Part shown: in pieces, positions 1 through 64,000 of the stretch
How the letters are laid out: each line of letters begins with the position of its first letter
Position numbering within the stretch: the first letter of the stretch is position 1
Assembly: GCA_965178125.1 (NCBI GenBank)
Contig: OZ237744.1
Coordinates: 248,001 to 312,000, forward strand
Reading direction: 5' to 3'
Length of the DNA stretch: 64,000 nucleotides
DNA from: Bilabrum cf. latius
Taxonomy: Eukaryota
Notes under the pieces: generated by a model
What the model was told of the DNA's origin: nothing
Database searches by the model: none
What the model saw: only the letters and a program-made list of their open reading frames with translations
Translations under genes and position numbers: made by a program

Positions 1-258
1 GGGCTTGGGATGCATCCAACCGTGAGAGTACGGTAGTACACGTCTGGTAGGTGCGGCCACTTTTGTCTGTCGTCAAAATAGTGCGACCGAGGCGGCAAGC
101 GACGGCGACCATCCCAAGCCGGAACCAGCATTTTTACACCGGACTTGCACAGCTTCCGGGGCTCAGGCATCGAATTCTTGCCAGGCCAAGCACCTTCTAC
201 TTTACTGATTAGCATATTCAGTCGATTTTATAGTCTTTCGCAAGATTGGGGCAAGCCA

Positions 259-3200
259 ATGCTAGCTGACCGCCAGCAAAATGGCTGCCCGTTCACCACG
301 ACCTACGGCTAGCGGATGCAAATGTCTGTTTGTTGGTCATTTTCGGTGTTCGTTTTCGTCGGTATAATGATCGGGTTTCCATTGACTCCCAGAATACTTC
401 GAGGCGGCGACGCTCCCCTCGCCAGATCTGCTCGAGAGCCTGAAACGCTTGCCGCAGTTGGTGGAGTCCTGGCGTGCATTCTCTTGGCTGCCCTAGCTTC
501 AGAGGTATTTACGTTGTGGGCACGAGAAGTTGAGAGTCAGAATAGAATCGTTCTATTTGGTCTCAATATTAATCGAAAAGAGGACGGCGGGATTGATGTA
601 CGGTGCAGACCCATAGGAAAGAGCGGCGACGCTCTCAGTGGCTTGACCACGGAAACCACGAAGTCTGGAGCGAGTCATGTGCCAAAATCTTTGGGTGATA
701 CTGAAGAGACTATGTCTTGGCAGCCCTGTGCATGGTGCAGACGTGGCATTGTGTGGGCTTGCCTTCGCTCTGAATCCGCGGAAGACGCCTCCCTTTGGCT
801 TGCAAGATCAGTACTGCTGGCGTTTTGGCCGTGTTGGTGCGACATCAGAAGTAGTTGTTGCCATCCTAAAGGAAACACTGGCATGAATGAGCCGTACTGG
901 GCTGAATAGCTGGAGAGAGACCTGAGACTCGATGCGGTCGTGGAGCAGCCATCCAGCGAGACTGACTCCTAGTCGCGTTCAGCGACCACACCAGCCCCAG
1001 CGGCCCCTTCAGGCTCAATCCAGCCAATAGAGTCTTCTTTACAGGAGGGTAGTGGGTTGCTCTCAGGCGATTCCTTGAACTCTCGTGCAGAGCACAGGGG
1101 TAGGGCTGGCAGGCGCCATGCCCGCAGGGGCAGTGGTGCAGGCGTGGAATCGGCCGTAGCAGGAAAGGCGCCTGTTCGATACATTGACACGCAGCATGTG
1201 TCGCAATTGACTCCCCGTGCGGCGACCAGCTCTGCCCCTGGCAAGTCGCGCGTGTCAGAGAACCCTCCGACTACGCCGCATGACTAGGAGCATGTCAGCA
1301 GGAGCCGAGCAGGGCTTGGCCGAGGGCACAAAGTTGCAGCGGCAACTAGATTCTTGGGAACTGTCGCTGTGCCTGTAATTGCAATCTATATTATCACGGT
1401 GTACGCGGCGGTGCTGGATATCTGCAATGGGCCTGGACGGGGGAGCGGCAAGGTCGTGACCATGTGGATCATGTGGCCGATCATCGCAACAATAGACTAC
1501 GATAGAGTTGCCGTACCGTGGCTTGGCGTGCAGTTGGCATATATTGTATGGGTATTAGCGTTGAATGCAACGATAAGTGGATTAGGAGGAGCTTGGCCGT
1601 TCGGGAGGGCAGACCTCGACGTGCTGCCAGAGGAGCACAGGCACAGTTTCACGAGCCCGCTGGGTCTGAATGCGGTCGGTCAAGCTGGGTTCTTGATATC
1701 TCTGTGGTGCTTTGAGACCGTCAATATTTTACCGGCGCTTAGTCTGGATACGACTTACCTGAGGTGGAGGGTCGAGGTGGCAGAACGTGAGCTGGTCGAG
1801 TCTCGCGTCCGGGCAGCTGAGCAGCAGCGCGCCATCGTGAATACAGTAGTGTCGCAAGTGCCAAAATTTGCATAGGATTGCATGAATCAAGGCATCACGG
1901 CATTTGAAACGAAACCCGTTGTGATGGCTGTGAGAATCAGTGGGCGGCCAGACGAACCAACTCCCGTGCCGAATGCCGGTCTCCCGGATCGCCCAAAAAC
2001 GAGCGGTGGGGCAGGAGGCGGGGCTGCTTGCCCGATTGCAGGCAGAAGCGGCTTGGACACCGTCGATGGGGGTGGGTTCGTCGGCAGGATGCCACTGGAG
2101 GCAATTTGTGAGCACATGGATCGCCAGGTTTCAATGGGCTGCACAAATAGCTCTTTGGCAGGACAGGCTGCAGCGAATGGATCACGTGCCAGCCACCAGC
2201 GCCCTTTCATTCCAATGCTGAAATTATTGCTGTAGAGGTGTACGTCCGGCCGATATTCGGACGCACCAACAGGTCTAGCAGCATCTTCGATTGGTGTGTT
2301 GAGCCGTCAGCAGCAGGCAAAGCTACGGTGGCTGTGTCAGTTTCCATCCGGTGCAGTGCCAAGCTCCACAACCGTGGACAAGATCCACGCTGGCGTGAGT
2401 CTGGCTGTTCCAATCGATGCCTCCCCTATTGGCGGTGGAGCCTCGGTGAGCAGCGCCCCTCAGTTGTCATCAGGGCGTGAATCTGCGCAGTGGACCGGGG
2501 CAGTGGGCATGCGCACTCCGACCCGCCGCTGCCCTGATGTGGACCACAGATCACGCAGGCATTTGACTTCACTGTCGTGCTTGCATGGCATCAAAGCGGT
2601 GCTTGATGCTGCCTCGTCCTCCTTCACACTAGACGGGACGTGCCTGAGCGCAGGCCTCTCGTGCCCAACATCGTCCCAGAGCTCAATGGCGGTAGGGCTG
2701 CTCGGGCTGCAGCAACAGCCACAGGAATGGCACGCCTTTGGCGGGGGGCGTTTACATGCCAGCCAGTTGGCAGCCTAGGCGCAAGCGTGCTCGGAGGCCA
2801 ATGTGGGCTGGGCCGCTACGTGCACGATTTGCTTATCCCGCCGGTCGCTCGATCGACTTGAGGACACTCTTCTCACTCTCCGAGATGCTATCGAAGCAGC
2901 ATAGCAGTGGTACCTTGCTATGGCTTCCGGGCAAGACCCTGAACGCCAGCACGAAGTTAGCTGGGGCATTGCAGGGTCATACTCAAAGGCTGTGGTGCTA
3001 GCGACAGCCGCAGTGCTGGGTAGGACAAGGAAGGCCAAACAAGGACTGGATCTGGTTCTGAGTTGGCTGTAGTCATGTTCAGATGCTACGATGCCGTAGG
3101 TGTCAGGAGTACAAGAATCTAGCAATGATGCAGGGCTTCAATTTAGCAACAATCCAGCTACGAGACAGCCGCAAACCGGCTTCAACCAATCCACCAGTGA

Positions 3201-6200
3201 GCGGTACGTTGTCCTGCAAGCTGATGTTGGCAAGTTGAATGGAACACATTTGCACGCAGGGCCGTGCGATAGGATTCATGCTCACTCTGGCTCAGGCATG
3301 CGCCCGCAATCGGCTTCGATGGACATTTCGCAAGCTGATGCACGTAGTCTGATTGCAGCCATTCAGCACGCCATGGAGCTTCTGTCCAGCAACGAACCCC
3401 GCGCAGCTGCAGCAGCTGCAGCTACATAGAGCGAGCTAGCTGCGGAGCATTCCGCTCCCAAATGGGCCACTGCTGTGCTGGTCAGCCTCATGAAGTCTCC
3501 GAAGGCGGGCGCAGCTGACGAGAGGCCTGATGCATCCGCTGCTGCTGGTCGTCCCAAGGCTTTGCGTGAGGAATCAATTCCCCAGCCACCCGAGGCGCTT
3601 GCAACGTCGCACGCTGCGCTGATTAACGCGCCTGTCACTTCACTTGGGGCATGGTCGGCAATTGTTCTGCCGAAACGAATGCTTGATCGCTCGAATTGGG
3701 GAGGCAAGAGTGATAGACGATCGAAGGACTATCTCGGGCTTGCGTTAAAGTCTCCGATCATCGCATGTATGCAAGGGATTGGGATATGGATCGATATCTG
3801 CTTCAGCATTTACAGTTTGTTTAACTTGGAGTGCACTCAACACCCGGATCAACCACCATCATTTGGCCGTGTTCTGGTGATCTTCCTGCCGAGTCTTCTC
3901 TCGTCCTCTTTGGTCGTTGGGTGGTCGTCCAGCGCGCTATACCAGGGGCAAGAAATGCAACTGAAGGAAAGCATGACCCTGTTCGCGATCTAGCTGCTCG
4001 GTCACATGGTGTATAACCTATTGCTACGATTCAATGTCGTCCTGCGCACCTGCACGTCGGCGGCCATAGTGCTGATGAACAACTCGACCACACTTTCTAG
4101 CATGCTGCTGGCGTCTGGCGTGCTGGTGCTGTATGGCACCAACCTTGCCTCTGTAGCCATTGTAGTTTTAATCGGATTGTGTTCGGGCAACGGCCTGTAC
4201 CGGGGTATCGTCTCTGTCTTTGCGCGGCTGGGCGCAGCGACGGACCTAGAGAGCATCGGCTAGGAGTGTGACAGAGTGTTCCCACCTGACAACGTAACAG
4301 CAGATGTGCTGGGATCAATCGACCTTATCATTGACGTTGCTTACGTCTTAAGCTTTGCAATTATACAGTATTTCTCCGGAATGGTTGTGTTTGTCCAGCT
4401 GCAACGCATGAACAGGATCGTGGCAGAGGCCCGAGCCGTGCAGCAGCAGTCAAAGAACAGTCTCGAGCGCGCTGCTGCCACACTGATGCCCAGGCGGGTT
4501 TTGATAGCATAGACAAACGATCCTCGTAGCAGTGAAGTCGGTCGAAGGTAGCATGGTGTCTCCTCATCGCACGCGGGCCGGTCGCAGCCTCCTGCGCTGT
4601 AGGCCGGAAGCACGGATACAGCTTCGGTGAGCAATGGGCAAATCTCCCTCGGGAACGGACTTGTTGCTACCCTGTGCCTTCCGGGTTTTGACCGTGTGAG
4701 CAACATTGCGGGACCACTAGCAACGCTAGCTCTCTTTCGTCGGATTGGTCAAGCTGCAGATGCCGTGTGTGCCATCTATGGGGCACTTCGGGTGGGGCAA
4801 GGGGAGTCGATGATGCAGCTGGGGTGGTTTGCGTCGCAGCAACCCGACTATTCGGGCGACAAGGACGAAGCAGTCCCCGCCCAGCTGCGCCTACGCGGTG
4901 TTTTGGGGGCGTGTGAGTTAGCTCGTCGAGCTCGCGAGCATCTAAGAGAGATGCAGGTCGGGCTAGGCGTTTCGGTTGGCGTGTCGTGTGGGGCTGTTGG
5001 GGTCACGATGGTCGGCCAGCACCCCACCACACTTGCATTTCAAGACAGGGTTCCTGTTTCCGTTGGCCATGGGCCGCTTTCGTACAGCAAGCGGCTGAGC
5101 AAGCTCGTGCCTGTTCGGGGGCGTGAGTGGGGCCTATCTCTATCGCGCGAAGGTACAGTCACTGTTTCCGAGGATTGTGTTGCTGGTCTTGCACCTGCTT
5201 GTCCCTGGTTATCGAAGTTTCTGATAGATCCAAGAAGCCGACCAGAGCGTTTCTACGGCCTTGACTTCACGCAGGACAATTGCTCTGTCGTGGAGTGGGA
5301 GTGTGTGTTAGGGCTGGCCGAACTGTTCGGGATGCTTCCGGGAACCCGGCCTCAGCAGCACGTCTTGGCCAGCAAGACCAGGTCAATCCTGATTCATGTG
5401 TCCAACTTGGAGCCACTACGGCTGAACAATAATAGCAGCACTGTGCCAGTTGCGTTTTTTGAACAGCCCGAGCCTGCAATCGCTGGGATCGATTGGGTGG
5501 CTAGACTGATGGAGGCCACTCGCGGCTCTACATTTTTCGCTGAGTGCGAGGACGATAATACGGAGGAGGAGCACACCACAAGCAGTCGCACTAGCATGGC
5601 TGCGGAATTTCACGGCACTGGAATCGAAGAATGGCTCGTGAGCTGGACGGCTGTTGCAGCTGGCCGGGCTCCAGAGAGCAGGCTGACCGGGCCGCTGCCT
5701 TGCCGTGACGTTGACGTTGGGATCCATGGCATGCTCGTTCGGCTCGCTGCGTTCGTCATTCCACCCGCTTCCTCTATTTGGAGCTCTTCTACGCAACCCC
5801 AGAATGCCAAGAGCCTCGTCCTACACGCCACGCTGGTTCATAGAAGCGACAGTATGGGTTGCCAGCGATTGATGCAGCGGAAGTCACCAATGTCGCCAGT
5901 ATCTTCGATAAGGCCCAGCTCGCCGCCAGATACATAGCGTGTTGCAAAGCCGCCAACAGTGGCATTGAGTTCCAATCCGCTGAGCATGAATGCGATGCAC
6001 ATGCAGATTTCTGACTTCAAGTGGCTCAAATTACTGGGAGAGGGCGGGTTTGCGAGAGTCTATGCCGCGGTGCATCGGCACACAGGCCGGCGAGTGGCGC
6101 TGAAGGTCAGCGCCAAGTCCAGCACGAGCTAGAACCAAGCGGCAGACAAGCCATCAGGGTCATATTCCGCTGGGAACTCCTCGAGGTAGGCCTCGCTTCG

Positions 6201-9171
6201 CGCTGATGTCGTGCGGAACGAGGTGGTTGCGCTAGCGAGGTGCTCGACCAGCAACGTGCCAGGGCCTTGCCAAATCCAAGGGCTGGTTGTCTCTGAACAG
6301 GGAGTGGGTCTCGTCCTCGAGCGGGTGAGTGGGTGCAGTTTGCGTGATGCAGTTAGGGGCAAATCTGGACGATGGAGAGTATCAGAAAACAACGTGCGGC
6401 CTTTGGCCAGGCAGTTGGCTTGCACGCTGGCAAAGCTGCACGCAGCCGGAGTGCTGCATCGCGACCTGAAGCCGTCAAATATGTTACTGGACGATGACGG
6501 TACCGTGCGTCTCGTAGACTTTGGCCTCGCGGCCGATTTAAGTAGCTCTCGCAAGAAGCAGCCTTTCGCACTGCCAGGATTCGATGATGTCTTGCCCGCA
6601 GCACCGCATCCTGGCATGCCTTCGCACCGGGTCGGCGAAGAGGTCAGCGATCGCGACGATGAGGCTAGGCCTTCACGTGGATGGGTAGCGGAGGACTTGC
6701 AAGGGCACGACGAGGTTGGCCTAGGCCTGCCTCTGCTGTTGCCTGCTGGCAAGGACGCCATGTGCTGCGGCGGATCCAAGCCGTACTTGTTCAAAGTCTC
6801 CTCCATGCCTGTCTCGGTGTTGCTTGTTGGCCACGCTGTAGCCCGAGGCAAGCCAAAGCACCGTGTCTACACCGAATCGTTTGACGCCATTTGCAAATAG
6901 TTTGGTGAGTTCGCCGGTCCTGAGAAGAAGATGGAGCTAACGACAGCTCAAAGCCTGTCGGCCGCACGAGTACTCCTGCATCAGGAGCCTCTACTCTACG
7001 ACTGCGTAGTTGTATGCGACTTAACCGATAGAGCGGGGCAAAGCACTGCCAGTGCTGCATCTTCTGGCGATCACGACCACGTGCTGCGCCGGCACGCCCC
7101 GAACGATCGGTCCAGGTTAGTCAGCGCCATCTGGAAAGCTGGCAGCATTGCGGCCAAGCGGATGCTCAAGACTGTTGGTCTGCCGCAGATCGCTGAAAAC
7201 GTGGCAGCAATGGTCCCTCAGGCATTCACGCTTCAGGCGGATACTACAAGCCTACCTTCTGTTGATGCTGTTCGGGACATGCTGGATCAGATTGTCGAAG
7301 TCGGTAGGCACCGTGACGGGACGATACCGCGGCTGCTGCGACAGAAGCGCCCTGAAGATGCAGTGGTCCCAGCTGCCAGCAGAAGCGACGAAACGGATCC
7401 TCCGACAGCAGCCGTGTAGACGGTCTAGGACTCAGCAAGCTTGCCATCATTGCCCGCCACAGGACTGAGACCCAGTCGGGAGTCGTCATCGCGATCAGCT
7501 GCCGCACAGCGGCCTGAGCAGGGAGGCGCCTTGCCGCAGGTGCTGACCAGCGGGAAATTAAGGAGTCCAAGCGTCACGGACGGGGAGCGGAAGCCTGCCA
7601 ACGCTCCAAGCACGGGCCAAGCCCGAACTGGTGGGAACTTGCATCGCACGCGAGTACACGTAGCTGAGGTTCAGGTTGCAAATAGCGACGATTCCACCAA
7701 CCACGGGGAATTCTCTTCAGTGGCCTCGAAAACAAGCACAATTGTGGCGAACCAGCCTGGTACTGACATCAAAAGGACTGTAGATTACATCTATCGCGAG
7801 AAGCAGCCCTTCGTGGCAGGCATAGCTGGCACTCCTCTCTTTATGGCCCCTGAGCTCTTCCAGCACCAGGGGCAGAGAGCCAGCGATTACTGGTCCATGG
7901 GTGTGACGCTGTTCTGGCTGCTGTCAGGTAGAATGCCATTCGGTGGAATATCAGGTAAGCAATAGCTCGCAGCTGCTCGCAAGGGCGACATCTCCTGGCA
8001 CCTGCTGCCGGGCTGCCTCAGCCCAGCCTGCATCGATCTGCTCAGGGGGCTGCTGGAGCCGAACGCTAGCTAGCGATACGATGCTGGCGTGCTGGCGTGC
8101 CATCCATTTCTTGCTCCAAAAGACGAGGGTACCTTCGAGCAGGTGCTAAAGGTGGGTCGCGATGGCCACCGCCGTCTGCGGCGCAGCAGGTACTGGGCGG
8201 CAGATCACGAAGAGATCTTGGATGAGCTCGTGCTTGCAAGATGGACAGTGGACGATCCATTCGTACATGCCGATGAAGGATGCGATGCAGAGCACGAGCC
8301 TGCTGCTCAGGCTCAGGGTGGGAGCAATGGCGGGGTTCAGGTAGTGCGTGGCCAAGAGGTCACCGCAGAGGGATGCGCCGAGAAGGCAAGTGCACTGGTC
8401 AACCATGCCGGCTTGGAGCTGCTCCCGGTAGCTCCCATGACGGAATCGCTCGGTAGCAGTGTGTACAGGAAGGTAAGCTCTGCCAGTGCGTCGGGGAGCG
8501 CGGTTTCAGGACACGCTATCGTGCTCGATGCGACGCACCGGCCAGGCCATCAGGCGGTAAAGTCCCGCAGCAAGAAGCAGCGCAGCTACCGCAGAGCCAG
8601 AGAAAAGATCGAGCAGACGGCCAAGGAGGCAGCAATCCTGGAGATATACTGCCACAGGGTAGGCATACGCATGCAGTGGAAGCTTGCTGCCTTCGCCAGG
8701 CCACGCTGCATTGGAGCCGATGCTGTAGAGGAAGCGGCTGTCCGCGATCTCAATGCGATGGGATATGACCGAGATTCCATCCGCGTCGCCATTCTGAGGC
8801 AAAACCACAAAATGCAAGTCAGTGCTGAGGAATTCGCGGGCTGGGACGATGGGGTGGGTGGGATAGGTGCGCTCGATGCCGCAGTGAGCCTGGCCAGTGG
8901 TAGCGGAAGCGGTCGTTCGGGGGAGCACAGCGGTGGCTATAGCACCACAACTGAGCAGCAGGACGGTGAAATCGACCAGGAGAGCAGCGGGCTCGGTGCT
9001 GGCGATGAGGAGCTTGGCGGTGGCGTAGCGGGCGTGCTAGGTGAAGAGGGCAAATCGCGAGTGCACTACGGCTTCGCGTCGCTCCCCAGCGTGATTGAGG
9101 CGAGAGAGTCTGAAATAGAGGAAGGGGCAGCAGGTTCGACCACGAGCCAGATCGACTCGGACGACTTATGA
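259..9171 (+). CDS. Large membrane protein (~2970 aa): two TM clusters, degenerate class III nucleotidyl-cyclase-like region(s), C-terminal AGC-like Ser/Thr kinase with a long activation-segment insert
   Basis: ORFs at 316, 1057, 1354, 1882, 2296, 3100, 3475, 4006, 4276, 4627, 6211, 6931, 7441 and 8089 are all in one frame, separated only by TAG (~24), and end at TGA 9169-9171. Kinase motifs: LGEGGFARV and VALK (~6030-6110), [11 protein letters not shown], then GTPLFMAPE and DYWSMGV (~7830-7900), HPF (~8100). Start uncertain: ATG at 259 or 316, and the frame is open back to base 1. Confidence 0.85.
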
Positions 9172-9330
9172 GGGGTTTGTGTTTTTTTGCTTTTAACTGT
9201 AGATTGGGCGAGGGCCAGTTGTGATTGAATTCTCATCGTTCTGTATCGGGAGCAATCTGCGCTTGCCCTCGTCACAAGTTCTAGGCCTCTGCGTGGCCGC
9301 ATTCGGTAATAGATGCATGGTATCGCTACG

Positions 9331-10908
9331 TCATCCCTTGATCACTCCCATCGGCTTCAGCTTGACCGCCTTGCTCGATATTCCCGCCGCGTGGCACTCG
9401 TCCACCACCTGTGTCACGTTCTTGTACGACTCGTCAGCCTCCTCCATGACCAGCTTGGGCGATGCCACCCGGATGCTGATGCCCTTCTTGCTGAGAGAGT
9501 CCAGCACGTGCGTGTAGTCTAGAGTACGCCTGCTCTTGTCCCTGCTCTTTGCCCTGCCAGCGCCGTGGCACGTCGATCCCCACGTCTCTTTCATCCCTTT
9601 CTCCGTTCCGGTCAGCACGTACGAGCACGTGCCCATGCTGCCTCCAATCAGCACCGGCTGCCCGATGAACTGGTAGTCCACTGGGACGAGGGGATGATGA
9701 GGCCCGAACGCTCTTGTGGAACCCTTCCTATGGACTAGCAACTTCTTCGCCTTGCCGTCCACGAGATGCTCCTCGATCTTGGCCATATTGTGGGAGGTGT
9801 CATACACCACCGCCATGTCGAGGTCGTCCGGCGAGCTGGTGAAGATCTTAGCAAAGGCCTAACGCGCGAGGAACGTCATCGCCGACCGGTTGACCCAGCT
9901 GTAGTTCGCAGCAGCCGCCATGGCCTTCAGATAGTCCTAACCCTCAGTCGACCAAATCCTTGCGCACGCGAGCTGCCGGTCATTGGGCACGATGTTGTCC
10001 CGTCGCATGGCGGTGTCCATCTGAAGCAACGCATCGGATGCCACCTGGTGACCCAGTCCTCTGGACCCAGAGTGGATCATGACCACCACCTGACCCACCT
10101 CGTCGATTCCCATCCTTTTTGCTGCGGCCTTGTCGAACACCTTTTCTACATACTGTATCTCAGCGTAGTGGTTTCCGCTGCCCAGCGTGGCCACCTGCTG
10201 CAGCCCCCTCTTCTTCGCTCGCTTGGATACCTTGCTGGGGTCTGCCAGCAGCATCCTGCCCTGCTCTTCGCAGTGCTCCTTGTCTTCTGCCCACGAGTAT
10301 CCCTCTCGCACGCTCCAATCCATGCCCATCTCTAGCACGCTCTCCAGGTCCGACGACGTCATCGGGATCACCCCCTTGGAGCCTACCCCGACCGGCACGT
10401 GGTTGAACAGCTCTTGCGTGAGCTTTTCTTGCACCGGACGCACATCTTCCACTCGCAGGTTTGTTCGCAGCAATCGTACGCCGCACCCTATGTCGAAACC
10501 AACGCTCCCAGGGCTCACGACTGCTTCCGGGTCGGCCATGTCGAATGCTGCTACCCCACCGATAGGAAATCCGTACCCGGCATGCATGTCTGGCATCGCA
10601 AGAGACTCGCCCACAATACCAGGGAGCGCAGCCACATTTGCAGCCTGCTTGAAACCTGGCAAGAACACGCCACGCTGCCCCCGCTCAGTCATGTTGCAAT
10701 ACCTCTCAAATTCATCGAACGCATGCTTCTCCAAGTCCCCTGCAACAAAAATCCGAGCTGTTGTCCTCATATTCGGGACAAAACCTTTCGCTATCCTGAG
10801 GCTAGTATCGTCCGCACTCGAGATGAACTCCTTCTCCCGAGAAAACAGGGAGGCTCTTGACTTGGACGACCCGCTGCTCGCCGCAGAGCTTCCAGCAACA
10901 CCTGCCAT
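9331..10908 (-). CDS. RTCB: tRNA-splicing ligase RtcB (eukaryote/archaeal type), 525 aa
   Basis: Motifs [62 protein letters not shown] and C-terminal [11 protein letters not shown]. One frame with two internal TAGs (9937-9939, 9859-9861) at EG*DYLK and FLAR*AFAK. Confidence 0.97.
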
Positions 10909-11309
10909 ACTATATTTTGCGAGAATGCAACGGACGTCGATATACGACAGAGCAAGAGCGCGCGGATTCCATTTCTGCCCGAAACCGGAGTGGTTTGCAA
11001 GAGGTCCTTTGTAGCGTGTTGAACTTTCAAGAAGAAGATTAAAACCGGAACCACACTGTTGGCAACTTCAAGTTGAAGAACGACCGCGCACTCGGGGCCA
11101 GACAGTTCTGCGACAAGCAATTTGTGTCTGTAAACAATGCAAGTTTGATGCCATGGTCACACGCCACCTTCGCGACACACCCTCTAAAACACACGGACCA
11201 GAGCTACGGAATTTATTGACGCAGCTCTGGCTCCATTGGGACGATTCCCGTCACCCAGTACTACTAGTAGCCGGGTTGATTTTCCTACCATGCCCTGCAA
11301 GTGACACGA

Positions 11310-13272
11310 TCACCCAGTGATGGGATGGGAGCAGTACCGGATCCCCAAAATCGTGCTCACTTCCTCGATCACGGCCAGCGCCTTGTCCAGCTGCTCCCTG
11401 GAGTGCCCAGCGCTGATGCAAAACCTGACGCGAGACGTCACCAGCGGAGTCGCCGGGTACCCAACCACAACGACTGCCACTCCACGCTTGAAGCACTCCC
11501 TCGAAAACGCCGCGATCTTGGAGGGGTGGTACAGCGTGACCGGAACCACGGGCGAGTCATAGTGCCCGTACACCTGAAGTCCCATCTTGACGCACCTCTC
11601 CCTGAAGTAGTTGGACTGCTCTTTGAGCGCGTCCAGCTTCTGCTGCCCCACACCGGGTGCGACCGTCCCCTTGATGACACGCAGTGCAGTGAGCACCTGC
11701 TGGCAGACTACCGGAGACATGCAGTTTCCGTACAGCTGCCCCGTCGAGTTGCTCCTGAGGTACCTTACGAATTCCTTGCTGCCCGCGATGTAGCCCCCCA
11801 TTGCGCCGAAGCTCTTCGTGAACGTCCCCATCATCACGTCGATGTCCGAGGGCGGCACCCCCTTCTGCGCGCAAACGCCCTTGCCACCAGGCCCAAGCGC
11901 CCCGATCGAGTGCGCCTCGTCCAAGTATATGTATGCCTTGTACTTCTTGCATACCCTCACGATCTCCTTGAGGGTGCATATCTCGCCCTCCATGGAGTAC
12001 ACTCCCTCGACGAGCACAATGATCTTGCGCCAGGGGCGGCGGGTCCGGGGCTGCCCCGTGATGATGGCGTCCTTGAGCATCGCGTCCAGCTTGCGGTGGT
12101 TGTCGTGGGAGAACACGCGGATTTCGGCTCCGGACGACCTGGCGCCGTTGACGATGGAGGTGTGGTTGAGGGTGTCCGACAGGATGAGGCATCCCTTGCC
12201 GACGAGCGAGGGCAGGGTGCCCGTGTTGGTGCCGTAACCCATGTTAAAGATAGCAGCATCGTCCTTGCCCACGAACGAAGCGACTTCCCGCTCAAGCTGC
12301 CTGTGCAGCGACGTGTATCCGCCGTCCGCGGCGGCGCTGCACGTCGAGGCGGGGAAGCGCTGCAGCGATCCCTTCACGGACTGGCCGCACGTTTTCTCCC
12401 AATCGTCAGCAAATCCGAGGTAGTTGTAAGAACCCAGGTTGATGCATGTCCTCTCCTTACCGCTCAGCCTGCTCGAGAAAACAAGAACCGTGATGCGTCC
12501 GAACGCCGCGTACAAAGCGCACTGAAACAGAAGGAGAAATGGCCGCATACAGATCCGCGCTCATTAGAGAGAACGATTTTCAAATCGCAGGTGCTCACTC
12601 CAATGAGTAGTTGCCATCATTCGACTCTCGCTCAAGCACCTTGATAGCGCCAGCGGTCGGTGGGCCATCAATCGGCCGATTCCAGCAATCCTGGATTGGG
12701 TGGTACAACCTCCTTGTATAGAAATTTTCCCAATCTTTCAGCAACGGGGCATACCCTTGCTGCAAGGGACTTGCGGGAGAGCGGCGATACTAGGGCGGGC
12801 AGTTCAGCCGGAAAGTCGGGGATACGTGTTCGAATGAATGGCAGCATACCGGTTGCAATGCTGCGGCCTAACAGTCCATCTCATAGAATGCAGACCAACT
12901 TTGACTGAGTTCCCACGGTGCTTTCGGAACAGACGCCAGCAGGCCGAATGCGGGGTGCGCGCTTGCTGATGGCAGAAGACTCACCTTTGGTGCATTGTTT
13001 CCGCCAAAGTACCGGGACCATCCCGTCAGCTTTCCAAACCAATCTCTTATGTGTCCAAACAAAATTAGAATCGCGTAGCTCAGATACGTTGTCAAAGCTG
13101 GAACAACTGGGATTTCCTCAGAGGATGTCGCTGACGTCTTCTCCGTCGCCTACGCGGCTTTTCCTGGTCGAATAGGGCGCTTGTCACCGCTGCGCACCTT
13201 CTGAAGGGATTCAACAGATGCCGAAGCCCGAAGGCCAGCAGTCACATTGGCAATGCCTGCTACTGAGCTCAT
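11310..13272 (-). CDS. SPT2: Serine palmitoyltransferase LCB2/SPT2 subunit, 3 exons
   Basis: Exons 13272-12985, 12759-12599, 12468-11310 with GTGAG...CAG introns. Motifs YAPLLKDWENFYTRRLY, NLGSYNYLGF, DEAHSIGA and PLP-lysine GTFTKSFG. One internal TAG at 13150-13152. Ends TGA. Confidence 0.93.
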
Positions 13273-13439
13273 CGTAATCCTGAAAATGCGCTTCCCCGAC
13301 AAATTCGGTTTCGGCCGTGGCCGTTGGTGAAATGGCACGGTTCAAACTTCAGAAGGCCGATTCGGTGCAGCGCTTCCCAATGCATAAAACATGGCGATTT
13401 TGACGTATGTACAGTAGACTAGAAATATGCATCGATCGC

Positions 13440-14603
13440 TCAAGAGATCGTGCAGCCCCCCGGCATGGCTGGCACGCCGGGTATACCAGGGCCCATATTG
13501 GGCAACATCGGCATCCCGTCCTCGCCCACCTCCAGGCCCGGTGCCAGCTCCTTAATGATCTCCTTGGGAGGGCTCCCTGTGGCCTGCAAGTCCTGCATGT
13601 GCTCGGTCAGCCTCGCAAAGTTGTCCGGCTCGGTATCGTAGACCGCCACCAGCTTTTGGAAAATCCTGTACTGGTTCCCGTAGTTATCGTACTCTTTCTG
13701 GGACAGCCCCTCAGCGTGTTTCGCGAGCCATTCCGGGAAACGCTCGCAGATCTGCTTGATGGGTTCGTACATGATGTCTTTGCTGAGCAGCTGCTTCATC
13801 ATGTTGTCCACGACTTCCTGGAAATCCTCTTTCTGCCCCAGCTTCTCAAAGTCCTCGGCCATATTCTTCATCACCTCCTCGCTTATCTTCTTGGCCTCCT
13901 CCCCCTCCCCGTCTCCAGTGGATGCGAGTTTCTGCAGCAGCTGCATTGTGCTCGCCACGTTCGCGTCCATGTCCTCGCTCCCGTCCACGCCGCTGAAGAG
14001 CGACGGGCCGTCCGCGCCCTAGCCCGGGTCTCCCATGTCGTCCAGCTGCTTCTGCAAGTGCTCCTGGAACTCAGGCTACGCAACCTATTTCATCATTTCC
14101 TCCATTGCCTGCGGGATCGAAACGGTGTGCGAGCAAAGCGGGTACAAGAGTGTTGCGGCCGGCCACGCGAATGCAACTGGGGCGATTTAAGCCACGACAC
14201 TAAGGTCAACACAGGGACTCACCTTGCTCAAAGCTTCGCTCCCAGGATCATCTTCGTCGCCTCCTGCCCCGCCTTTCCCGGAAGCTGCGCCAGCACGCCC
14301 ACGGCCCTTCGAAGCAGCAGCCGCTTCGATGGCGGCAGCTTCTTGTGCCGCGGCACCCGAAGCTCTGCCGGCACTCGGGGCAGACGGCGCGGCTGAAGAT
14401 CTATGGTCCTATTCAACATCATTTAGAACGCCTGCAACAGATTTTGAATGGAGAAATCATATATGCAACTATTCCGTCGCTCTGGAAGGTGCACCCGCTC
14501 TTGGCTGAATGCTCTTCATGTCCAGTTGATCGCAGAGGCTGAGATTAAAAGGCTGCTTCTCACCATCTAAAAAGTCATCCCCGGTTCCAGCTGCGCCAGC
14601 CAT
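13440..14603 (-). CDS. PEX19: Peroxisomal import receptor PEX19, 3 exons
   Basis: Exons 14603-14564, 14431-14223, 14108-13440. Acidic N-terminus, MMKQLLSKDIMYEP and MQDLQATGSPP motifs, C-terminal CaaX box CTIS-TGA. Four internal TAGs. Confidence 0.9.
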
Positions 14604-14733
14604 TCCCAGATCGCAGCAGACAATGGATCGGAAAATACCGATTCAACAGTTGAAAGAGCGGTTGTAACCAGCCCCCCCGTCCAGACAATCAAAGGTCCTT
14701 GTAATCGCCAAGAAACAAACGAGCCAGGTGTCA

Positions 14734-16211
14734 TTACTGCCCTTGACCGGCCTCATTGCCTCCATCAGCGGCAGACGTCTGCACGAATTGCACCTGAAGG
14801 CTGTCGTTCGGCCACAGACCGGCATCCTTCAGCGACCGGTCCAAATCCTGTGACCCCTCACCCGTCACATCAGACCCATCTGCGGCCCCGCTCTGCACCA
14901 GAGCCTGCGTGCGAGTGTCTCCAAGCCTGAGCGCCTTCCTGCTCGCCCTCGAAGACACCCGGAAGCCACCCTCCCTCACCTCGCCGAGGGCCTCCACCTC
15001 GTCCAGCACGACCAGCAAAACGTCCCGCAGGACGCGGCAAGGCTCCTCGGGAAGGAACCGCCGGACCATCGCGTCGCCCGACGGCAGGGTCACCCTGAGG
15101 TGGCAGACGTCGCGGCGGGTCACCACCACGTCTCCCTTCTGCGCCCACGCATCCAACCGAGCCGTGAGTGCCTGGGGCAGGGCGACGGTGCTTGTTCCCT
15201 GAGCAGCACCGGCACCGGGGTTCGCATTCTATTCATCTTCCTCTTCGTCCTCATCGTCCGCGGCCGCCTCCTCGTGCTCCTTGCGGACGACCTGCGACCA
15301 GCTGGCCCACGTCTGTCCGACGGGGGGTGGCTCCGGGTGCCCCTCCAGCCTCTGCCTGGCACCGTCCACTGCCTGCTCGTCTGTGGCCTCCTGGGACTGC
15401 CTGACGGCCTCCTGGAGCTCCTCCGCCTCTTGCTTCTCTTGCTTCTCCCTCTCTCTCCGGCGGTCGGCCTCCTGAGCGGCCGCGAACCTCTCCCTCTGCT
15501 CCTCTCGAATGAGCCTGTCCTGCTCCCGAGTGGCTCGCTGCTGCCTGATCCTGTCTAGCTCTGGACTGGCGGTGGCCAGCGCGGCCTAGACAAAGCCGGC
15601 CAGCTCGCTGGCGCTGACGGAGGACCCCTGCCTCGCGCCGAGCAATTTCATCTTTGCGGTCGAACTCTCCGATAGGCAGGACAGCATGCAGCAGAATGGA
15701 AAGCACTGCGCATTCAGCTGCTTCGCAGCGGCGTATCCGTCTTCCTTCAGGACATTCCCAGCCCACACCATGACGTTCTAGCGTCGGATGGCAGCGTGCA
15801 TCGCCTCTGAGAGCAACGACTCACTGCAGCAACGAGGCAGCAAGAAAGAAAGCAGCGCGATTCTTGAAGTGGTGTAGGGGCAACCAATTGGCGCGCAAGG
15901 TTCACCTCAAGCAGTGCTCACCGCAGCCAGGGCTCAGAATCCGAATGAAGTGGACTATCTAGAATGACCAGCAGCGGCCGAAACGATTCCCGGGACGTCT
16001 GCACAGCCCGGCCAAACGATGTTTCTACAGGTTCCCACGGCAAATCGCCGGTATCATCACCACCTTCCCCGCTGGCAGGACCTGCAGCTCTTCGTTGGAT
16101 ACCTCGCAGCCGAGCAAGAGTTTGGATTGCCTCAGCTCTGGACAAATCTTCTTCCATTTCGCCGCCTCTCTGTGGGAGCAAGCCAGCAACAAAGTTATAT
16201 AAAGCCTGCAT
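14734..16211 (-). CDS. UAS + coiled-coil + UBX protein (FAF2/UBXD8-like p97 adaptor)
   Basis: LLVILDSPLH and VWAGNVLKEDGY (UAS-like), a charged coiled coil, then LRVTLPSGDAMVRRF (UBX-like). Intron 15921-15824 (GTGAGC...CAG). Internal TAGs. Ends TAA immediately followed by TGA. The 5' end is uncertain; a short first exon near 16292 is possible. Confidence 0.8.
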
Positions 16212-16408
16212 GTGTGATGGCCTATTATTCTTTGGTTAAAGGTTGGCTGCGTCCAATCTTGACACGTGTTCGGTGCGAACGTTCATTGCCATTTTAATGT
16301 GTACTATCTGCATTAATTAAAGAGACAAACATTTATGAGATCGACGGTAGCAGCCAGCTTCCCAACCAACCCTTCCGTAGCATTCCAAGAGTTAAGCAGA
16401 TAATAAAC

Positions 16409-17564
16409 ATGAAGGTTGTCGCCACTGTCCTTGCTTTCGCCGCCACCGCTTTCGCCGTGAGACACTTTTACTGCGTGATTCACTCTCGCTTGGTCGTGCA
16501 TAGCGAAAAAAGTCGAGAAAGCATCCCCGGATCCTTGCAAGCTTCCTCTTCAAATGGCCCGCTTTTCGTGGTTTCATCGAGCTTAAACTGTGTCTATTAT
16601 ACATGTTATCGCAGGCCACCTGCAAAGGTAAGGATGAACCGCTTATTTGACGGCTTTCTTGGTATTTTCCTTGCCAAACTTCAGAAGGATCGCATCCGAC
16701 GCGCTGTTGGCCGTTGATCTGGTTCTAGCACGGCTGTGTCTTCAGGACAGGTCAATGCTGATATAACTCTGTACTTCCCGTGCATGAACCCGCGCACTTC
16801 TGGCGCGCAGCCTGTAGTCATGCGGCAGCCAGGCTTGCTTGAACGGCAATTGCAGCAGCTGGGTGGCTCGGACTCGCGCCCAATTCTGCCTGCCCCTAGT
16901 TTGGCTGAATCACGCTGTGAATCGACGAGCTCAACCTACATTGAGTATGTATTAGTTATTCTCTCATTATTGCAGATGGCAGCTCTTGCGACGGCACCTG
17001 CTGCGAGCTTGCTGATGGCAAGGATGGCTGCTGCCCCTACCAGAGCGCCACTTGCTGCTCGGACCACCAGCACTGTGAGCTCTATCAAACTATCAAGCTT
17101 TTACTACCGCAAAGCTTTCATATGTACGATTGGATTGCTATGCGAATTATTGTTTTTCATTGTTTTGGTTGAGCCCTCCGCCAAGCATCGCAGGCTGCCC
17201 CCAGCAGTACCCCGTGTGCGACGTGAAGGACGGCCAGTGCAAGCCCTCCGGTGCCGCCCCTTGGGGAGTGCCCATGCTGAAGAAGACCGCTTCGATCCCC
17301 GCCCCCGTTGAGCCCAAGGCCGACCCCACGGACGTGACCTGCCCCGACGGGTCCTCCTCGTGCCCCACCGGCCAGACTTGCTGCAAGCTGTCCGGCGGCC
17401 AGTACGGCTGCTGCCCCCTGCCCAACGCCGACTGCTGCTCGGACGGCGTGCACTGCTGCCCCCAGGGCTACACGTGCGACGTGTCCAAGGGCACATGCAC
17501 CCCCGGCAGCGGCGCCTCTTGGGGCCTCCCCTGGGTGACCAAGGTCGCCGCCCGCAAGCTCTGA
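16409..17564 (+). CDS. Secreted protein with two granulin domains, 4 exons
   Basis: Signal peptide [16 protein letters not shown]. Exons 16409-16456, 16615-16627, 16976-17074, 17194-17564 splice in phase to give two granulin cysteine patterns (e.g. [15 protein letters not shown]...[24 protein letters not shown]). Ends TGA. Confidence 0.88.
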
Positions 17565-18381
17565 ATGGTCTGATTTGGAGAACGGGAGTGAGGGAGCGGA
17601 CCAGGGCCCGGCGGGTGCCTAGCAGCTGCCTGTGGTTGGTCTGGTGAGGTTCCGCTTCGGGGGCGCCGCGCTGAGATCCATCACGATGGGAACCAGGTGC
17701 TGCGTCCCGCCGGAGCTTTGCGTTTGCTTGTGCTGATCTTCGGATCAGCATCGTTTCAATGAAAGGTATAGCCGTTGGTGTGGGCGGGTGTTTGCTTTGG
17801 ATGCGTGCAAGGTTGTCTCGCATGGTGCCTTACGGTGCCATGCTTGCCTTGCTCCTGCGTCTGTGTGGGTGAATGCTTTCAACCTCCGATTGGCTGTATC
17901 GAGACACTCTCCCTGCAAGCGTACCATTCACAACATGAACATGAAGTCAAACGGCTAGTCTGCAGCCCTGCATGGCGCCTCCGGAGACCCACCGCCCTAC
18001 TGCTCGGGGTGAGGGCCGCGACGACCCTGTGTGGGCTCGCGGCCACCACACGCATCGCCCCACTAGCCGATACCTGTCCCTGGGCACGGGGGTTTGGTGG
18101 GGTCGCGGTGGCCTGGTGGTGTGTGCAGTGTTGCGTACGGTGCTGGTGGTGGACCGAGGGTGTACACAGGTTGGTTGTTGTGCTGCATGCATGCATGCTC
18201 GGGCCCCCAGAGCCCGAGGCTCGTCACACCTGTGGACTCGCCCACCAATCCGTTGCGCGAGAGTGGCCTTTGCAAGACTAGCCGACGGCATAATCATAAG
18301 TCACGCTGTACTAATTCATCCAAGCATATGATGTCAACACACTGAGACGGTTTGCCGGACCTGGGCGCAAAAAGAGGTCGA

Positions 18382-21300
18382 ATGCTGCCATTTCATGAGA
18401 GTGCAGCGCCATCTCACGACGAGAAGTCTGCAGCCGCGATGCGAACAGACCAGCATATAATCGGTTCAACCCATGGGAACCCAAGGGGTGACTCTAACAG
18501 CGCTACGATAGGGACCGAATCAGCACATGGGACGACCCGTCGCAGGAAGCCGACTGGCTTGTTTCCACCGTGGTCGCTCGATGGCTTGGCACTTTTTGAC
18601 CCTTTGGCAGGGTTTGGCGACCGCCCAGACTTCAACGCCATTCTTGCATCACAAGGCCGCAGCGTGGTTCGTGCGGTCTCTCCAGCAACGTCGGAACGGA
18701 AGATGTCTGGCGCGGTCGCACCGGCCCGCCAGCTCGGCCGCGCCTCGATGGGTGCCAATGGTCGGCATCCGAGGCAAAGCCAGGGCTCCATTGCAGCTAG
18801 CAGCACTCCAACACCAGGAGTGTCCCCCGCACATATTGAAGCGCAAGAGCTGGTGATGGCGCCGAGGTACATGCACGGAGGTCTCACGCAGAGCCTAGCG
18901 ACCAGAGCCGCCGAAGCAGCGGCCGTGGCTGACACGCCCTACGAAGGCGCCTTCGCGCGCGCGGCGGTATCCGGAGAGTTGCAGATCAGGCAGCCGCTGC
19001 ACGTGCTCAGGGAGGATGACGAGGAAGAGTTCAAGATGAGGATCAAGATCAAGGAGGCGAGGGTGAAGAAGCGGCTGGCACGCCGACAGGAACGGAAGCA
19101 CAGGAAGGAGGCGCGCAGGGCAGCGGCAATGGCGCGGGATTTCCCGGGAAACGGCCAAAACATGTCATAGCAAGATTAGGCCGTTGGCGAAGGCCCCGCC
19201 GTGGTGGTGGAGTCCGGTTCCGACGCGCTCAAAGACCCTTTCGCATGGTCCTCCTCTTCCTCCTCCTCCTCGACGGAGGAAGAGTCCTCGGGTGATTCCG
19301 GCTCCGAGTCGGGAGGTTCCACGCTCTCTCAGCTGCGTATGGCCCGGGACGAGATCGACGATGACTTTCTTCTGAGGTTGCAACCGCTCCGCGCCATCCT
19401 GGTGAGCATTCGCGCGACCAACACCGGCCTTCGAGCCCTGCCATCCGCCCTGTTCGACAGCAGGGCTTCCTGGCCCCGGCTGCCGGACCGATTGGGCCGG
19501 CCCCACGATGAACCCGTGTCCAAGGCGAAAGAAGAGGCAGTGCGCGAGGGAACAACGAGATATTCCGCGCACCCAGGGGCGGGGGGCGGGCCCCAGCAGC
19601 ACCGAGGCAGGAGGCGGTCCTCGGCCATGGACCACATGCCCCTGCTCCGAGAGGCCGCCAAGATGAGGCGGATGTCCTACAAGATGTCCGCCCAAGGGGA
19701 AGGAGCAGGGAGGGGCAGCGGCATCGGAGGACTCGAGGCTGCGCGGCGCCTCAGTGGTGCGGAACTTCAGGGGATGCGCATGGGCGACGTTCCTCACCTG
19801 CCGAGGCTGCAGGTTCTGGAGATCCGCAGCAACAGGCTGACGCGGCTCCCGCACACGGTGGGCCCGTCCACTCCGAGCCTGCGATCTATCGACGCGTCCA
19901 CGAACGCACTCGTCACACTGCCTCGCTCCCTGGGTACCCTGGAGCGATTGGCCTCCTTGGACGTGTCTAGCAATCGTATTGAGGCCATTCCGGAGGATGC
20001 CTTTGCCAGCATGCGATCCCTGAAGAGGCTCAATCTGGCCCGCAACAGGCTCTCCGAGCTGCCTGCCAGTCTGGGGAGGCTCCCGCGCTTGCGCTGGCTC
20101 AACCTGAGCTACAACCGCTTCATCACCGTGCCGTCAGCTCTTGCAGGTGGCGCCCCTTTGAGGACACTCATGCTGAACAACAACAGGATAGCCACTATCG
20201 CGCCGGAGCTGTGCGGGGTCAAAACTCTGCAGATGCTGCAGCTTTCGGGTAATTCGATCTTTGGGCTGCCGAGGGACATCGGCCAGCTGTCAGGGCTCGA
20301 GGCGCTGTGGCTCGACTGGAACAGGATCGACCGGCTGCCGATTGAGTTTGCGCAGCTCCGGGACAGTCTCAAAGACCTGCGGATGGAGGGCAACCCCTTG
20401 CGCACGCCACCTGCTGACGTGGTGCACGCAGGTGTGCCTACCATTTGCGACTGGATTCAGAAAGTGTTGGACGACGGCATAGACAGGAGGAAGCGCCGTG
20501 TGGCCAGACACATAATCGGCGTGCTGCAGGACGCGGTACAGCACTGCCTCGTGGATCCCAGCTTCATTGCATGCAACGTATCGGTCGATCGCACGTCGGG
20601 CGATGTCCCCGTCTTTCCGGTAGATCCTGTCGTGATGCGGTACGAGGCCGTGCGGAGCAGGAGGAGGAGCAGTCGATCAACAACGCACCAGTCTCGTGGC
20701 GGTGTGGGGGAGGGTACAGGTGCGGATGCAGGCGCCGGAACATATACAGGGAAAGGAAGTCACACTGCAAGTGTTGCAGGGGCAAAGTACCTGGTCCGCT
20801 AGGCCGGGGCTGCCTCAGGCGGGACCGAAGCGAAGTCTGCATCTGGACACGAATCGGCGTCGGTCGCGCCTGATGCTGGCAAGCATGGTCTGCCAAGTAG
20901 TAGAGCCCAGCGGTCTGCGGTCACCCCTGCCGGCAGTGGAAGTGACCGTGGCAGTGATGATGACCAGAGCGATGATCTAGATCTGTCATCCGATTTCACA
21001 GACAGTGATGCAGATGAGGTCAGCCCCAGAACGCTGCAGCGGAGGCAGAGACTGCGCGTCAAGCAGCGAAGGGAGAGCCTGAAGATGAAGAACATGGCAT
21101 GCGTGCTACCTCACTTTGCGGTCCGCTGGGGCGCCCTCTTCACTGAGATCGTTCCGGCGGTCAACCGCTGGAGGGTCAAGCGATGGGAAGCAGCGACCAA
21201 GATATCTTGGACTGCAGAGCGGGCCAAGGAGGCGGCAAGGGCCGCCAAAGAGCTCGACGCGATGGAAGCCATGCGGGCCGCAGGCGGAGACTCGTCCTCT

Positions 21301-23907
21301 GAGAGCGAGTACGAGGACGAGGAGGAAGAGGACTTTGGGTCGCCAGATGCCACCGGAAGCTTCTTGGCACCGATGCCAGGCACCGGGCCGGGGGAAGGCC
21401 TCGGGCTACGGGGCGGCAGCGGGGCACCAGAGGAGGAGGAATCGCGGCTTGTGCACCGCGTGTCTTCTGGAGCCCGCCGCAAGAAGAAGAAGACGGACTA
21501 CTCATAGATTAGCCGCATGCCGCGGAGGCAGTCATCTGCTGGACCACAGGGCGAGGGAGAGGACGGCCTGACTGCGAACCCCATCGCCGACAATCGACCT
21601 ACGACGCCGCCGCCGCCGCCAACGCCGCGATCAGACAGCAGCGAGGACGAGGCGAGCGGACGAGCACACCGAAAGACGGGCAATAGGAACGCTAAGGGTG
21701 GCGGCAGAAACGGTGGAGAGATGCCCTCTCACCACGGCGGGGTGAGCCCTCTTCGTCTCGTGAAGCGAGCTAGCTCAGGACGCTCTGGAGCTATGTCTTC
21801 GCGACATGACCAAGGTTCAAGCCGACCATTCGCAGCGAGTGGCAGACGCATGGGCACGGGACGGTCTGGCAGGTACGGAGTCGTGAGCGGGAGGCCTCGA
21901 AGCAGGGGCACTGGGATCTCTGGCGTGTCGACATCGCGCTCTGGTGCGTTCAGCAGGCATGCAGTGGGCGGCGTGGGACCCACACCCAATGAGTTTCTTC
22001 ACAATCCCAGCGAGGTGTGGGAGGCGCTGGGCATTGATGTGGACGGGTTGGGTGCCACAGGCAGGTTTCACTCTGGAGTGGCATTTCGGCAAGACCTCAA
22101 GCGCGTCGCTGCGCTTCGCATCGAGCAGTCGCCTGAAGTTGACACGCATGTCCAGGCGATGGGCCTCGAGGCAACAGGAGGTAGAATAGACGCGGCCTAG
22201 CCCACGCCCGTCGATGAAACGCCCACGATGGCAGACCTGCTGCAGCACAACGCCCCGTTTGGAGACCATGATGCGAGCCACTCGAGGCGCTGGCTCGGCC
22301 CTGTTGGCGCAGTTAGCGGCGGTGGCCAAGTCCCTAGGTGCCACGTGGTCGAGATGAATTCTCTGGAGCGGGCCGTCGCTTCCAGCGAGGTGATATCGAG
22401 CGCGATTGGCACGTGCGCATCGCTGGCGGAGCTCGATGGCTTGCATGCGACCGTGCCAGCCATCGCGTGGAGCGGCCTGAGCGCGCAGCCCGCGCCTGCT
22501 CTTCTGGTGCGGCAGCGGCTGTACAGCAGGCAGGAGAGGGCGGCGCTCTTCAGCAGAAGAAAAGAGACTGTCTAGGTATACCGCGAGAAGAGGAAGGCGA
22601 CAGAGGAGGCTGCGAACGTGGTGCAGTCAGCCGAGGGCATGGACACAATCCGGAGGGCGGTGAACGCCGCCTTGCTCACCCAAAGGCAGTCGGTGGGTCT
22701 TCTCGGGCGGCGGATCGACACGCTCAGGAAGCGAGCCGGAAAGGTGGCCGTGCTGGAGGCTGAGAGGCAGCGACTGGTGCAACAGAGAGACAAGGCAGTT
22801 GCGCAGCTGAGAAAGCACAGGCTGGGCCTCCGCAAAGCACTTCGGAAGGAGACCCGCTCCGCCAAGAGGGAAGAGCTGCGGGCTGCGATAGAGGAGGCAG
22901 GCGAGACGCTCCGCAGAGGCATGCCGCAGAACGACCCGCTGCGAGAGATTGCCGAAGCATTCCGTCGCCTGATGGTGTCTCATCGCACGTCCGACGGCCG
23001 GGACGAGGAGGCTCTCGAACAGGCGGTGAGGTCGCTCCGACTAGACAGCGCGCCGACGCTGCCGCCCCGTGCTTCCGACACGAGCAGGCAGCCCTTCGAC
23101 TACCTGGGCCGGACGCTCGCCGAGGCAGAGGCGCTGGCTGGGCTCGTGGAGGAGTTTCGAGCGCGCCTGGAGCCGCTGTCGCACATGGAGAAGCAGCTCG
23201 CAGACGAGGCCACCGAAGAGCGCGTGAACGAGGCGGAGTCATCCGTGCGACGGGACTACAGGGTCATGAGGCGCGCAGGGTTCGCGTGGACCAGGCTGGG
23301 GATCCAGTCCGCCTTCCAGACGTGGCGTGCCCGGGCCAGGATCAGGCGACAGCAGAGAGAGCGTGCGAGCAAACGAGACAAGGCGGATCGTGAGCTGCGG
23401 CGCGACGCGGCGGAGGCGCAGGACCAGCTTCGTTCCATGGAGCGCTCCAAGTGGAAGAAAGAGTGGGACGAGGAGCTGGAGAGGGAGGTCTGGGTGCACC
23501 AAGAGACGGGCGAGACCGCGTTCCATCGGCCCAGGGAGAGAGATTATGTCCACGGGAACGCGACGTCCAGGTCGGGTTACTCACGCACGACGGGGCGAAG
23601 CACGGGCAGATTGGGCACGGGCAGACTAGGCACGGGCAGATTGGGCACGGGCAGACTGGGCACCGGGAGGTCGAGGCGGTCTGGGCTGGGTAGTCGTGGG
23701 AGCAGTGGTGCTGCGGGCAAGCTTGGCGTGGCAAACCGTCCGTTTGGGATGCGCGGCGGAGGCTCTAGCTTCGTAGGCAGTGCGGGCGGGCGGTCTTCGT
23801 TCCGGTCGCGCGGTAGCGCGGGCGCTGCCTCGTTCGCTGCATCGGCTGCCGGTGGCTCCTTTACCGGCTCCATGTAGAGGTAGGGATCGAAAGGGGGTAC
23901 CAATTGA
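18382..23907 (+). CDS. Leucine-rich-repeat protein (~1840 aa) with coiled coils and a WW-like motif
   Basis: ORFs 18352, 19201, 21085, 21517, 22228 and 22618 share a frame joined by ~8 TAGs, ending at TGA 23905-23907. LxxLxLxxNxL repeats at ~19790-20410; WKKEWDEELEREVWVHQETGETAFHRP at ~23450-23535. Confidence 0.85.
23590..23669 (+). repeat. 15-bp coding tandem repeat (GTGRL x~4-5)
   Basis: GGCACGGGCAGA(T/C)T(G/A) units are directly visible. Confidence 0.85.
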
Positions 23908-24143
23908 CTACCAAGCCACAAGAGCGCGTATGCTTGGGCGCTGGAACTCTCATGAGGGAGAGTTGCCGGATGTGCGCACTAAACATTACGCTACTAATTC
24001 GCAAAAACCATACTTGGCTTCAGTCCAGATGCGACAACTAAACGGGTACCAGAACCTTGTCCAAGCGTTTCCGAGGTACTTGATACAGTTGAGTGTGTTG
24101 TACTCTGTATCTCACATCTGCCTCTGGAGTGCCAACCGGTAGA

Positions 24144-26342
24144 ATGCGCAGAGCTTTGCAAAGGGCGGGAGCTTCCGTGTCTCGGATCGGTGGCCATCGA
24201 TCCGCTATCACGGGCAGGGGTGCAACCCTTGCCCCTCAACTCAGCTAGTGCCGGTACTTTTCTGCTAAGCGTCGCAAGGGGGTCAAGTTACCAACCGACA
24301 ACCCGGCCACATCCAGCGAGGCACCGGCTGCCACGGCAGCTGATGTTGAGACGACTTCAACACCATCTCCAGCCACCCCAGCGGTTGAGCGCATTGAAAT
24401 AAAGCCAAAGGTGTCTAGTGGGTCAGCTGGTGCATCTAGCACGCCGACATCGCCTCCGTCTTCACTTTCTGTGCTGGCGCCCGCCCTCCTGCTGCTGGCA
24501 GCCGGAGGTGCTGGATACTACGTATGGCAAGACGACGACGCCAAGAACAAGGCGCGGGATGCTGTTGCAAGCATGCCAGAGCCATTGCAGAAGGTGTTTG
24601 CGGCGATTGGCCTCGGGCCGCGCGAGGCGCCGTCCAAATCGGGCAGGGCGCAAGATTAGCCGCAGAGCCAGGGCTAGAAGCAGCAGCAGGTGGCGCCGAG
24701 CGCGAACGCCAAGGCAGCTGAGGCGCAGTAGAAAGCAATGCGGGCTCGACAAGAGGCTGAATCAAGAGCAGTTGCTCAGAAATCCAAGGAGGAAGCAGAG
24801 CAGAAGGCGAGGGAAGCAGAGGCCAAGGAGGCCAAGGCAAGGGCAGCCAAAGCCGCCAAGCAGTCGGCAGAGGAGCGCAAGGCCACCCACGCCGCACTCA
24901 TCACACTTTCACAGCACGCCGACGAGCTTGCGACCAAGGTGGAAGCATTTGCTCTGGAGGACATGGCCAGGGCAGCCGAGGCGGCCGTTGCAGAGGAGCA
25001 GTCGAGCGAGCAAGCAGGCGGCTCCGATCGGACCGATGAGGCATCTTCGGTCGACGGTACCGGCAAAGCTGACGGTGAGAAGAAGACGCAAGCTGCCGAG
25101 CGGACCCCCGAGCAGGTGGCCCGAGAGGCGATCCAGGCCACCAAGGCAGAGGCAGCCATCATGACCACTGACACCCTGGCGTCGATGCTGAGGGAGGAGA
25201 TGGACGCGGCTGCCGCAGAGGACGTGGCCTCGTTAGGAGAGGAGGAGCTCAGGAGAAGGCTGCTCCGGCTCTCTGCTCACTCCAAGGACCAGGCCAGACT
25301 GGAGGCCCTCAGGACCGTGGAGCTCGTCAAGGCGAACGAGTCCAAGTGGGAGAAGGCGATGGAGCGGGCTGTCCAAGAGGCCGAGGAGGCCGCTCGCAAG
25401 CAGGCCGGGGAGGCTCTGCAGAAGAGGGCGGCGGAGCTCAACGAGCAGTTTCAGGCCGCTGTGACGAGTGCCAAGGAACAAATTACGCAGCAGGCCGAGT
25501 CGCACTTCTCCCAGGAGGCGGACCGCCGCGTGTCGGAGGCCTCGGCTGCGATGGAGAACGAGAAGCAGTCGTTCCTGTCTCGCGTGGGCGCCAGAACGGA
25601 GCAGGCAGCTGAGAGGGTGAGGGTGTTGAGGGGTGACCTGGAGTCAAGGGCGAGATACGAGCAGCAGGCGCGGCGGGTGCACCGGCTGCAGATGGCGGCT
25701 GCGGCTCTCTGGGACGGGCTGGAGCACGGCAAGTCCCTGGCAGACGAGGTGGCCGCGCTGCGGGCTGCCTCGAGCGGTGACAGGGTTGTGGGCGCGGCGC
25801 TGGATGCCCTCCCCGAAGCCGCCTTTGACCGGTCGGGCATGCCAACTCGGCTGTCGCTCCACCGCCGGTTTGACGCCGCCGTGGAGGAGGCTAGGAAGGC
25901 GGCCATGGTGCCGGAGGAGGGCGGCTTGCTGGGGCACGCGATGGGGAGTTTCTTCTCTAGGCTGCTGGTGGGCGGAGGGCAGGGCTCCGCGGAGGCTGCT
26001 CCCGGGGTGGGTGCCAGGGCCGTCGCGGCCGCGGCCACGCTGACGTCAGGGAAGGTTGCAACCGGCGACGGGACGGCGCAGGGCGCGGCCGACGCAGCCC
26101 GCGCTCAGAACACCGAGCTGAGCGCCTAGGCACAGGCGGCGATGCTCCGACTGGATCGGGCAGAGTCCGCGCTGCGAAAGGGTGACTTGAGCGCCTCTGC
26201 GGCGGAGCTTGGCCACGTGGGTGGGTACGCTGGGTCCCAGGTGGAGGGCGTGCGGGCGGCGCTGCTCGAGAGGGTTCGGGCGGAGCAGGGCGCGCGGCTG
26301 GTGAGGGCTCACGTGAGGGCGCTGACCGCGAGCATGTACTGA
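24144..26342 (+). CDS. MIC60: MICOS subunit MIC60/mitofilin-like, 732 aa
   Basis: Arg-rich presequence MRRALQRAG...CRYFS, single TM LAPALLLLAAGGAGYYVW, long coiled coil, and a mitofilin-like C-terminus (RAESALRKGDLSASAAEL...ERVRAEQ). Five internal TAGs, ends TGA. Confidence 0.82.
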
Positions 26343-26471
26343 TTGAGTGGAACAGAAAGACTTATTCGATGAGCAGCACCGGACTTTGCGGGTGCTGGGG
26401 CGCCGCGCTTCATCGGTTCCGCACCACACGAGCCAAACCATTTCGCCACTCCATTCTCAGAAGATTGCGCC

Positions 26472-28582
26472 ATGAAAGTAGCACTGGCCGTTTTAGCATC
26501 GGCCGCTATCTCTGTATCCAATGCCATGCCAGCTCCGCTGAAAAAGCTGGAAGACTGGGCGAAATCTGGCCCCAGCACTGAGGTTGCCTGCGAGCCTCAA
26601 GGATCTGGAATCGACGATTTCTCTTGCAAAATCGTCGATAGAAAGTCGTCTCAGCGCTTTGCTGGTACCATCAGCGTGACTCACTCTTTTGATCAGTATG
26701 GGTGGGATTTCATGTCGGTTTCCACGTCTGCAAAATATGGCTTCTCTGACAACATTCAAGCACTAGCTGCGGGCTACCTGGAGGGGCACGAGATGTCTGA
26801 GGTAAGACTAGCACCAAGACAATTCTGCCCTAGTACGCACAATGCATTTCTAATGCGCCTGTGAATCTGCGCTTTACCGCCCGATTCGCCCCGCAGCGCA
26901 TCACCCAGTTCATCGGCAACACCTATGCAAACTAGACGTATAGCGACAAGGTGGAGAACTTCCTACGCGAGAACGACGAGTGGATGCGCGAACAGGTCAA
27001 GGTAAACGCAACGAGCGATCCCTACTGGCGCCAGGTAGAGCTGCTCGCCCTCCAGGTCCGCGGCCTGGCAATGGGCTACGCGGATGCACTCGGCCTTCCC
27101 AGGGAAACAGAGTGGGTGCTTCGCTCGATCAGGAACCTGCAAATTGGCGGCGACATGGAGGACTTGGAGTCGGCATTCCCCTCCGGGGGGGGCAAGCCGG
27201 TGGCCGCGGAGGGCCAGCACTGCAGTGCGCTGATCAAGCCCACGGCCGAATACGGCGACCTCCTGGTATCCCAGGCCACGTGGGGCAGCGTAAACGACAT
27301 GCTCCGGGTCATGAAGCGCTACTCCATGGGCTACGAAGGAGTCACCATGCCCATCAACCTGATTTCAAGCTATCCAGGCCTCCTGTTCAGCGAGGACGAC
27401 TGGTACGTCACTGCGGGGTACAGGGGCGACGGGGCCGGCGTGGAGCACGTCATGGTGGTGCAGGAAACGACCATCGGAAACAGCAACCCCGAGCTGTACA
27501 CCAAGTTCATCACCCCGAAGTCTGTGCTGGAGTGGGCCCGCAACACCATCGCGAACAGGATGGGAGACTCTGGCGCGAGGTGGGCGAGCGTCTACGCCAG
27601 GTACAACTCGGGCACCTACAACAACCAGAATATGATTGTTGATTTCGACAGGTGGACCAAGGGCCAGGCCCCCAAGAAGGGTGACGGCCTGCTTTGGATC
27701 GTGGAGCAGATCCCAGGCTATGTGGAGGCGAGAGACTTGTCAGAGGCCCTCGGGAATCCCCAGGGTCCCCCCATGCCCGACGACCTCCCCGCAATGACGA
27801 GTGCGGCCGAGCTGGGTTTGGATGCTGCCGCTCTCATCGACGGCGCGGCAGATAGCACCGTGGCCATGGCGTGGTCCTCGACCCCGTGTGACGAGTGCAA
27901 TGGATCGGATCAGGTGCTCGAGGGGGCTCTGCTCCGCGCGACCGACGAGGAGGAGCCTCCCGCTTCCGATGGTGCCGTGGTGACCCACGCCCCCGAATCC
28001 GCCGACGGGTCTGCCCCCGCCCCCACCGTGGGATACTGGCCCTCGTACAACGTGGCTTACTTCGCGCGGGTGTACAACGAGTCGGGCATGCCTCCGCTGG
28101 CCAAGAAGTTTGGCCCCTGGTTCTCGTGGGCTGACACCAGCCGCGCCAACATCTTCAGGAGGAACCACTCCTACGTGGAGCAGGGCGGTGCTGCGGCCAT
28201 GCGCGCCCTCATGCGCTACAACAACTTCTAGCATGACCCGCTGAGCACCCAGGGGCAGGAGGGCCTCTGGCCTCCATACTCGTCGGAAAACAGCATCGCC
28301 TGCCGAGATGACCTTAACCCCCAGAACGGAACCTACAAGATCAGCGCAATGGGGTACAGGAACCATGTTGAGACTGACGCGAAGATCACGAGTGCCAGCA
28401 TGGCCCTGGGTCGCGTCAAGGGCTGCCCCGGGCTCGCCATCCGCTCGCAGATCATCAACGGGCCGACGTACGACCAGCAGCCGCCGTTCGTCTTCTCGCA
28501 GTCTGGCTTCTCGAAGGTGCCCCACGCAGGCATGCCAGACAAATACGAGTTCCCCTGGGTTGAGGGGTACTTCTGCGCTTGA
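26472..28582 (+). CDS. Phospholipase B-like (PLBD) Ntn-hydrolase, 2 exons
   Basis: Signal peptide; intron 26802-26896 (GTAAGA...CAG). Motifs AAGYLEG, HCSALIK, SSYPG, ETTI, YNSGTYNNQ, EQIPG, YWPSYN, MRYNNF*HDPLS, DAKIT. Two internal TAGs, ends TGA. Confidence 0.92.
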
Positions 28583-28931
28583 TTTATTATAGACTTTTCC
28601 TCGTGTCAGCGGCCTTGAGTCGTCTAGGGCCGAGGGGCTGGCACGACTAGGTCTGTCTATTCGAGGCGTTGGGGTGCGTAGCTTGGGGCAGCGACCTTTC
28701 AGTTGGTGGCTGTAGGCTTGCTGCTCCGGCTGAATGCTTAGTATTTCATGTTGAAGTCCAATGCTTGCTGCACGTCAGCTGAGCTCCGCCCCACAGCGTG
28801 TTAGTCTTGCGACCACGCACAGGCGTGCGATCCACCACGGCAGCGGCCCTGCCCGGCGGGGTGTGATGACCAGCTCTACCGTTGCAAAACTTTGAACTCT
28901 TGTTGCCACACTGCCAGCTAGTATCTTCTGC

Positions 28932-31900
28932 ATGGATTTACGATTGAAATTGGAATCAGATGGCCTCCTGTCACGCCGTGCGAGCGCGGTCGATCAAGCC
29001 CAGGCGCATCTTGCAGCGTTGACCTCTGGCCATCGACCTTGGGAATAGAACAGGCGACGGCCACCCACAATTCGTGGAGAGCAGAAAGGCAGCTCATCCC
29101 AGACCGAATCAAGTACTAGTAGCATGCCGAGTTGGCTCGAGACGCGCGACGACTTCGCGGGAATGAGGGGTGTTTCAGTTGCATCTCTGCAGGCTCGCCG
29201 GCAAGCAGCGGCCGGTTATTTGAAGCGCAGCGCTGTCAACGTAGTTGCTCGCAGATTGGAAGCAGCCACGATGGGCTTTGATGACCTCGCAAACAAGAAA
29301 GACGCCCTGCTTCAGGCCCTGAAGTCTGCTCGTGGTACTGAGGACAAGTCATCCGACGGTGCGTCTGGAGTCGTATCGGGGCAGTTTCGACGGGTTGCAA
29401 GGAAAGGACAAGATGCAGATATTGAAGCAGAGGATAGAAGATTCGGACTACGGCATGCCGGAGCTCGTCGTGATGCGATATTCATCCACGCCAAGGATGC
29501 CGACAGCGCGCCGGAAGTGGCATTTGCTCGCAGCAAGCTGACTGAGATCCAGGTGGCGGCACTGCGTGCAAGCCGGGACAAGCTGTCGCTTGAAGCAGGC
29601 AGAGATGCCGAGGACGTTGCTCTTCAGGAGCAGATGCAGGGCCAGCAGTCGCGCCAGGAGTCGAGGTACGTTCACGACATCGGCATCCTGGCGCTTGTGG
29701 GCAACGGGAGGAGCAGAGCCAGAAGCAGGTCGAGGGTCGCTTCTTCCGGTTTGGGTGGGGACTAGGCGCGCGGCCCTGATAGTCCCAGCTCGAGCTAGAG
29801 ACGTCTCGGCGGTGGTGATGCTACCCGGAGCGACGAGTACGATTAGGGCCCGTCTCTGGGGGGGGGCGTGCAGCGAGAGGGCGCGATGCAGCAGCCCGGT
29901 GCTCTGCGAGGAAGGCTCGACACAGAGGGGGACCTCCGGCCACTGGAGGAAGCCAAAGATTCTCCGCGGTGGAAGACGGCTCCCGTCGATGCTAGCGATG
30001 GAGCGAGCGAGGGCAAGCGCGTGGATGGATCGCAGGGCGGTGTCGATGCCAGTCAGGGCGGCGTGGGTCCTGAAGACTCGCTGCGGTCGCTAGGCAGCGG
30101 AATGGCTGGATTTGCCGGCGAGAATGACGATGACATGGACTCAAAAGTGTCGTCCATCGCAGGCGGTGCGAAAGGCCGAGCATCGGCAGGCAGGTCCTCC
30201 CTCCACGCGGGCATGTCACGATCAGGTCGAGTGGTTGCGTCATCGCCACTCAGGACGAGAACGCTGTCTGCTCCAGTATCTGCTATGCCAGAGGCAGGGG
30301 TACAGAGGGACACCAAAAGGATGCAAGCGAGCGGGGCGCTTGGAATCATCCGGGAAACGCAGAGCCTTGCTTTGGACACGGGCTCAGCCGCGTCGCGTGG
30401 GACCACTGGCATGCCCGGCTAGCCGTCGCCTTCGATGAGCCCAGCCACTCGCCAGCGGTGGACTGGAAGTTCTCGTCGGCAAGGCCAGGGCCAGTTCAGT
30501 TCATGGGAGGCAAGGCGGGGCGGGATCAAGCAGAAAGAAGCAGAGCCAAGCCCATCGCAGCTGAAAGCGAAGAGCATGATGGCACTAGTGGACGAAGGGA
30601 TTCCAATCGGTATGGCTATCAGGCTTGCATCTGATCGCCCCAAGACGCAATTGGCAGTGAAGCGAATCAAAAAGACCGGGAAAGGACTGATTGCAGCCGT
30701 TGAGAAGCAGCTATCGCGCGGAATCGGGCTGGACGAGGACGAGAACAGCGAGGACGAGGAGCAAGGCGGTGGCACCGGCAGGCGGAAGTCAACCGCTAGT
30801 CGGGGCAGCCGTTCACGTGCGTCTTCCCGTTGCTCTAGCCGTCGCGGTTCCATGCATAGTAGGCGATCCCGGCTTCGGACGCTGCAGTCTGGTGACGAAG
30901 CGTCGGTTTCCGGTAGCGACAGGGACTCTGAGGACAGTAGCAACGATGCAAGGCCTAGCTCCAGCTCCTCTGACAGCGAAGGAAGCGATGGAGGCGGTTC
31001 TGCAAGCAGCTCAAGTTCTGCGCAGGCAGGCGGCGGTTCTGGGACCGGCGAAGCTTCGTCAGCCAAAGCAACGGCCAAAGAGCTGCTGCAGCAAGCAGAG
31101 GAGGAGAAGCTGGAGAGGACGCTTGCCAAGGGGAGGCAGGCCCTGGGCATCGCGGGTCCGAACCCACGGAGGCGATCTGCGAAATTGCTCGTGTCGCCGG
31201 CAGTGGAGCGAGCCAAGCAGCACATGCAGATGTCCACCGATGCCGCTGACCGCCAGCGAATGAAGAAGGCTGTGGCGATGGCAGCAGCAAGGATCCCCGA
31301 GTGGGACCAGAGGGCGGACCCGGTGCTCAAGCTGTCGGCATACCACAAGCAACAGCTGAAACTCCGGGAGTCGACGTTCACATCATCGTCCGAGCTGGCA
31401 TCCGGGGAGCGCGCGATCCGTCGAATGTTCGTGAAGCTCATGAAGACCTTTGGTCTTGAGCACCACGAGACTGAGCGAGCTCGCGTGATGCTCACCAAGA
31501 TCTACATCGCGCAAAGGAAGATATCAGAGGCGGATCAGCTCCGCGACAATCCCGAGGGGCACATCAAGACGCTCGAGCGGGCATTGGCGCATTACGATAA
31601 GGCAAAGAAGAGGGCCGCCAGAACCGACAAGATCGGCACGATGCTGACGAAGGCACTGCTCACGAGCGCGTTCACGTCGACAAGCGGTTCCAAATCAGGC
31701 ACGGGGGCAGGCAAGTCTGCTGGAATTCGCGGAAGACACGGCCGTGTTGGACCTTCCAATCGAGCACCGGGCGGCAGCGTGAGAGTTCATCGGGCGTAGT
31801 CTGCGCTGGCCGGGAGCACGGCGCTGTCTGCTGGCATGCGTGAGCTCACGCAGTCCCAGCAGGTGGATCCTGCACTTCGACGGGTGGTGCTTCGGCCACA

Positions 31901-34900
31901 AACCGGCGCTCTCGTATCCGATCTCGTGGAATAGAGCTCGGCAGAGCCCATGCGTGGGATGCTTGGGAGCGCCTCAGCACCAGCCTTTCTTGATCCGGTC
32001 GCGGGTGCCTCAGCCTCGGTTGAGACGACCACTGCGAGCAACTCTACATCGGGCAATGACAAGTCGTTTGCAGTATCAGCGGCAGCTCTGGTGGTCAACA
32101 CCAAGTCCACTCTCACAGCGGGCAGGGACGGTTTTGTCGTGAAGGACGAAGCGTCTCCTAGCAGCAGCGGGGAACAAGCACGACATGCGGCCGTGCTGCG
32201 GGCCAACCGCCACATTCCTGACAGCGTCGCCGCGATTCGCAGGTCGGCCAGCCTGGAGAAACATCTCACGCAATCCGTTGTTGTATCCCGTTCCCATGCC
32301 GTGCAAAAGGCACACGCTGCGCCTGTGAGACGTGGGGAGGCTACGGATTCAAGCAGGGGAGGAGGTACGGTGAAACGATAGCATATTACTCGACAGGCCG
32401 CGACCAAAGACGGCGACAGCAAAGACGCGGCCGTTCGCAAATCGGACGTGCGCGATATGCAAAGCGCACACAACGCGCTTCAAGCCTCAAATCGGCAGTC
32501 CGAAGTGAAGCTGGAAGTGCCACCAGAAGCCCTTCCACCCGTGTCACCAGTGAGGGCCTCACGCTCTCGGCGCGTCTCGGGCGCAGGTTCGTCGTTCGAA
32601 TCCGAAGCTGCGATGCAGAGCACAAGCAACGACAGGGAGGGTCTGCGAATCGCCGCCGAGCGCGGAGCCACGCTGGCCCTGATCGGCAGCAGGCCCTCAG
32701 GAATCAGCAAAGTTACGGTGTCCAGGGTTGGCGTAGGATCCTCCGTCTCCGCAACAGTGATGCATGTCGATACTAGCGACATTCTCGCCGCGCCTGATGC
32801 TGGAGATACGACAGGCACTTCTCGTGCCTAGCAGCTGTACCAGCTGGCAATCAGGGCACGGAACCGAGGCGATATTGCTGCGGCTGCCACGATGGCTCGC
32901 AGTGTTGTTGGACTAGATCCACTCCACCAGCAAGCAAAGTCTTTGTTTCAAGAGTGCCTGACTCTTCTGAATCACTCGGTCCGTAGGGAGGAGCTCGATG
33001 TCGCCATCGTTCTGAGGTCGCCGAGGAGGACCGTCCTCGGCGAGCCCATCGTTGTGGATTTCCTAAGGAGCCAGTCGGGACACACGAAGAGGCTCAAGAA
33101 AGAGGCAAAGGATTGGGCTAGGGGCCTCAGCGGCGAACAAGACGGCGGCAAGACAGCTGAGGCTGGCGGCGGGAGCGCGGCCGCCGAGCCAGGCGGCGGG
33201 TCGTCAGCAGCTGCCGGTGAGCTGTTGGACTGGATTGGTCTGTTCTACGTCAAGCACCCTTCGCCTGAGCAATTAGAGGCCTTGCGTCACTCCGCTCAGG
33301 TGCGGAAGAACGTGTTGCGTAGACGGCAAGCCGAGGGTAGCACGTCCGGCGCGAGCGCTGCAACCAACCAGCTGCCGTCAGCGCAGGGCCCCTTGTTCCC
33401 TTCTAGAGCAACATTGAGCGCATCGGGAAGACTAGAAGAATCCGAATCCATCGACAGAATCGGTCTTGCGCCCGGTCTTGCCGCTGCCACGCTCGTACCG
33501 TCGTCCACGCCGGCCAGGAAGATCATCGCCAGCCACTCGCAGGCGCCGGTTGAAGCACCAGTGGCGGAGTCCCCCTCCCATCGCATGCATACGTCTACTC
33601 AAACAAAAGGCTCAATGCCAGGCCTCAGTGCTATGGTCTCAATGCTTGCCAGTGATGGGTCCACTGGGGCTGTGGCACCAACAGCCCCAGTGCCAAGCAA
33701 GCATGGCGGCAAGGCCAGGACAAGGAGGCGAAGCATGGGCTTGCGCTCTGAAGCTGCCAAAGTGGCCGATTCAGCCACTGCAGGGGGCAAGCACGAGTCC
33801 AGCAACCGCGAGAATCTCCGCAAGTTCAAGCGGAGACGCAGGTCGCTTGAGATGCACGAGGGACTGGCTTCTGTGCTTCGGAAGGCGGTCGCTGAGGCAC
33901 GGCAGGCAGCAGCGGACGGCTTGGATGAAGGCGTTCTGGATCCGTACGGACCACTTGCTGGTGACGAGGAACAAGCTGAGGCAGAGATAGAAGCGCAGGT
34001 GCTGGAGGCTGCCGTGGCCCACCCACCTGACACGAGGCTCGATTTCGGGGATGGGCCACGGGAGGCAGACGAAGAGCTCATTGCCTGGGGGATCGCGCAG
34101 CCGGGGACTTCGAAGGGGTCAGTCGTCTTCCATGGCGTCCCTTCGAGGACAGGCGTGTATCGCGTGCGATACTACATGAAAGGATCGTAGGTGTCTGTTG
34201 GCGCGTATCGAGAGGTGCTCGTTGGCAACGTTGAAGCCGACGTTCACGTGCCGCGTAGGCACGTGGTTGGTCATGGTCTCCGGTGCAAGTACTTTCTGCA
34301 CTTTTAGGAATCGACGCACAGCACGCCGGCATGGGCAGGCCTGTACATTGCGCCACCAAAACGGTCGAAATGGAGGCGGCTGGCCGCGGTACTAACCATG
34401 TCTGGCGCTTCCTCGGCCATGGGCACGGCGGCTGGAGTGGTGGGAGGACGCAAACCACCGAGCGCAACGCCATACGATGATCAGCGGCCGATACAGTCCA
34501 TCCGACTGCCGCGGACTTCCAACGGCGAAGTCATCTTTAGGCATCCGCTTTATCCTGGTTTGTACGAAGTGCGCGTGTTTACTTCACCTGACGAGTCTAC
34601 GCTTGTCGCCACGTCGCAGCCGATCGTGGCTGCAGCGCCAATGCCTCGCTTCCTCACGGATCCGCACACTGCAGCTCGCCGGGAGCTGCGATTCTATCTC
34701 AGCTCGTCCTGCAACGGCAGGTAGGAGGAACGCGATGCCGTGGTTGAACGAGCCTATGCCGTCGTGAGGAATCACGCAGATGCGCGGGCCGTTTCTGTTG
34801 TGGTTGTGGACTTGAGGCAGCAGCTGACCGAAAAGGATGAGTAGATCGCGCAAGACGTGGTAGAGGCCAGTGGCGGCGCCCCGGGAGAGAGGAAGGATGC

Positions 34901-37900
34901 TGGGTTGAGTGGTCTGCTGGAAGGGGAGGATCTCGAGGAGGAATTCTACAGCGATGAAGACGAAGAGGAGGCGGAAGAGAGGATAGAAAACATCAAAAAG
35001 AAGCTGCCCGTGGGTTCTTTCGTGCTCGCTAGAAAGGTTGTGAGCCGCTTCCGCTTCGACGAAGTTCTATCCGCTGCTCTGCAGGAGATCGAAGACTGCA
35101 GGCCCAACGCTATCGCGGTGGTTGGAAGCTTCTACGGCTGGACCGTGAACGAACCCCTCCCAGACTGGCTGCTGTCTGCTTTCCCGTGGTTGCGGCACTA
35201 CAGCAATCCCGAGCTTGCCGAAGTCCGTGGCCATCTGGCTAGGCACTGGGAGGAGAGGAAGGCGATTGCGGAGCCTGGAGGCATGGGGGAGGAGGAAGGT
35301 CCCACGTCAAGCGGGATGGGTGTGTTGAAGAAGGCTGTGCAGTCCGCGATTGGGAAGAATTCTGGCGGCATTCTTGCTGCATTGCGAAGGCACAGACCAT
35401 CCGGCAGCGAAGGAGCTGGGCAGAAGAAATCGAGCACGGACGCAAACTGGCCAAACCTGGAGAACGCGCCGAAACCGCCGCAGGAGCTTGAGAGCACGAT
35501 CATGTCTGCTTCCATGCAGGAAATCGAAATGGAGGCTGCTTTAGGTATGCCAAACCATCGGCCAGTAGCGGAACGCAACACTCTGCGCCAATTTTCAGCT
35601 CGGATCAGAGACTAGATCGCAGGACCTACCATGGAAGAAGTGCGCTCACTGGTCAAGGCCACTGCAGGCGTTGTACGGCAAGCATCGCAGTTGACGGCGC
35701 AGAAGGCCCAAGAGCATTTGAACGAGACGCTGGTCGGTGAAACGCCTCGATCCAAGTCGCCAGTTCCGGGGCAGCTGAGGAGATCGAGTCCCAGGAAAAT
35801 GGGACTTGGGATAGACATTGCCAGCAAAGCGGGTGACGCGCCTACACCGCTGCACATCTCCTCCTCAAAGCAAAAATCGCTACGAAACCTGCTGAAGCAA
35901 CACAGCAACAGCACGCGCAAGCTCAGCACGAAGCCCTCCATGGCCGAAGTGGCGGCGCCAGATGGGCGGTAGCATGACGCGCTGGACCAATCGGTATCTA
36001 GGATTGCTGGTGCTCTGCTGTCCGAATCTCACCGCGGTACAAGTGACATGCCTCAGCAATCGGAACAGCAGCAGCATTTGGGCGGGTTTACCCCCATGTT
36101 TGCGCTATTGCAAGGGGCGCACGGGCCTGGCGCTGTGTCTCGAGATTCACTGGGCCGAGGCGTCGTTGGGCTACTTTGCGGTCATTGGCGACCCAAACAG
36201 CTCGTTCTGTCCCTTCTCCGCCGGCTGGGCGGGCGCTCGCGGTTATCTTCAGCTCTGAACGGCGGCGCGAGGACTCCATTCAGCCAGCGGACCAGAGGGG
36301 TGCAACAGAGGAGCCGCGGTCCAGGCACGGCGGCCGATGCGGCCGTACGTGCCGCAGGTGATCCCACTCACAGAGACGCCGCGGTGGCTGTGCTCTCTAG
36401 GGCACTTGGCCTCGCCACTGAGCTGAGCACGCAAGGGTGCTGGAGAATTCTGGGCTCGTTCGTTACCGTCGGTCGGGGCATTCGACCGACTGCAACCAAG
36501 GAGACTGGCCCTGCCGTATTGCCCATCACTGTGGTGACCCGTGGCAGGAAACCATCCTCCCGAGCAGATCCAAATGCGGCATCAAAGCGCACAATGGAAG
36601 CCCTCCAGGCATCAAAGGCGTTTGGAGAAGCAGCTGCAGCTCTGGAGGGGCCGGGGTCTCATGTCAAGTCGTCAGGGGCATTCTGGCAGGACGAGGAGGA
36701 CGAAGATGGCAGCGATTCCCCGGATATTGGGACTCCCACCACGCCTTTCACGAGAAAGAAACTGTTCGGTGGGAGCGTGCGAGCAAACAGCCCTTCCGCT
36801 CTTATGCCATCATTTGCACTGTCCAGACCGCCGTCACCAGAGGCAGGTGACACGTCGGTTCTCTCGGGCAAGAGACCGAGACGAGGTCACGTCAGTTTCG
36901 CTGCTGGTGCGGACCAGCCCAATTAGAAGCCTGCCTTCTCGCCCGGCCGTTCTGGTCTCGATTGGGTCACACAGCCAGCAACCCGCAGCGAGGTTGCTCA
37001 GAACAATATGATCGCCGACGTGGTGCGAGCCAGGGCGGCTGTCTCGGCTCTGAATAGGCACGGCTCTTAGCATGTCGGCGTGATTGCATCACACCGATCG
37101 CAACACCTGGACTTTCTGCCGGGTGTTGCGATTCTGGCGGAGCGGTGGCTGGAGCAGGTGGGCATGCTGCAGCAGTGGCAAGATGAGCAGATCCAGGTGC
37201 GAAAAAGACAACTGGCAGGGGCCGATGATACCGGAGAAGGTGGCGGACAGGCTGCGTGGGGCCAGAAAAGGAAAAGGCGCCGTGCCTCCGTCGTGGCAGA
37301 TGCTCTCGCCGGCGCTCTTCGTGTTGCATCAGAAATCGTTGCGGCATCGACGCCTTTCTGTGCAGGCCCTGAGGTGCTTCAGATGCAGCCTCAAGCTTTG
37401 TTTGGGATCGTAGACAACCTGGCTGCGGCAAAGATTCTGAGGCGGTGCCTGTACGGGCTTGCAGCTGTTGGTGCTGGCGTGCGACGACCGCCACTACCTG
37501 CATCCGATGACAGGCCGGACCTGGACGAAGACGCGTCCTTTAGCTTCGGATACCTGCTCGAAGACCTCTCTGCCTCCTCAAAGGTGTACGTGCCACACCC
37601 TTCACGTGCCGGGGCGGGCGCAGGAGAGCAGCTGGCAAGCTCTACCCTTGCCAATAGGTACACACCCCCGCCAAAGGAGGCCGAGCTGGCGCTGCTTCGG
37701 ATGAGGAACGTATCCATGCAGCGGGGTGACAAGGCCAGGACGGGATACGAGGGACCGGCACATATCACAAGCTGGGCTGCTGGCGACATGCTTGGTTCGC
37801 TCGATCGGTCCTTTCCGGAGGAAGAGGCGCCGACAGCGAGAGACTTGTGGAGCGTTGCGTGCGCCGGTTTTGCTGCATCGCGATCCGTGCTCTTCGTCTC

Positions 37901-40900
37901 CGACCTCGCAATTGAAGGCACTATGGAAATGATCACCGATCACGTGGCCCTCAGCAACCGATCCACCAGACCCATGGTGCTGCTTGGCGCGCAAGGCAGC
38001 GGGAAGTCGGCCATTATCGCACACTGGGCCTCTCGTTTTGCCACTGCCTTGGGCCAGTCTGCTTCGGCAGATGCCGCCAGGGTGCTTTGGCTGCACGAGA
38101 GTCTTGCGAGCGGCAACATGGCTGCCTTGATCTCTGCAACCGACGTCATGCATGCGTACAGCAAGACGGTGTTGGGCAAGGATGTCGGATCAGAGAACAA
38201 GCACCAGGGCGCTGACGTTTCTGATCTGCCGTCATCACGTCCTCCATCACGGTCAGGAGCGGGCTTGGCATCCAAGTATGCGAGGGGCGGTCGCTCGCAG
38301 GCCAGCATATCTCACGAATGCGTAATTTACAGATCGCAGCCAGTGGCACCATCCTGCCTGCTCTTCTACGACGGTGCTTGCCCCACGCTGCTGATCACCG
38401 TGTACTGCGGGGAGGGTGGCACGCCTCGGCTAGGCTGGGAGCTCATCCTGATGATAGCAGGCGAGATCGAGACTGCTGTTGTCGCACTCATTGGACAACG
38501 CACCGGTGGGTTCTCGCAGATGCTGAACGGGGGCTCGCACCTGAAGGGCGGGTCTGCCAATCAACGAAGGTTCGGTCAAGCTTCGGAAGCTTCCTCGACT
38601 CCAAAGTCGGGTCCAGCCGGTAGCGCCAGCGGCATGCGGCCTAGGCGGTCATCGTTTGTGGCATCTGGTCCAAGCATGGGTGCGAATGGGTCGGCATCAA
38701 GCGGGGACAGCGAACAGGCTTCCTCCTCGGTGACAGAAGAAGACGCGGGAAAAGTCGTGGCTGCTGCTGCCGCCATCCGAGATGCGTTGTTGTCTGGCGA
38801 CCCCCCATCCGCTGTATCAAGGGCCTTCCTGCTGCTGCTGCGGAGAGCAGCCCTTGCCGGGGTGCGCCTGGTCATGATACTAGATGGAGTAGAGCATTTG
38901 GACCACACCCAGCCACTCTTCAGTGCCACTGGTGCGATGGCCCGGGAGCAGTCTGAGCGGATCGAGTCTGCGTCGAGAGGCGGCGGAGCCAGCACGCGGC
39001 TAGCTGGCATGCGCGCCGCCTTGAAAGAGGCCCGAGATCTGGCCGAGAGACGGGCCTCCATGGATGTGGAGGAACACGAGAGGGTCAAGAGGATGAAGCG
39101 CGCTGCCCAGAGGGGCAAGCAGCCGGGACTGACGAAACCCATTCGAAGGAGCTCGCTGGCAGGCGAGGAGCCGTCGCAGGTAGCGGCTGGGTCTAGTGGC
39201 CAGGAGCACAACCCACACTACGTTCCAAAAGATCCATCAGATGTCGCCAGCCGCACGCGCAGTGCGGCCAAGAAGGGTATGTTTGGCAGAAGGCGCAGTA
39301 GCGTTGTACTGCTTGACCCGCTGGGCGACGATGCAGACAACATGGCCACCACCGCGATTTTGGGAGAATCGCCGCGAAAATCGGCTCGAGCTGGGCATCC
39401 CGGAGAGCATCGGGGCTTGGGTAGTAGGCACAGCACCGGCCAGCAGCCCGATTCGCACGAGCAGGATCAGAACCAGAGCTGGATCGAGCCGAGGGAGCCT
39501 CTGTGGTGGCTGCCTACACAGATGCCTCCAGGGTCTCGGCTGATCCTCACGACGTCTACCGGTACCAGAGCTGCGCAGGTCCTTAGAGGGAAGGGGCTAC
39601 TGTAGGAAGCGACCAAAGTTCCACCCATGCAGTCCACCACAAGGACTGCCATTGCACTTGCTGCTCTCTCGAGGGATGGACCGGCCGGCCCTGGTGGCCT
39701 TGAGTATGGCTTCAACCACGGCCTGCGGCTTAAGCATCACCTACCTCTGCCGTCACCAGCCAAAATCGTGGATCTTGGGTCTGCTCCAGAGCTGCGAGGC
39801 GCTGTCGGAGACGGAGAGACAACCGATCACAGGTTTATTCGACTGCGTCGCCGCCATGCACCGAAGGTTGCAAAGTTACAGGTCGACACGGGAGCTAGCA
39901 GCCCCAGCAAATTATCGGTTTCTATGCTGAGCACGGAACACAAGCAGCCTTAGTTCAAGCTGTTTGCAGCAGCCCGGCGCGTTTCATTTGACATGACAGC
40001 AAACAGCGGGCACGGAGGGTCTTTGGCGAGCATGAAAGCAGCCGCAATTCAGGGCATGTTTCGGTCAGAGACTAGCGGTGGTCCAGAAAGCGAGCAAGGC
40101 TCCGGCAGCTTGGATGCCCCTGTGCCACCAGGACTGACCGCACCAGAGTGGCAGATGATCCAGCCGAAGGAGAAGGAGAGTCTCTTGGTGGCCCTCGTTC
40201 GCATCCTCACTGCCCCCCAGACTCAGGAACAGAAGGCTTCTTCCAAACCCCAGAAAAAGCTCGGTGCTAGCAGCAGTCAAGGGGCAAGCGGTCCTAAATC
40301 GTCGTCTGCGACAAGCTCCCCTGACGGTCAAGGAGATGACGCAATTGAGCCAGACAAGCCAGAGGTTCGGTTGTCTACCCCGGCCTACCTTCGATTCGCG
40401 ATTGCCAGACTGCTACTGTGTGCCACGCCAGCTCAGGCACTCTCTGTTGCAGCGCGGATGCGTGGCATACCGGATGGAAGGCTGCAGCTCTTGCATGTAC
40501 TCGAGGTAGTGGAGGCAGCCTATCCCATCGCAATCGATGCACTGTGCCTACTAGGCGTTGCGGAGCGCGGCATGCAAGAGAACGAGCTGTGCGACATGCT
40601 GGGCTGCAAGTCGGGCGCACAAATTCAAGAGCAGCGGGGCAATCACACGAACCCGTACGGCATCAGCGCCATCCCATCATCACAAGATTGGTTTTGCTCC
40701 AGGCGAGAGGCATACAGAGGCTACAAGAGGAGGATGCGGGCGCGGTGGGATCCCCGCCAGTGGTCCGTTGCGCGTCGCGTGCTGCTGACGTGCTGCGTTG
40801 TGAGGTCGCGGGGCCTCTGGGCGCTCGAGTCGCAGGCCAGGCCGGTTATCGAATCCTACCTGTTGCACGAGAGATCAACCCGCAAGCGATTTCTGCAGCG

Positions 40901-43715
40901 AATCTGCGCGTACTTCTGGAACCTTCCGGTTGGCCACAGGAAGATGGAGGAGCTTCCGGTCGCACTGCACAAGCTACTAGAGATTTCTAGAGAAAAATCG
41001 CTGGCCACGGTGCCCTCAGCTCGCGGCAGCCTAGCACCAGCTGCGTCGAGTGCATCTCTAGCCGCGGCAAATGGAGCCTCTTCCTACAGTTTACCAAAAG
41101 CAGATACTGCCAGTGGATTAGAGGGCGTGCAGGACAGGGAGAAATCCAGCCGCAGGGTCAGAAAAGGGGCTCGGTCGCGATCTAGGCGTCGCGCGCACGC
41201 AGCACCGTATACTCCTAAACCTGGCCTCCTACCAAACAAAAAAGAATTCGCGAGGCTGCTACGAAGGCGACCGTCGGTGTTCCTGGCTGACGACTACGAT
41301 CCGGCAGCTGTTTTCCCAACTGATGTGGCGGCGCTGTCGGTGCACTTGCTTGTACTCCTCTGCGACATCCGCACGCTGGCTTTGACGGAGGGCGCAGGGG
41401 CAGACTGGCGAGATAAGCACGTGCATTTGCTGCTTGGTACCGGCATGCCTGTGTGGTCGATGCAGGCCGCTCTACTAGACAGCTTTGAAGCTCTCCACGG
41501 CATCCAAGGATTCCCTACCGCCCCGCAGTATCAGCTGCTGTAGATGAGCAGGTTTATCAAGAGATACAAGCCGAGGTATCTTGGACAGCAATTTCGAGCA
41601 GCGAGCAGCGGCCGCTCCCTGGCAGTTGGTGGGGGTGACAAGGCAGCCAAGAAGAAAGACCAAGGCGGTGATCCAGATGCAGAGCCCGATAATCCAGAGG
41701 CCCTTCGTGGCACCAGGCTGCCAATGTCAATCTTGCAGTCGGAAGCAGCCGCCAGTGGTGGTCAAGTGCTCATCATCCGTGACTACTAGTGGCGGTCGTT
41801 TCGGGACACCGCACCCTCCCAGCTCATTTCGATTGCAGGCTTCCTCATCGACGCGCAGGGCCTAGGTGTGGCACAGGCCGTGCTTGAGGCAGCAGTACTC
41901 ATCTCCTGCGGCGGCTTGCAATCGGTGACACAGCTGCGAAAGCTTGCCACTAGTCTTGGCAAGGGCCTTGACAAACGGCACAGGAAACCCAGCGGCATGT
42001 ACAGGCTGGTGCCGACGCCTGCTGCTCTTGTGCCTGGCGGCGGCCGCACCGGCGGATTTGCAGCGGCCAATAAGCGAATGGAGCAGCAGGCCGGCGTGCC
42101 CACTGGCGGAAGCGGGGCTGGATCAAGCAAGCCCAGCACACTCAGCAGACGGCCCAGCGTGTTCAACGTGGGAGCGGCCGCATTCGCTGTCGAAGCTGCT
42201 CCCCCTGGTACGCGCGGGATGAAGCGAATCGCAACAGCAGGTCCGCTGTGGCTACCGCGCGACAAGCACGCCAAGCTAGTGGTGGCAGCTCAGGGTGGAA
42301 TGGCCGTGCAGATTGGTGGAGATGGTGACAGCGCAATCAACCGGTTGATGGCCACACTGAAGGCTGCTCGAAGCACCGCAGTGTAGTGCGCCCGATAGGC
42401 GGCGACGACCGCGGATCTCAACGACGAGCAGCCTCTAGTTATCGCCGCCCAAACACCTCCACAGGCTGTGTCCTCCATTGCATTGCCAGAAGCTGGCGAC
42501 ACTAAAGGCCCCAGCATCGCCCAGCTCCTAATGTCGGGAGACTTTGTTGGACCAGGCGGACTGGCTGCCGTGTCCCCTCAGTAGGCCATCAAGCCAACGT
42601 CTTTCCATTGGCATATGCACCCCGATGAAGACGATGACTTCCAGCAGTACCTGAGGCTGTCCGAGGGCAGGGGTGGTCGCGAGGACTGGGATCAGGCCGG
42701 CATGAGCTCCCTGTCAGCCCAGAGCGTCGACAGCGCGGCAGGGGGGGTGCACCACGGGGCCAGCAGCAGCGGGGGATCCGGCAGCGAGAGCGAGGATGGC
42801 GGGGTGCACTCGGACTCTGAGTCGAGCGCGGATGACGCTGTTCCGGCTGGCATGAGGCGGCATGGGAGCAGCAGCAGAGGCAGCAGTGGGCTGGGATCGA
42901 GGGGGTTATCCTCGTCCTCGTCCTCGTCCTCTCGGATGCGTCGAGCCTCTGGTCGAGGGGGCGTGTCCGGGGGTGGCATCCGGCTGGGCGCAGCTGGCAG
43001 GGCTGGGGGTGCCACATCGTCGCGTGGGGGCACTGGCACTGGCACTGGGCCGAGCACTCGGGGCGTGGGCATGGCCGGCAGGATTCGCAAGGCCGTGGGC
43101 GGCGGTGGTGGTGGTGGTGTTGGTGTTGCGGCAGGGGCGGTCGGTGATGCAGAGGAGGAGAAGCGGGACGACGCTGCCAGCGGGCGGCAGGGGATCTCGG
43201 ACGTGGGAGCCGCCGCCACAGCCGCGGCCATGCTTGCGGGGTTGTACGTGGAGCGGCTGAAGGCTAGGGCGGAGTTCGTGGTGCTGGAGAGAGAGAAGGC
43301 CGCGCTGGGGACGATGGAGAAGAGGAAGAATGCCATGAATGCAGCTGCGAAGGAGAGGGCGAGCGCGGTGTGGAGCGGGGGCGGGGCGTCAGGGGCAGGA
43401 GCCGGGACAGAGGGAGCGGGAGCTGGGGCTGTGCATGCCTCCCAGAAGCACGTGATGCAAGGGGTGGGTCCTCAGCTGACGGGTCGGTTCATCTCCAAGA
43501 AGGAGAAGTCAATGTTCCCGAGGGTGCCGAAGGGGGATCCTGCCGACCTGCGGCCGTCGGTGCTGTACGCGCGTCTGCAGGCGCTGTATGCCTTCGCGCG
43601 GCAGCTGGACCGTGCGATCGGGCCTGCGCATCCAGTGTGTTTGCAGCTGCAATCGGCGTACGTGGAAGCGATGTACTTGGCGCCATTGTTCGCGGAGCTG
43701 GATTGGGATCCTTGA
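28932..43715 (+). CDS. Giant intronless protein (~4927 aa) with Ig/SKICH-like segments, DUF4062-like domain and NACHT/STAND-like P-loop NTPase
   Basis: Sixteen ORFs from 29124 to 42615 share a frame, joined by ~24 TAGs with no TAA/TGA, ending at DWDP-TGA. Motifs: LRFYLSSS...*EERD...VDLR (DUF4062-like, ~34685-34820), Walker A GAQGSGKS (~37985), Walker B LVMILDG (~38870), LWWLPTQMPPGSRLILTT (~39500). Confidence 0.82.
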
Positions 43716-44015
43716 GTCTGAGATTGGCTTTGCGTGTTGCTTGAGGGCCTTAAGCCTAATGTTGCGCGCGGTGCCGCCGGCGCGCGGCTGCTTGCGGAAC
43801 CGGTGGTCCTATCCTTGCAATGCGTCAAGAAAGGTAGGGTTGCACGCTCGGATACAAATTTTTGCCCTTGTATCTTGCATTTGGAATATACCCGGCCTGC
43901 TTGGACCGTGGGCCCGAATTCGCTTCTCCTATCGCACTGGCAGGCCTACACCCCGATCATCAGTTTTTGCTGCATTGCAATCTGCTTGGTGGCTCGTTCG
44001 TCTTGTAATCTAGCA

Positions 44016-45389
44016 ATGGCATCTGGTGCTGTGCCATATGACGTTGTTGACCTGTTGAGCGGTGATAGCAGTGATGATGCTAGTAGTAGTGGCTCCAGCA
44101 GCGATAGCGACCATGACAGCATCGTCTCGATCGAGTCTGATTCGTTGGCAGTGTCGCGAGCTAGGGAGGTTGGTGCGCGATTTGAGCAAGCGAAGCATGC
44201 CATGCAAAGTGGAGTGGAGTCAGGCAAGGATGCGAAGCAGGCAGATGGCGCCGTAGCAGCCGAATCACGCAGAACGCTGTCAAGACCGGACTCTACTCCG
44301 GCACCGGCTGTGGGCCAAAAGCGCCGCCGTGAAGTGCCAGAAGATCATGCCCCGATTGGTGCAAGGGGCAATGGTGCATAGAACGATAGCGCACGGGCCT
44401 CGAAACGATCCAGGCAAGACCAGAAGCCAGCACGAGGACGTGTGTGCAGTGTCTGTGGGAAGCTTTTCGCGAAAGTTGCCAATCTCAAGACGCACATGTC
44501 CACTGTACACCTGGGGGAGCGCAAGCATGAGTGCAGTGTGTGCAGCAAGCGGTTTGGTCAGGCAGGCCATCTCAAGACGCACATGTCCACAGTGCATATG
44601 GAGTAGAGGAATCATGAGTGCATTGTGTGCGGCAAGCGCTTTGGGCGGGCAAGCAATCTCAAGACGCACATGTCCACTGTACATATGGGGGAGCGCAAGC
44701 ATGAGTGCATTATGTGCGGCAAGCGCTTTGGGCTCGCAAGCACTCTCAAGAGGCACATGTCCACTGTACATATGGGGGAGCGCAAGCATGAGTGCAGTGA
44801 GTGCGGCAAGCGCTTTGGTCTGGCAGGCCATCTCAAGACGCACATGTCCACTGTACATATGGGGGAGCGCAAGCATGAGTGCATTGTGTGCGGCAAGCGC
44901 TTTGGGGTGGCAGGCCATCTCAAGACGCACATGTCTACTGTACATATGGGGGAGCGCAAGCATGAGTGCACTGTGTGCGGCAAGCGCTTTGGGCTGGCAG
45001 GCCATCTCAAGACGCATTTGTCCACTGTACACCTGGGGGAGCGCAATCATGAGTGCATGGTGTGCGGCAAGCGCTTTGGGGAGGCAGGCCATCTCAAGAG
45101 GCACATGTTCACTGTACACATGGGGGAGCGCAAGCATGAGTGCATGGTGTGCGGCAAGCGCTTTGGTCTGGCAGGCAATCTCAAGACGCACATGTCCATT
45201 GTACACCTGAAAGAGCGCAAGCACCAGTGCATGGTGTGCGGCAAGCGCTTTGGTCTGGCAGGCAATCTCAAGACGCACATGTCTATTGTACACATGGAAG
45301 AGCGCAAGCATGAGTGCAGTGTGTGCGGCAAGCGCTTTGGGCTCGCAAGCAGTCTCAAGAGGCACATCAATGCAGTGCATTTACGCTGA
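44016..45389 (+). CDS. C2H2 zinc-finger protein A (11 tandem fingers, 457 aa)
   Basis: N-terminus MASGAVPYDVVDLLS, NLS-like QKRRRE, then CxxCGKRFGxxxxLKTHMSTVHMGERKHE repeats. TAGs at 44379 and 44604. Ends TGA. Confidence 0.9.
44440..45380 (+). repeat. 87-bp coding minisatellite, 11 units (zinc fingers of gene A)
   Basis: Near-identical 87-nt units containing CTCAAGACGCACATGTCCACTGTACA(C/T)ATGGGGGAGCGCAAGCATGAGTGC. Confidence 0.93.
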
Positions 45390-45399
45390 CTTTCCGTAG

Positions 45400-46501
45400 G
45401 ACTTCCAGCAGTACCTGAGGCTGTCCGAGGGCAGGGGCGGTCGCGAGGACTGGGATCAGGCCGGCATGAGCTCCCTGTCAGCCCAGAGCGTCGACAGCGC
45501 GGCAGGGGGGCGTGCACCACGGGGCCAGCAGCAGCGCGGGATCCGGCAGCGAGAGCGAGGATGGCGGGGTGCACTCGGACTCTGAGTCGAGCGCGGATGA
45601 CGCTGTTCCGGCTGGCATGAGGCGGCATGGGAGCAGCAGCAGAGGCAGCAGTAGGCCTGGATCGAGGGGGGCGTCCTCGTCCTCGTCCTCGTCCTCTCGG
45701 ATGCGTCGGGCCTCTGGTCGAGGGGGCGTGTCCGGGGGTGGCATCCGGCTGGGCGCAGCTGGCAGGGCTGGGGGTGTCACATCGTCGCGTGGGGGCACTG
45801 GCACTGGCACTGGCACTGGGCCGAGCACTCGGGGCGTGGGCATGGCCGGCAGGATTCGCAAGGCCGTGGGCGGCGGTGGTGGTGGTGGTGGTGGTGGTGG
45901 TGTTGGTGGTGTTGCGGCGGGGGCGGTCGGTGATGCAGAGGAGGAGAAGCGGGACGACGCTTCCAGCGGGCGGCAGGGGATCTCGGACGTGGGAGCCGCC
46001 GCCACAGCCGCGGCCATGCTTGCGGGTGTGTACGTGGAGCGGCTGAAGGCTAGGGCGGAGTTCGTGGTGCTGGAGAGAGAGAAGGCCGCGCTGGGGACGA
46101 TGGAGAAGAGGAAGAAAGCCATGAATGCAGCTGCGAAGGAGAGGGCGAGCGCGGTGTGGAGCGGGGGCGGGGCGTCAGGGGCAGGAGCCGGGACAGAGGG
46201 AGCAGCAGCTGGGGCTGTGCATGCCTCGCAGAAGCACGTGATGCAAGGGGTGGGTCCTCAGCTGACGGGTCGGTTCATCTCCAAGAAGGAGAAGTCAATG
46301 TTCCTGAGGGTGCCCAAGGGGGATCCTGCCGACCTGCGGCCGTCGGTGCTGTACGCGCGTCTGCAGGCGCTGTATGCCTTCGCGCGGCAGCTGGACCGTG
46401 CGATCGGGCCTGCGCATCCAGTGTGTTTGCAGCTGCAATCGGCGTACGTGGAAGCGATGTACTTGGCGCCATTGTTCGCGGAGCTGGATTGGGATCCTTG
46501 A
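45400..46501 (+). pseudogene. 5'-truncated duplicate of the last ~360 codons of the giant NTPase gene
   Basis: Copy of 42636-43715 with no start of its own, a +1 indel near 45505-45512, and expanded GGT and GGCACT microsatellites. Confidence 0.7.
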
Positions 46502-46803
46502 GTCTGAGATTGGCTTTGCGTGTTGCTTGAGGGCCTTACGCCTTGGGTTGCGCGCGGTGCCGCTGGCGCGCGGCTGCATGCGGAACCGGGGGTCCTATCT
46601 TTGGCAATGCGTCAAGAAAGGTAGGGTTGCACGCTCGGATACACACTTTGGCCCTTGTATCTTGCATTTTGGAATATACCCGGCCTGCTTGGACCGTGGG
46701 CCCGAATTCGCTTCTTCTATCGCACTGGCAGGCCTACACCCCGATCATTAGTTTTTGCTGCATTGCAATCTCCTTGGTGGCTCGTTCGTCTTGGTATCTG
46801 GCA

Positions 46804-48192
46804 ATGGCATCTGGTGCTGTGCCATATGACGTTGTTGACCTGTTGAGCGGTGATAGCAGTGATGCTGCTAGTAGTAGTGGCTCCAGCAGCGATAGCGACC
46901 ATGACAGCATCGTCTCGATCGAGTCTTATTCGTTGGCAGTGTCGCGAGCTAGGGAGGTTGGTGCGCGATTTGAGCAAGCGAAGCATGCCATGCAGAGTGG
47001 AGTGGAGTCAGGCAAGGATGCGACAGAGGCAGATGGCGCCGTAGCAGCCGAATCACGCAGAACGCCGTCAAGTAGCAGGCAGGAGGGACCGGACTCTGCT
47101 CCGGCACCGGCTGTGGGCCAAAAGCGCCGCCGTGAAGTGCCAGACGATCCTGCTTCGATTGGTACATAGCGCAATGGTGCACCGGGCGATAGCGCACGGG
47201 CCTCGAAACGATCCAGGCAAGACCAGAAGCCAGCACGAGGACGTGTGTGCAGTGTCTGTGGGAGGCTTTTTGCGAGAGCTGCCAATCTCAAGAGGCACAT
47301 GTCCACTGTACACCTGGGGGAGCGCAATCACGAGTGCATTGTGTGCGGTAAACGCTTTGGGCAGGCAAGCAGTCTCAAGAAGCACATGTCCACTGTACAC
47401 ATGGGGGAGCGCAATCATGAGTGCATTGTGTGCGGCAAGCGCTTTGGGCGGGCAGACAGTCTGAGGATGCACATGTCCACTGTACATATGGGGGAGCGCA
47501 AGCATAAGTGCATGGTGTGCGGCAAGCGCTTTGGTCGAACAAGCAGTCTCAAAACGCACATGTCCACTGTACACATGGGGGAGCGCAAGCACGAGTGCGT
47601 TGTGTGCGGCAAGCGCTTTGGGCAGGCAGGCAGTCTCAAGACGCACATGTCCACTGTACACATGGGGGAGCGCAAGCATGATTGCATGGTGTGCGGCAAG
47701 CGGTTTGGGGAGGCAAGCCATCTCAAGACGCACATGTCCACTGTACACATGGGGGAGCGCAAGTACGATTGTAGCGTGTGCGGCAAGCGCTTTGGGCAGG
47801 CAGGCCATCTCAGGACGCACATGTCCACTGTACACATGGGGGAGCGCAATCATGAGTGCAGCTTATGTAGCAAACGCTTTGGGCGGGCAGACAGTCTCAA
47901 GACGCACATGTCCACTGTACATATGGGGGAGCGCAAGCATGAGTGCAGCGTGTGCGGCAAGCGTTTTGGGCGGGCAGACAGTCTGAGGACGCACATGTCC
48001 ACTGTACACCTGGGGGAGCGCAATCACGAGTGCATTGTGTGCGGCAAGCGCTTTGGGGAGGCAGGCAGTCTCAAAACGCACATGTCCACTGTACACATGG
48101 GGGAGCGCAAGCATGAGTGCGTTGTGTGCAGCAAGCGCTTTGGGCTCGCAAGCCATCTCAAGAGGCACATCACTGCAGTGCATTTAAGCTGA
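46804..48192 (+). CDS. C2H2 zinc-finger protein B (11 tandem fingers, 462 aa)
   Basis: Paralog of 44016-45389 with the same N-terminus. One TAG at 47167, ends TGA. Confidence 0.9.
47245..48183 (+). repeat. 87-bp coding minisatellite, 11 units (zinc fingers of gene B)
   Basis: Same 87-nt unit as in gene A. Confidence 0.93.
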
Positions 48193-48916
48193 AATCCATT
48201 GGACCTAGACTACAGATCAGATTTGTTCCTTCAACCACACCCATTGGCTCATCTTCACGGCTGCTGCAAACCCCACTGGTTGGCAGTTACCAAAAAGAAA
48301 AATTCCTGCCCCCGGTCCTGCGGACCCACTGGGCTTCACCCCGAACGACTGGTTCTTCACCAGCCCACCTGAATGCGGTATTCATCTGACACTACGAATG
48401 TACACGCCACTTTCCCAATGCACGCGACTGGCCTCGTCGCCACATGGCTTCCTATTCCTGTCCCCCGCCCTACGGACTGTGTGCTTTGCTCCCTGCATTG
48501 CCACCCTGGCCCTTTCCTTTCAGCTTGCATGTGCCGGTCCTTGCCGACCTACCGTGCACGCCATCTGTCCACCCGCCTGTTGGCCCTCTGTGCGCTGCTG
48601 GCCATGCATCCCGCCGCCACTCGCGTCTCTCTGGTGCCTTGCACCTGGAGGCCCCTTTCTTCCCGTTGTGTTCTCCCTGTTGACACCGCACTATCGTCGC
48701 CTGTGCCGGTGTCCCCCTCTGTTCCTCTCCACCTCCTGTCCTCCTGCGCCCGCCTCGTCTTCCGGCTCATCTCTGCTCCGTTGTTTTAATCCTGATGTCC
48801 GATCTTACCACTGGCAGTGGCCTGGTGGTGGGCTCGAAGTGCAACTGCAGCGTGATGCCATGTGCGCTGCTGCATGCAGTCTCGTTCCCCATTATTCACC
48901 GCCGCTCGCCAGCACA

Positions 48917-51598
48917 ATGACGCAGTATTTGGCGATTTTGTTTTTTCTAAGTGTAGTCTTCGGAGATCAACTATAGTGCTAGGAACAGGGCATTGACGTT
49001 CGATCCGGCTTGCAAAGCACCAACAGCTCAAGCTACTCGACAGAATCAGCGATGTCTGCACTGGATGCGGCGCTTAATCTTGGATCTAGTTCCGTACGAC
49101 TCCATCAAACGTTTTTTGTGCAAAATGTTCGAAGTCCAGCAGTCCGGCGGCAATCTTGCAATTCATTCGGGCGGCGCGTCACATCCACATGCACCGAAGC
49201 CGACAGCGATATTCAGGCGGCGATTAAGCATGCAACCGATCGCCAGGTGACAGTCACACTATCACTTAGAGTTGAGCCGGACTGGGAAGTTCCAGCAAAT
49301 TAGTGGCAGCCTGAAGGGCCTGGGCAGTGGTAGAACCGCCGTGTGGTTGGTCGCGGCTTTTCTGTGCCAGACTGGGATACGTTCTTTGCCAATCTTACTG
49401 CTCTTGCCATGGAGTCTGCGGATCTTCTGATTGCATCTGCCCCAAATCAAGGGTCGTGCCTCGAGGTTGGGGCTGGGCTAGATACGGCATACTCGAGCGG
49501 ACCCAGCGATCTGTGGTACGAGCTCATCGCCAACCTGAAGCGGACCCTCGACCCGCATAATATTGAATTGCGTGTTCCCATCAGTGACTACCTTCTGATC
49601 AGCCCCTCAACTCGCGCTGCAGGCAGCCAGCAACCACCCGCCGAGTGGCTGGACAGCCTGCCTTCGTTGACGGTGACCTCTTGGTCCCCTCTTATTCCTT
49701 GGGGTGCATCGAACGATAGCGTCGCATCCTTCCAGTCGGCATGGACTGCCATTGCAGACTCGCTTGGAGCAGTGTCCAGCAGCCTAGGAGGAAAACCGAT
49801 CGTTCTGGCGGAGTTTGGGTTCTAGAGCAGGTGGAGGTGCTGGGAGAGGCCGAACGCCACCGTCGTGCCAAACATACCCGACTGCGCCCGGCATGCAGAC
49901 TGCTATCACATGGCGTGCCAGACCAATGGGCTAGAGGGCGTCTTTCAGGCGCTGCAAGGCCGTTCCTGGCTGAAGGGAGTGTACGTGTATGGCATGACCA
50001 CCGATCCATCCTTGGGGGGCACGTACGAGTGGAGCCATACGCCACACGGTAAGCCTGCCGAGGCTACCATCCGACGGTGGTACGGCAATTACACCGAGTT
50101 CGAATACGGTCCGTTCCATGCGATGCACCGATCGGGATTCCGGGCCGTCGGCGACTCTGCTTCCAATACGCAGCACAATCGTTCCATGCCGGACCATGCA
50201 GACGTCCGCCTTGCCCTAGAGCTGGGAGCCATTGACGAGGATGACCCGCCTTTGGAGCTATAGGATGCAAAAGAGCTGCATGTTGCGAGCCAGACAGGTG
50301 CCCTGCATGTCGCAGCGGCGGTCGCACTGTCGACGAGGGGAGCCATTGTGTCATCACAGGGATCTGAAGAGGATGCAGCGCAAGGGTCATCACAGGCAAC
50401 TGAAGAGGATGCAGCGCAAGGGTCACCACAGGCAACTGAAGAGGATGCAGCGCAAGGGTTGCCGTGGCTCAAGCCGTACGACGGGGCAATCTTTGGGACG
50501 GGGCAATACGGCAATCCTCTTCAGCAGGTGAACGGCCCCTTGACCAAAGTCGCGATTGCGAACGCCAAAGCGACCGGCATGCGGTCCATCGAGATTATGG
50601 TGGCGTGGTTTGAGACGACGGAGAACGATACGGAGCAGTACCCGATCACGGATCCATCCAATCCCATGATGACCGTACCGGACCCTGACTTGGAGGAGCT
50701 GCTGCAGTATGCCAAGAGCCAGGGCTTCAACGTGATTCTGACCCCATTCCTCGACTTCAACTTTTTCGATACGAGAGCGTGCCATCGGGTCTCGCCCTAC
50801 GTCAAGTGCCCCTGGAGAGGCGACATCGGCATTCACTTCGGTGACAATTGCTCTGCCGGCTCCCAGTGGGATAAATGGTGGTCCAGCTACGGACCGCTGG
50901 TGCTCCATTACGCCGCGCTCGCAGAGACGAGCGGGGTGGATCTGTTCTTGGTGGAACATGAGCTCTGGTCTGCAGCCTTCAAGTGCACGGACAGATGGAG
51001 GGACCTAGTGCGCGGCGTGCGGAAGGTGTTCAGCCGCAAGGTGGGAGCAGCTTTCAACTACTTTATCTTGGACGATGGCGCGGAGCAGCAGACACAGTGG
51101 GTGAAAGACCTGGATGTCGTGGGTGTGGACATTTACGCATAGTACCAGGCAACGTGGCACAAGGCGGTGAACGGGACGTACGGGCCTTTGCCGTGGCAGC
51201 AGTCTCCGATGAAGGTGCTGGAGGATGCAGCCCGAACTCTTGTCAGAGAGCCCATCGACCGGCTTGCTAACTGGACGGGCATAGACGTCATGGCGACTGA
51301 GAACGGTTTCGGGTCGCGCCCTTTCGGCTACGGAGCGGCTCCGAATGACTATATGGGCCTCCCGTTCGCCGACAACTGCGACGTGCACGCGCGGTGCTAC
51401 TCCATGGAGGCGCAGGCCATGGGCTATCAGGCCATCCGCACCGCGATGGAGGGCGCTAGCTACTGGCAGGGGATCAACCTGTGGACCATGCACAATGATC
51501 CGACGATTGGTGGGCCCTCTGATTCCACAAAGTGCCCGATCGGGAAGCCATTGTCTTTGCAGGCTGCATTCGGCAAGCCATCGGACAAACAGTGGTGA
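48917..51598 (+). CDS. Secreted protein with two GH113-like (clan GH-A TIM barrel) domains, 893 aa
   Basis: Signal peptide MTQYLAILFFLSVVFG. ORFs 49010, 49343, 49865, 50348 and 51167 are in one frame joined by ~7 TAGs. Motifs WRGDIG, WWSSY, VDLFLVEHEL, LDVVGVDIY, TENGFGS; first domain has KPIVLAEFGF*S. Ends TGA. Confidence 0.72.
50365..50459 (+). repeat. 36-bp tandem repeat x~2.6 in the interdomain linker (EEDAAQGSSQAT)
   Basis: TGAAGAGGATGCAGCGCAAGGGT starts at 50365, 50401 and 50437. Confidence 0.92.
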
Positions 51599-51915
51599 GG
51601 AATGTGGCCTGTCTTGTGAAGACGTGGTGTTTTTATACAACTTGGTATTCCTGTGCTGGCCAAAACTTTCACTGACGCCTGTACAAGCACTTGGCATTTC
51701 AACCTTGCCGGAATGAGCTCAAAGATCCATCTGTGGATACGCCGAACTGAAACTGCAGCGCATTGCACTGAAGGCTTGCCAAACGACTTGATACAAGGCG
51801 TCCATTCGTACAGCACGGGCACCAAGAACTCCTGCATAATCCCTCCACAACAACTCGTTTTGGGCCCTAAGGCCACAGCTGGTCCGATCGTTGCGATCCT
51901 ATCGTTTCGATCCAA

Positions 51916-54542
51916 TCACTCGTTCGCCTTGCCACGCATGCCGAGCACCAGGAAGAAGTACGCAAACACGCGGAAGCCCACCACCATGCCGGCCAGCACG
52001 GCCAGGTCGCGGACCAGATTGGACGGGGGCAGGTTCAGGTAGTCGAGCACTTCGTCGCCGTCCGAAAAGAGGCATCGCTCGTCCGTCTCGCACGGAATGT
52101 CCACGCCGTCCCAGGTCACGATGGCCAACGCCGAGAACCCGTACTTGAAGAAACTGAAGTACTCCCTGCAGTTAGTGAATAAACAAGATGATAGGGGGCT
52201 AGGCTACAAATGGAAGGAGGGTATGTAAGTGACCCGCACAGCACACACCAGAGCACAAGTACAGCGCAGGAAACGACACCAGGGTGCAGAGGCAGGTTTC
52301 TCACAGCCAGATGAAGTACACTGGGATGGACTCGGTGTTGATAAAGAAGCCGGAGAAGAGGAACAGCGGCAGAATGGTCACGGGGCCCAGCGCCAGCGCG
52401 ATCTCAACGGATGGAGCAAGCGCGCTGATCATGTACCCGAGGGAGAAGGCGGTGTTGGAGGCCAGCAGCACGATGCCAGTGAACGCCAGAAATGTGCCGA
52501 AATCGTCGCGGATGCCCATCATCCAGTAAGCGATACTGCAGAAAATGATCGGGAAGATGAACTGGAAGCTGACCTCGGAAACAGACCGAGATAGGTACCA
52601 TGTGTCGCTCCTGTACGAGCCCGCTTCCAGCTCGCGCCGCAGGACGGGCTTCTCGAGCGGGAAGCTCTGCAGCACGCCGAAGACCGAGCTCATGGACTGG
52701 TTGATCAGGATGAAGAAGATCGCGCCGTTGCGGTCCTGCACGCCCTGCTGGTTGTTGCTGAGCCGCAGGAAGATGAGGCCTGCGGGTGCATAGTATAGAC
52801 AGCGGGAGCACATAATCGGAAAGGGGTTGAGCTGGCGGAACGAGAGCGAACGGACTAATCGATCAAACAAAAAGGCTGTACCATTCGCAAGCATGCGCAA
52901 TTGTCGGCCGGACAACTCACCCGCGATGAGAGCGATCACCAGGGTCTGCCCCAGTCTTGCATAGGTCAGCAGGGGGTCTCGGGAAGACGCTGCGAACGCG
53001 CGCCTCTGAAGCAAGCAGCACTGCTTGCACCAAGGGGCTTGGATGTGTTCCCTGGCATCGAGCGGGCCGAGGTCCTGTGCCTTGGAGACGGCCGGCCCTT
53101 CCTCCTCCTGGGGTGCAGAGGCGGGGAGTGCGGCCTGGGGGACAGGGGCCGCACTAGCAGAGCCTGATGCGCCAGAGGACTCGGCCATTTCAACTTGTCC
53201 GTAGGTGGGGATGCTCCTCGCCATCATGCGCTTGTGCACGTCCGATTGCCTGAACCTGTCGGCCAGGTCCTTCGCCTTGAACTTGGTGTGCTCCAGTGCA
53301 AGCAGCCACCAGTCCGCCGGGTTGAAGTGGTCGGGGCACGCGAGGGAGGGGTCGATGGACGCGAAATAAGAGATGGCCTCCTCTCTCGGGCCATAGTACA
53401 CGATGTGTCCCCCAGCCTCCTACTCGGTCGGCCTGGTGCCGTCCTCCTTAGGGGGGTCCTTGTGAATGAGGCAGAGGTAGTTGAACTCATTGTAGATCTG
53501 AGAGCTTGGCTGGTGGATGGTCGCAAGGACCGTGCGGCCTTGCTGGGCGATCTGCTTGAGCATCATGACGATGTTTAAGGCCTTGGCGCTGTCCAGCCCG
53601 CTCGTGGGCTCGTCAGCGAAGAACAGCGGAGGGTCCGTTATGATCTCCGAGGCGAAGGCAAGCCTCTTTCGCTCTCCCCCCGAGATGCCCCTCTGCAGGC
53701 CCCTCCCGACGTTACCGATCACGTTGTTCCTCACGTCCCACAGGCCCATGGCCTTGAGCAGCTGCTCGACACGTGTCGCGACCTGCTCCTCCGAGAGCTC
53801 CTGGTCCAGGCGGAGCATGCCGGTGAAAAAGAGGTGCTCGTAGCACGTGAGATTTCCGAGGAAGAGATCGTCTTGCATGACGTAGGCGCTATTCTGCGCA
53901 AAGATCTCCGAGTCGACCGGACGACCGTTCACCTGGATGCTGCCCTCCGCCTTCGTGTTGCGCTGCGCAAGCACGTTGAGAAAGGTTGTCTTGCCTGCTC
54001 CAGACGACCCCATGATGGCAATCATGTCTCCGGGGTTCTGCGAAACAAACAGTACACAGGCAAATTACATTTCGCGCGTCAGCTTAGCTCGCGGCTCGAG
54101 CACGTCAGCGTCACAAATACGGCCTTAGGGGGCCACAAGACGAGCAAAAAAGAAAGCAATTGCCAATTAACATTATAAAAACAAGATTTGGGCGCAAATG
54201 TACCGATCACAGCCAGTATCAGGATGGCAATCGCCACGAATTACACATTCAAGCACTCACTGCCCTGCCTGAAAGGTTGTTCAGGATTGCTCGCTTTTCG
54301 GTGGGCTTTTGTGCGCAGACACCAGGAGCCTCAGATCCATCGATCTCAACGTCTGCCTTGACCCAAAGATTGTCCCATTCAATGCAGACCGGCTTGCACG
54401 GCTTCAGGGTTTGCTCCAGCAGTACCCTTCCGCGACTTTGCTGCGCCAAAGAGTCGGCACTGGACTTCTTCCCAGCGTACATAGTATTCTTCTGCATTTC
54501 AATATCACCAATGCCCTTCTCTTCATTTCCAGGAGCCGACAT
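51916..54542 (-). CDS. ABCG (White-like) half transporter, 4 exons
   Basis: Exons 54542-54261, 54037-52921, 52779-52305, 52165-51916. Walker A GSSGAGKTT, signature ISGGERKR, DEPTSGLDS, TIHQPSS, NPADW, then an ABC2 membrane domain. One TAG at 53420-53422. Ends TGA. Confidence 0.95.
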
Positions 54543-55013
54543 GTTCCTCTAGTAGACTATACACGCCCGTGCGGGAAATCCCAAATTCGCCGCAATCCAA
54601 GTGCTCGCAACAAAATCAGAAATTTATTGGACGGTCATGGAGGAGGAAATGGTGGGTCCCGGCAGGGGACCCTGATGTGGGACTGGACCGCGCTTTGTGC
54701 CGGGCACATGCTCCGCACCTGTATGCTTTCTCCCTGTGAAGGCATCAGGCTGAGGGCTTGTGGGGGACCACATTGATGGCGAATAAAGGGGACTCGGCGG
54801 TGTAGGCTGAGATTGGGGGGCCTTTGGCCTGAAAGGGTCGGGGGTCTTGTAGTCCTTGTTTGAGGACTCCTCTGGATTCAGGTGATCACTCGAACTCCTT
54901 CGGGGGCAACGGTGCATCTGGGTGCTTGTGGAATCTTTACCCAACAATGTATTTCTGTATTTCTGTATTTTCTGTATTGCAAATGTTCTATTCCCCTCTG
55001 ACTGTGTACCTGA

Positions 55014-58000
55014 ATGTCATCTGCACTTGGTTTACCCGTTCATCTTTTCGTACTAGTATCTGTGCAGCGGCAGATCGATGCTGCTCTCGCCTTTCTCACG
55101 AAGCGTCACATCCGGACGAGCTTGCTGCAGCTTTTCAAGATGTACACCACCCACAAAACGAGTGAATCATGCGGCCCGATGGACTTTGTGTTGCACTTCA
55201 GAAGAATTTGTGGTATAGTTCCAAAGTTCTATGGCTTGAGGCAGACTCGACTAAAGCCAGGATTTCTTGAGCAGGAGAGAGCAGCGACAGCTCCTTTCGA
55301 TTCGACGGCCCAAGACTCCCAAAGCGGAACCAAAGGTGCAAATAATACGGACCAAATGCTCGATATGTTAGAGGTAGTCATGACCCCTCATTCAGGTTCT
55401 GCTGCAAGGCTGCGTGGACGCTCCGGAAGATTCTCAAAACAGTTGCTCCATTGGTACACCAAATAGGAAATGGAATCAGCAAGCGATAAGTCGGGCGGTC
55501 ATGTTTTGCCTGCTCCATTAGAGGTACATGGTATTACTTTGTTCCAGAACTCTTCTCCTCGCGATGGTGTGGCTCCTGCTGGAGCAGCTGATGGTGCGGG
55601 GGCCGTTGCCATCGGCACTGGGGACAGCGGACGAGATCGATCCGCTGAAGGCGGTTCAGTGAATTCAAGCAGCGCTTCCAGCAGCAGATCAGTCCCCATG
55701 AATGGCCAATCGCACGGTGGTCCCGCGGCAAGCAGCCCTGCACCCGACGCAACTTCGACCTTAATCACAGGCACTGGCACCGCGAGCCTCGCTGGCAGCA
55801 GGAAGGGCCGCCGTAGTACGGGCGGCAATGGCGCCCCGAGCACCCCACCTCGAGCGCCACAGACCCATGGTGCAGCTGTGTCCCCATTCGAAGGACAGTC
55901 CCCGCAGAGGCACCCTGGCCAGTATAGGGCCCGGGTCCGGGCCTCGGAGGCACTTGCTGAAATGGTGGCCCCGCCCTCGCTCCCTGGCGCACCATTGGCA
56001 ACTGCCGAAGACCTTGATTGTAGTGCCACGGGTTCTACGGCTCCTATCAGTGTGAAAGCTCTTTCTGGTGCACTGGGAAGCCAGGGAGGAGGTTCGAAAG
56101 CACCGGATCGGGCTGCCCAGAGCAGTTCATGTTCCAGTATCACGCGTCCATATGGAGCGGGAAGCTCTCCTCCATCCAGTGCAGCGGCTCTCGTAGCCGC
56201 ATCGTCTTTGCTAGCTTCAAGTAGTGCTGCTGCCAGCAGTGCAGCCAGTGGAGCTCCAGCCCAGCCCTGCAGTTTCTCAAACGTTGAATCATACCTGAAG
56301 GGGCAGGATGGCTATTTCGACCAGATCGTGCATGTGCAGCGCTACAGCGGCAAGCCGGCCTCGTTCGGTCAGACTGCACGGCGGTTGCACCCGTAGATTG
56401 ATGCTGTGCTGCGATCGAAAGGAATTGCCAAGCTGTACAGCCACCAGGTCAGGGCGATCGATGCGGTCAATGCAGGCAAGCACGTGGTGATCAGCACGTC
56501 TACCAGCTCAGGCAAGAGCCTGGTGTTCAACGTGCCTGTGTTCGAGCAGCTGTTGTCGGAGCCTAGCGCTGTTGCTTTGTACATGTTTCCTACCAAGGCG
56601 CTCGCGCAGGACCAGCTGCGCGCATTGCACGAGCTCATCGACGGCAACACTGCGCTGAAGCAGGCCATCCGTCCAGCCACATTCGACGGTAAGTTTCGCT
56701 TGCGGTGGCCCTTATGAATACAAAGAAGCTGAAGCATTGCCTGCTTGCCCCGCATCGCCTCTGCACACGTCTTCCTACTCTGTATTCTCCAACCATCATA
56801 GGTGATACACCTCATGACGAAAGGAGCAGAATTCGGTCCCGGTGCAACTTAATACTCTGCAACCCGGATATATTGCATTGTGCTATGCTTCCGTACCATA
56901 ACACATGGTCGAAAACCCTGCAGAACCTTCGATTTGTTGTCCTCGACGAGTGCCACGTGTACAGGGGCGTATTTGGCGCACACGTCGCCATGGTGCTTCG
57001 GCGGCTGCAGCGGCTTGCAGTCAGGTACGGTTCGTGGCCCCAGTTCATCGCTTGCTCTGCGACCATTGCAAACCCCGGTCAGCTGTTCAGGCAGCTTGTT
57101 CCGCACATTAACGCTGGCTGGCACGTCGCAAAGGATATGCAGGGCTCGGTGAGGCCTGGTGCAGCAGGGACATCCACCGCTTCCAGCTCTGCAGACAAAG
57201 AAGCCGAGCTGGAAATGAAACTATAGCAGGTTCGTGCTGTACCACTAGCTGATGGTGCGATGCCATTCAGACAAATTGCTGGCGAGAACCAGGTGGATAT
57301 ACCCCGCACAACAGCCATTCTGGATACAGATGCTGGCAGCAGGGATCCCAGCGACGTATCTTCCGCTTCGAGTATCACACCGGAGCAGACCAAATTGGAT
57401 GGCATTCAAGGAATGACAAGCGTATCAAGAGGTGCGTTAGGGTCTGCTTCGCAGGTAGTGGGCCTTCCCAGCTGGGATCGTGGGGTGGAGGTTGTGACGG
57501 AGGACGGCTCGGCCAGCGGCCAGCGCAAGTTTATCGTGTGGAATCCGCCTCTGATCGAGGACATCATTGAGCGCAGGATGCAGCAAGCTGAAGCGGAAAG
57601 GCAAGATGCAGAAGAAGTGTTCGGGCTAGGGCTCGCCTCGAAACAAGACAGATTGGATAGCAAGACAAGCCAAAGCAACACCTCACGGGCAGGTGGTGCT
57701 CAAGCCGTCGGCCGGAAGCGGAACCGCAAGCAGCAGAAGAGGCAAGAAGCAATAGCAGCAGTCGAAGATGAAGAAGATTATTCCCAAAACTCGAGACGGA
57801 AAGGCAGAAAGCGCCAGGGCTTCTCCATGGGCCAAACAAGGGCTGCCATTGCGCACTCACGCAGGACCGAGGTGCTGTCGAATGCCGAGAGGATGCTCGC
57901 AAGCAGCTCTGGGATGACACCCGAAGCATCAGCCGTGGATTTTGTGATGGGTCTCATGAAGGGGGAAGCTGGTGCACGGAGTACGAAGAAATTGAGTGCA

Positions 58001-60424
58001 GAGAGCGATACGAGCCCTAGCGCCACCTCAAGCACGGCAACTGATGTCCTTGATGGAAAGGCCACAATAGAGCCGGAGAAAGTGGCTGCTGCAGCGGACA
58101 ACAGTAGCACACCACAAGCTCCTGCGAGGAAAAAGCATCGAGTAAGTGGAGGAAGTGGCACAAGAGGCATGTACCACGGATCCAAGGCTGACCGCCTGCG
58201 ACCTACTGCATCCACGAAACAGGCTCACACTGTGGCTGGTGCCCCCAATAATCCAACCCGCCTATCCTCTAGTCGATTGATTTCCAAGCAAAGTAGCCCC
58301 GATGGTCCCCTTATAACGGTCCCGGACGGCTGGTTTGATAAGTGGAAAGAGAGAAGGGAGGACCACCACCCAGCTCGGAAGTCGTCCATTGTGGAGGGTG
58401 CGAGGCTTCTGGCAGACCTGGTGAAAGGTGGCATGAAAACTTTGCTGTTCGTTCGAGTGCGCAAAGTTGCTGAACTGCTGCTGCAGTACGCGCACGAGTT
58501 CTTGGGTACCGAGCATGCCCACCTGATTCCCCAGGTGAAGTCGTACCGAGGGGGTTACATGAAGCAGGCGAGGCGCACCATAGAGAGGGCCTTGTTCTCT
58601 GGTTAGCTCCTCGGTGTGGTTGCCACCAATGCACTCGAGCTTGGCGTCGATATCGGAGCGCTTGATGCAGTGGTTCTGCTGGGGTACCCTGGCTCTGCCG
58701 CTTCCATGTGGCAACAAGCGGGTAGGGCAGGCCGTGGCGGGCGAGACAGCGTGGCGATACTCGTCACGTGGGATGCTCCGGTGGACCAGTTTTTCGTGAA
58801 GAACCCCGGAAAGATGTTTGCAAAGCCTCCCGAAGCCGCCCACATCGATGTGCAGAATCCTTCCGTGCTTCGCTCCCACGCGATATGCGCTGCGTTCGAG
58901 GCTCCACTCACCCCCTTCGACTTGAGGCTGTTTGGCGCTGCCCTTGGCCCCGTCATGACCAAGCTGCGTAGACAACAGGTTCTCGTCAGCGTCGGAACTG
59001 CTCAGCTGGGGAGCTCATCATCGAGCTCTGCGGAACCAGAGTCGGGCTTGCCTTGGGTGAGTGGATTGCTAGGTGGTGGCGCTGGTTTGGGCTCACTTGA
59101 AATCGGGGCTGCGATGGCCCCTCCGTCCCAGATGCTATCCGCCTTTGAGCCTTCACAGTCTATAGGACCAACTTCACCAAGCGCTGACAGTGCCATGTCG
59201 TGTTCGGAGCAAGACTCAAGCGCTGCTCAGTGGAGGGCGAGCAGCGAAGTTGCGGCCGCTAGCTCCAGGGGTGGCGGTGGCGGGTTCTTGCCGTCAAGCG
59301 CAGTAATCCCACGAATGTCGTCATCTTCATCTGTGTCTACTAATGACGCTTCGGTTCTGTAGCCGGTCAAAATAGTTGCCTTTCGCTCCGCACCTTGGGT
59401 AAAGTCCCCTCACCGGCACACCAGCATACGTGCCATCGATGATGTCAGCTATGACGTTGTGGACGTGGGCAATGGTGGTGTTGTGATAGACAAAGTAGAG
59501 CGGTTTAGGGCCCACTTTGAGGTGTACCAAGGTGCCATCTACATGAACCAAGGAGCAGTGTACAAGGTGCACAAGCTAGACACCAAGCAGCATCGTGCCG
59601 AGGTGCGAGTCAGCAGCGCTCAATACTACACGCAGGTGCGCGACTTTACGGATACTTACGTGGTATCTCGGTCTCGATCGTGCCTCGGAAGCAGGACTCA
59701 CTTGGGCCGGTTTGAGATTCATACAAGCATATACGGTTTCCGCAAGGTGTGGAGGCACAGCGGTGCCATCTTTGAGATGTGCGACATGACCATGCCGCCT
59801 GTGAAGTACGTCACGCATGCTCTCTGGAGCGACATCCCGCTCGAGACAAAGCGGCAGATGGACGCAACGGGTTTAGACTTTATTGCAGGCTGTCATTCTG
59901 CTTCGCATGCGGTAATAACCGTGCTGCCTCTGTTCGTGCTGTGCGACAAGCGAGATCTTGGTTGCGAATGCCCGAGCCCGTTCCAGCGTAGGGAGTAGCC
60001 GCTCCGTTTTTCCGTGTACGACAAGCAGGCAGGCGGGATCGGCATTGCTGCGGCCGCTTTCTAGCAGGCGGAGTCCATTTATCGGGCTGCGCTGCAGCTG
60101 TGCATGTCTTGTAGTTGCGAGGACGGCTGCCCCAGCTGTGTTCACGATTTGGCGTGTAGCGAGTTCAACTACGTGTCGTCTCGGCTCGGGGCCATTGCGG
60201 TGCTCGAAGCAGCACTGTGCGCTGCAAGCTCCGGGAGCGATAGAAAGATGACCGATGGTGATGGAGAAGCTGCCAGTTTAGGCGCTGCCAGTGGCTGTTC
60301 CCATGCCTCAACGAGCCACCAACGAACGCTGCCTCCTCGTGTCTCGTAGTACGGTGGCAAGCACACATTGGCGATGGTAGAAAGGCTCCAACGCAGCGAT
60401 GGGAAAGGAGGCAAGCGTGGATGA
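55014..60424 (+). CDS. HRQ1: Hrq1/YprA-like DEAH helicase with C-terminal DUF1998 Zn-binding domain, 2 exons
   Basis: [23 protein letters not shown]; intron 56689-56801 restores [55 protein letters not shown]. About 8 internal TAGs, TGA at 60422-60424. Start uncertain. Confidence 0.88.
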
Positions 60425-60499
60425 TACTTGTCGATTCTTCGGACCCACTAGGGAGGCGAGCCGGTGCGATCCTTACCGATTAGTACGCCACGTGCCACG

Positions 60500-60721
60500 T
60501 ATCGCTGGATGCCGTGAGGAGCTGCGGGCATGCGTGTGCTGTGCTGGTGCGTCCCGTGAGACTGGAAGCAGGAGTGACCTGCTTGTGCCCTGGACGGACC
60601 CGTCTCTATACTGGGAAGAGAGGCTGGGCGAGGCCGGGCTGTCCATCGGAGTGGCTGTGCTGCTGGTGGCGGGGTCGATCTGCGTGTCTGCATTTCTCGC
60701 GTGGGGCCGCACATGATGCGT
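60500..60721 (+). repeat. Inverted, diverged copy of 63511-~63730 (3' end of the membrane-protein gene)
   Basis: Both copies encode LYWEERLGEAGLSIGVAVLL(V/A)AGSICVSAFLAWGRT-TGA, on opposite strands. Confidence 0.9.
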
Positions 60722-60947
60722 GGGTGCGCGGGTCCTGAGCTGCCGGCCATCTCATGCATCCACAGTGCTCAATATGACTGCAAAGTAAATAATGATTATA
60801 GGGTGCCACACTGAGCCAGTTTGTGTGCTCGATAGCTCCCCCACCGGCGCACGATGGGCAGCTTATAGCAGGACGGGGACTCAGCTTGCACTGAATCGGA
60901 ATCAAAACATTGATGCGCGACCACGAAATCTCACTTTGCTCTCCAGC

Positions 60948-61529
60948 ATGAATCCAGCACGAAAATCCAGAGAAGGCGCTTCAAGTGGTTCACTACTTAC
61001 TGCATTTACCCATGAGATTAGGGTTCCACTGTGGGCATGTCTCGCAGTGGGTGCCATCTTGGTGGTCGTCTTTGCGTTTTCACAGTTTTCATCTTCGGCG
61101 GGATATTTTATGCCTTCCATTCGACGAGGATCCGATGAAGTCCCTACTGTATGTATTCCATCGACTGGTGGCAGTTGCTCGCTTTCAGAGGCCCCGCCAA
61201 GTCGGCAGCAGCTCGGGCACTAGACGTGGACTCTGCTGCATAAGATAGCTGCAGTATATGAAGACACACCAACAGCAGAGTAGCGGGAAATGCTCCTTGA
61301 ATTTTTTAAACTTTTCTCATGGTTGTATCCATGCGACGAGTGCGCCACCCATTTTCGAAAGCTGTTGCAAGAGCATCCTATCCGGGCTCACACCAGAAAG
61401 GACTTGATGCTATGGACTTGTGAAGCGCACAATATGGTCAACGATAGGTTGGGACATGATTAGTTTGAATGCACAATCGAAGGGCTGGAGGCGCGATGGG
61501 GAGGCTGCGGCTGCAGCGAAGAGGAATGA
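60948..61529 (+). CDS. Erv/ALR-family FAD sulfhydryl oxidase (Erv2-like), 193 aa
   Basis: Manual translation through 3 TAGs gives an N-terminal TM, LGH*TWTLLHKIAAVY, PTAE*RE, LYPCDECATHF, CEAHNMVNDRLG and a C-terminal CGC tail, then TGA at 61527-61529. Confidence 0.93.
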
Positions 61530-62003
61530 GAAATCTAGCGACCACGAAAGATCTAGCCCGAGCATCTGACAGTATAAAGGACCGACCTGATATTGGTTCG
61601 GGCATGGTACGCTAAACATGGGGAAGTGGCAAACGTCTGGTTGCAGACAGCCTGGAGGAGAAGCAGCAAGGGCTGCGCATTATGCTACCGGCAGCACGGC
61701 CACGGAGCAGTACAGACACGGAGTGAGTGGGCATAGTCGAGCTGATATAGCCACTTGATTGTAAGGAACATACGAAATATATTTATTCCTGTCTGCTGGC
61801 ACCGCCTCATGATGAGGCCCTCATCAGCCCTTCTGCGGCGCCACCATCCGCCGGAACCTCGTTTGCTCTTCGCTTGGCAGGGTTCTCAACGGCTTGCTCT
61901 GTGAATTTGATATGCACTTCTGCTAAATTGTGTCTGTCAGTTCCGAGAGGGTGTTCGTGACAGTTTCTACTGTCGCGAACTTAATTAAGACAGCACCATC
62001 GCC

Positions 62004-63401
62004 ATGAACTTGTGCGACATCTTAACAGATAGCCTATGTTCTCTCCGGCAAAGCGGCCGCGGTCTATGGTACCCATCCTCCGTTCCTATAGTAGAGCATG
62101 TTACTGAAGGCATAATTCGGAAGCATATGAGCGAGAGCATCCCGCTCTTGTGCAAAGGTTCAGCAAAGTCTTGGCCAATAGCACAGGACACGCGAGGCTT
62201 GGAGGATATCAAGAAGTGCATGGGATAGAATGAAGTTGTCGTTGATGTTACACCAAACGGCCATGGGGACGCTCCTGTGACAGTGGGGGGCAAAAAGGGG
62301 CGCACGATGTTTGTAAAACCGCACGAACTGAAACTGCCGTTTTCGGAGGCTATTGAAGTGATCTAGGCTCAATCGATGGTACGTACAAGTGACGAAACCG
62401 TTCAACTTTCTGTAGCGCGGGGGCTGGCGGATTGCTTGCCTTCTGAATGGTGGCGAAAGACTTCTTCGTCAGGACAGCCCCACGCAAGGCTATACTACAG
62501 CCGCCAGAACGACTGCCTGCGACAGGAGTGCAAGCCAATCTCATCAATCCTCTCTAGATTTCAGACATTAGCTTGGAGCAAACCGCTCGGCGAGCCCGAC
62601 GCCGTCAATTTTTGGATGGGGACACACCACTGCACGACAACCTGCCATAAAGACTACTACGACAATCTCTTTGCAGTGTTGCACGGCCGCAAACACTTTC
62701 TTCTTTTTCCTCCCACGGATGTTGCGTTCCTGTACGAGACACCGCTTCCGACTGGCAGGTACGTCCCACGAGCGGGCTCAGAGGCGGCCGCTGGAGCAGC
62801 TGGAGCTCTGCACTGGGGCGTTGAAGTCGAGAGGCAACCTCATCACGAAGAGAGACATGATGAGACTGCAGCGGGGGCCGGCGGCGATGCATGCGGCAGC
62901 AGGCAAGCCAAGGGATCGGTCGAGGATTCCAGCTTAGAGGAGTCGCCCAGCGCCGCACTGGCAGGAGGGGCAGCCAAAGCCAACGGTGGGACTGCGGCTG
63001 GAGTGACGCCCGCGTGCAGGCCAGAGGCAGAAGACGCCGAAGGCAAGCACGGCGATGACGAGACTGACGAGGACGGTCTGGCATCTGCAGTGCACACGCC
63101 CTGGATCGCTGTGAACCCCGACGCACCGGACTTCGCCAAGCACCCGCTGTCCTCGCTGGCTTCACCCGTCGCAGTTACCGTAGAGCCGGGCGACATCCTG
63201 TTCCTTCCTGCATGTTGGTATCACAGGGTCAAGCAGGAAGGCTTCTGCGTATGTGTCAATGCGTGGTACGACATGAAGTTCGGTGCGGCTCACGCCGCGC
63301 TCGAAGCTGCAAGCGGCTTGGGGAAGGTGGCGCAAAGCCTTGCGGTCGATGACTAGAAGAAGATTGCTGATGCTGTGCTTGCAATGGATGACGATGATTG
63401 A
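62004..63401 (+). CDS. JmjC/cupin_8 protein, JMJD7-like, 465 aa
   Basis: VDVTPNGHGDA, DAVNFWMG, HKDYYDNL (HxD), GRKHFLLFPP, PGDILFLPACWYHRV, VNAWYDM. TAGs at 62226, 62364 and 63354; TGA at 63399-63401. Confidence 0.88.
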
Positions 63402-63515
63402 CGAATTGCTTACGAGAAATTGCAAACGTCCTCGGATCTCCCAACACTCGGTACTTTGGTGCATAACCTCATCCGTCGGTGGATTCGTTCCCTGCGGCCC
63501 CACGCGAGAAACGCA

Positions 63516-64000
63516 TCATGTGCGGCCCCACGCGAGAAATGCAGACACGCAGATCGACCCCGCCGCCAGCAGTACAGCCACCCCGATGGACAGACCGGCC
63601 TCGCCCAGCCTCTCCTCCCAGTATAGAGACGGGTTCGTCCCGCGCACAAGCAGATCGCCCCGGCTCTAGGTCCCACTGGGGGTGGCACTCATGCAGAACG
63701 CATGCCCGCAGGTCCCCACCACGCATAGCAACGCCCACCCCACACAGACCAACACGGCCACATCCTCCCATAGCCGCTGCCACCAGGACATGGCGTTCAC
63801 GAACGAATGCAGTGCCCTGCCCCTGCGGCTCATCTCTTCTTCGCCTGTAGCCCCAAGACTCGAGCTGGACAACAAGTGCCCCATTCTGGGGTCCGTGGCA
63901 TCGGACACACCGCTCCACATGAGTGTCTATGCATCCCATTGCAGCGCCTGCAGTGCCCTTAGCACTACTGCTGTGGCAGGATACATGCCAATCGTGCTCG
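63516..64000 (-). CDS. 3' part of an unknown membrane protein (continues beyond the window)
   Basis: Frame is open from 64000 to TGA at 63516-63518 with two TAGs, and has two hydrophobic segments. Confidence 0.6.

What the first reader, a model, noticed from the sequence alone, without database searches (positions are those of the whole stretch)
1..64000. Non-standard nuclear genetic code: UAG is a sense codon, most likely Gln
Seen: nearly every gene is interrupted in frame by TAG (about 90-100 by manual count) and the same frame continues with intact family motifs, including in housekeeping genes (RtcB, SPT2, PEX19, MIC60). Knowledge: TAG falls where homologs usually have Gln (RtcB EGQDYL and RQAFAK, DUF4062 xQxERD, Erv PTxxQ, PLBD YNxxQxDP). 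Inference: genome-wide UAG=Gln reassignment in a GC-rich, intron-poor protist. Nuclear stop reassignments are rare and mostly known from ciliates, diplomonads, some green algae and a few other protists. I cannot identify this organism, so whether this instance is new must be checked.
Basis: partly seen in the sequence, partly recalled or inferred. Interest (0 to 1): 0.95.

Follow-up and report, generated by a model that had tools for sequence, protein, structure and literature searches.

The report
Eukaryote reading stop codon TAG as glutamine
This 64-kb piece of a GC-rich eukaryotic nuclear genome uses the stop codon TAG as an ordinary, fairly rare glutamine codon and ends its genes with TGA. 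That is a rare kind of genetic-code change, so far reported mainly from some ciliates and one anaerobic flagellate.

Summary
In 18 stop-to-stop reading frames (18,340 codons) there are 100 in-frame TAG and no in-frame TAA or TGA. The two other frames of the same DNA hold 661 TGA, 292 TAG and 98 TAA.

The TAGs are in the mRNA. Spliced transcript contigs, one with a poly-A end, from three runs of two studies match the DNA without any difference over 21 of 24 in-frame TAGs in the 20 kb laid.

Glutamine is well supported:
- Both RtcB sites fall in columns that are Q in 104 of 120 and 119 of 120 homologs.
- A close relative (90.5% identical) has Q at 12 of 17 TAG sites. Q beats the next residue, K, by 16 log10 units.
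- Relatives' standard-code ORF fragments break opposite a window TAG or Gln codon in 13 of 19 cases (p about 2e-13).

All 16 gene ends examined have TGA. One has TAA directly before it, and none ends at TAG.

The tRNA-Gln(CUA) and the eRF1 change are inferred only: no genome is held and the window has no tRNA. The organism is unidentified, but it is not a ciliate by genome make-up. This is a new member of a known kind (table-15-type code).

The parts
9331..11067 (-). RtcB RNA ligase gene. In-frame TAG at 9937-9939 and 9859-9861. Ends ...VIKG + TGA, as human RTCB does.
   Evidence: Pfam RtcB E 8e-161. Human RTCB has Q at both sites. Homologs have Q in 104/120 and 119/120. Transcript contigs of X5, X6 and X7 cover both TAGs with 0 differences.
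11310..13274 (-). LCB2-type serine palmitoyltransferase gene with two introns (12468-12597 and 12760-12984). One in-frame TAG in exon 1, at 13150. None in the last exon.
   Evidence: Pfam Aminotran_1_2. Best solved match is Arabidopsis LCB2a, 478 bits. Spliced contigs seen. TAG position.
13440..14186 (-). Pex19 gene, main exon. In-frame TAG at 14085, 14076 and 14019. Stop is TGA.
   Evidence: Pfam Pex19 E 1.3e-36. Transcript cover in 3 runs. Stop codon.
14734..15906 (-). UBX-domain gene. In-frame TAG at 15778, 15586 and 15229. The frame ends CAG TAA TGA.
   Evidence: Pfam UBX E 1.6e-5..
18346..23907 (+). LRR protein ORF (1,853 aa) with 8 in-frame TAG. Two of them lie 10 and 8 codons before the TGA.
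   Evidence: Pfam LRR_8. Six of the 8 TAGs lie under an X6 transcript piece with 0 differences. Distance to the ORF end.
24093..26342 (+). MIC60/mitofilin gene with 5 in-frame TAG (24246, 24657, 24675, 24729, 26127). Stop is TGA.
   Evidence: Pfam Mitofilin E 1.6e-29. Transcript contigs 24050-26341 with 0 differences.
26895..28582 (+). Phospholipase B-like gene, exon after the intron 26800-26894. In-frame TAG at 26933 and 28229. The TAG at 26831 is intronic.
   Evidence: Pfam Phospholip_B E 7.6e-117. GT..AG joint 26799/26895 in 3 runs..
28896..43715 (+). Giant uninterrupted ORF (4,939 aa) with 24 in-frame TAG and a P-loop (weak AAA_16/NACHT match). Stop is TGA.
   Evidence: A close relative's ORF fragments P0250-P0252 (90-96% identical) show Q,K,S,Q,Q,Q,E,Q at 8 TAG sites. 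Those fragments break opposite window TAG 31932 (residue 1013) and a CAG (residue 2767).
1..9171 (+). ORF of 3,056 aa, open at the window's start. It has membrane segments and a protein kinase domain, and 26 in-frame TAG. Stop is TGA.
   Evidence: Pfam Pkinase E 1.3e-40. Close relative's fragments P0253, P0254 and P0258 show Q at 7 of 8 TAG sites.
55014..60424 (+). MrfA/Hrq1-like helicase gene. Two frames joined near 56.7 kb, probably by an intron. 8 in-frame TAG. Stop is TGA.
   Evidence: Pfam DEAD, Helicase_C, WHD_HRQ1 and MZB. Relative P0121 (83% identical) has K at one TAG site, and its ORF ends opposite window TAG 59360. Tree.
60789..61529 (+). Erv1/ALR sulfhydryl oxidase gene with 3 in-frame TAG (61221, 61281, 61461). 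The last lies 22 codons before the TGA and inside the Pfam-matched domain.
   Evidence: Pfam Evr1_Alr E 1.1e-28, covering residues 145-237. The solved homologs align across all three TAGs..
61989..63401 (+). JMJD7-like Cupin_8 gene with 3 in-frame TAG (62226, 62364, 63354). Stop is TGA.
   Evidence: Pfam Cupin_8 E 3.5e-56. Solved JMJD7 matches.
43722..48192 (+). Two tandem paralogous C2H2 zinc-finger genes (ORFs 43722-45389 and 46531-48192) with 2 and 1 in-frame TAG. Both end in TGA.
   Evidence: Pfam zf-C2H2. DNA alignment of the paralogs.
48188..51598 (+). GH113-domain protein ORF with 8 in-frame TAG. Stop is TGA.
   Evidence: Pfam GH113 E 6.9e-28..
52301..54064 (-). ABCG-type transporter exon with 1 in-frame TAG (53420).
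   Evidence: Pfam ABC_tran and ABC2_membrane..

Best explanation
The window is nuclear DNA of a GC-rich eukaryote (56-64% GC) whose cytoplasmic ribosomes read UAG as glutamine. UGA is the working stop codon. UAA is not used as a sense codon and is presumably also a stop. TAG behaves as a minor Gln codon: 100 TAG beside 546 CAG and 194 CAA, about 12% of Gln codons.

Shown here:
- TAG stands in frame in nearly all genes, housekeeping genes included.
- It is still TAG in spliced mRNA.
- It sits where homologs and a close relative have Gln.
- No gene examined ends at TAG.

Inferred from what is established for other UAG=Gln lineages:
- A tRNA-Gln with anticodon CUA, one base away from tRNA-Gln(CUG). 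It pairs with UAG but not with UAA.
- A release factor eRF1 with weakened recognition of UAG that still recognises UGA and UAA.
- A glutaminyl-tRNA synthetase that accepts the CUA anticodon.

Relatives in public assemblies, at 84-96% identity and perhaps further, show ORF breaks at the same places. The code is therefore probably shared by a clade and not private to one strain.
For: 1. Frames. TAG as sense gives 5 ORFs of 1,000 aa or more (largest 4,939 aa). The standard code gives none. In 18,340 codons there are 100 in-frame TAG, 0 TAA and 0 TGA, against 292, 98 and 661 in the two off frames.

2. Transcripts. Contigs of runs X5, X6 and X7 (two studies) carry GT-AG splice joints that the DNA run X1 lacks, and one has a poly-A end. 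They show no other letter and no gap over the 20 kb laid. 21 of 24 in-frame TAGs there lie under such pieces. One of the other three is intronic.

3. Residue at TAG.
- Human RTCB has Q at both RtcB sites.
- Among 120 homologs, Q stands at 104 and at 119.
- In Erv1 'PTAE-TAG', Q stands there in 3 of 4 distinct solved proteins.
- A close relative (3,296 of 3,644 other aligned residues identical) has Q at 12 of 17 TAG sites, K at 2, S at 2 and E at 1.
- The log10 likelihood is -11.4 for Q and -27.8 for the next best, K.

4. Reciprocal signal. Of 19 relatives' ORF fragments that align to their very end, the next window codon is TAG in 7, a Gln codon in 6 and another codon in 6. P = 1.7e-13 for 13 of 19.

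5. Stops. 16 of 16 gene ends examined have TGA, one with TAA directly before it, and none ends at TAG. RtcB ends at the same residue as human RTCB. An Erv1 TAG 22 codons before the stop lies inside the domain match.

6. Other codons. A check of all codons on 753 conserved columns finds no other well-sampled codon off its standard meaning.
Against: - No protein-level evidence, such as peptides across TAG sites.
- No tRNA gene in the window, no Rfam match and no genome held. The decoder and eRF1 are unseen.
- Only 3 TAG sites fall in strongly conserved columns of distant homologs. Of those, 2 say Q and 1 says G.
- At variable sites the aligned residues are mixed:
  - helicase: Q39/E32/H21 and others at one site, G108 at a second, E67/D37/Q4 at a third;
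  - helicase, within its eukaryotic clade: R or K at one site;
  - PLBD: V, L and K;
  - JMJD7: S and E;
  - Erv1: A/S/H at one site and V/K/I/D at another.
- 5 of the 17 close-relative sites are not Q.
- All partners seen (Q, K, E, S) are one base away from TAG, so mutational neighbourhood contributes to the pattern.
- The relatives' ORF ends were seen as protein only. That they are TAG is inferred.
- Five TAGs lie within 25 codons of a terminal TGA (LRR 2, helicase 1, Erv1 1, JMJD7 1). A second role as a stop near gene ends is excluded only for the Erv1 one.
- The only TAA at a gene end is followed at once by TGA, so TAA as a stop is not shown directly.
Confidence: 0.88

Rival explanations
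1. TAG is a sense codon but stands for another amino acid: Lys, Glu, Ser, Leu or Tyr, as in other known UAG reassignments.
For: - Non-Q residues stand at several aligned sites. The close relative has K twice, S twice and E once.
- In one zinc-finger repeat the TAG stands where the sister repeats have E (read from the translation).
- Helicase columns are dominated by E/D or by R/K.
Against: - Q stands at 12 of 17 close-relative sites. The likelihood is 16 log10 units better for Q than for K, and more than 25 better than for E or S.
- The RtcB columns are Q in 104/120 and 119/120, with K 9 and 0, E 5 and 0, and no L or Y; S appears once.
- Relatives' ORF breaks fall opposite Gln codons in 6 of 12 non-TAG cases, against a background of 4.3%.
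Confidence: 0.05
2. The code is ambiguous. UAG is Gln inside genes but also ends translation in some genes, depending on its place near the 3' end, as in Condylostoma, karyorelict ciliates or UAA in Blastocrithidia.
For: Five TAGs lie 8-25 codons before the terminal TGA. For four of them nothing shows that the short tail behind is translated. The sample is only 16 gene ends.
Against: - No gene end needs TAG: 16 of 16 frames run on to a TGA.
- The Erv1 TAG 22 codons before the stop is inside the domain match.
- The count near gene ends is about 4-5, against roughly 2 expected from the overall density. This is my rough estimate, and it is not a significant excess.
Confidence: 0.06
3. There is no code change. 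The TAGs are assembly errors, RNA-edited sites, introns or pseudogene lesions, or they are passed by leaky read-through.
For: One of the 100 TAGs (26831) is indeed intronic. A few at the 5' ends of ORFs may be untranslated.
Against: - Independent DNA and transcript assemblies from three studies agree letter for letter.
- 21 of 24 TAGs are in spliced transcripts.
- TAA and TGA are wholly excluded from the same frames.
- Housekeeping genes such as RtcB and Erv1 carry TAG inside conserved cores.
- A relative at about 90% identity keeps the frames open across the same regions.
Confidence: 0.01

Closest known systems
Iotanema spirale (Fornicata): UAG = Gln, UAA and UGA stops (Panek et al. 2017, PMC5304391; abstract and section 9 read)
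   Same: Only UAG is reassigned, and to glutamine. It is a non-ciliate nuclear code. The predicted decoder is tRNA-Gln(CUA), together with an eRF1 change.
   Different: Iotanema is an anaerobic metamonad known from a transcriptome, with UAA as its main stop. This organism has MIC60, Erv1 and Pex19, so it has cristate mitochondria and peroxisomes. It has a GC-rich genome and ends genes with TGA.
Table-15-type ciliates: Protocruzia tuzeti and two phyllopharyngean lineages (PMC11687900; passages read)
   Same: UAG = Gln while UAA and UGA stay stops. UAG is used in most genes.
   Different: Those ciliates have 27-54% GC. UAA is their commonest stop and UGA their rarest (passages). Here GC is 56-64% and TGA ends 16 of 16 genes. 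The contigs are long and hold many genes, with introns of 95-225 bases. The best named relatives of two genes are not ciliates.
Code 6 lineages (UAA and UAG = Gln): most ciliates, hexamitid diplomonads, some ulvophycean green algae, Streblomastix, Amoeboaphelidium (listed in PMC11687900)
   Same: UAG is read as Gln through a mutated tRNA-Gln.
   Different: TAA is not a sense codon here. There are 0 in-frame TAA in 18,340 codons although CAA is used 194 times. About 36 would be expected if TAA:TAG followed CAA:CAG (my arithmetic).
Other UAG-only reassignments: rhizarian exLh (Leu) and Scotinosphaera (Ser) (PMC5304391 abstract; PMC11687900 passage)
   Same: UAG is uncoupled from UAA in a non-ciliate nuclear genome.
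   Different: The residue differs. L is never seen at a TAG site of the close relative, and S only at 2 of 17.
Giant-virus and phage genomes that read TAG as Gln
   Same: The same codon table: TAG = Gln, TAA and TGA stops.
   Different: Those are viral genomes whose hosts are unknown or bacterial. This is a cellular eukaryote with spliced, polyadenylated transcripts. No link between them was tested.

Membership tests
Table-15-type nuclear code (UAG = Gln; UAA and UGA stops) | UAG occurs in frame inside conserved, expressed protein-coding genes | tested here: met
   100 in-frame TAG in 18 ORFs. 21 of 24 lie under transcript contigs with 0 differences. TAGs lie inside the RtcB and Erv1 cores.
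Table-15-type nuclear code (UAG = Gln; UAA and UGA stops) | UAG is decoded as glutamine | tested here: met
   Comparative evidence only. RtcB columns are Q in 104/120 and 119/120. The close relative has Q at 12 of 17 sites, and the likelihood favours Q by 16 log10 units. ORF breaks of relatives fall opposite Gln codons. No peptide evidence.
Table-15-type nuclear code (UAG = Gln; UAA and UGA stops) | UGA still terminates | tested here: met
   16 of 16 gene ends have TGA. RtcB ends at the same residue as human RTCB. No TGA is needed in frame in any Pfam-matched domain.
Table-15-type nuclear code (UAG = Gln; UAA and UGA stops) | UAA still terminates (is not a sense codon) | tested here: inconclusive
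   Not sense: 0 in-frame TAA in 18,340 codons, and reading TAA through does not lengthen the long ORFs materially. As a stop: the only case, the UBX gene, is followed directly by TGA.
Table-15-type nuclear code (UAG = Gln; UAA and UGA stops) | A tRNA-Gln with anticodon CUA | not testable with these tools
   No tRNA gene in the window and no whole genome held.
Table-15-type nuclear code (UAG = Gln; UAA and UGA stops) | eRF1 altered in its stop-codon-recognition motifs (GTS, NIKS, YxCxxxF) | not testable with these tools
   eRF1 is not in the window and no genome is held.
Code 6 (UAA and UAG = Gln) | UAA used as a sense codon | tested here: not met
   0 in-frame TAA against 100 TAG, with CAA 194 and CAG 546.
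Ambiguous stop/sense codes (Condylostoma type) | The reassigned codon also ends genes | tested here: not met
   0 of 16 gene ends at TAG. The sample is small, and 4 TAGs close to gene ends are unresolved.
Ciliate macronuclear genome | AT-rich, with very short introns; UAA as the main stop in the UAG=Gln lineages | tested here: not met
   GC 0.56-0.64. Introns of 95-225 bases. TGA is the stop. The comparison figures come from PMC11687900 passages. That ciliate introns are very short is recalled.

The most novel reading that the evidence does not exclude
This is an undescribed, independent origin of the UAG-only-to-glutamine code. It sits in an aerobic, free-standing, GC-rich eukaryote lineage outside ciliates and metamonads, possibly a heterotrophic stramenopile near Cafeteria. 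The code is shared by a clade already present in public assemblies. UGA, not UAA, is the main stop. This cannot be explained by AT-pressure 'codon capture'. Such organisms would also be the missing kind of host for the giant viruses that read TAG as glutamine.
Probability: 0.35. Interest if true: 0.8.

Novelty: new member of a known kind. Interest (0 to 1): 0.66.

Why it matters
Nuclear stop-codon reassignments are rare, and changes of UAG alone are rarer still.

This case has a genome assembly and transcriptomes in public runs. The decoder tRNA, eRF1 and the glutaminyl-tRNA synthetase can therefore be read directly once the assembly is searched.

It arose, or persists, in a GC-rich genome in which TGA ends the genes. 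In such genomes UAG would be expected to be a common stop before the change. That argues against simple codon loss under AT pressure and for an ambiguous-intermediate route.

Practically, any standard-code annotation of this organism and its relatives cuts most proteins into pieces. The public ORF fragments that break at TAG show this.

It also gives a concrete type of cellular host to test for the giant viruses written in the same code. That link is a lead only.

Tried and rejected
- Whole-genome tools: no genome is held for this window. A search for tRNA-Gln(CUA), eRF1 or 18S rRNA was therefore impossible.
- ARAGORN found no tRNA in the window. Rfam found nothing at gathering score.
- The look-up of sequencing runs lists no holder on record as RNA. 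The RNA nature of X5-X7 rests on the splice joints and the poly-A end seen.
- Parts of the laid stretch lack a listed contig piece, for example 19168 and 19177. I draw no conclusion from that.

Naming the organism failed:
- RtcB is about 70% identical to everything. The best match is Cafeteria at 74%, and no supported clade holds the query in a FastTree of 121 rows.
- The helicase tree used 34 rows that I picked from the 121 available. It puts the query and P0121 in a clade of 9 rows (SH-aLRT 100) with two Cafeteria and five unnamed sequences, apart from 25 bacterial rows. This is one gene only.
- Two Atlas look-ups gave nearest named clusters dominated by Streptophyta.
- The serine palmitoyltransferase scores Arabidopsis 478, human 449 and yeast 379 bits.
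- These leads disagree and are weak.

Other dead ends:
- The metagenome scan with P0127 returned one 1.5-kb contig (L001, 60% GC). It has no in-frame TAG in the matched part, so it says nothing about the code of more distant relatives.
- The zinc-finger paralogs differ at their TAG sites by AGG and CCG in a variable linker, which is uninformative.
- Solved-structure alignments for PLBD and JMJD7 hit variable positions and do not bear on the residue.
- Earlier findings of this scan hold nothing on this genome or on look-alike stretches.

Literature: seven searches found no paper on UAG = Gln in a GC-rich non-ciliate aerobe. The library holds open-access papers and bioRxiv only, and supplements were not read. 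One search call failed on a formal limit and was corrected. PMC6733595 proved to concern plastid codes only.
Full report
**What the window is**

The 64-kb window has 56-64% G+C. No whole genome is held for it. It has no tRNA gene and no Rfam match at gathering score.

Pfam finds typical eukaryotic nuclear genes on both strands:
- RtcB
- an LCB2-type serine palmitoyltransferase
- Pex19
- a UBX protein
- a granulin-domain protein
- an LRR protein
- MIC60/mitofilin
- a phospholipase B-like protein
- two tandem C2H2 zinc-finger genes
- a GH113 protein
- an ABCG transporter
- an MrfA/Hrq1-like helicase
- Erv1/ALR
- a JMJD7-like Cupin_8 protein
- a large protein with a kinase domain

There is also a 4,939-aa frame with only weak P-loop matches.

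**The observation**

Under the standard code the longest stop-to-stop frame is 844 aa. With TAG read as sense, five frames reach 1,000 aa or more: 4,939, 3,056, 1,853, 1,243 and 1,136 aa. Reading TAA as sense adds nothing at that length. Reading TGA as sense gives no frame of 1,000 aa or more.

In 18 frames that carry Pfam domains or belong to the same genes (18,340 codons), there are 100 in-frame TAG and no in-frame TAA or TGA. The two other frames of the same DNA hold 292 TAG, 98 TAA and 661 TGA. So TAA and TGA are excluded from the coding frame and TAG is not.

Sixteen of the 18 frames hold at least one TAG. A few of the 100 are not coding. 26831 lies in an intron. Those at the 5' ends of two frames may be untranslated.

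**Are the TAGs real and in the message?**

Fourteen public runs hold part of the stretch 9300-12600. I laid four of them on 9000-28999 (the one call allowed).

Run X1 gives an unspliced contig identical to the window from 11019 to 28999.

Runs X5, X6 and X7 (two other studies) give contigs that skip six short stretches with GT..AG ends on the gene's strand. These are 12468-12597, 12760-12984, 14108-14221, 14431-14562, 15824-15921 and 26800-26894. One contig ends in a run of A at 17902. These are transcript assemblies.

The tables of other letters and of gaps are empty for all four runs. Of the 24 in-frame TAGs in this stretch:
- 21 lie under listed transcript pieces with no difference,
- one is intronic,
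- two are under no listed piece; the table was cut.

Assembly error, editing to CAG and removal by splicing are thereby excluded, as far as contigs can show.

**Which residue?**

1. Distant homologs.
- Both RtcB TAGs align with Q in human RTCB.
- Among the 120 best of 8,000 homologs scored, the two columns are Q104/K9/E5/R2 and Q119/S1.
- In Erv1 the TAG in 'PTAE-TAG-RE' aligns with Q in three of four distinct solved proteins and with E in Erv2. The two other Erv1 sites are variable.
- Sites in the helicase, PLBD and JMJD7 fall in variable columns and give mixed residues.
- Over 753 strongly conserved columns of RtcB and the helicase, TAG meets Q twice and G once. No well-sampled codon departs from its standard meaning.

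2. A close relative.
- Public protein collections hold standard-code ORF fragments 83-96% identical to three lineage-specific genes of the window.
- Over 3,644 aligned non-TAG residues they are 90.5% identical.
- At 17 window TAG sites they have Q 12, K 2, S 2 and E 1.
- I used the substitution counts of the same alignments as a model. The log10 likelihood is -11.4 for Q, -27.8 for K and below -33 for all others.

3. The reciprocal signal.
- These fragments come from gene callers that stop at TAG.
- Nineteen fragments, some only 36-58% identical, align to their very last residue.
- The next window codon is TAG in 7, CAG or CAA in 6 and something else in 6.
- Gln and TAG together make up 4.9% of these proteins, so P = 1.7e-13.
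- I saw the fragments only as protein. That their ends are TAG is inferred.

Together these results point to glutamine. They also suggest that relatives share the code.

**Stops**

All 16 gene ends examined have TGA. In the UBX gene a TAA stands directly before it, so TAA as a stop is not shown on its own. No frame ends at TAG. RtcB ends at the same residue as the human protein.

Five TAGs lie 8-25 codons before a terminal TGA. The Erv1 one is inside the domain match. For the other four, a second role as a stop cannot be excluded.

TAA is not a sense codon. It has 0 in-frame cases although CAA is used 194 times.

**Mechanism**

Shown: UAG is kept in mRNA, stands at Gln positions and is not needed as a terminator.

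Inferred, following Panek et al. 2017 (PMC5304391, section 9 read):
- The decoder must have anticodon CUA, which reads UAG but not UAA. It most simply arose from tRNA-Gln(CUG) by one change.
- The glutaminyl-tRNA synthetase must accept that anticodon.
- eRF1 should have lost affinity for UAG while keeping UGA and UAA.

None of these parts is in the window.

**Comparison with what is known**

UAG = Gln with UAA and UGA kept as stops is NCBI table 15 in content. It has been reported for:
- Iotanema spirale (PMC5304391, abstract);
- Protocruzia tuzeti and two phyllopharyngean ciliate lineages (PMC11687900, passages).

UAG alone is Leu in the rhizarian exLh and Ser in Scotinosphaera (same passages).

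The window differs from the ciliate cases. It has 56-64% GC against their 27-54%. TGA is its stop, whereas UAA is the commonest and UGA the rarest stop there. It has long multi-gene contigs.

It differs from Iotanema in having genes for cristate mitochondria and peroxisomes.

It is not code 6, because TAA is not sense.

**The organism**

I could not name it.
- For Cafeteria-like stramenopiles: the best RtcB identity (74%, no supported clade) and a fully supported helicase clade that holds two Cafeteria sequences and five unnamed ones.
- For a plant-like affinity: the Atlas neighbours and the order of the serine palmitoyltransferase scores.
- These leads are weak and disagree.

**Literature and earlier notes**

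Seven full-text searches found no report of this code in a GC-rich aerobic non-ciliate. The library is open-access only, and supplements were closed.

Earlier notes of this scan describe giant viruses that read TAG as Gln and whose hosts are unknown. The GVMAGs V2 paper says all isolated giant viruses come from standard-code hosts (PMC13524828, passages). An organism like this one is a candidate host type, but nothing here tests that.

**Verdict**

It is a new member of a known kind of code change, unless the organism turns out to be one already described. Its unusual setting, a GC-rich genome with TGA as the stop, makes it worth following up on the full assembly.

Noticed in passing
window 16298-17902 (+): A granulin-domain gene (Pfam Granulin E 7e-18 on 17079-17561) has no TAG in its last exon. 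A transcript contig of run X6 ends in poly-A at 17902. The contig word depth there is far above its neighbours (5,365 in X6), but the tool warns that this is a poor measure of expression.
   Followed up: partly
window 43722-45389 and 46531-48192 (+): Two tandem paralogous C2H2 zinc-finger genes with about ten fingers each and a fixed 'HMSTVH...GERKHEC' linker. Their upstream and N-terminal parts are about 88% identical in DNA. Their TAG sites differ from each other by AGG and CCG.
   Followed up: partly
window 28896-43715 (+): A 4,939-aa frame without intron. It has only sub-threshold matches: DUF4062 at 17.6 bits, AAA_16 at 28 bits and NACHT at 19.7 bits. It may be a giant STAND-type NTPase. 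Only near relatives (89-96% identical fragments) were found among shorter proteins.
   Followed up: partly
window 10992-11054: The DNA run X1 has many short, high-depth contigs (depth 475-500) that begin or end here, between the RtcB and serine palmitoyltransferase genes. Its long contig starts at 11019. This looks like a short dispersed repeat that breaks the assembly.
   Followed up: no
window 55014-60424 (+); P0121-P0127, P0145: The MrfA/Hrq1-like helicase belongs to a small eukaryotic clade (two Cafeteria sequences and five unnamed ones). The clade is well separated from 25 Chloroflexota-type bacterial sequences, which are otherwise its best matches. A bacterial origin of this eukaryotic clade is possible but was not tested.
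   Followed up: partly
window 14734-14739 (-): The UBX gene's frame ends with TAA directly followed by TGA, a tandem stop. It is the only TAA seen at a gene end in the window.
   Followed up: partly
L001 1-1493: A 1.5-kb metagenome contig of 60% GC encodes the C-terminal part of a helicase 92% identical to P0127, a member of the same eukaryotic helicase clade. The matched part has no in-frame TAG.
   Followed up: partly
window 23600-23800 (+): The LRR protein carries a short tandem peptide repeat (TGRLG several times in a row) near its C-terminal end. Seen in the translation.
   Followed up: no

Follow-up and report, generated by a model that had tools for sequence, protein, structure and literature searches.

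The genes of a 64-kb stretch of DNA (hereafter the window) are very likely translated with a table 15-like code, in which UAG is read as glutamine, UAA is not a sense codon and UGA performs essentially all termination. UAA and UAG are usually reassigned together, and their uncoupling has long been considered nearly forbidden. A UAG-only Gln code is already known in a handful of eukaryotes; what is new here is a GC-rich, UGA-terminating case. The window, which is the whole sample analysed, is nuclear DNA of a GC-rich, intron-poor protist. Its GC content is about 59% (56–64%), and its few introns are 95–225 nt long.

TAG is frequent and TAA is missing in the reading frames

Codons were counted in 18 segments of 16 genes, trimmed to exons and likely starts. 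These 17,470 coding codons comprise 95 TAG, 0 TAA and 0 TGA, together with 186 CAA and 530 CAG, UAG thus making up about 12% (11.7%) of the Gln codons. From position-specific composition, 102 TAA and 94 TGA would be expected, and UAA is kept out of the reading frames as strictly as UGA. The claim of an earlier note, that UAG and UAA are uncoupled, with TAG sense and TAA absent from coding frames and unused as sense despite the free use of CAA, is thereby borne out. Moreover, the count is not circular, since ten of the frames were delimited from TGA to TGA (13,645 codons, 71 TAG, 0 TAA). The TAA/(TAA+TAG) ratio has a 95% upper bound of 3.1%.

The longest example is a giant open frame on the plus strand, which runs from stop to stop over 28896–43715 with its first ATG at 28932. 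We counted 4,939 sense codons, 24 TAG and no TAA, in agreement with the earlier estimate (about 4930 codons, about 24 TAG, no TAA), and CAA is indeed freely used (57 CAA, 152 CAG). The frame closes with TGA, followed by GTC TGA. Its two same-strand off-frames contain 4 and 8 TAA and 82 and 81 TGA; these counts mark the frame as genuinely open and its lack of TAA as specific. The predicted protein is of low complexity; around residues 3014–3051 lies a P-loop (AAA_16/NACHT-like) stretch, and no loci related to its conserved part were found in the metagenome and genome contigs searched. The same pattern had been claimed for a protein-kinase gene that is open at the window start (1–9171, plus strand), and it holds: 3,056 codons include 26 TAG and no TAA, with 43 CAA and 79 CAG, before a terminal TGA.

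Apart from one gene end described below, the in-frame TAA triplets remaining beside the coding frames all lie in introns or UTRs. For example, the one in the gene for an Hrq1/MrfA-type helicase (55014–60424, plus strand; intron 56689–56801; 8 TAG, TGA end) is part of the GTAAG donor at 56689–56693. In the ABCG transporter gene (main and last exons 51916–54064, minus strand; 1 TAG; TGA at 51916–51918), the four in-frame TAA all fall after exon 1 and before the main exon. The three-exon Pex19 gene (13440–14603, minus strand; 4 TAG) has an intron at 14108–14221 containing a TAA (14187–14189) in frame with the flanking coding sequence, and this intron is spliced out in the X5 and X13 RNA contigs.

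Gene ends and the status of UAA

We examined 17 gene ends, one of which belongs to a duplicated copy. Sixteen are TGA, in line with the dominance of this stop in the earlier note, and the lone exception, as that note had it, is the UBX gene (14734–15906, minus strand), which ends in TAA TGA at 14736–14731. An in-frame TGA is therefore present at all 17 ends, once after TAA. Homology fixes the TGA ends of the RtcB RNA ligase gene (9331–10911, minus strand), in which TGA comes after the conserved last residue, of the phospholipase B-like (PLB) gene (last exon 26895–28582, plus strand; 2 TAG) and of the ABCG last exon.

Regarding UAA itself, we moderately favour the reading that it is a still-working, rarely used terminator. 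A less probable, tentative alternative is that UAA is unassigned: eRF1 would be UGA-specific, as in organisms using table 6, and the only additional tRNA-Gln would carry a CUA anticodon, so that UAA would be neither decoded nor released and would be shunned within genes as well as at gene ends. The complete lack of TAA in 17,470 sense positions is consistent with this, as is its presence at one gene end at most out of 17, where TGA backs it at once. Furthermore, the 15 in-frame codons past each end (255 in total) contain 9 TGA, 3 TAG and 0 TAA, the expectation from non-coding density being ~3.4 TGA and 1.5 TAA. The probability of finding at most one TAA among 17 ends is about 0.02 when the non-coding TAA:TGA ratio is used; however, it rises to about 0.24 with the off-frame ratio, so that under-use of TAA at gene ends cannot be taken as demonstrated. 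TAA would also be made rare by nothing more than GC bias and TA avoidance, and the UBX TAA stands exactly where a stop is expected. In its evolutionary form, to which we give the same low weight, this alternative leaves UAA in limbo: eRF1 would already be UGA-specific, a CUA tRNA-Gln would have captured only UAG, and GC pressure would have nearly eliminated UAA.

The UBX end does not decide the matter. The TAA stands in a ...Q-G-Q tail and is immediately followed by TGA, and it is equally compatible with an unassigned UAA or with a further Gln of a Gly/Gln tail. Given that it can be read as Gln at no cost, it is no demonstration that UAA terminates.

If both UAA and UAG encoded Gln, as in ordinary table 6, TAA would have to be rare through GC bias. 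The GC content of 56–64% fits such an explanation, as does the general scarcity of TAA, which everywhere in the 64 kb is less frequent than TAG and TGA (144 plus-strand and 210 minus-strand occurrences), and the UBX TAA could then be a Gln before TGA. Nevertheless, this is a very improbable reading, for the A-ending twins are in free use (CAA share 26%, GAA 27%, AAA 24.5%). Each off-frame contains 39–61 TAA, and the TAA:TAG ratio summed over five off-frames is 242:646, compared with 0:95 in frame (1:95 if the UBX codon is included); assuming that the TAA share equals the CAA share, the probability of observing no TAA is 3.9e-13. A tRNA with a UUA anticodon would, moreover, render TAG-to-TAA transitions neutral.

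Even less credible is a context-dependent UAG of the kind found in Condylostoma or karyorelicts, which would be sense internally and would terminate close to the 3' end. Several TAG do lie close to gene ends: two fall in the last 11 codons (23875–23883) of the LRR protein gene (18382–23907, plus strand; 8 TAG, 0 TAA, TGA end), one lies 15 codons before the TGA of the JMJD7-like cupin gene (61989–63401, plus strand; 3 TAG), and one 25 codons before that of Hrq1. However, the C-termini fixed by homology are all at TGA (the last aligned residue of RtcB, PLB, and the Cys-x-x-x box of Pex19, after which TGA follows). TAG is needed at none of the 17 ends; an in-frame TGA always follows.

UAG is present in mRNA and is read as glutamine

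Transcripts bear directly on whether the TAG codons are translated at all. Run X5 yielded spliced contigs with six GT-AG joints and one poly(A) end. The RNA contig pieces listed differ from the DNA in 0 letters and contain at least 18 of the 23 TAG codons checked. For example, the RNA contig covering 19743–23951 is identical to the genome over the LRR gene, and all five TAG of the Mic60/mitofilin gene (24093–26342, plus strand; TGA end) fall within the RNA contig 24049–26378. Three further samples contain 73–84% of the window's sampled words. The idea that the TAGs are untranslated (introns, pseudogene lesions, assembly errors or RNA-edited codons) found no support, though the genome has introns; true introns are spliced out of contigs that retain the TAGs, the same frames are free of TGA, and both TAG of RtcB stand in near-invariant Gln columns. 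This explanation is already refuted for the genes compared with RNA contigs and can be given practically no credence overall.

As judged from alignments, UAG is a glutamine sense codon. The two RtcB TAG (9937–9939 and 9859–9861) occupy conserved columns, with Q in 107/120 and 119/120 homologues; both align with Q of human RtcB, and both are CAG in a ~8% divergent relative (runs X9, X10 and X13). The 40 codon differences listed, all of them in RtcB and drawn from a total of 1,818 base differences, include 36 synonymous changes and 2 that alter the residue. For the PLB TAG at 28229–28231, the relative P0002, which is 95% identical, has Gln. In protein fragments of the relative, Q stands at 6 of 9 positions that are TAG in the window, and K, S and E at the other three, a count that is biased because the relative's called ORFs include only positions at which it lacks TAG. 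Seven of the TAG fall in columns of low conservation and are neutral: in the solved relatives these columns read V, L, D, L, K, S and E, never Q. Leu, Ser, Tyr and Trp were rejected as meanings of TAG in view of the RtcB columns and of CAG in the relative. Selenocysteine or UGA read-through was also considered and rejected, there being 0 internal TGA.

Proposed decoding mechanism

We propose that UAG is read by a tRNA-Gln with a CUA anticodon, which differs from the CUG anticodon by one base and would be unable to pair with UAA. A CUA-only tRNA-Gln is suggested because a tRNA with UUA would decode UAA as well; the genome would accordingly be expected to encode no UUA-anticodon tRNA. The same argument was made for Iotanema, as given in excerpts of Panek et al. 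2017 (PMC5304391), and the discussion excerpted from PMC11687900 offers a precedent and a rationale for a tRNA restricted to CUA. On the release side, eRF1 would have lost recognition of UAG. To speak, as the earlier note does, of an eRF1 that tells UAA from UAG presupposes that UAA still terminates. A tRNA scan of the 64-kb window returned 0 tRNA genes, and no eRF1 gene lies within it.

Comparison with known codes

The following comparisons rest on excerpts of the cited papers. The closest parallel may be the nuclear code of Iotanema spirale (Fornicata), in which UAG encodes Gln and UAA and UGA are stops (Panek et al. 2017, PMC5304391). In that species T32 of the GTS motif, in the N-domain of eRF1, is tied to the reading of a third-position G (PMC5304391). 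The present case resembles it in that UAG alone has become Gln, UAA is not sense, and the logic of a CUA-only tRNA-Gln applies. Unlike Iotanema, where UAA is the primary terminator, UGA serves 16 of 17 ends here and UAA is almost unused. Moreover, Iotanema is an anaerobic metamonad, whereas the window, with its GC of about 59%, contains Mic60 and Pex19, so the organism has cristate mitochondria and peroxisomes.

In the ciliates Hartmannula sinica, Trochilia petrani and Protocruzia tuzeti, only UAG is reassigned to Gln (McGowan et al. 2024, PMC11687900). As in the window, UAA is non-sense in them and use of the reassigned codon is widespread, with UAG shares of 18.5% and 31.8% of Gln codons against 11.7% here (PMC11687900). 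Their stop usage is the reverse of ours: UAA terminates 86.9–98.3% of their genes, with UGA as the rarest stop (PMC11687900). The GC richness of the window and its introns of 95–225 nt also differ from a ciliate-type genome.

The codon table is formally identical to that of recoded phages, which use 'genetic code 15' (PMC9523058; NCBI table 15). However, those phages depend on their own suppressor tRNAs and on bacterial release factors, whereas a eukaryotic nucleus with a single eRF1 is involved here. Table 6, found in most ciliates, hexamitin diplomonads, some ulvophytes, Streblomastix and Amoeboaphelidium (PMC11687900), shares UAG as Gln and UGA as terminator with the window, but those organisms often use UAA for Gln as well, compared with 0 TAA in 17,470 codons here. 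UAG is likewise uncoupled from UAA in the rhizarian exLh and TARA phyllopharyngeans, in which it encodes Leu, and in Scotinosphaera, in which it encodes Ser (PMC5304391; PMC11687900); in contrast, conserved columns and the relative's CAG indicate Gln here. In Condylostoma, karyorelicts and Blastocrithidia the reassigned codon also ends genes, whereas 0 of 17 ends need TAG in the window.

Affinities and significance

The best named match of PLB is Cafeteria roenbergensis (45% identity), and that of RtcB is a Cafeteria MMETSP record (74%, everything else reaching 69–72%). Supports in the RtcB tree are 0.15–0.46, and the named matches of SPT/LCB2 are Galdieria, Astrephomene and Aureococcus. A literature search, with most subscription journals outside its range, returned no nuclear code variant in a stramenopile or bicosoecid and no GC-rich flagellate with UAG as Gln.

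According to the literature excerpts consulted, nuclear uncoupling of UAG from UAA comprises few cases, all in AT-rich genomes with UAA as the main stop. A GC-rich, UGA-based case puts the codon-capture and unassigned-codon models to the test from the other end of the compositional range, and it would show whether a eukaryotic eRF1 can lose UAG and keep UGA, with or without UAA. Since the ~8% divergent relative shares the trait, and TAG and CAG turn over between it and the window, a comparative study of the system is possible. Gene calling with the standard code breaks up such genes, as illustrated by the giant gene of the relative, which stands as separate pieces in the protein database. Should the less probable limbo state of UAA prove true, this lineage, possibly a stramenopile near the bicosoecids, would be a living intermediate between the standard code and table 6.

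Results

Reading frames admit TAG and exclude TAA

Translated with the standard code, the window has no open frame longer than 845 codons; reading TAG as sense gives frames of 4,939, 3,056 and 1,853 codons. The first of these, the giant gene at 28896-43715 (+), contains 24 TAG, 57 CAA and 152 CAG but not a single TAA, and ends in TGA; on the same strand, its two other frames contain 82 and 81 TGA and 4 and 8 TAA. In the kinase frame, TAG occurs 26 times and TAA never. To keep the count from being circular, ten frames with a TGA at either limit were added up: their 13,645 codons contain 71 TAG and no TAA. Frames were then trimmed to exons and likely starts, giving 18 segments from 16 genes. In these 17,470 codons we counted 95 TAG, 186 CAA, 530 CAG and neither TAA nor TGA, where position-specific composition predicts 102 TAA and 94 TGA; in each of the five off-frames of these genes, TAA occurs 39-61 times. 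TAA is kept out of reading frames no less strictly than TGA, and TAG is admitted. This confirms the observation of the earlier note that TAG is sense and TAA absent from coding frames.

All in-frame TAA adjoining coding sequence in the window genes proved to be non-coding on inspection. That of Pex19 (14187-14189) lies within an intron (14108-14221) removed in RNA contigs of two runs, and that of Hrq1 falls within the GTAAG donor of intron 56689-56801, whose removal restores a motif aligned to MrfA. Four others, in the ABCG gene, lie within the intron separating exon 1 from the main exon, and the remainder are upstream of start codons.

UAG is present in mRNA and read as glutamine

Sequencing run X5 includes contigs from which GT-AG introns have been removed, and one contig, in the granulin gene, carries a poly(A) tail after 17902, so X5 is RNA. 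Among the X5 pieces listed, which show no letters other than those of the window, at least 18 of 23 checked TAG codons are covered (RtcB, Pex19, UBX, LRR, Mic60 and the phospholipase B-like gene, PLB); the other five fall outside the listed pieces. Both RtcB TAGs align to Q in human RtcB; in an alignment of 120 homologues, the first column holds Q in 107, K in 7, E in 4 and R in 2, and the second Q in 119 and S in 1. Seven TAG positions fall in poorly conserved columns; the residues there in relatives of solved structure, V, L, D, L, K, S and E, are neutral evidence.

An organism about 8% divergent from the window (the relative) is present in runs X9, X10 and X13. Among the 40 differences listed out of 1,818, the 40 all lying in RtcB, 36 are synonymous, two change the residue and two replace a window TAG by CAG in the relative. 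In Logan-derived protein fragments of the relative (90-96% identical), 6 of 9 window TAG positions are occupied by Q and the other three by K, S and E; the sample is biased, since a position can fall within a called ORF only if the relative has no TAG there. One fragment breaks off immediately ahead of window TAG codon 1013, and a second ends at a position that is CAG in the window; the relative therefore shares the trait. In the organism of the window, UAG encodes Gln, UAA is not a sense codon and UGA terminates. Of the interpretation in the earlier note, the uncoupling of UAG from UAA is upheld; that eRF1 distinguishes the two codons and that the decoding tRNA is CUA-only are predictions, as is a stop role for UAA.

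Gene ends and the standing of UAA

Seventeen gene ends were examined, one being a duplicated copy: 16 are TGA, in line with the dominance claimed for this stop, and one, that of UBX, is TAA directly followed by TGA, the sole exception, as had been noted. The RtcB end is fixed by homology, the alignment reaching the last residue of the human chain; that of PLB matches the end of its relative, that of ABCG is fixed by the last exon and that of Pex19 by the C-terminal box. TAG is required at none of the 17 ends.

A single TAA among 17 ends is not clearly a low count, the probability of one or fewer being ~0.24 under the off-frame TAA:TGA ratio (242:1,334) and ~0.02 under the non-coding ratio (106:242). 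The UBX TAA (TAA-TGA at 14736-14731, -) sits within a ...Q-G-Q tail directly before TGA, and therefore gives no evidence either way on UAA termination. The 15 in-frame codons past each end (255 codons) contain 9 TGA, 3 TAG and no TAA, against ~3.4 TGA and ~1.5 TAA expected at non-coding density; this TGA surplus hints weakly at selection for back-up UGA stops.

On balance, we favour UAA being a functional stop that is rarely used. It is rather unlikely that UAA is unassigned, with an eRF1 recognizing UGA only and a tRNA reading only through CUA. That UAA is a very rare Gln codon is highly improbable: if its share equalled that of CAA among CAR codons (26%), 0 TAA beside 95 TAG would have a probability of 3.9e-13, and the TAA share has a 95% upper bound of 3.1%. 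Context-dependent or artefactual readings share the little probability left.

Gene content of the window

The window has a GC content of 56-64% and its genes are ordinary eukaryotic nuclear genes. As identified by Pfam scan, the plus strand carries genes for a protein kinase, an LRR protein, Mic60/mitofilin, PLB, a granulin (about 16400-17902), the giant low-complexity protein with a P-loop stretch (28896-43715, first ATG 28932), two C2H2 zinc-finger proteins, a GH113 hydrolase, an Hrq1/MrfA-type helicase and a JMJD7-like cupin; the minus strand carries those for RtcB, a serine palmitoyltransferase (LCB2-like; SPT), Pex19, a UBX protein and an ABCG transporter. Introns are few, short (95-225 nt) and GT-AG, six being seen directly in RNA contigs. 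RNA contigs are deepest, by a wide margin, at the granulin gene (word depth up to 4,565 versus 12-280 elsewhere). The Pex19 ATG (14603-14601, minus) lies 128 nt past the UBX stop, and one X5 RNA contig spans UBX and is spliced (14563/14432) into Pex19; the transcripts of the two genes overlap, or else transcription reads through.

A segment of ~2.8 kb is duplicated in tandem (42741-45436 and 45506-48239) and comprises the giant gene's final ~340 codons and a C2H2 zinc-finger gene of 87-nt repeats (ZnF1, ZnF2). The duplicated tails are 97% identical, both with a TGA GTC TGA end, and the copied tail (45470-46501) forms an open frame that lacks the remainder of the gene. Residues 2830-3519 of the giant protein (37383-39452, +) are the part most conserved between the two relatives (96%), with weak AAA_16/NACHT Pfam matches and NPHP3_N/NACHT-type look-alikes in a protein atlas (scores 0.86-0.93); this region is probably a STAND-type NTPase within a 4,927-residue, largely disordered protein. 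The protein encoded at 48905-51598 (+) looks secreted and has two stretches of GH113, a glycoside hydrolase family found mostly in bacteria; a gene transfer is possible.

The best named match of PLB is Cafeteria (45% identity, 433 bits; next named match 348 bits), as is that of RtcB (74%). The RtcB tree does not resolve the position of the lineage, and named SPT matches are scattered. The relative was found, by comparison with window positions 9100-29099, in runs that carry three other organism labels. In runs with two further labels, 73-84% of the sampled words come from the species of the window itself, which may often accompany other cultures or contaminate them.

Discussion

Four features of a code of the table 15 type are seen in the window: UAG is sense and specifies Gln, UAA is absent as a sense codon, and UGA is a stop. 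For a fifth, UAA as a stop, the one candidate is the UBX end, where TGA follows at once. Table 6, in which UAA and UAG both specify Gln, fails on its defining feature. The Gln-decoding tRNA would need the anticodon CUA, since UUA would read UAA too, an argument for a CUA-only decoder made by Panek et al. 2017 (PMC5304391) and McGowan et al. 2024 (PMC11687900). Such a tRNA-Gln(CUA) would probably have arisen by one change from tRNA-Gln(CUG), and eRF1 would have had to lose recognition of UAG; the eRF1 of Iotanema carries T32G (human numbering; PMC5304391).

Reassignment of UAG alone to Gln, which corresponds to 'genetic code 15' (PMC9523058), is reported for Iotanema spirale (PMC5304391) and the ciliates Hartmannula sinica, Trochilia petrani and Protocruzia tuzeti (PMC11687900). 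The literature searched, whose coverage is incomplete, yielded no variant nuclear code from stramenopiles or bicosoecids and no GC-rich flagellate with UAG as Gln, so an earlier description is possible. UAA is the primary stop of Iotanema (PMC5304391) and forms 86.9-98.3% of gene ends in those ciliates, UGA being their rarest stop (PMC11687900). Stop usage here is reversed, with UGA dominant and UAA scarce. This UGA-dominant, UAA-poor usage is unusual, and it makes the standing of UAA a worthwhile question.
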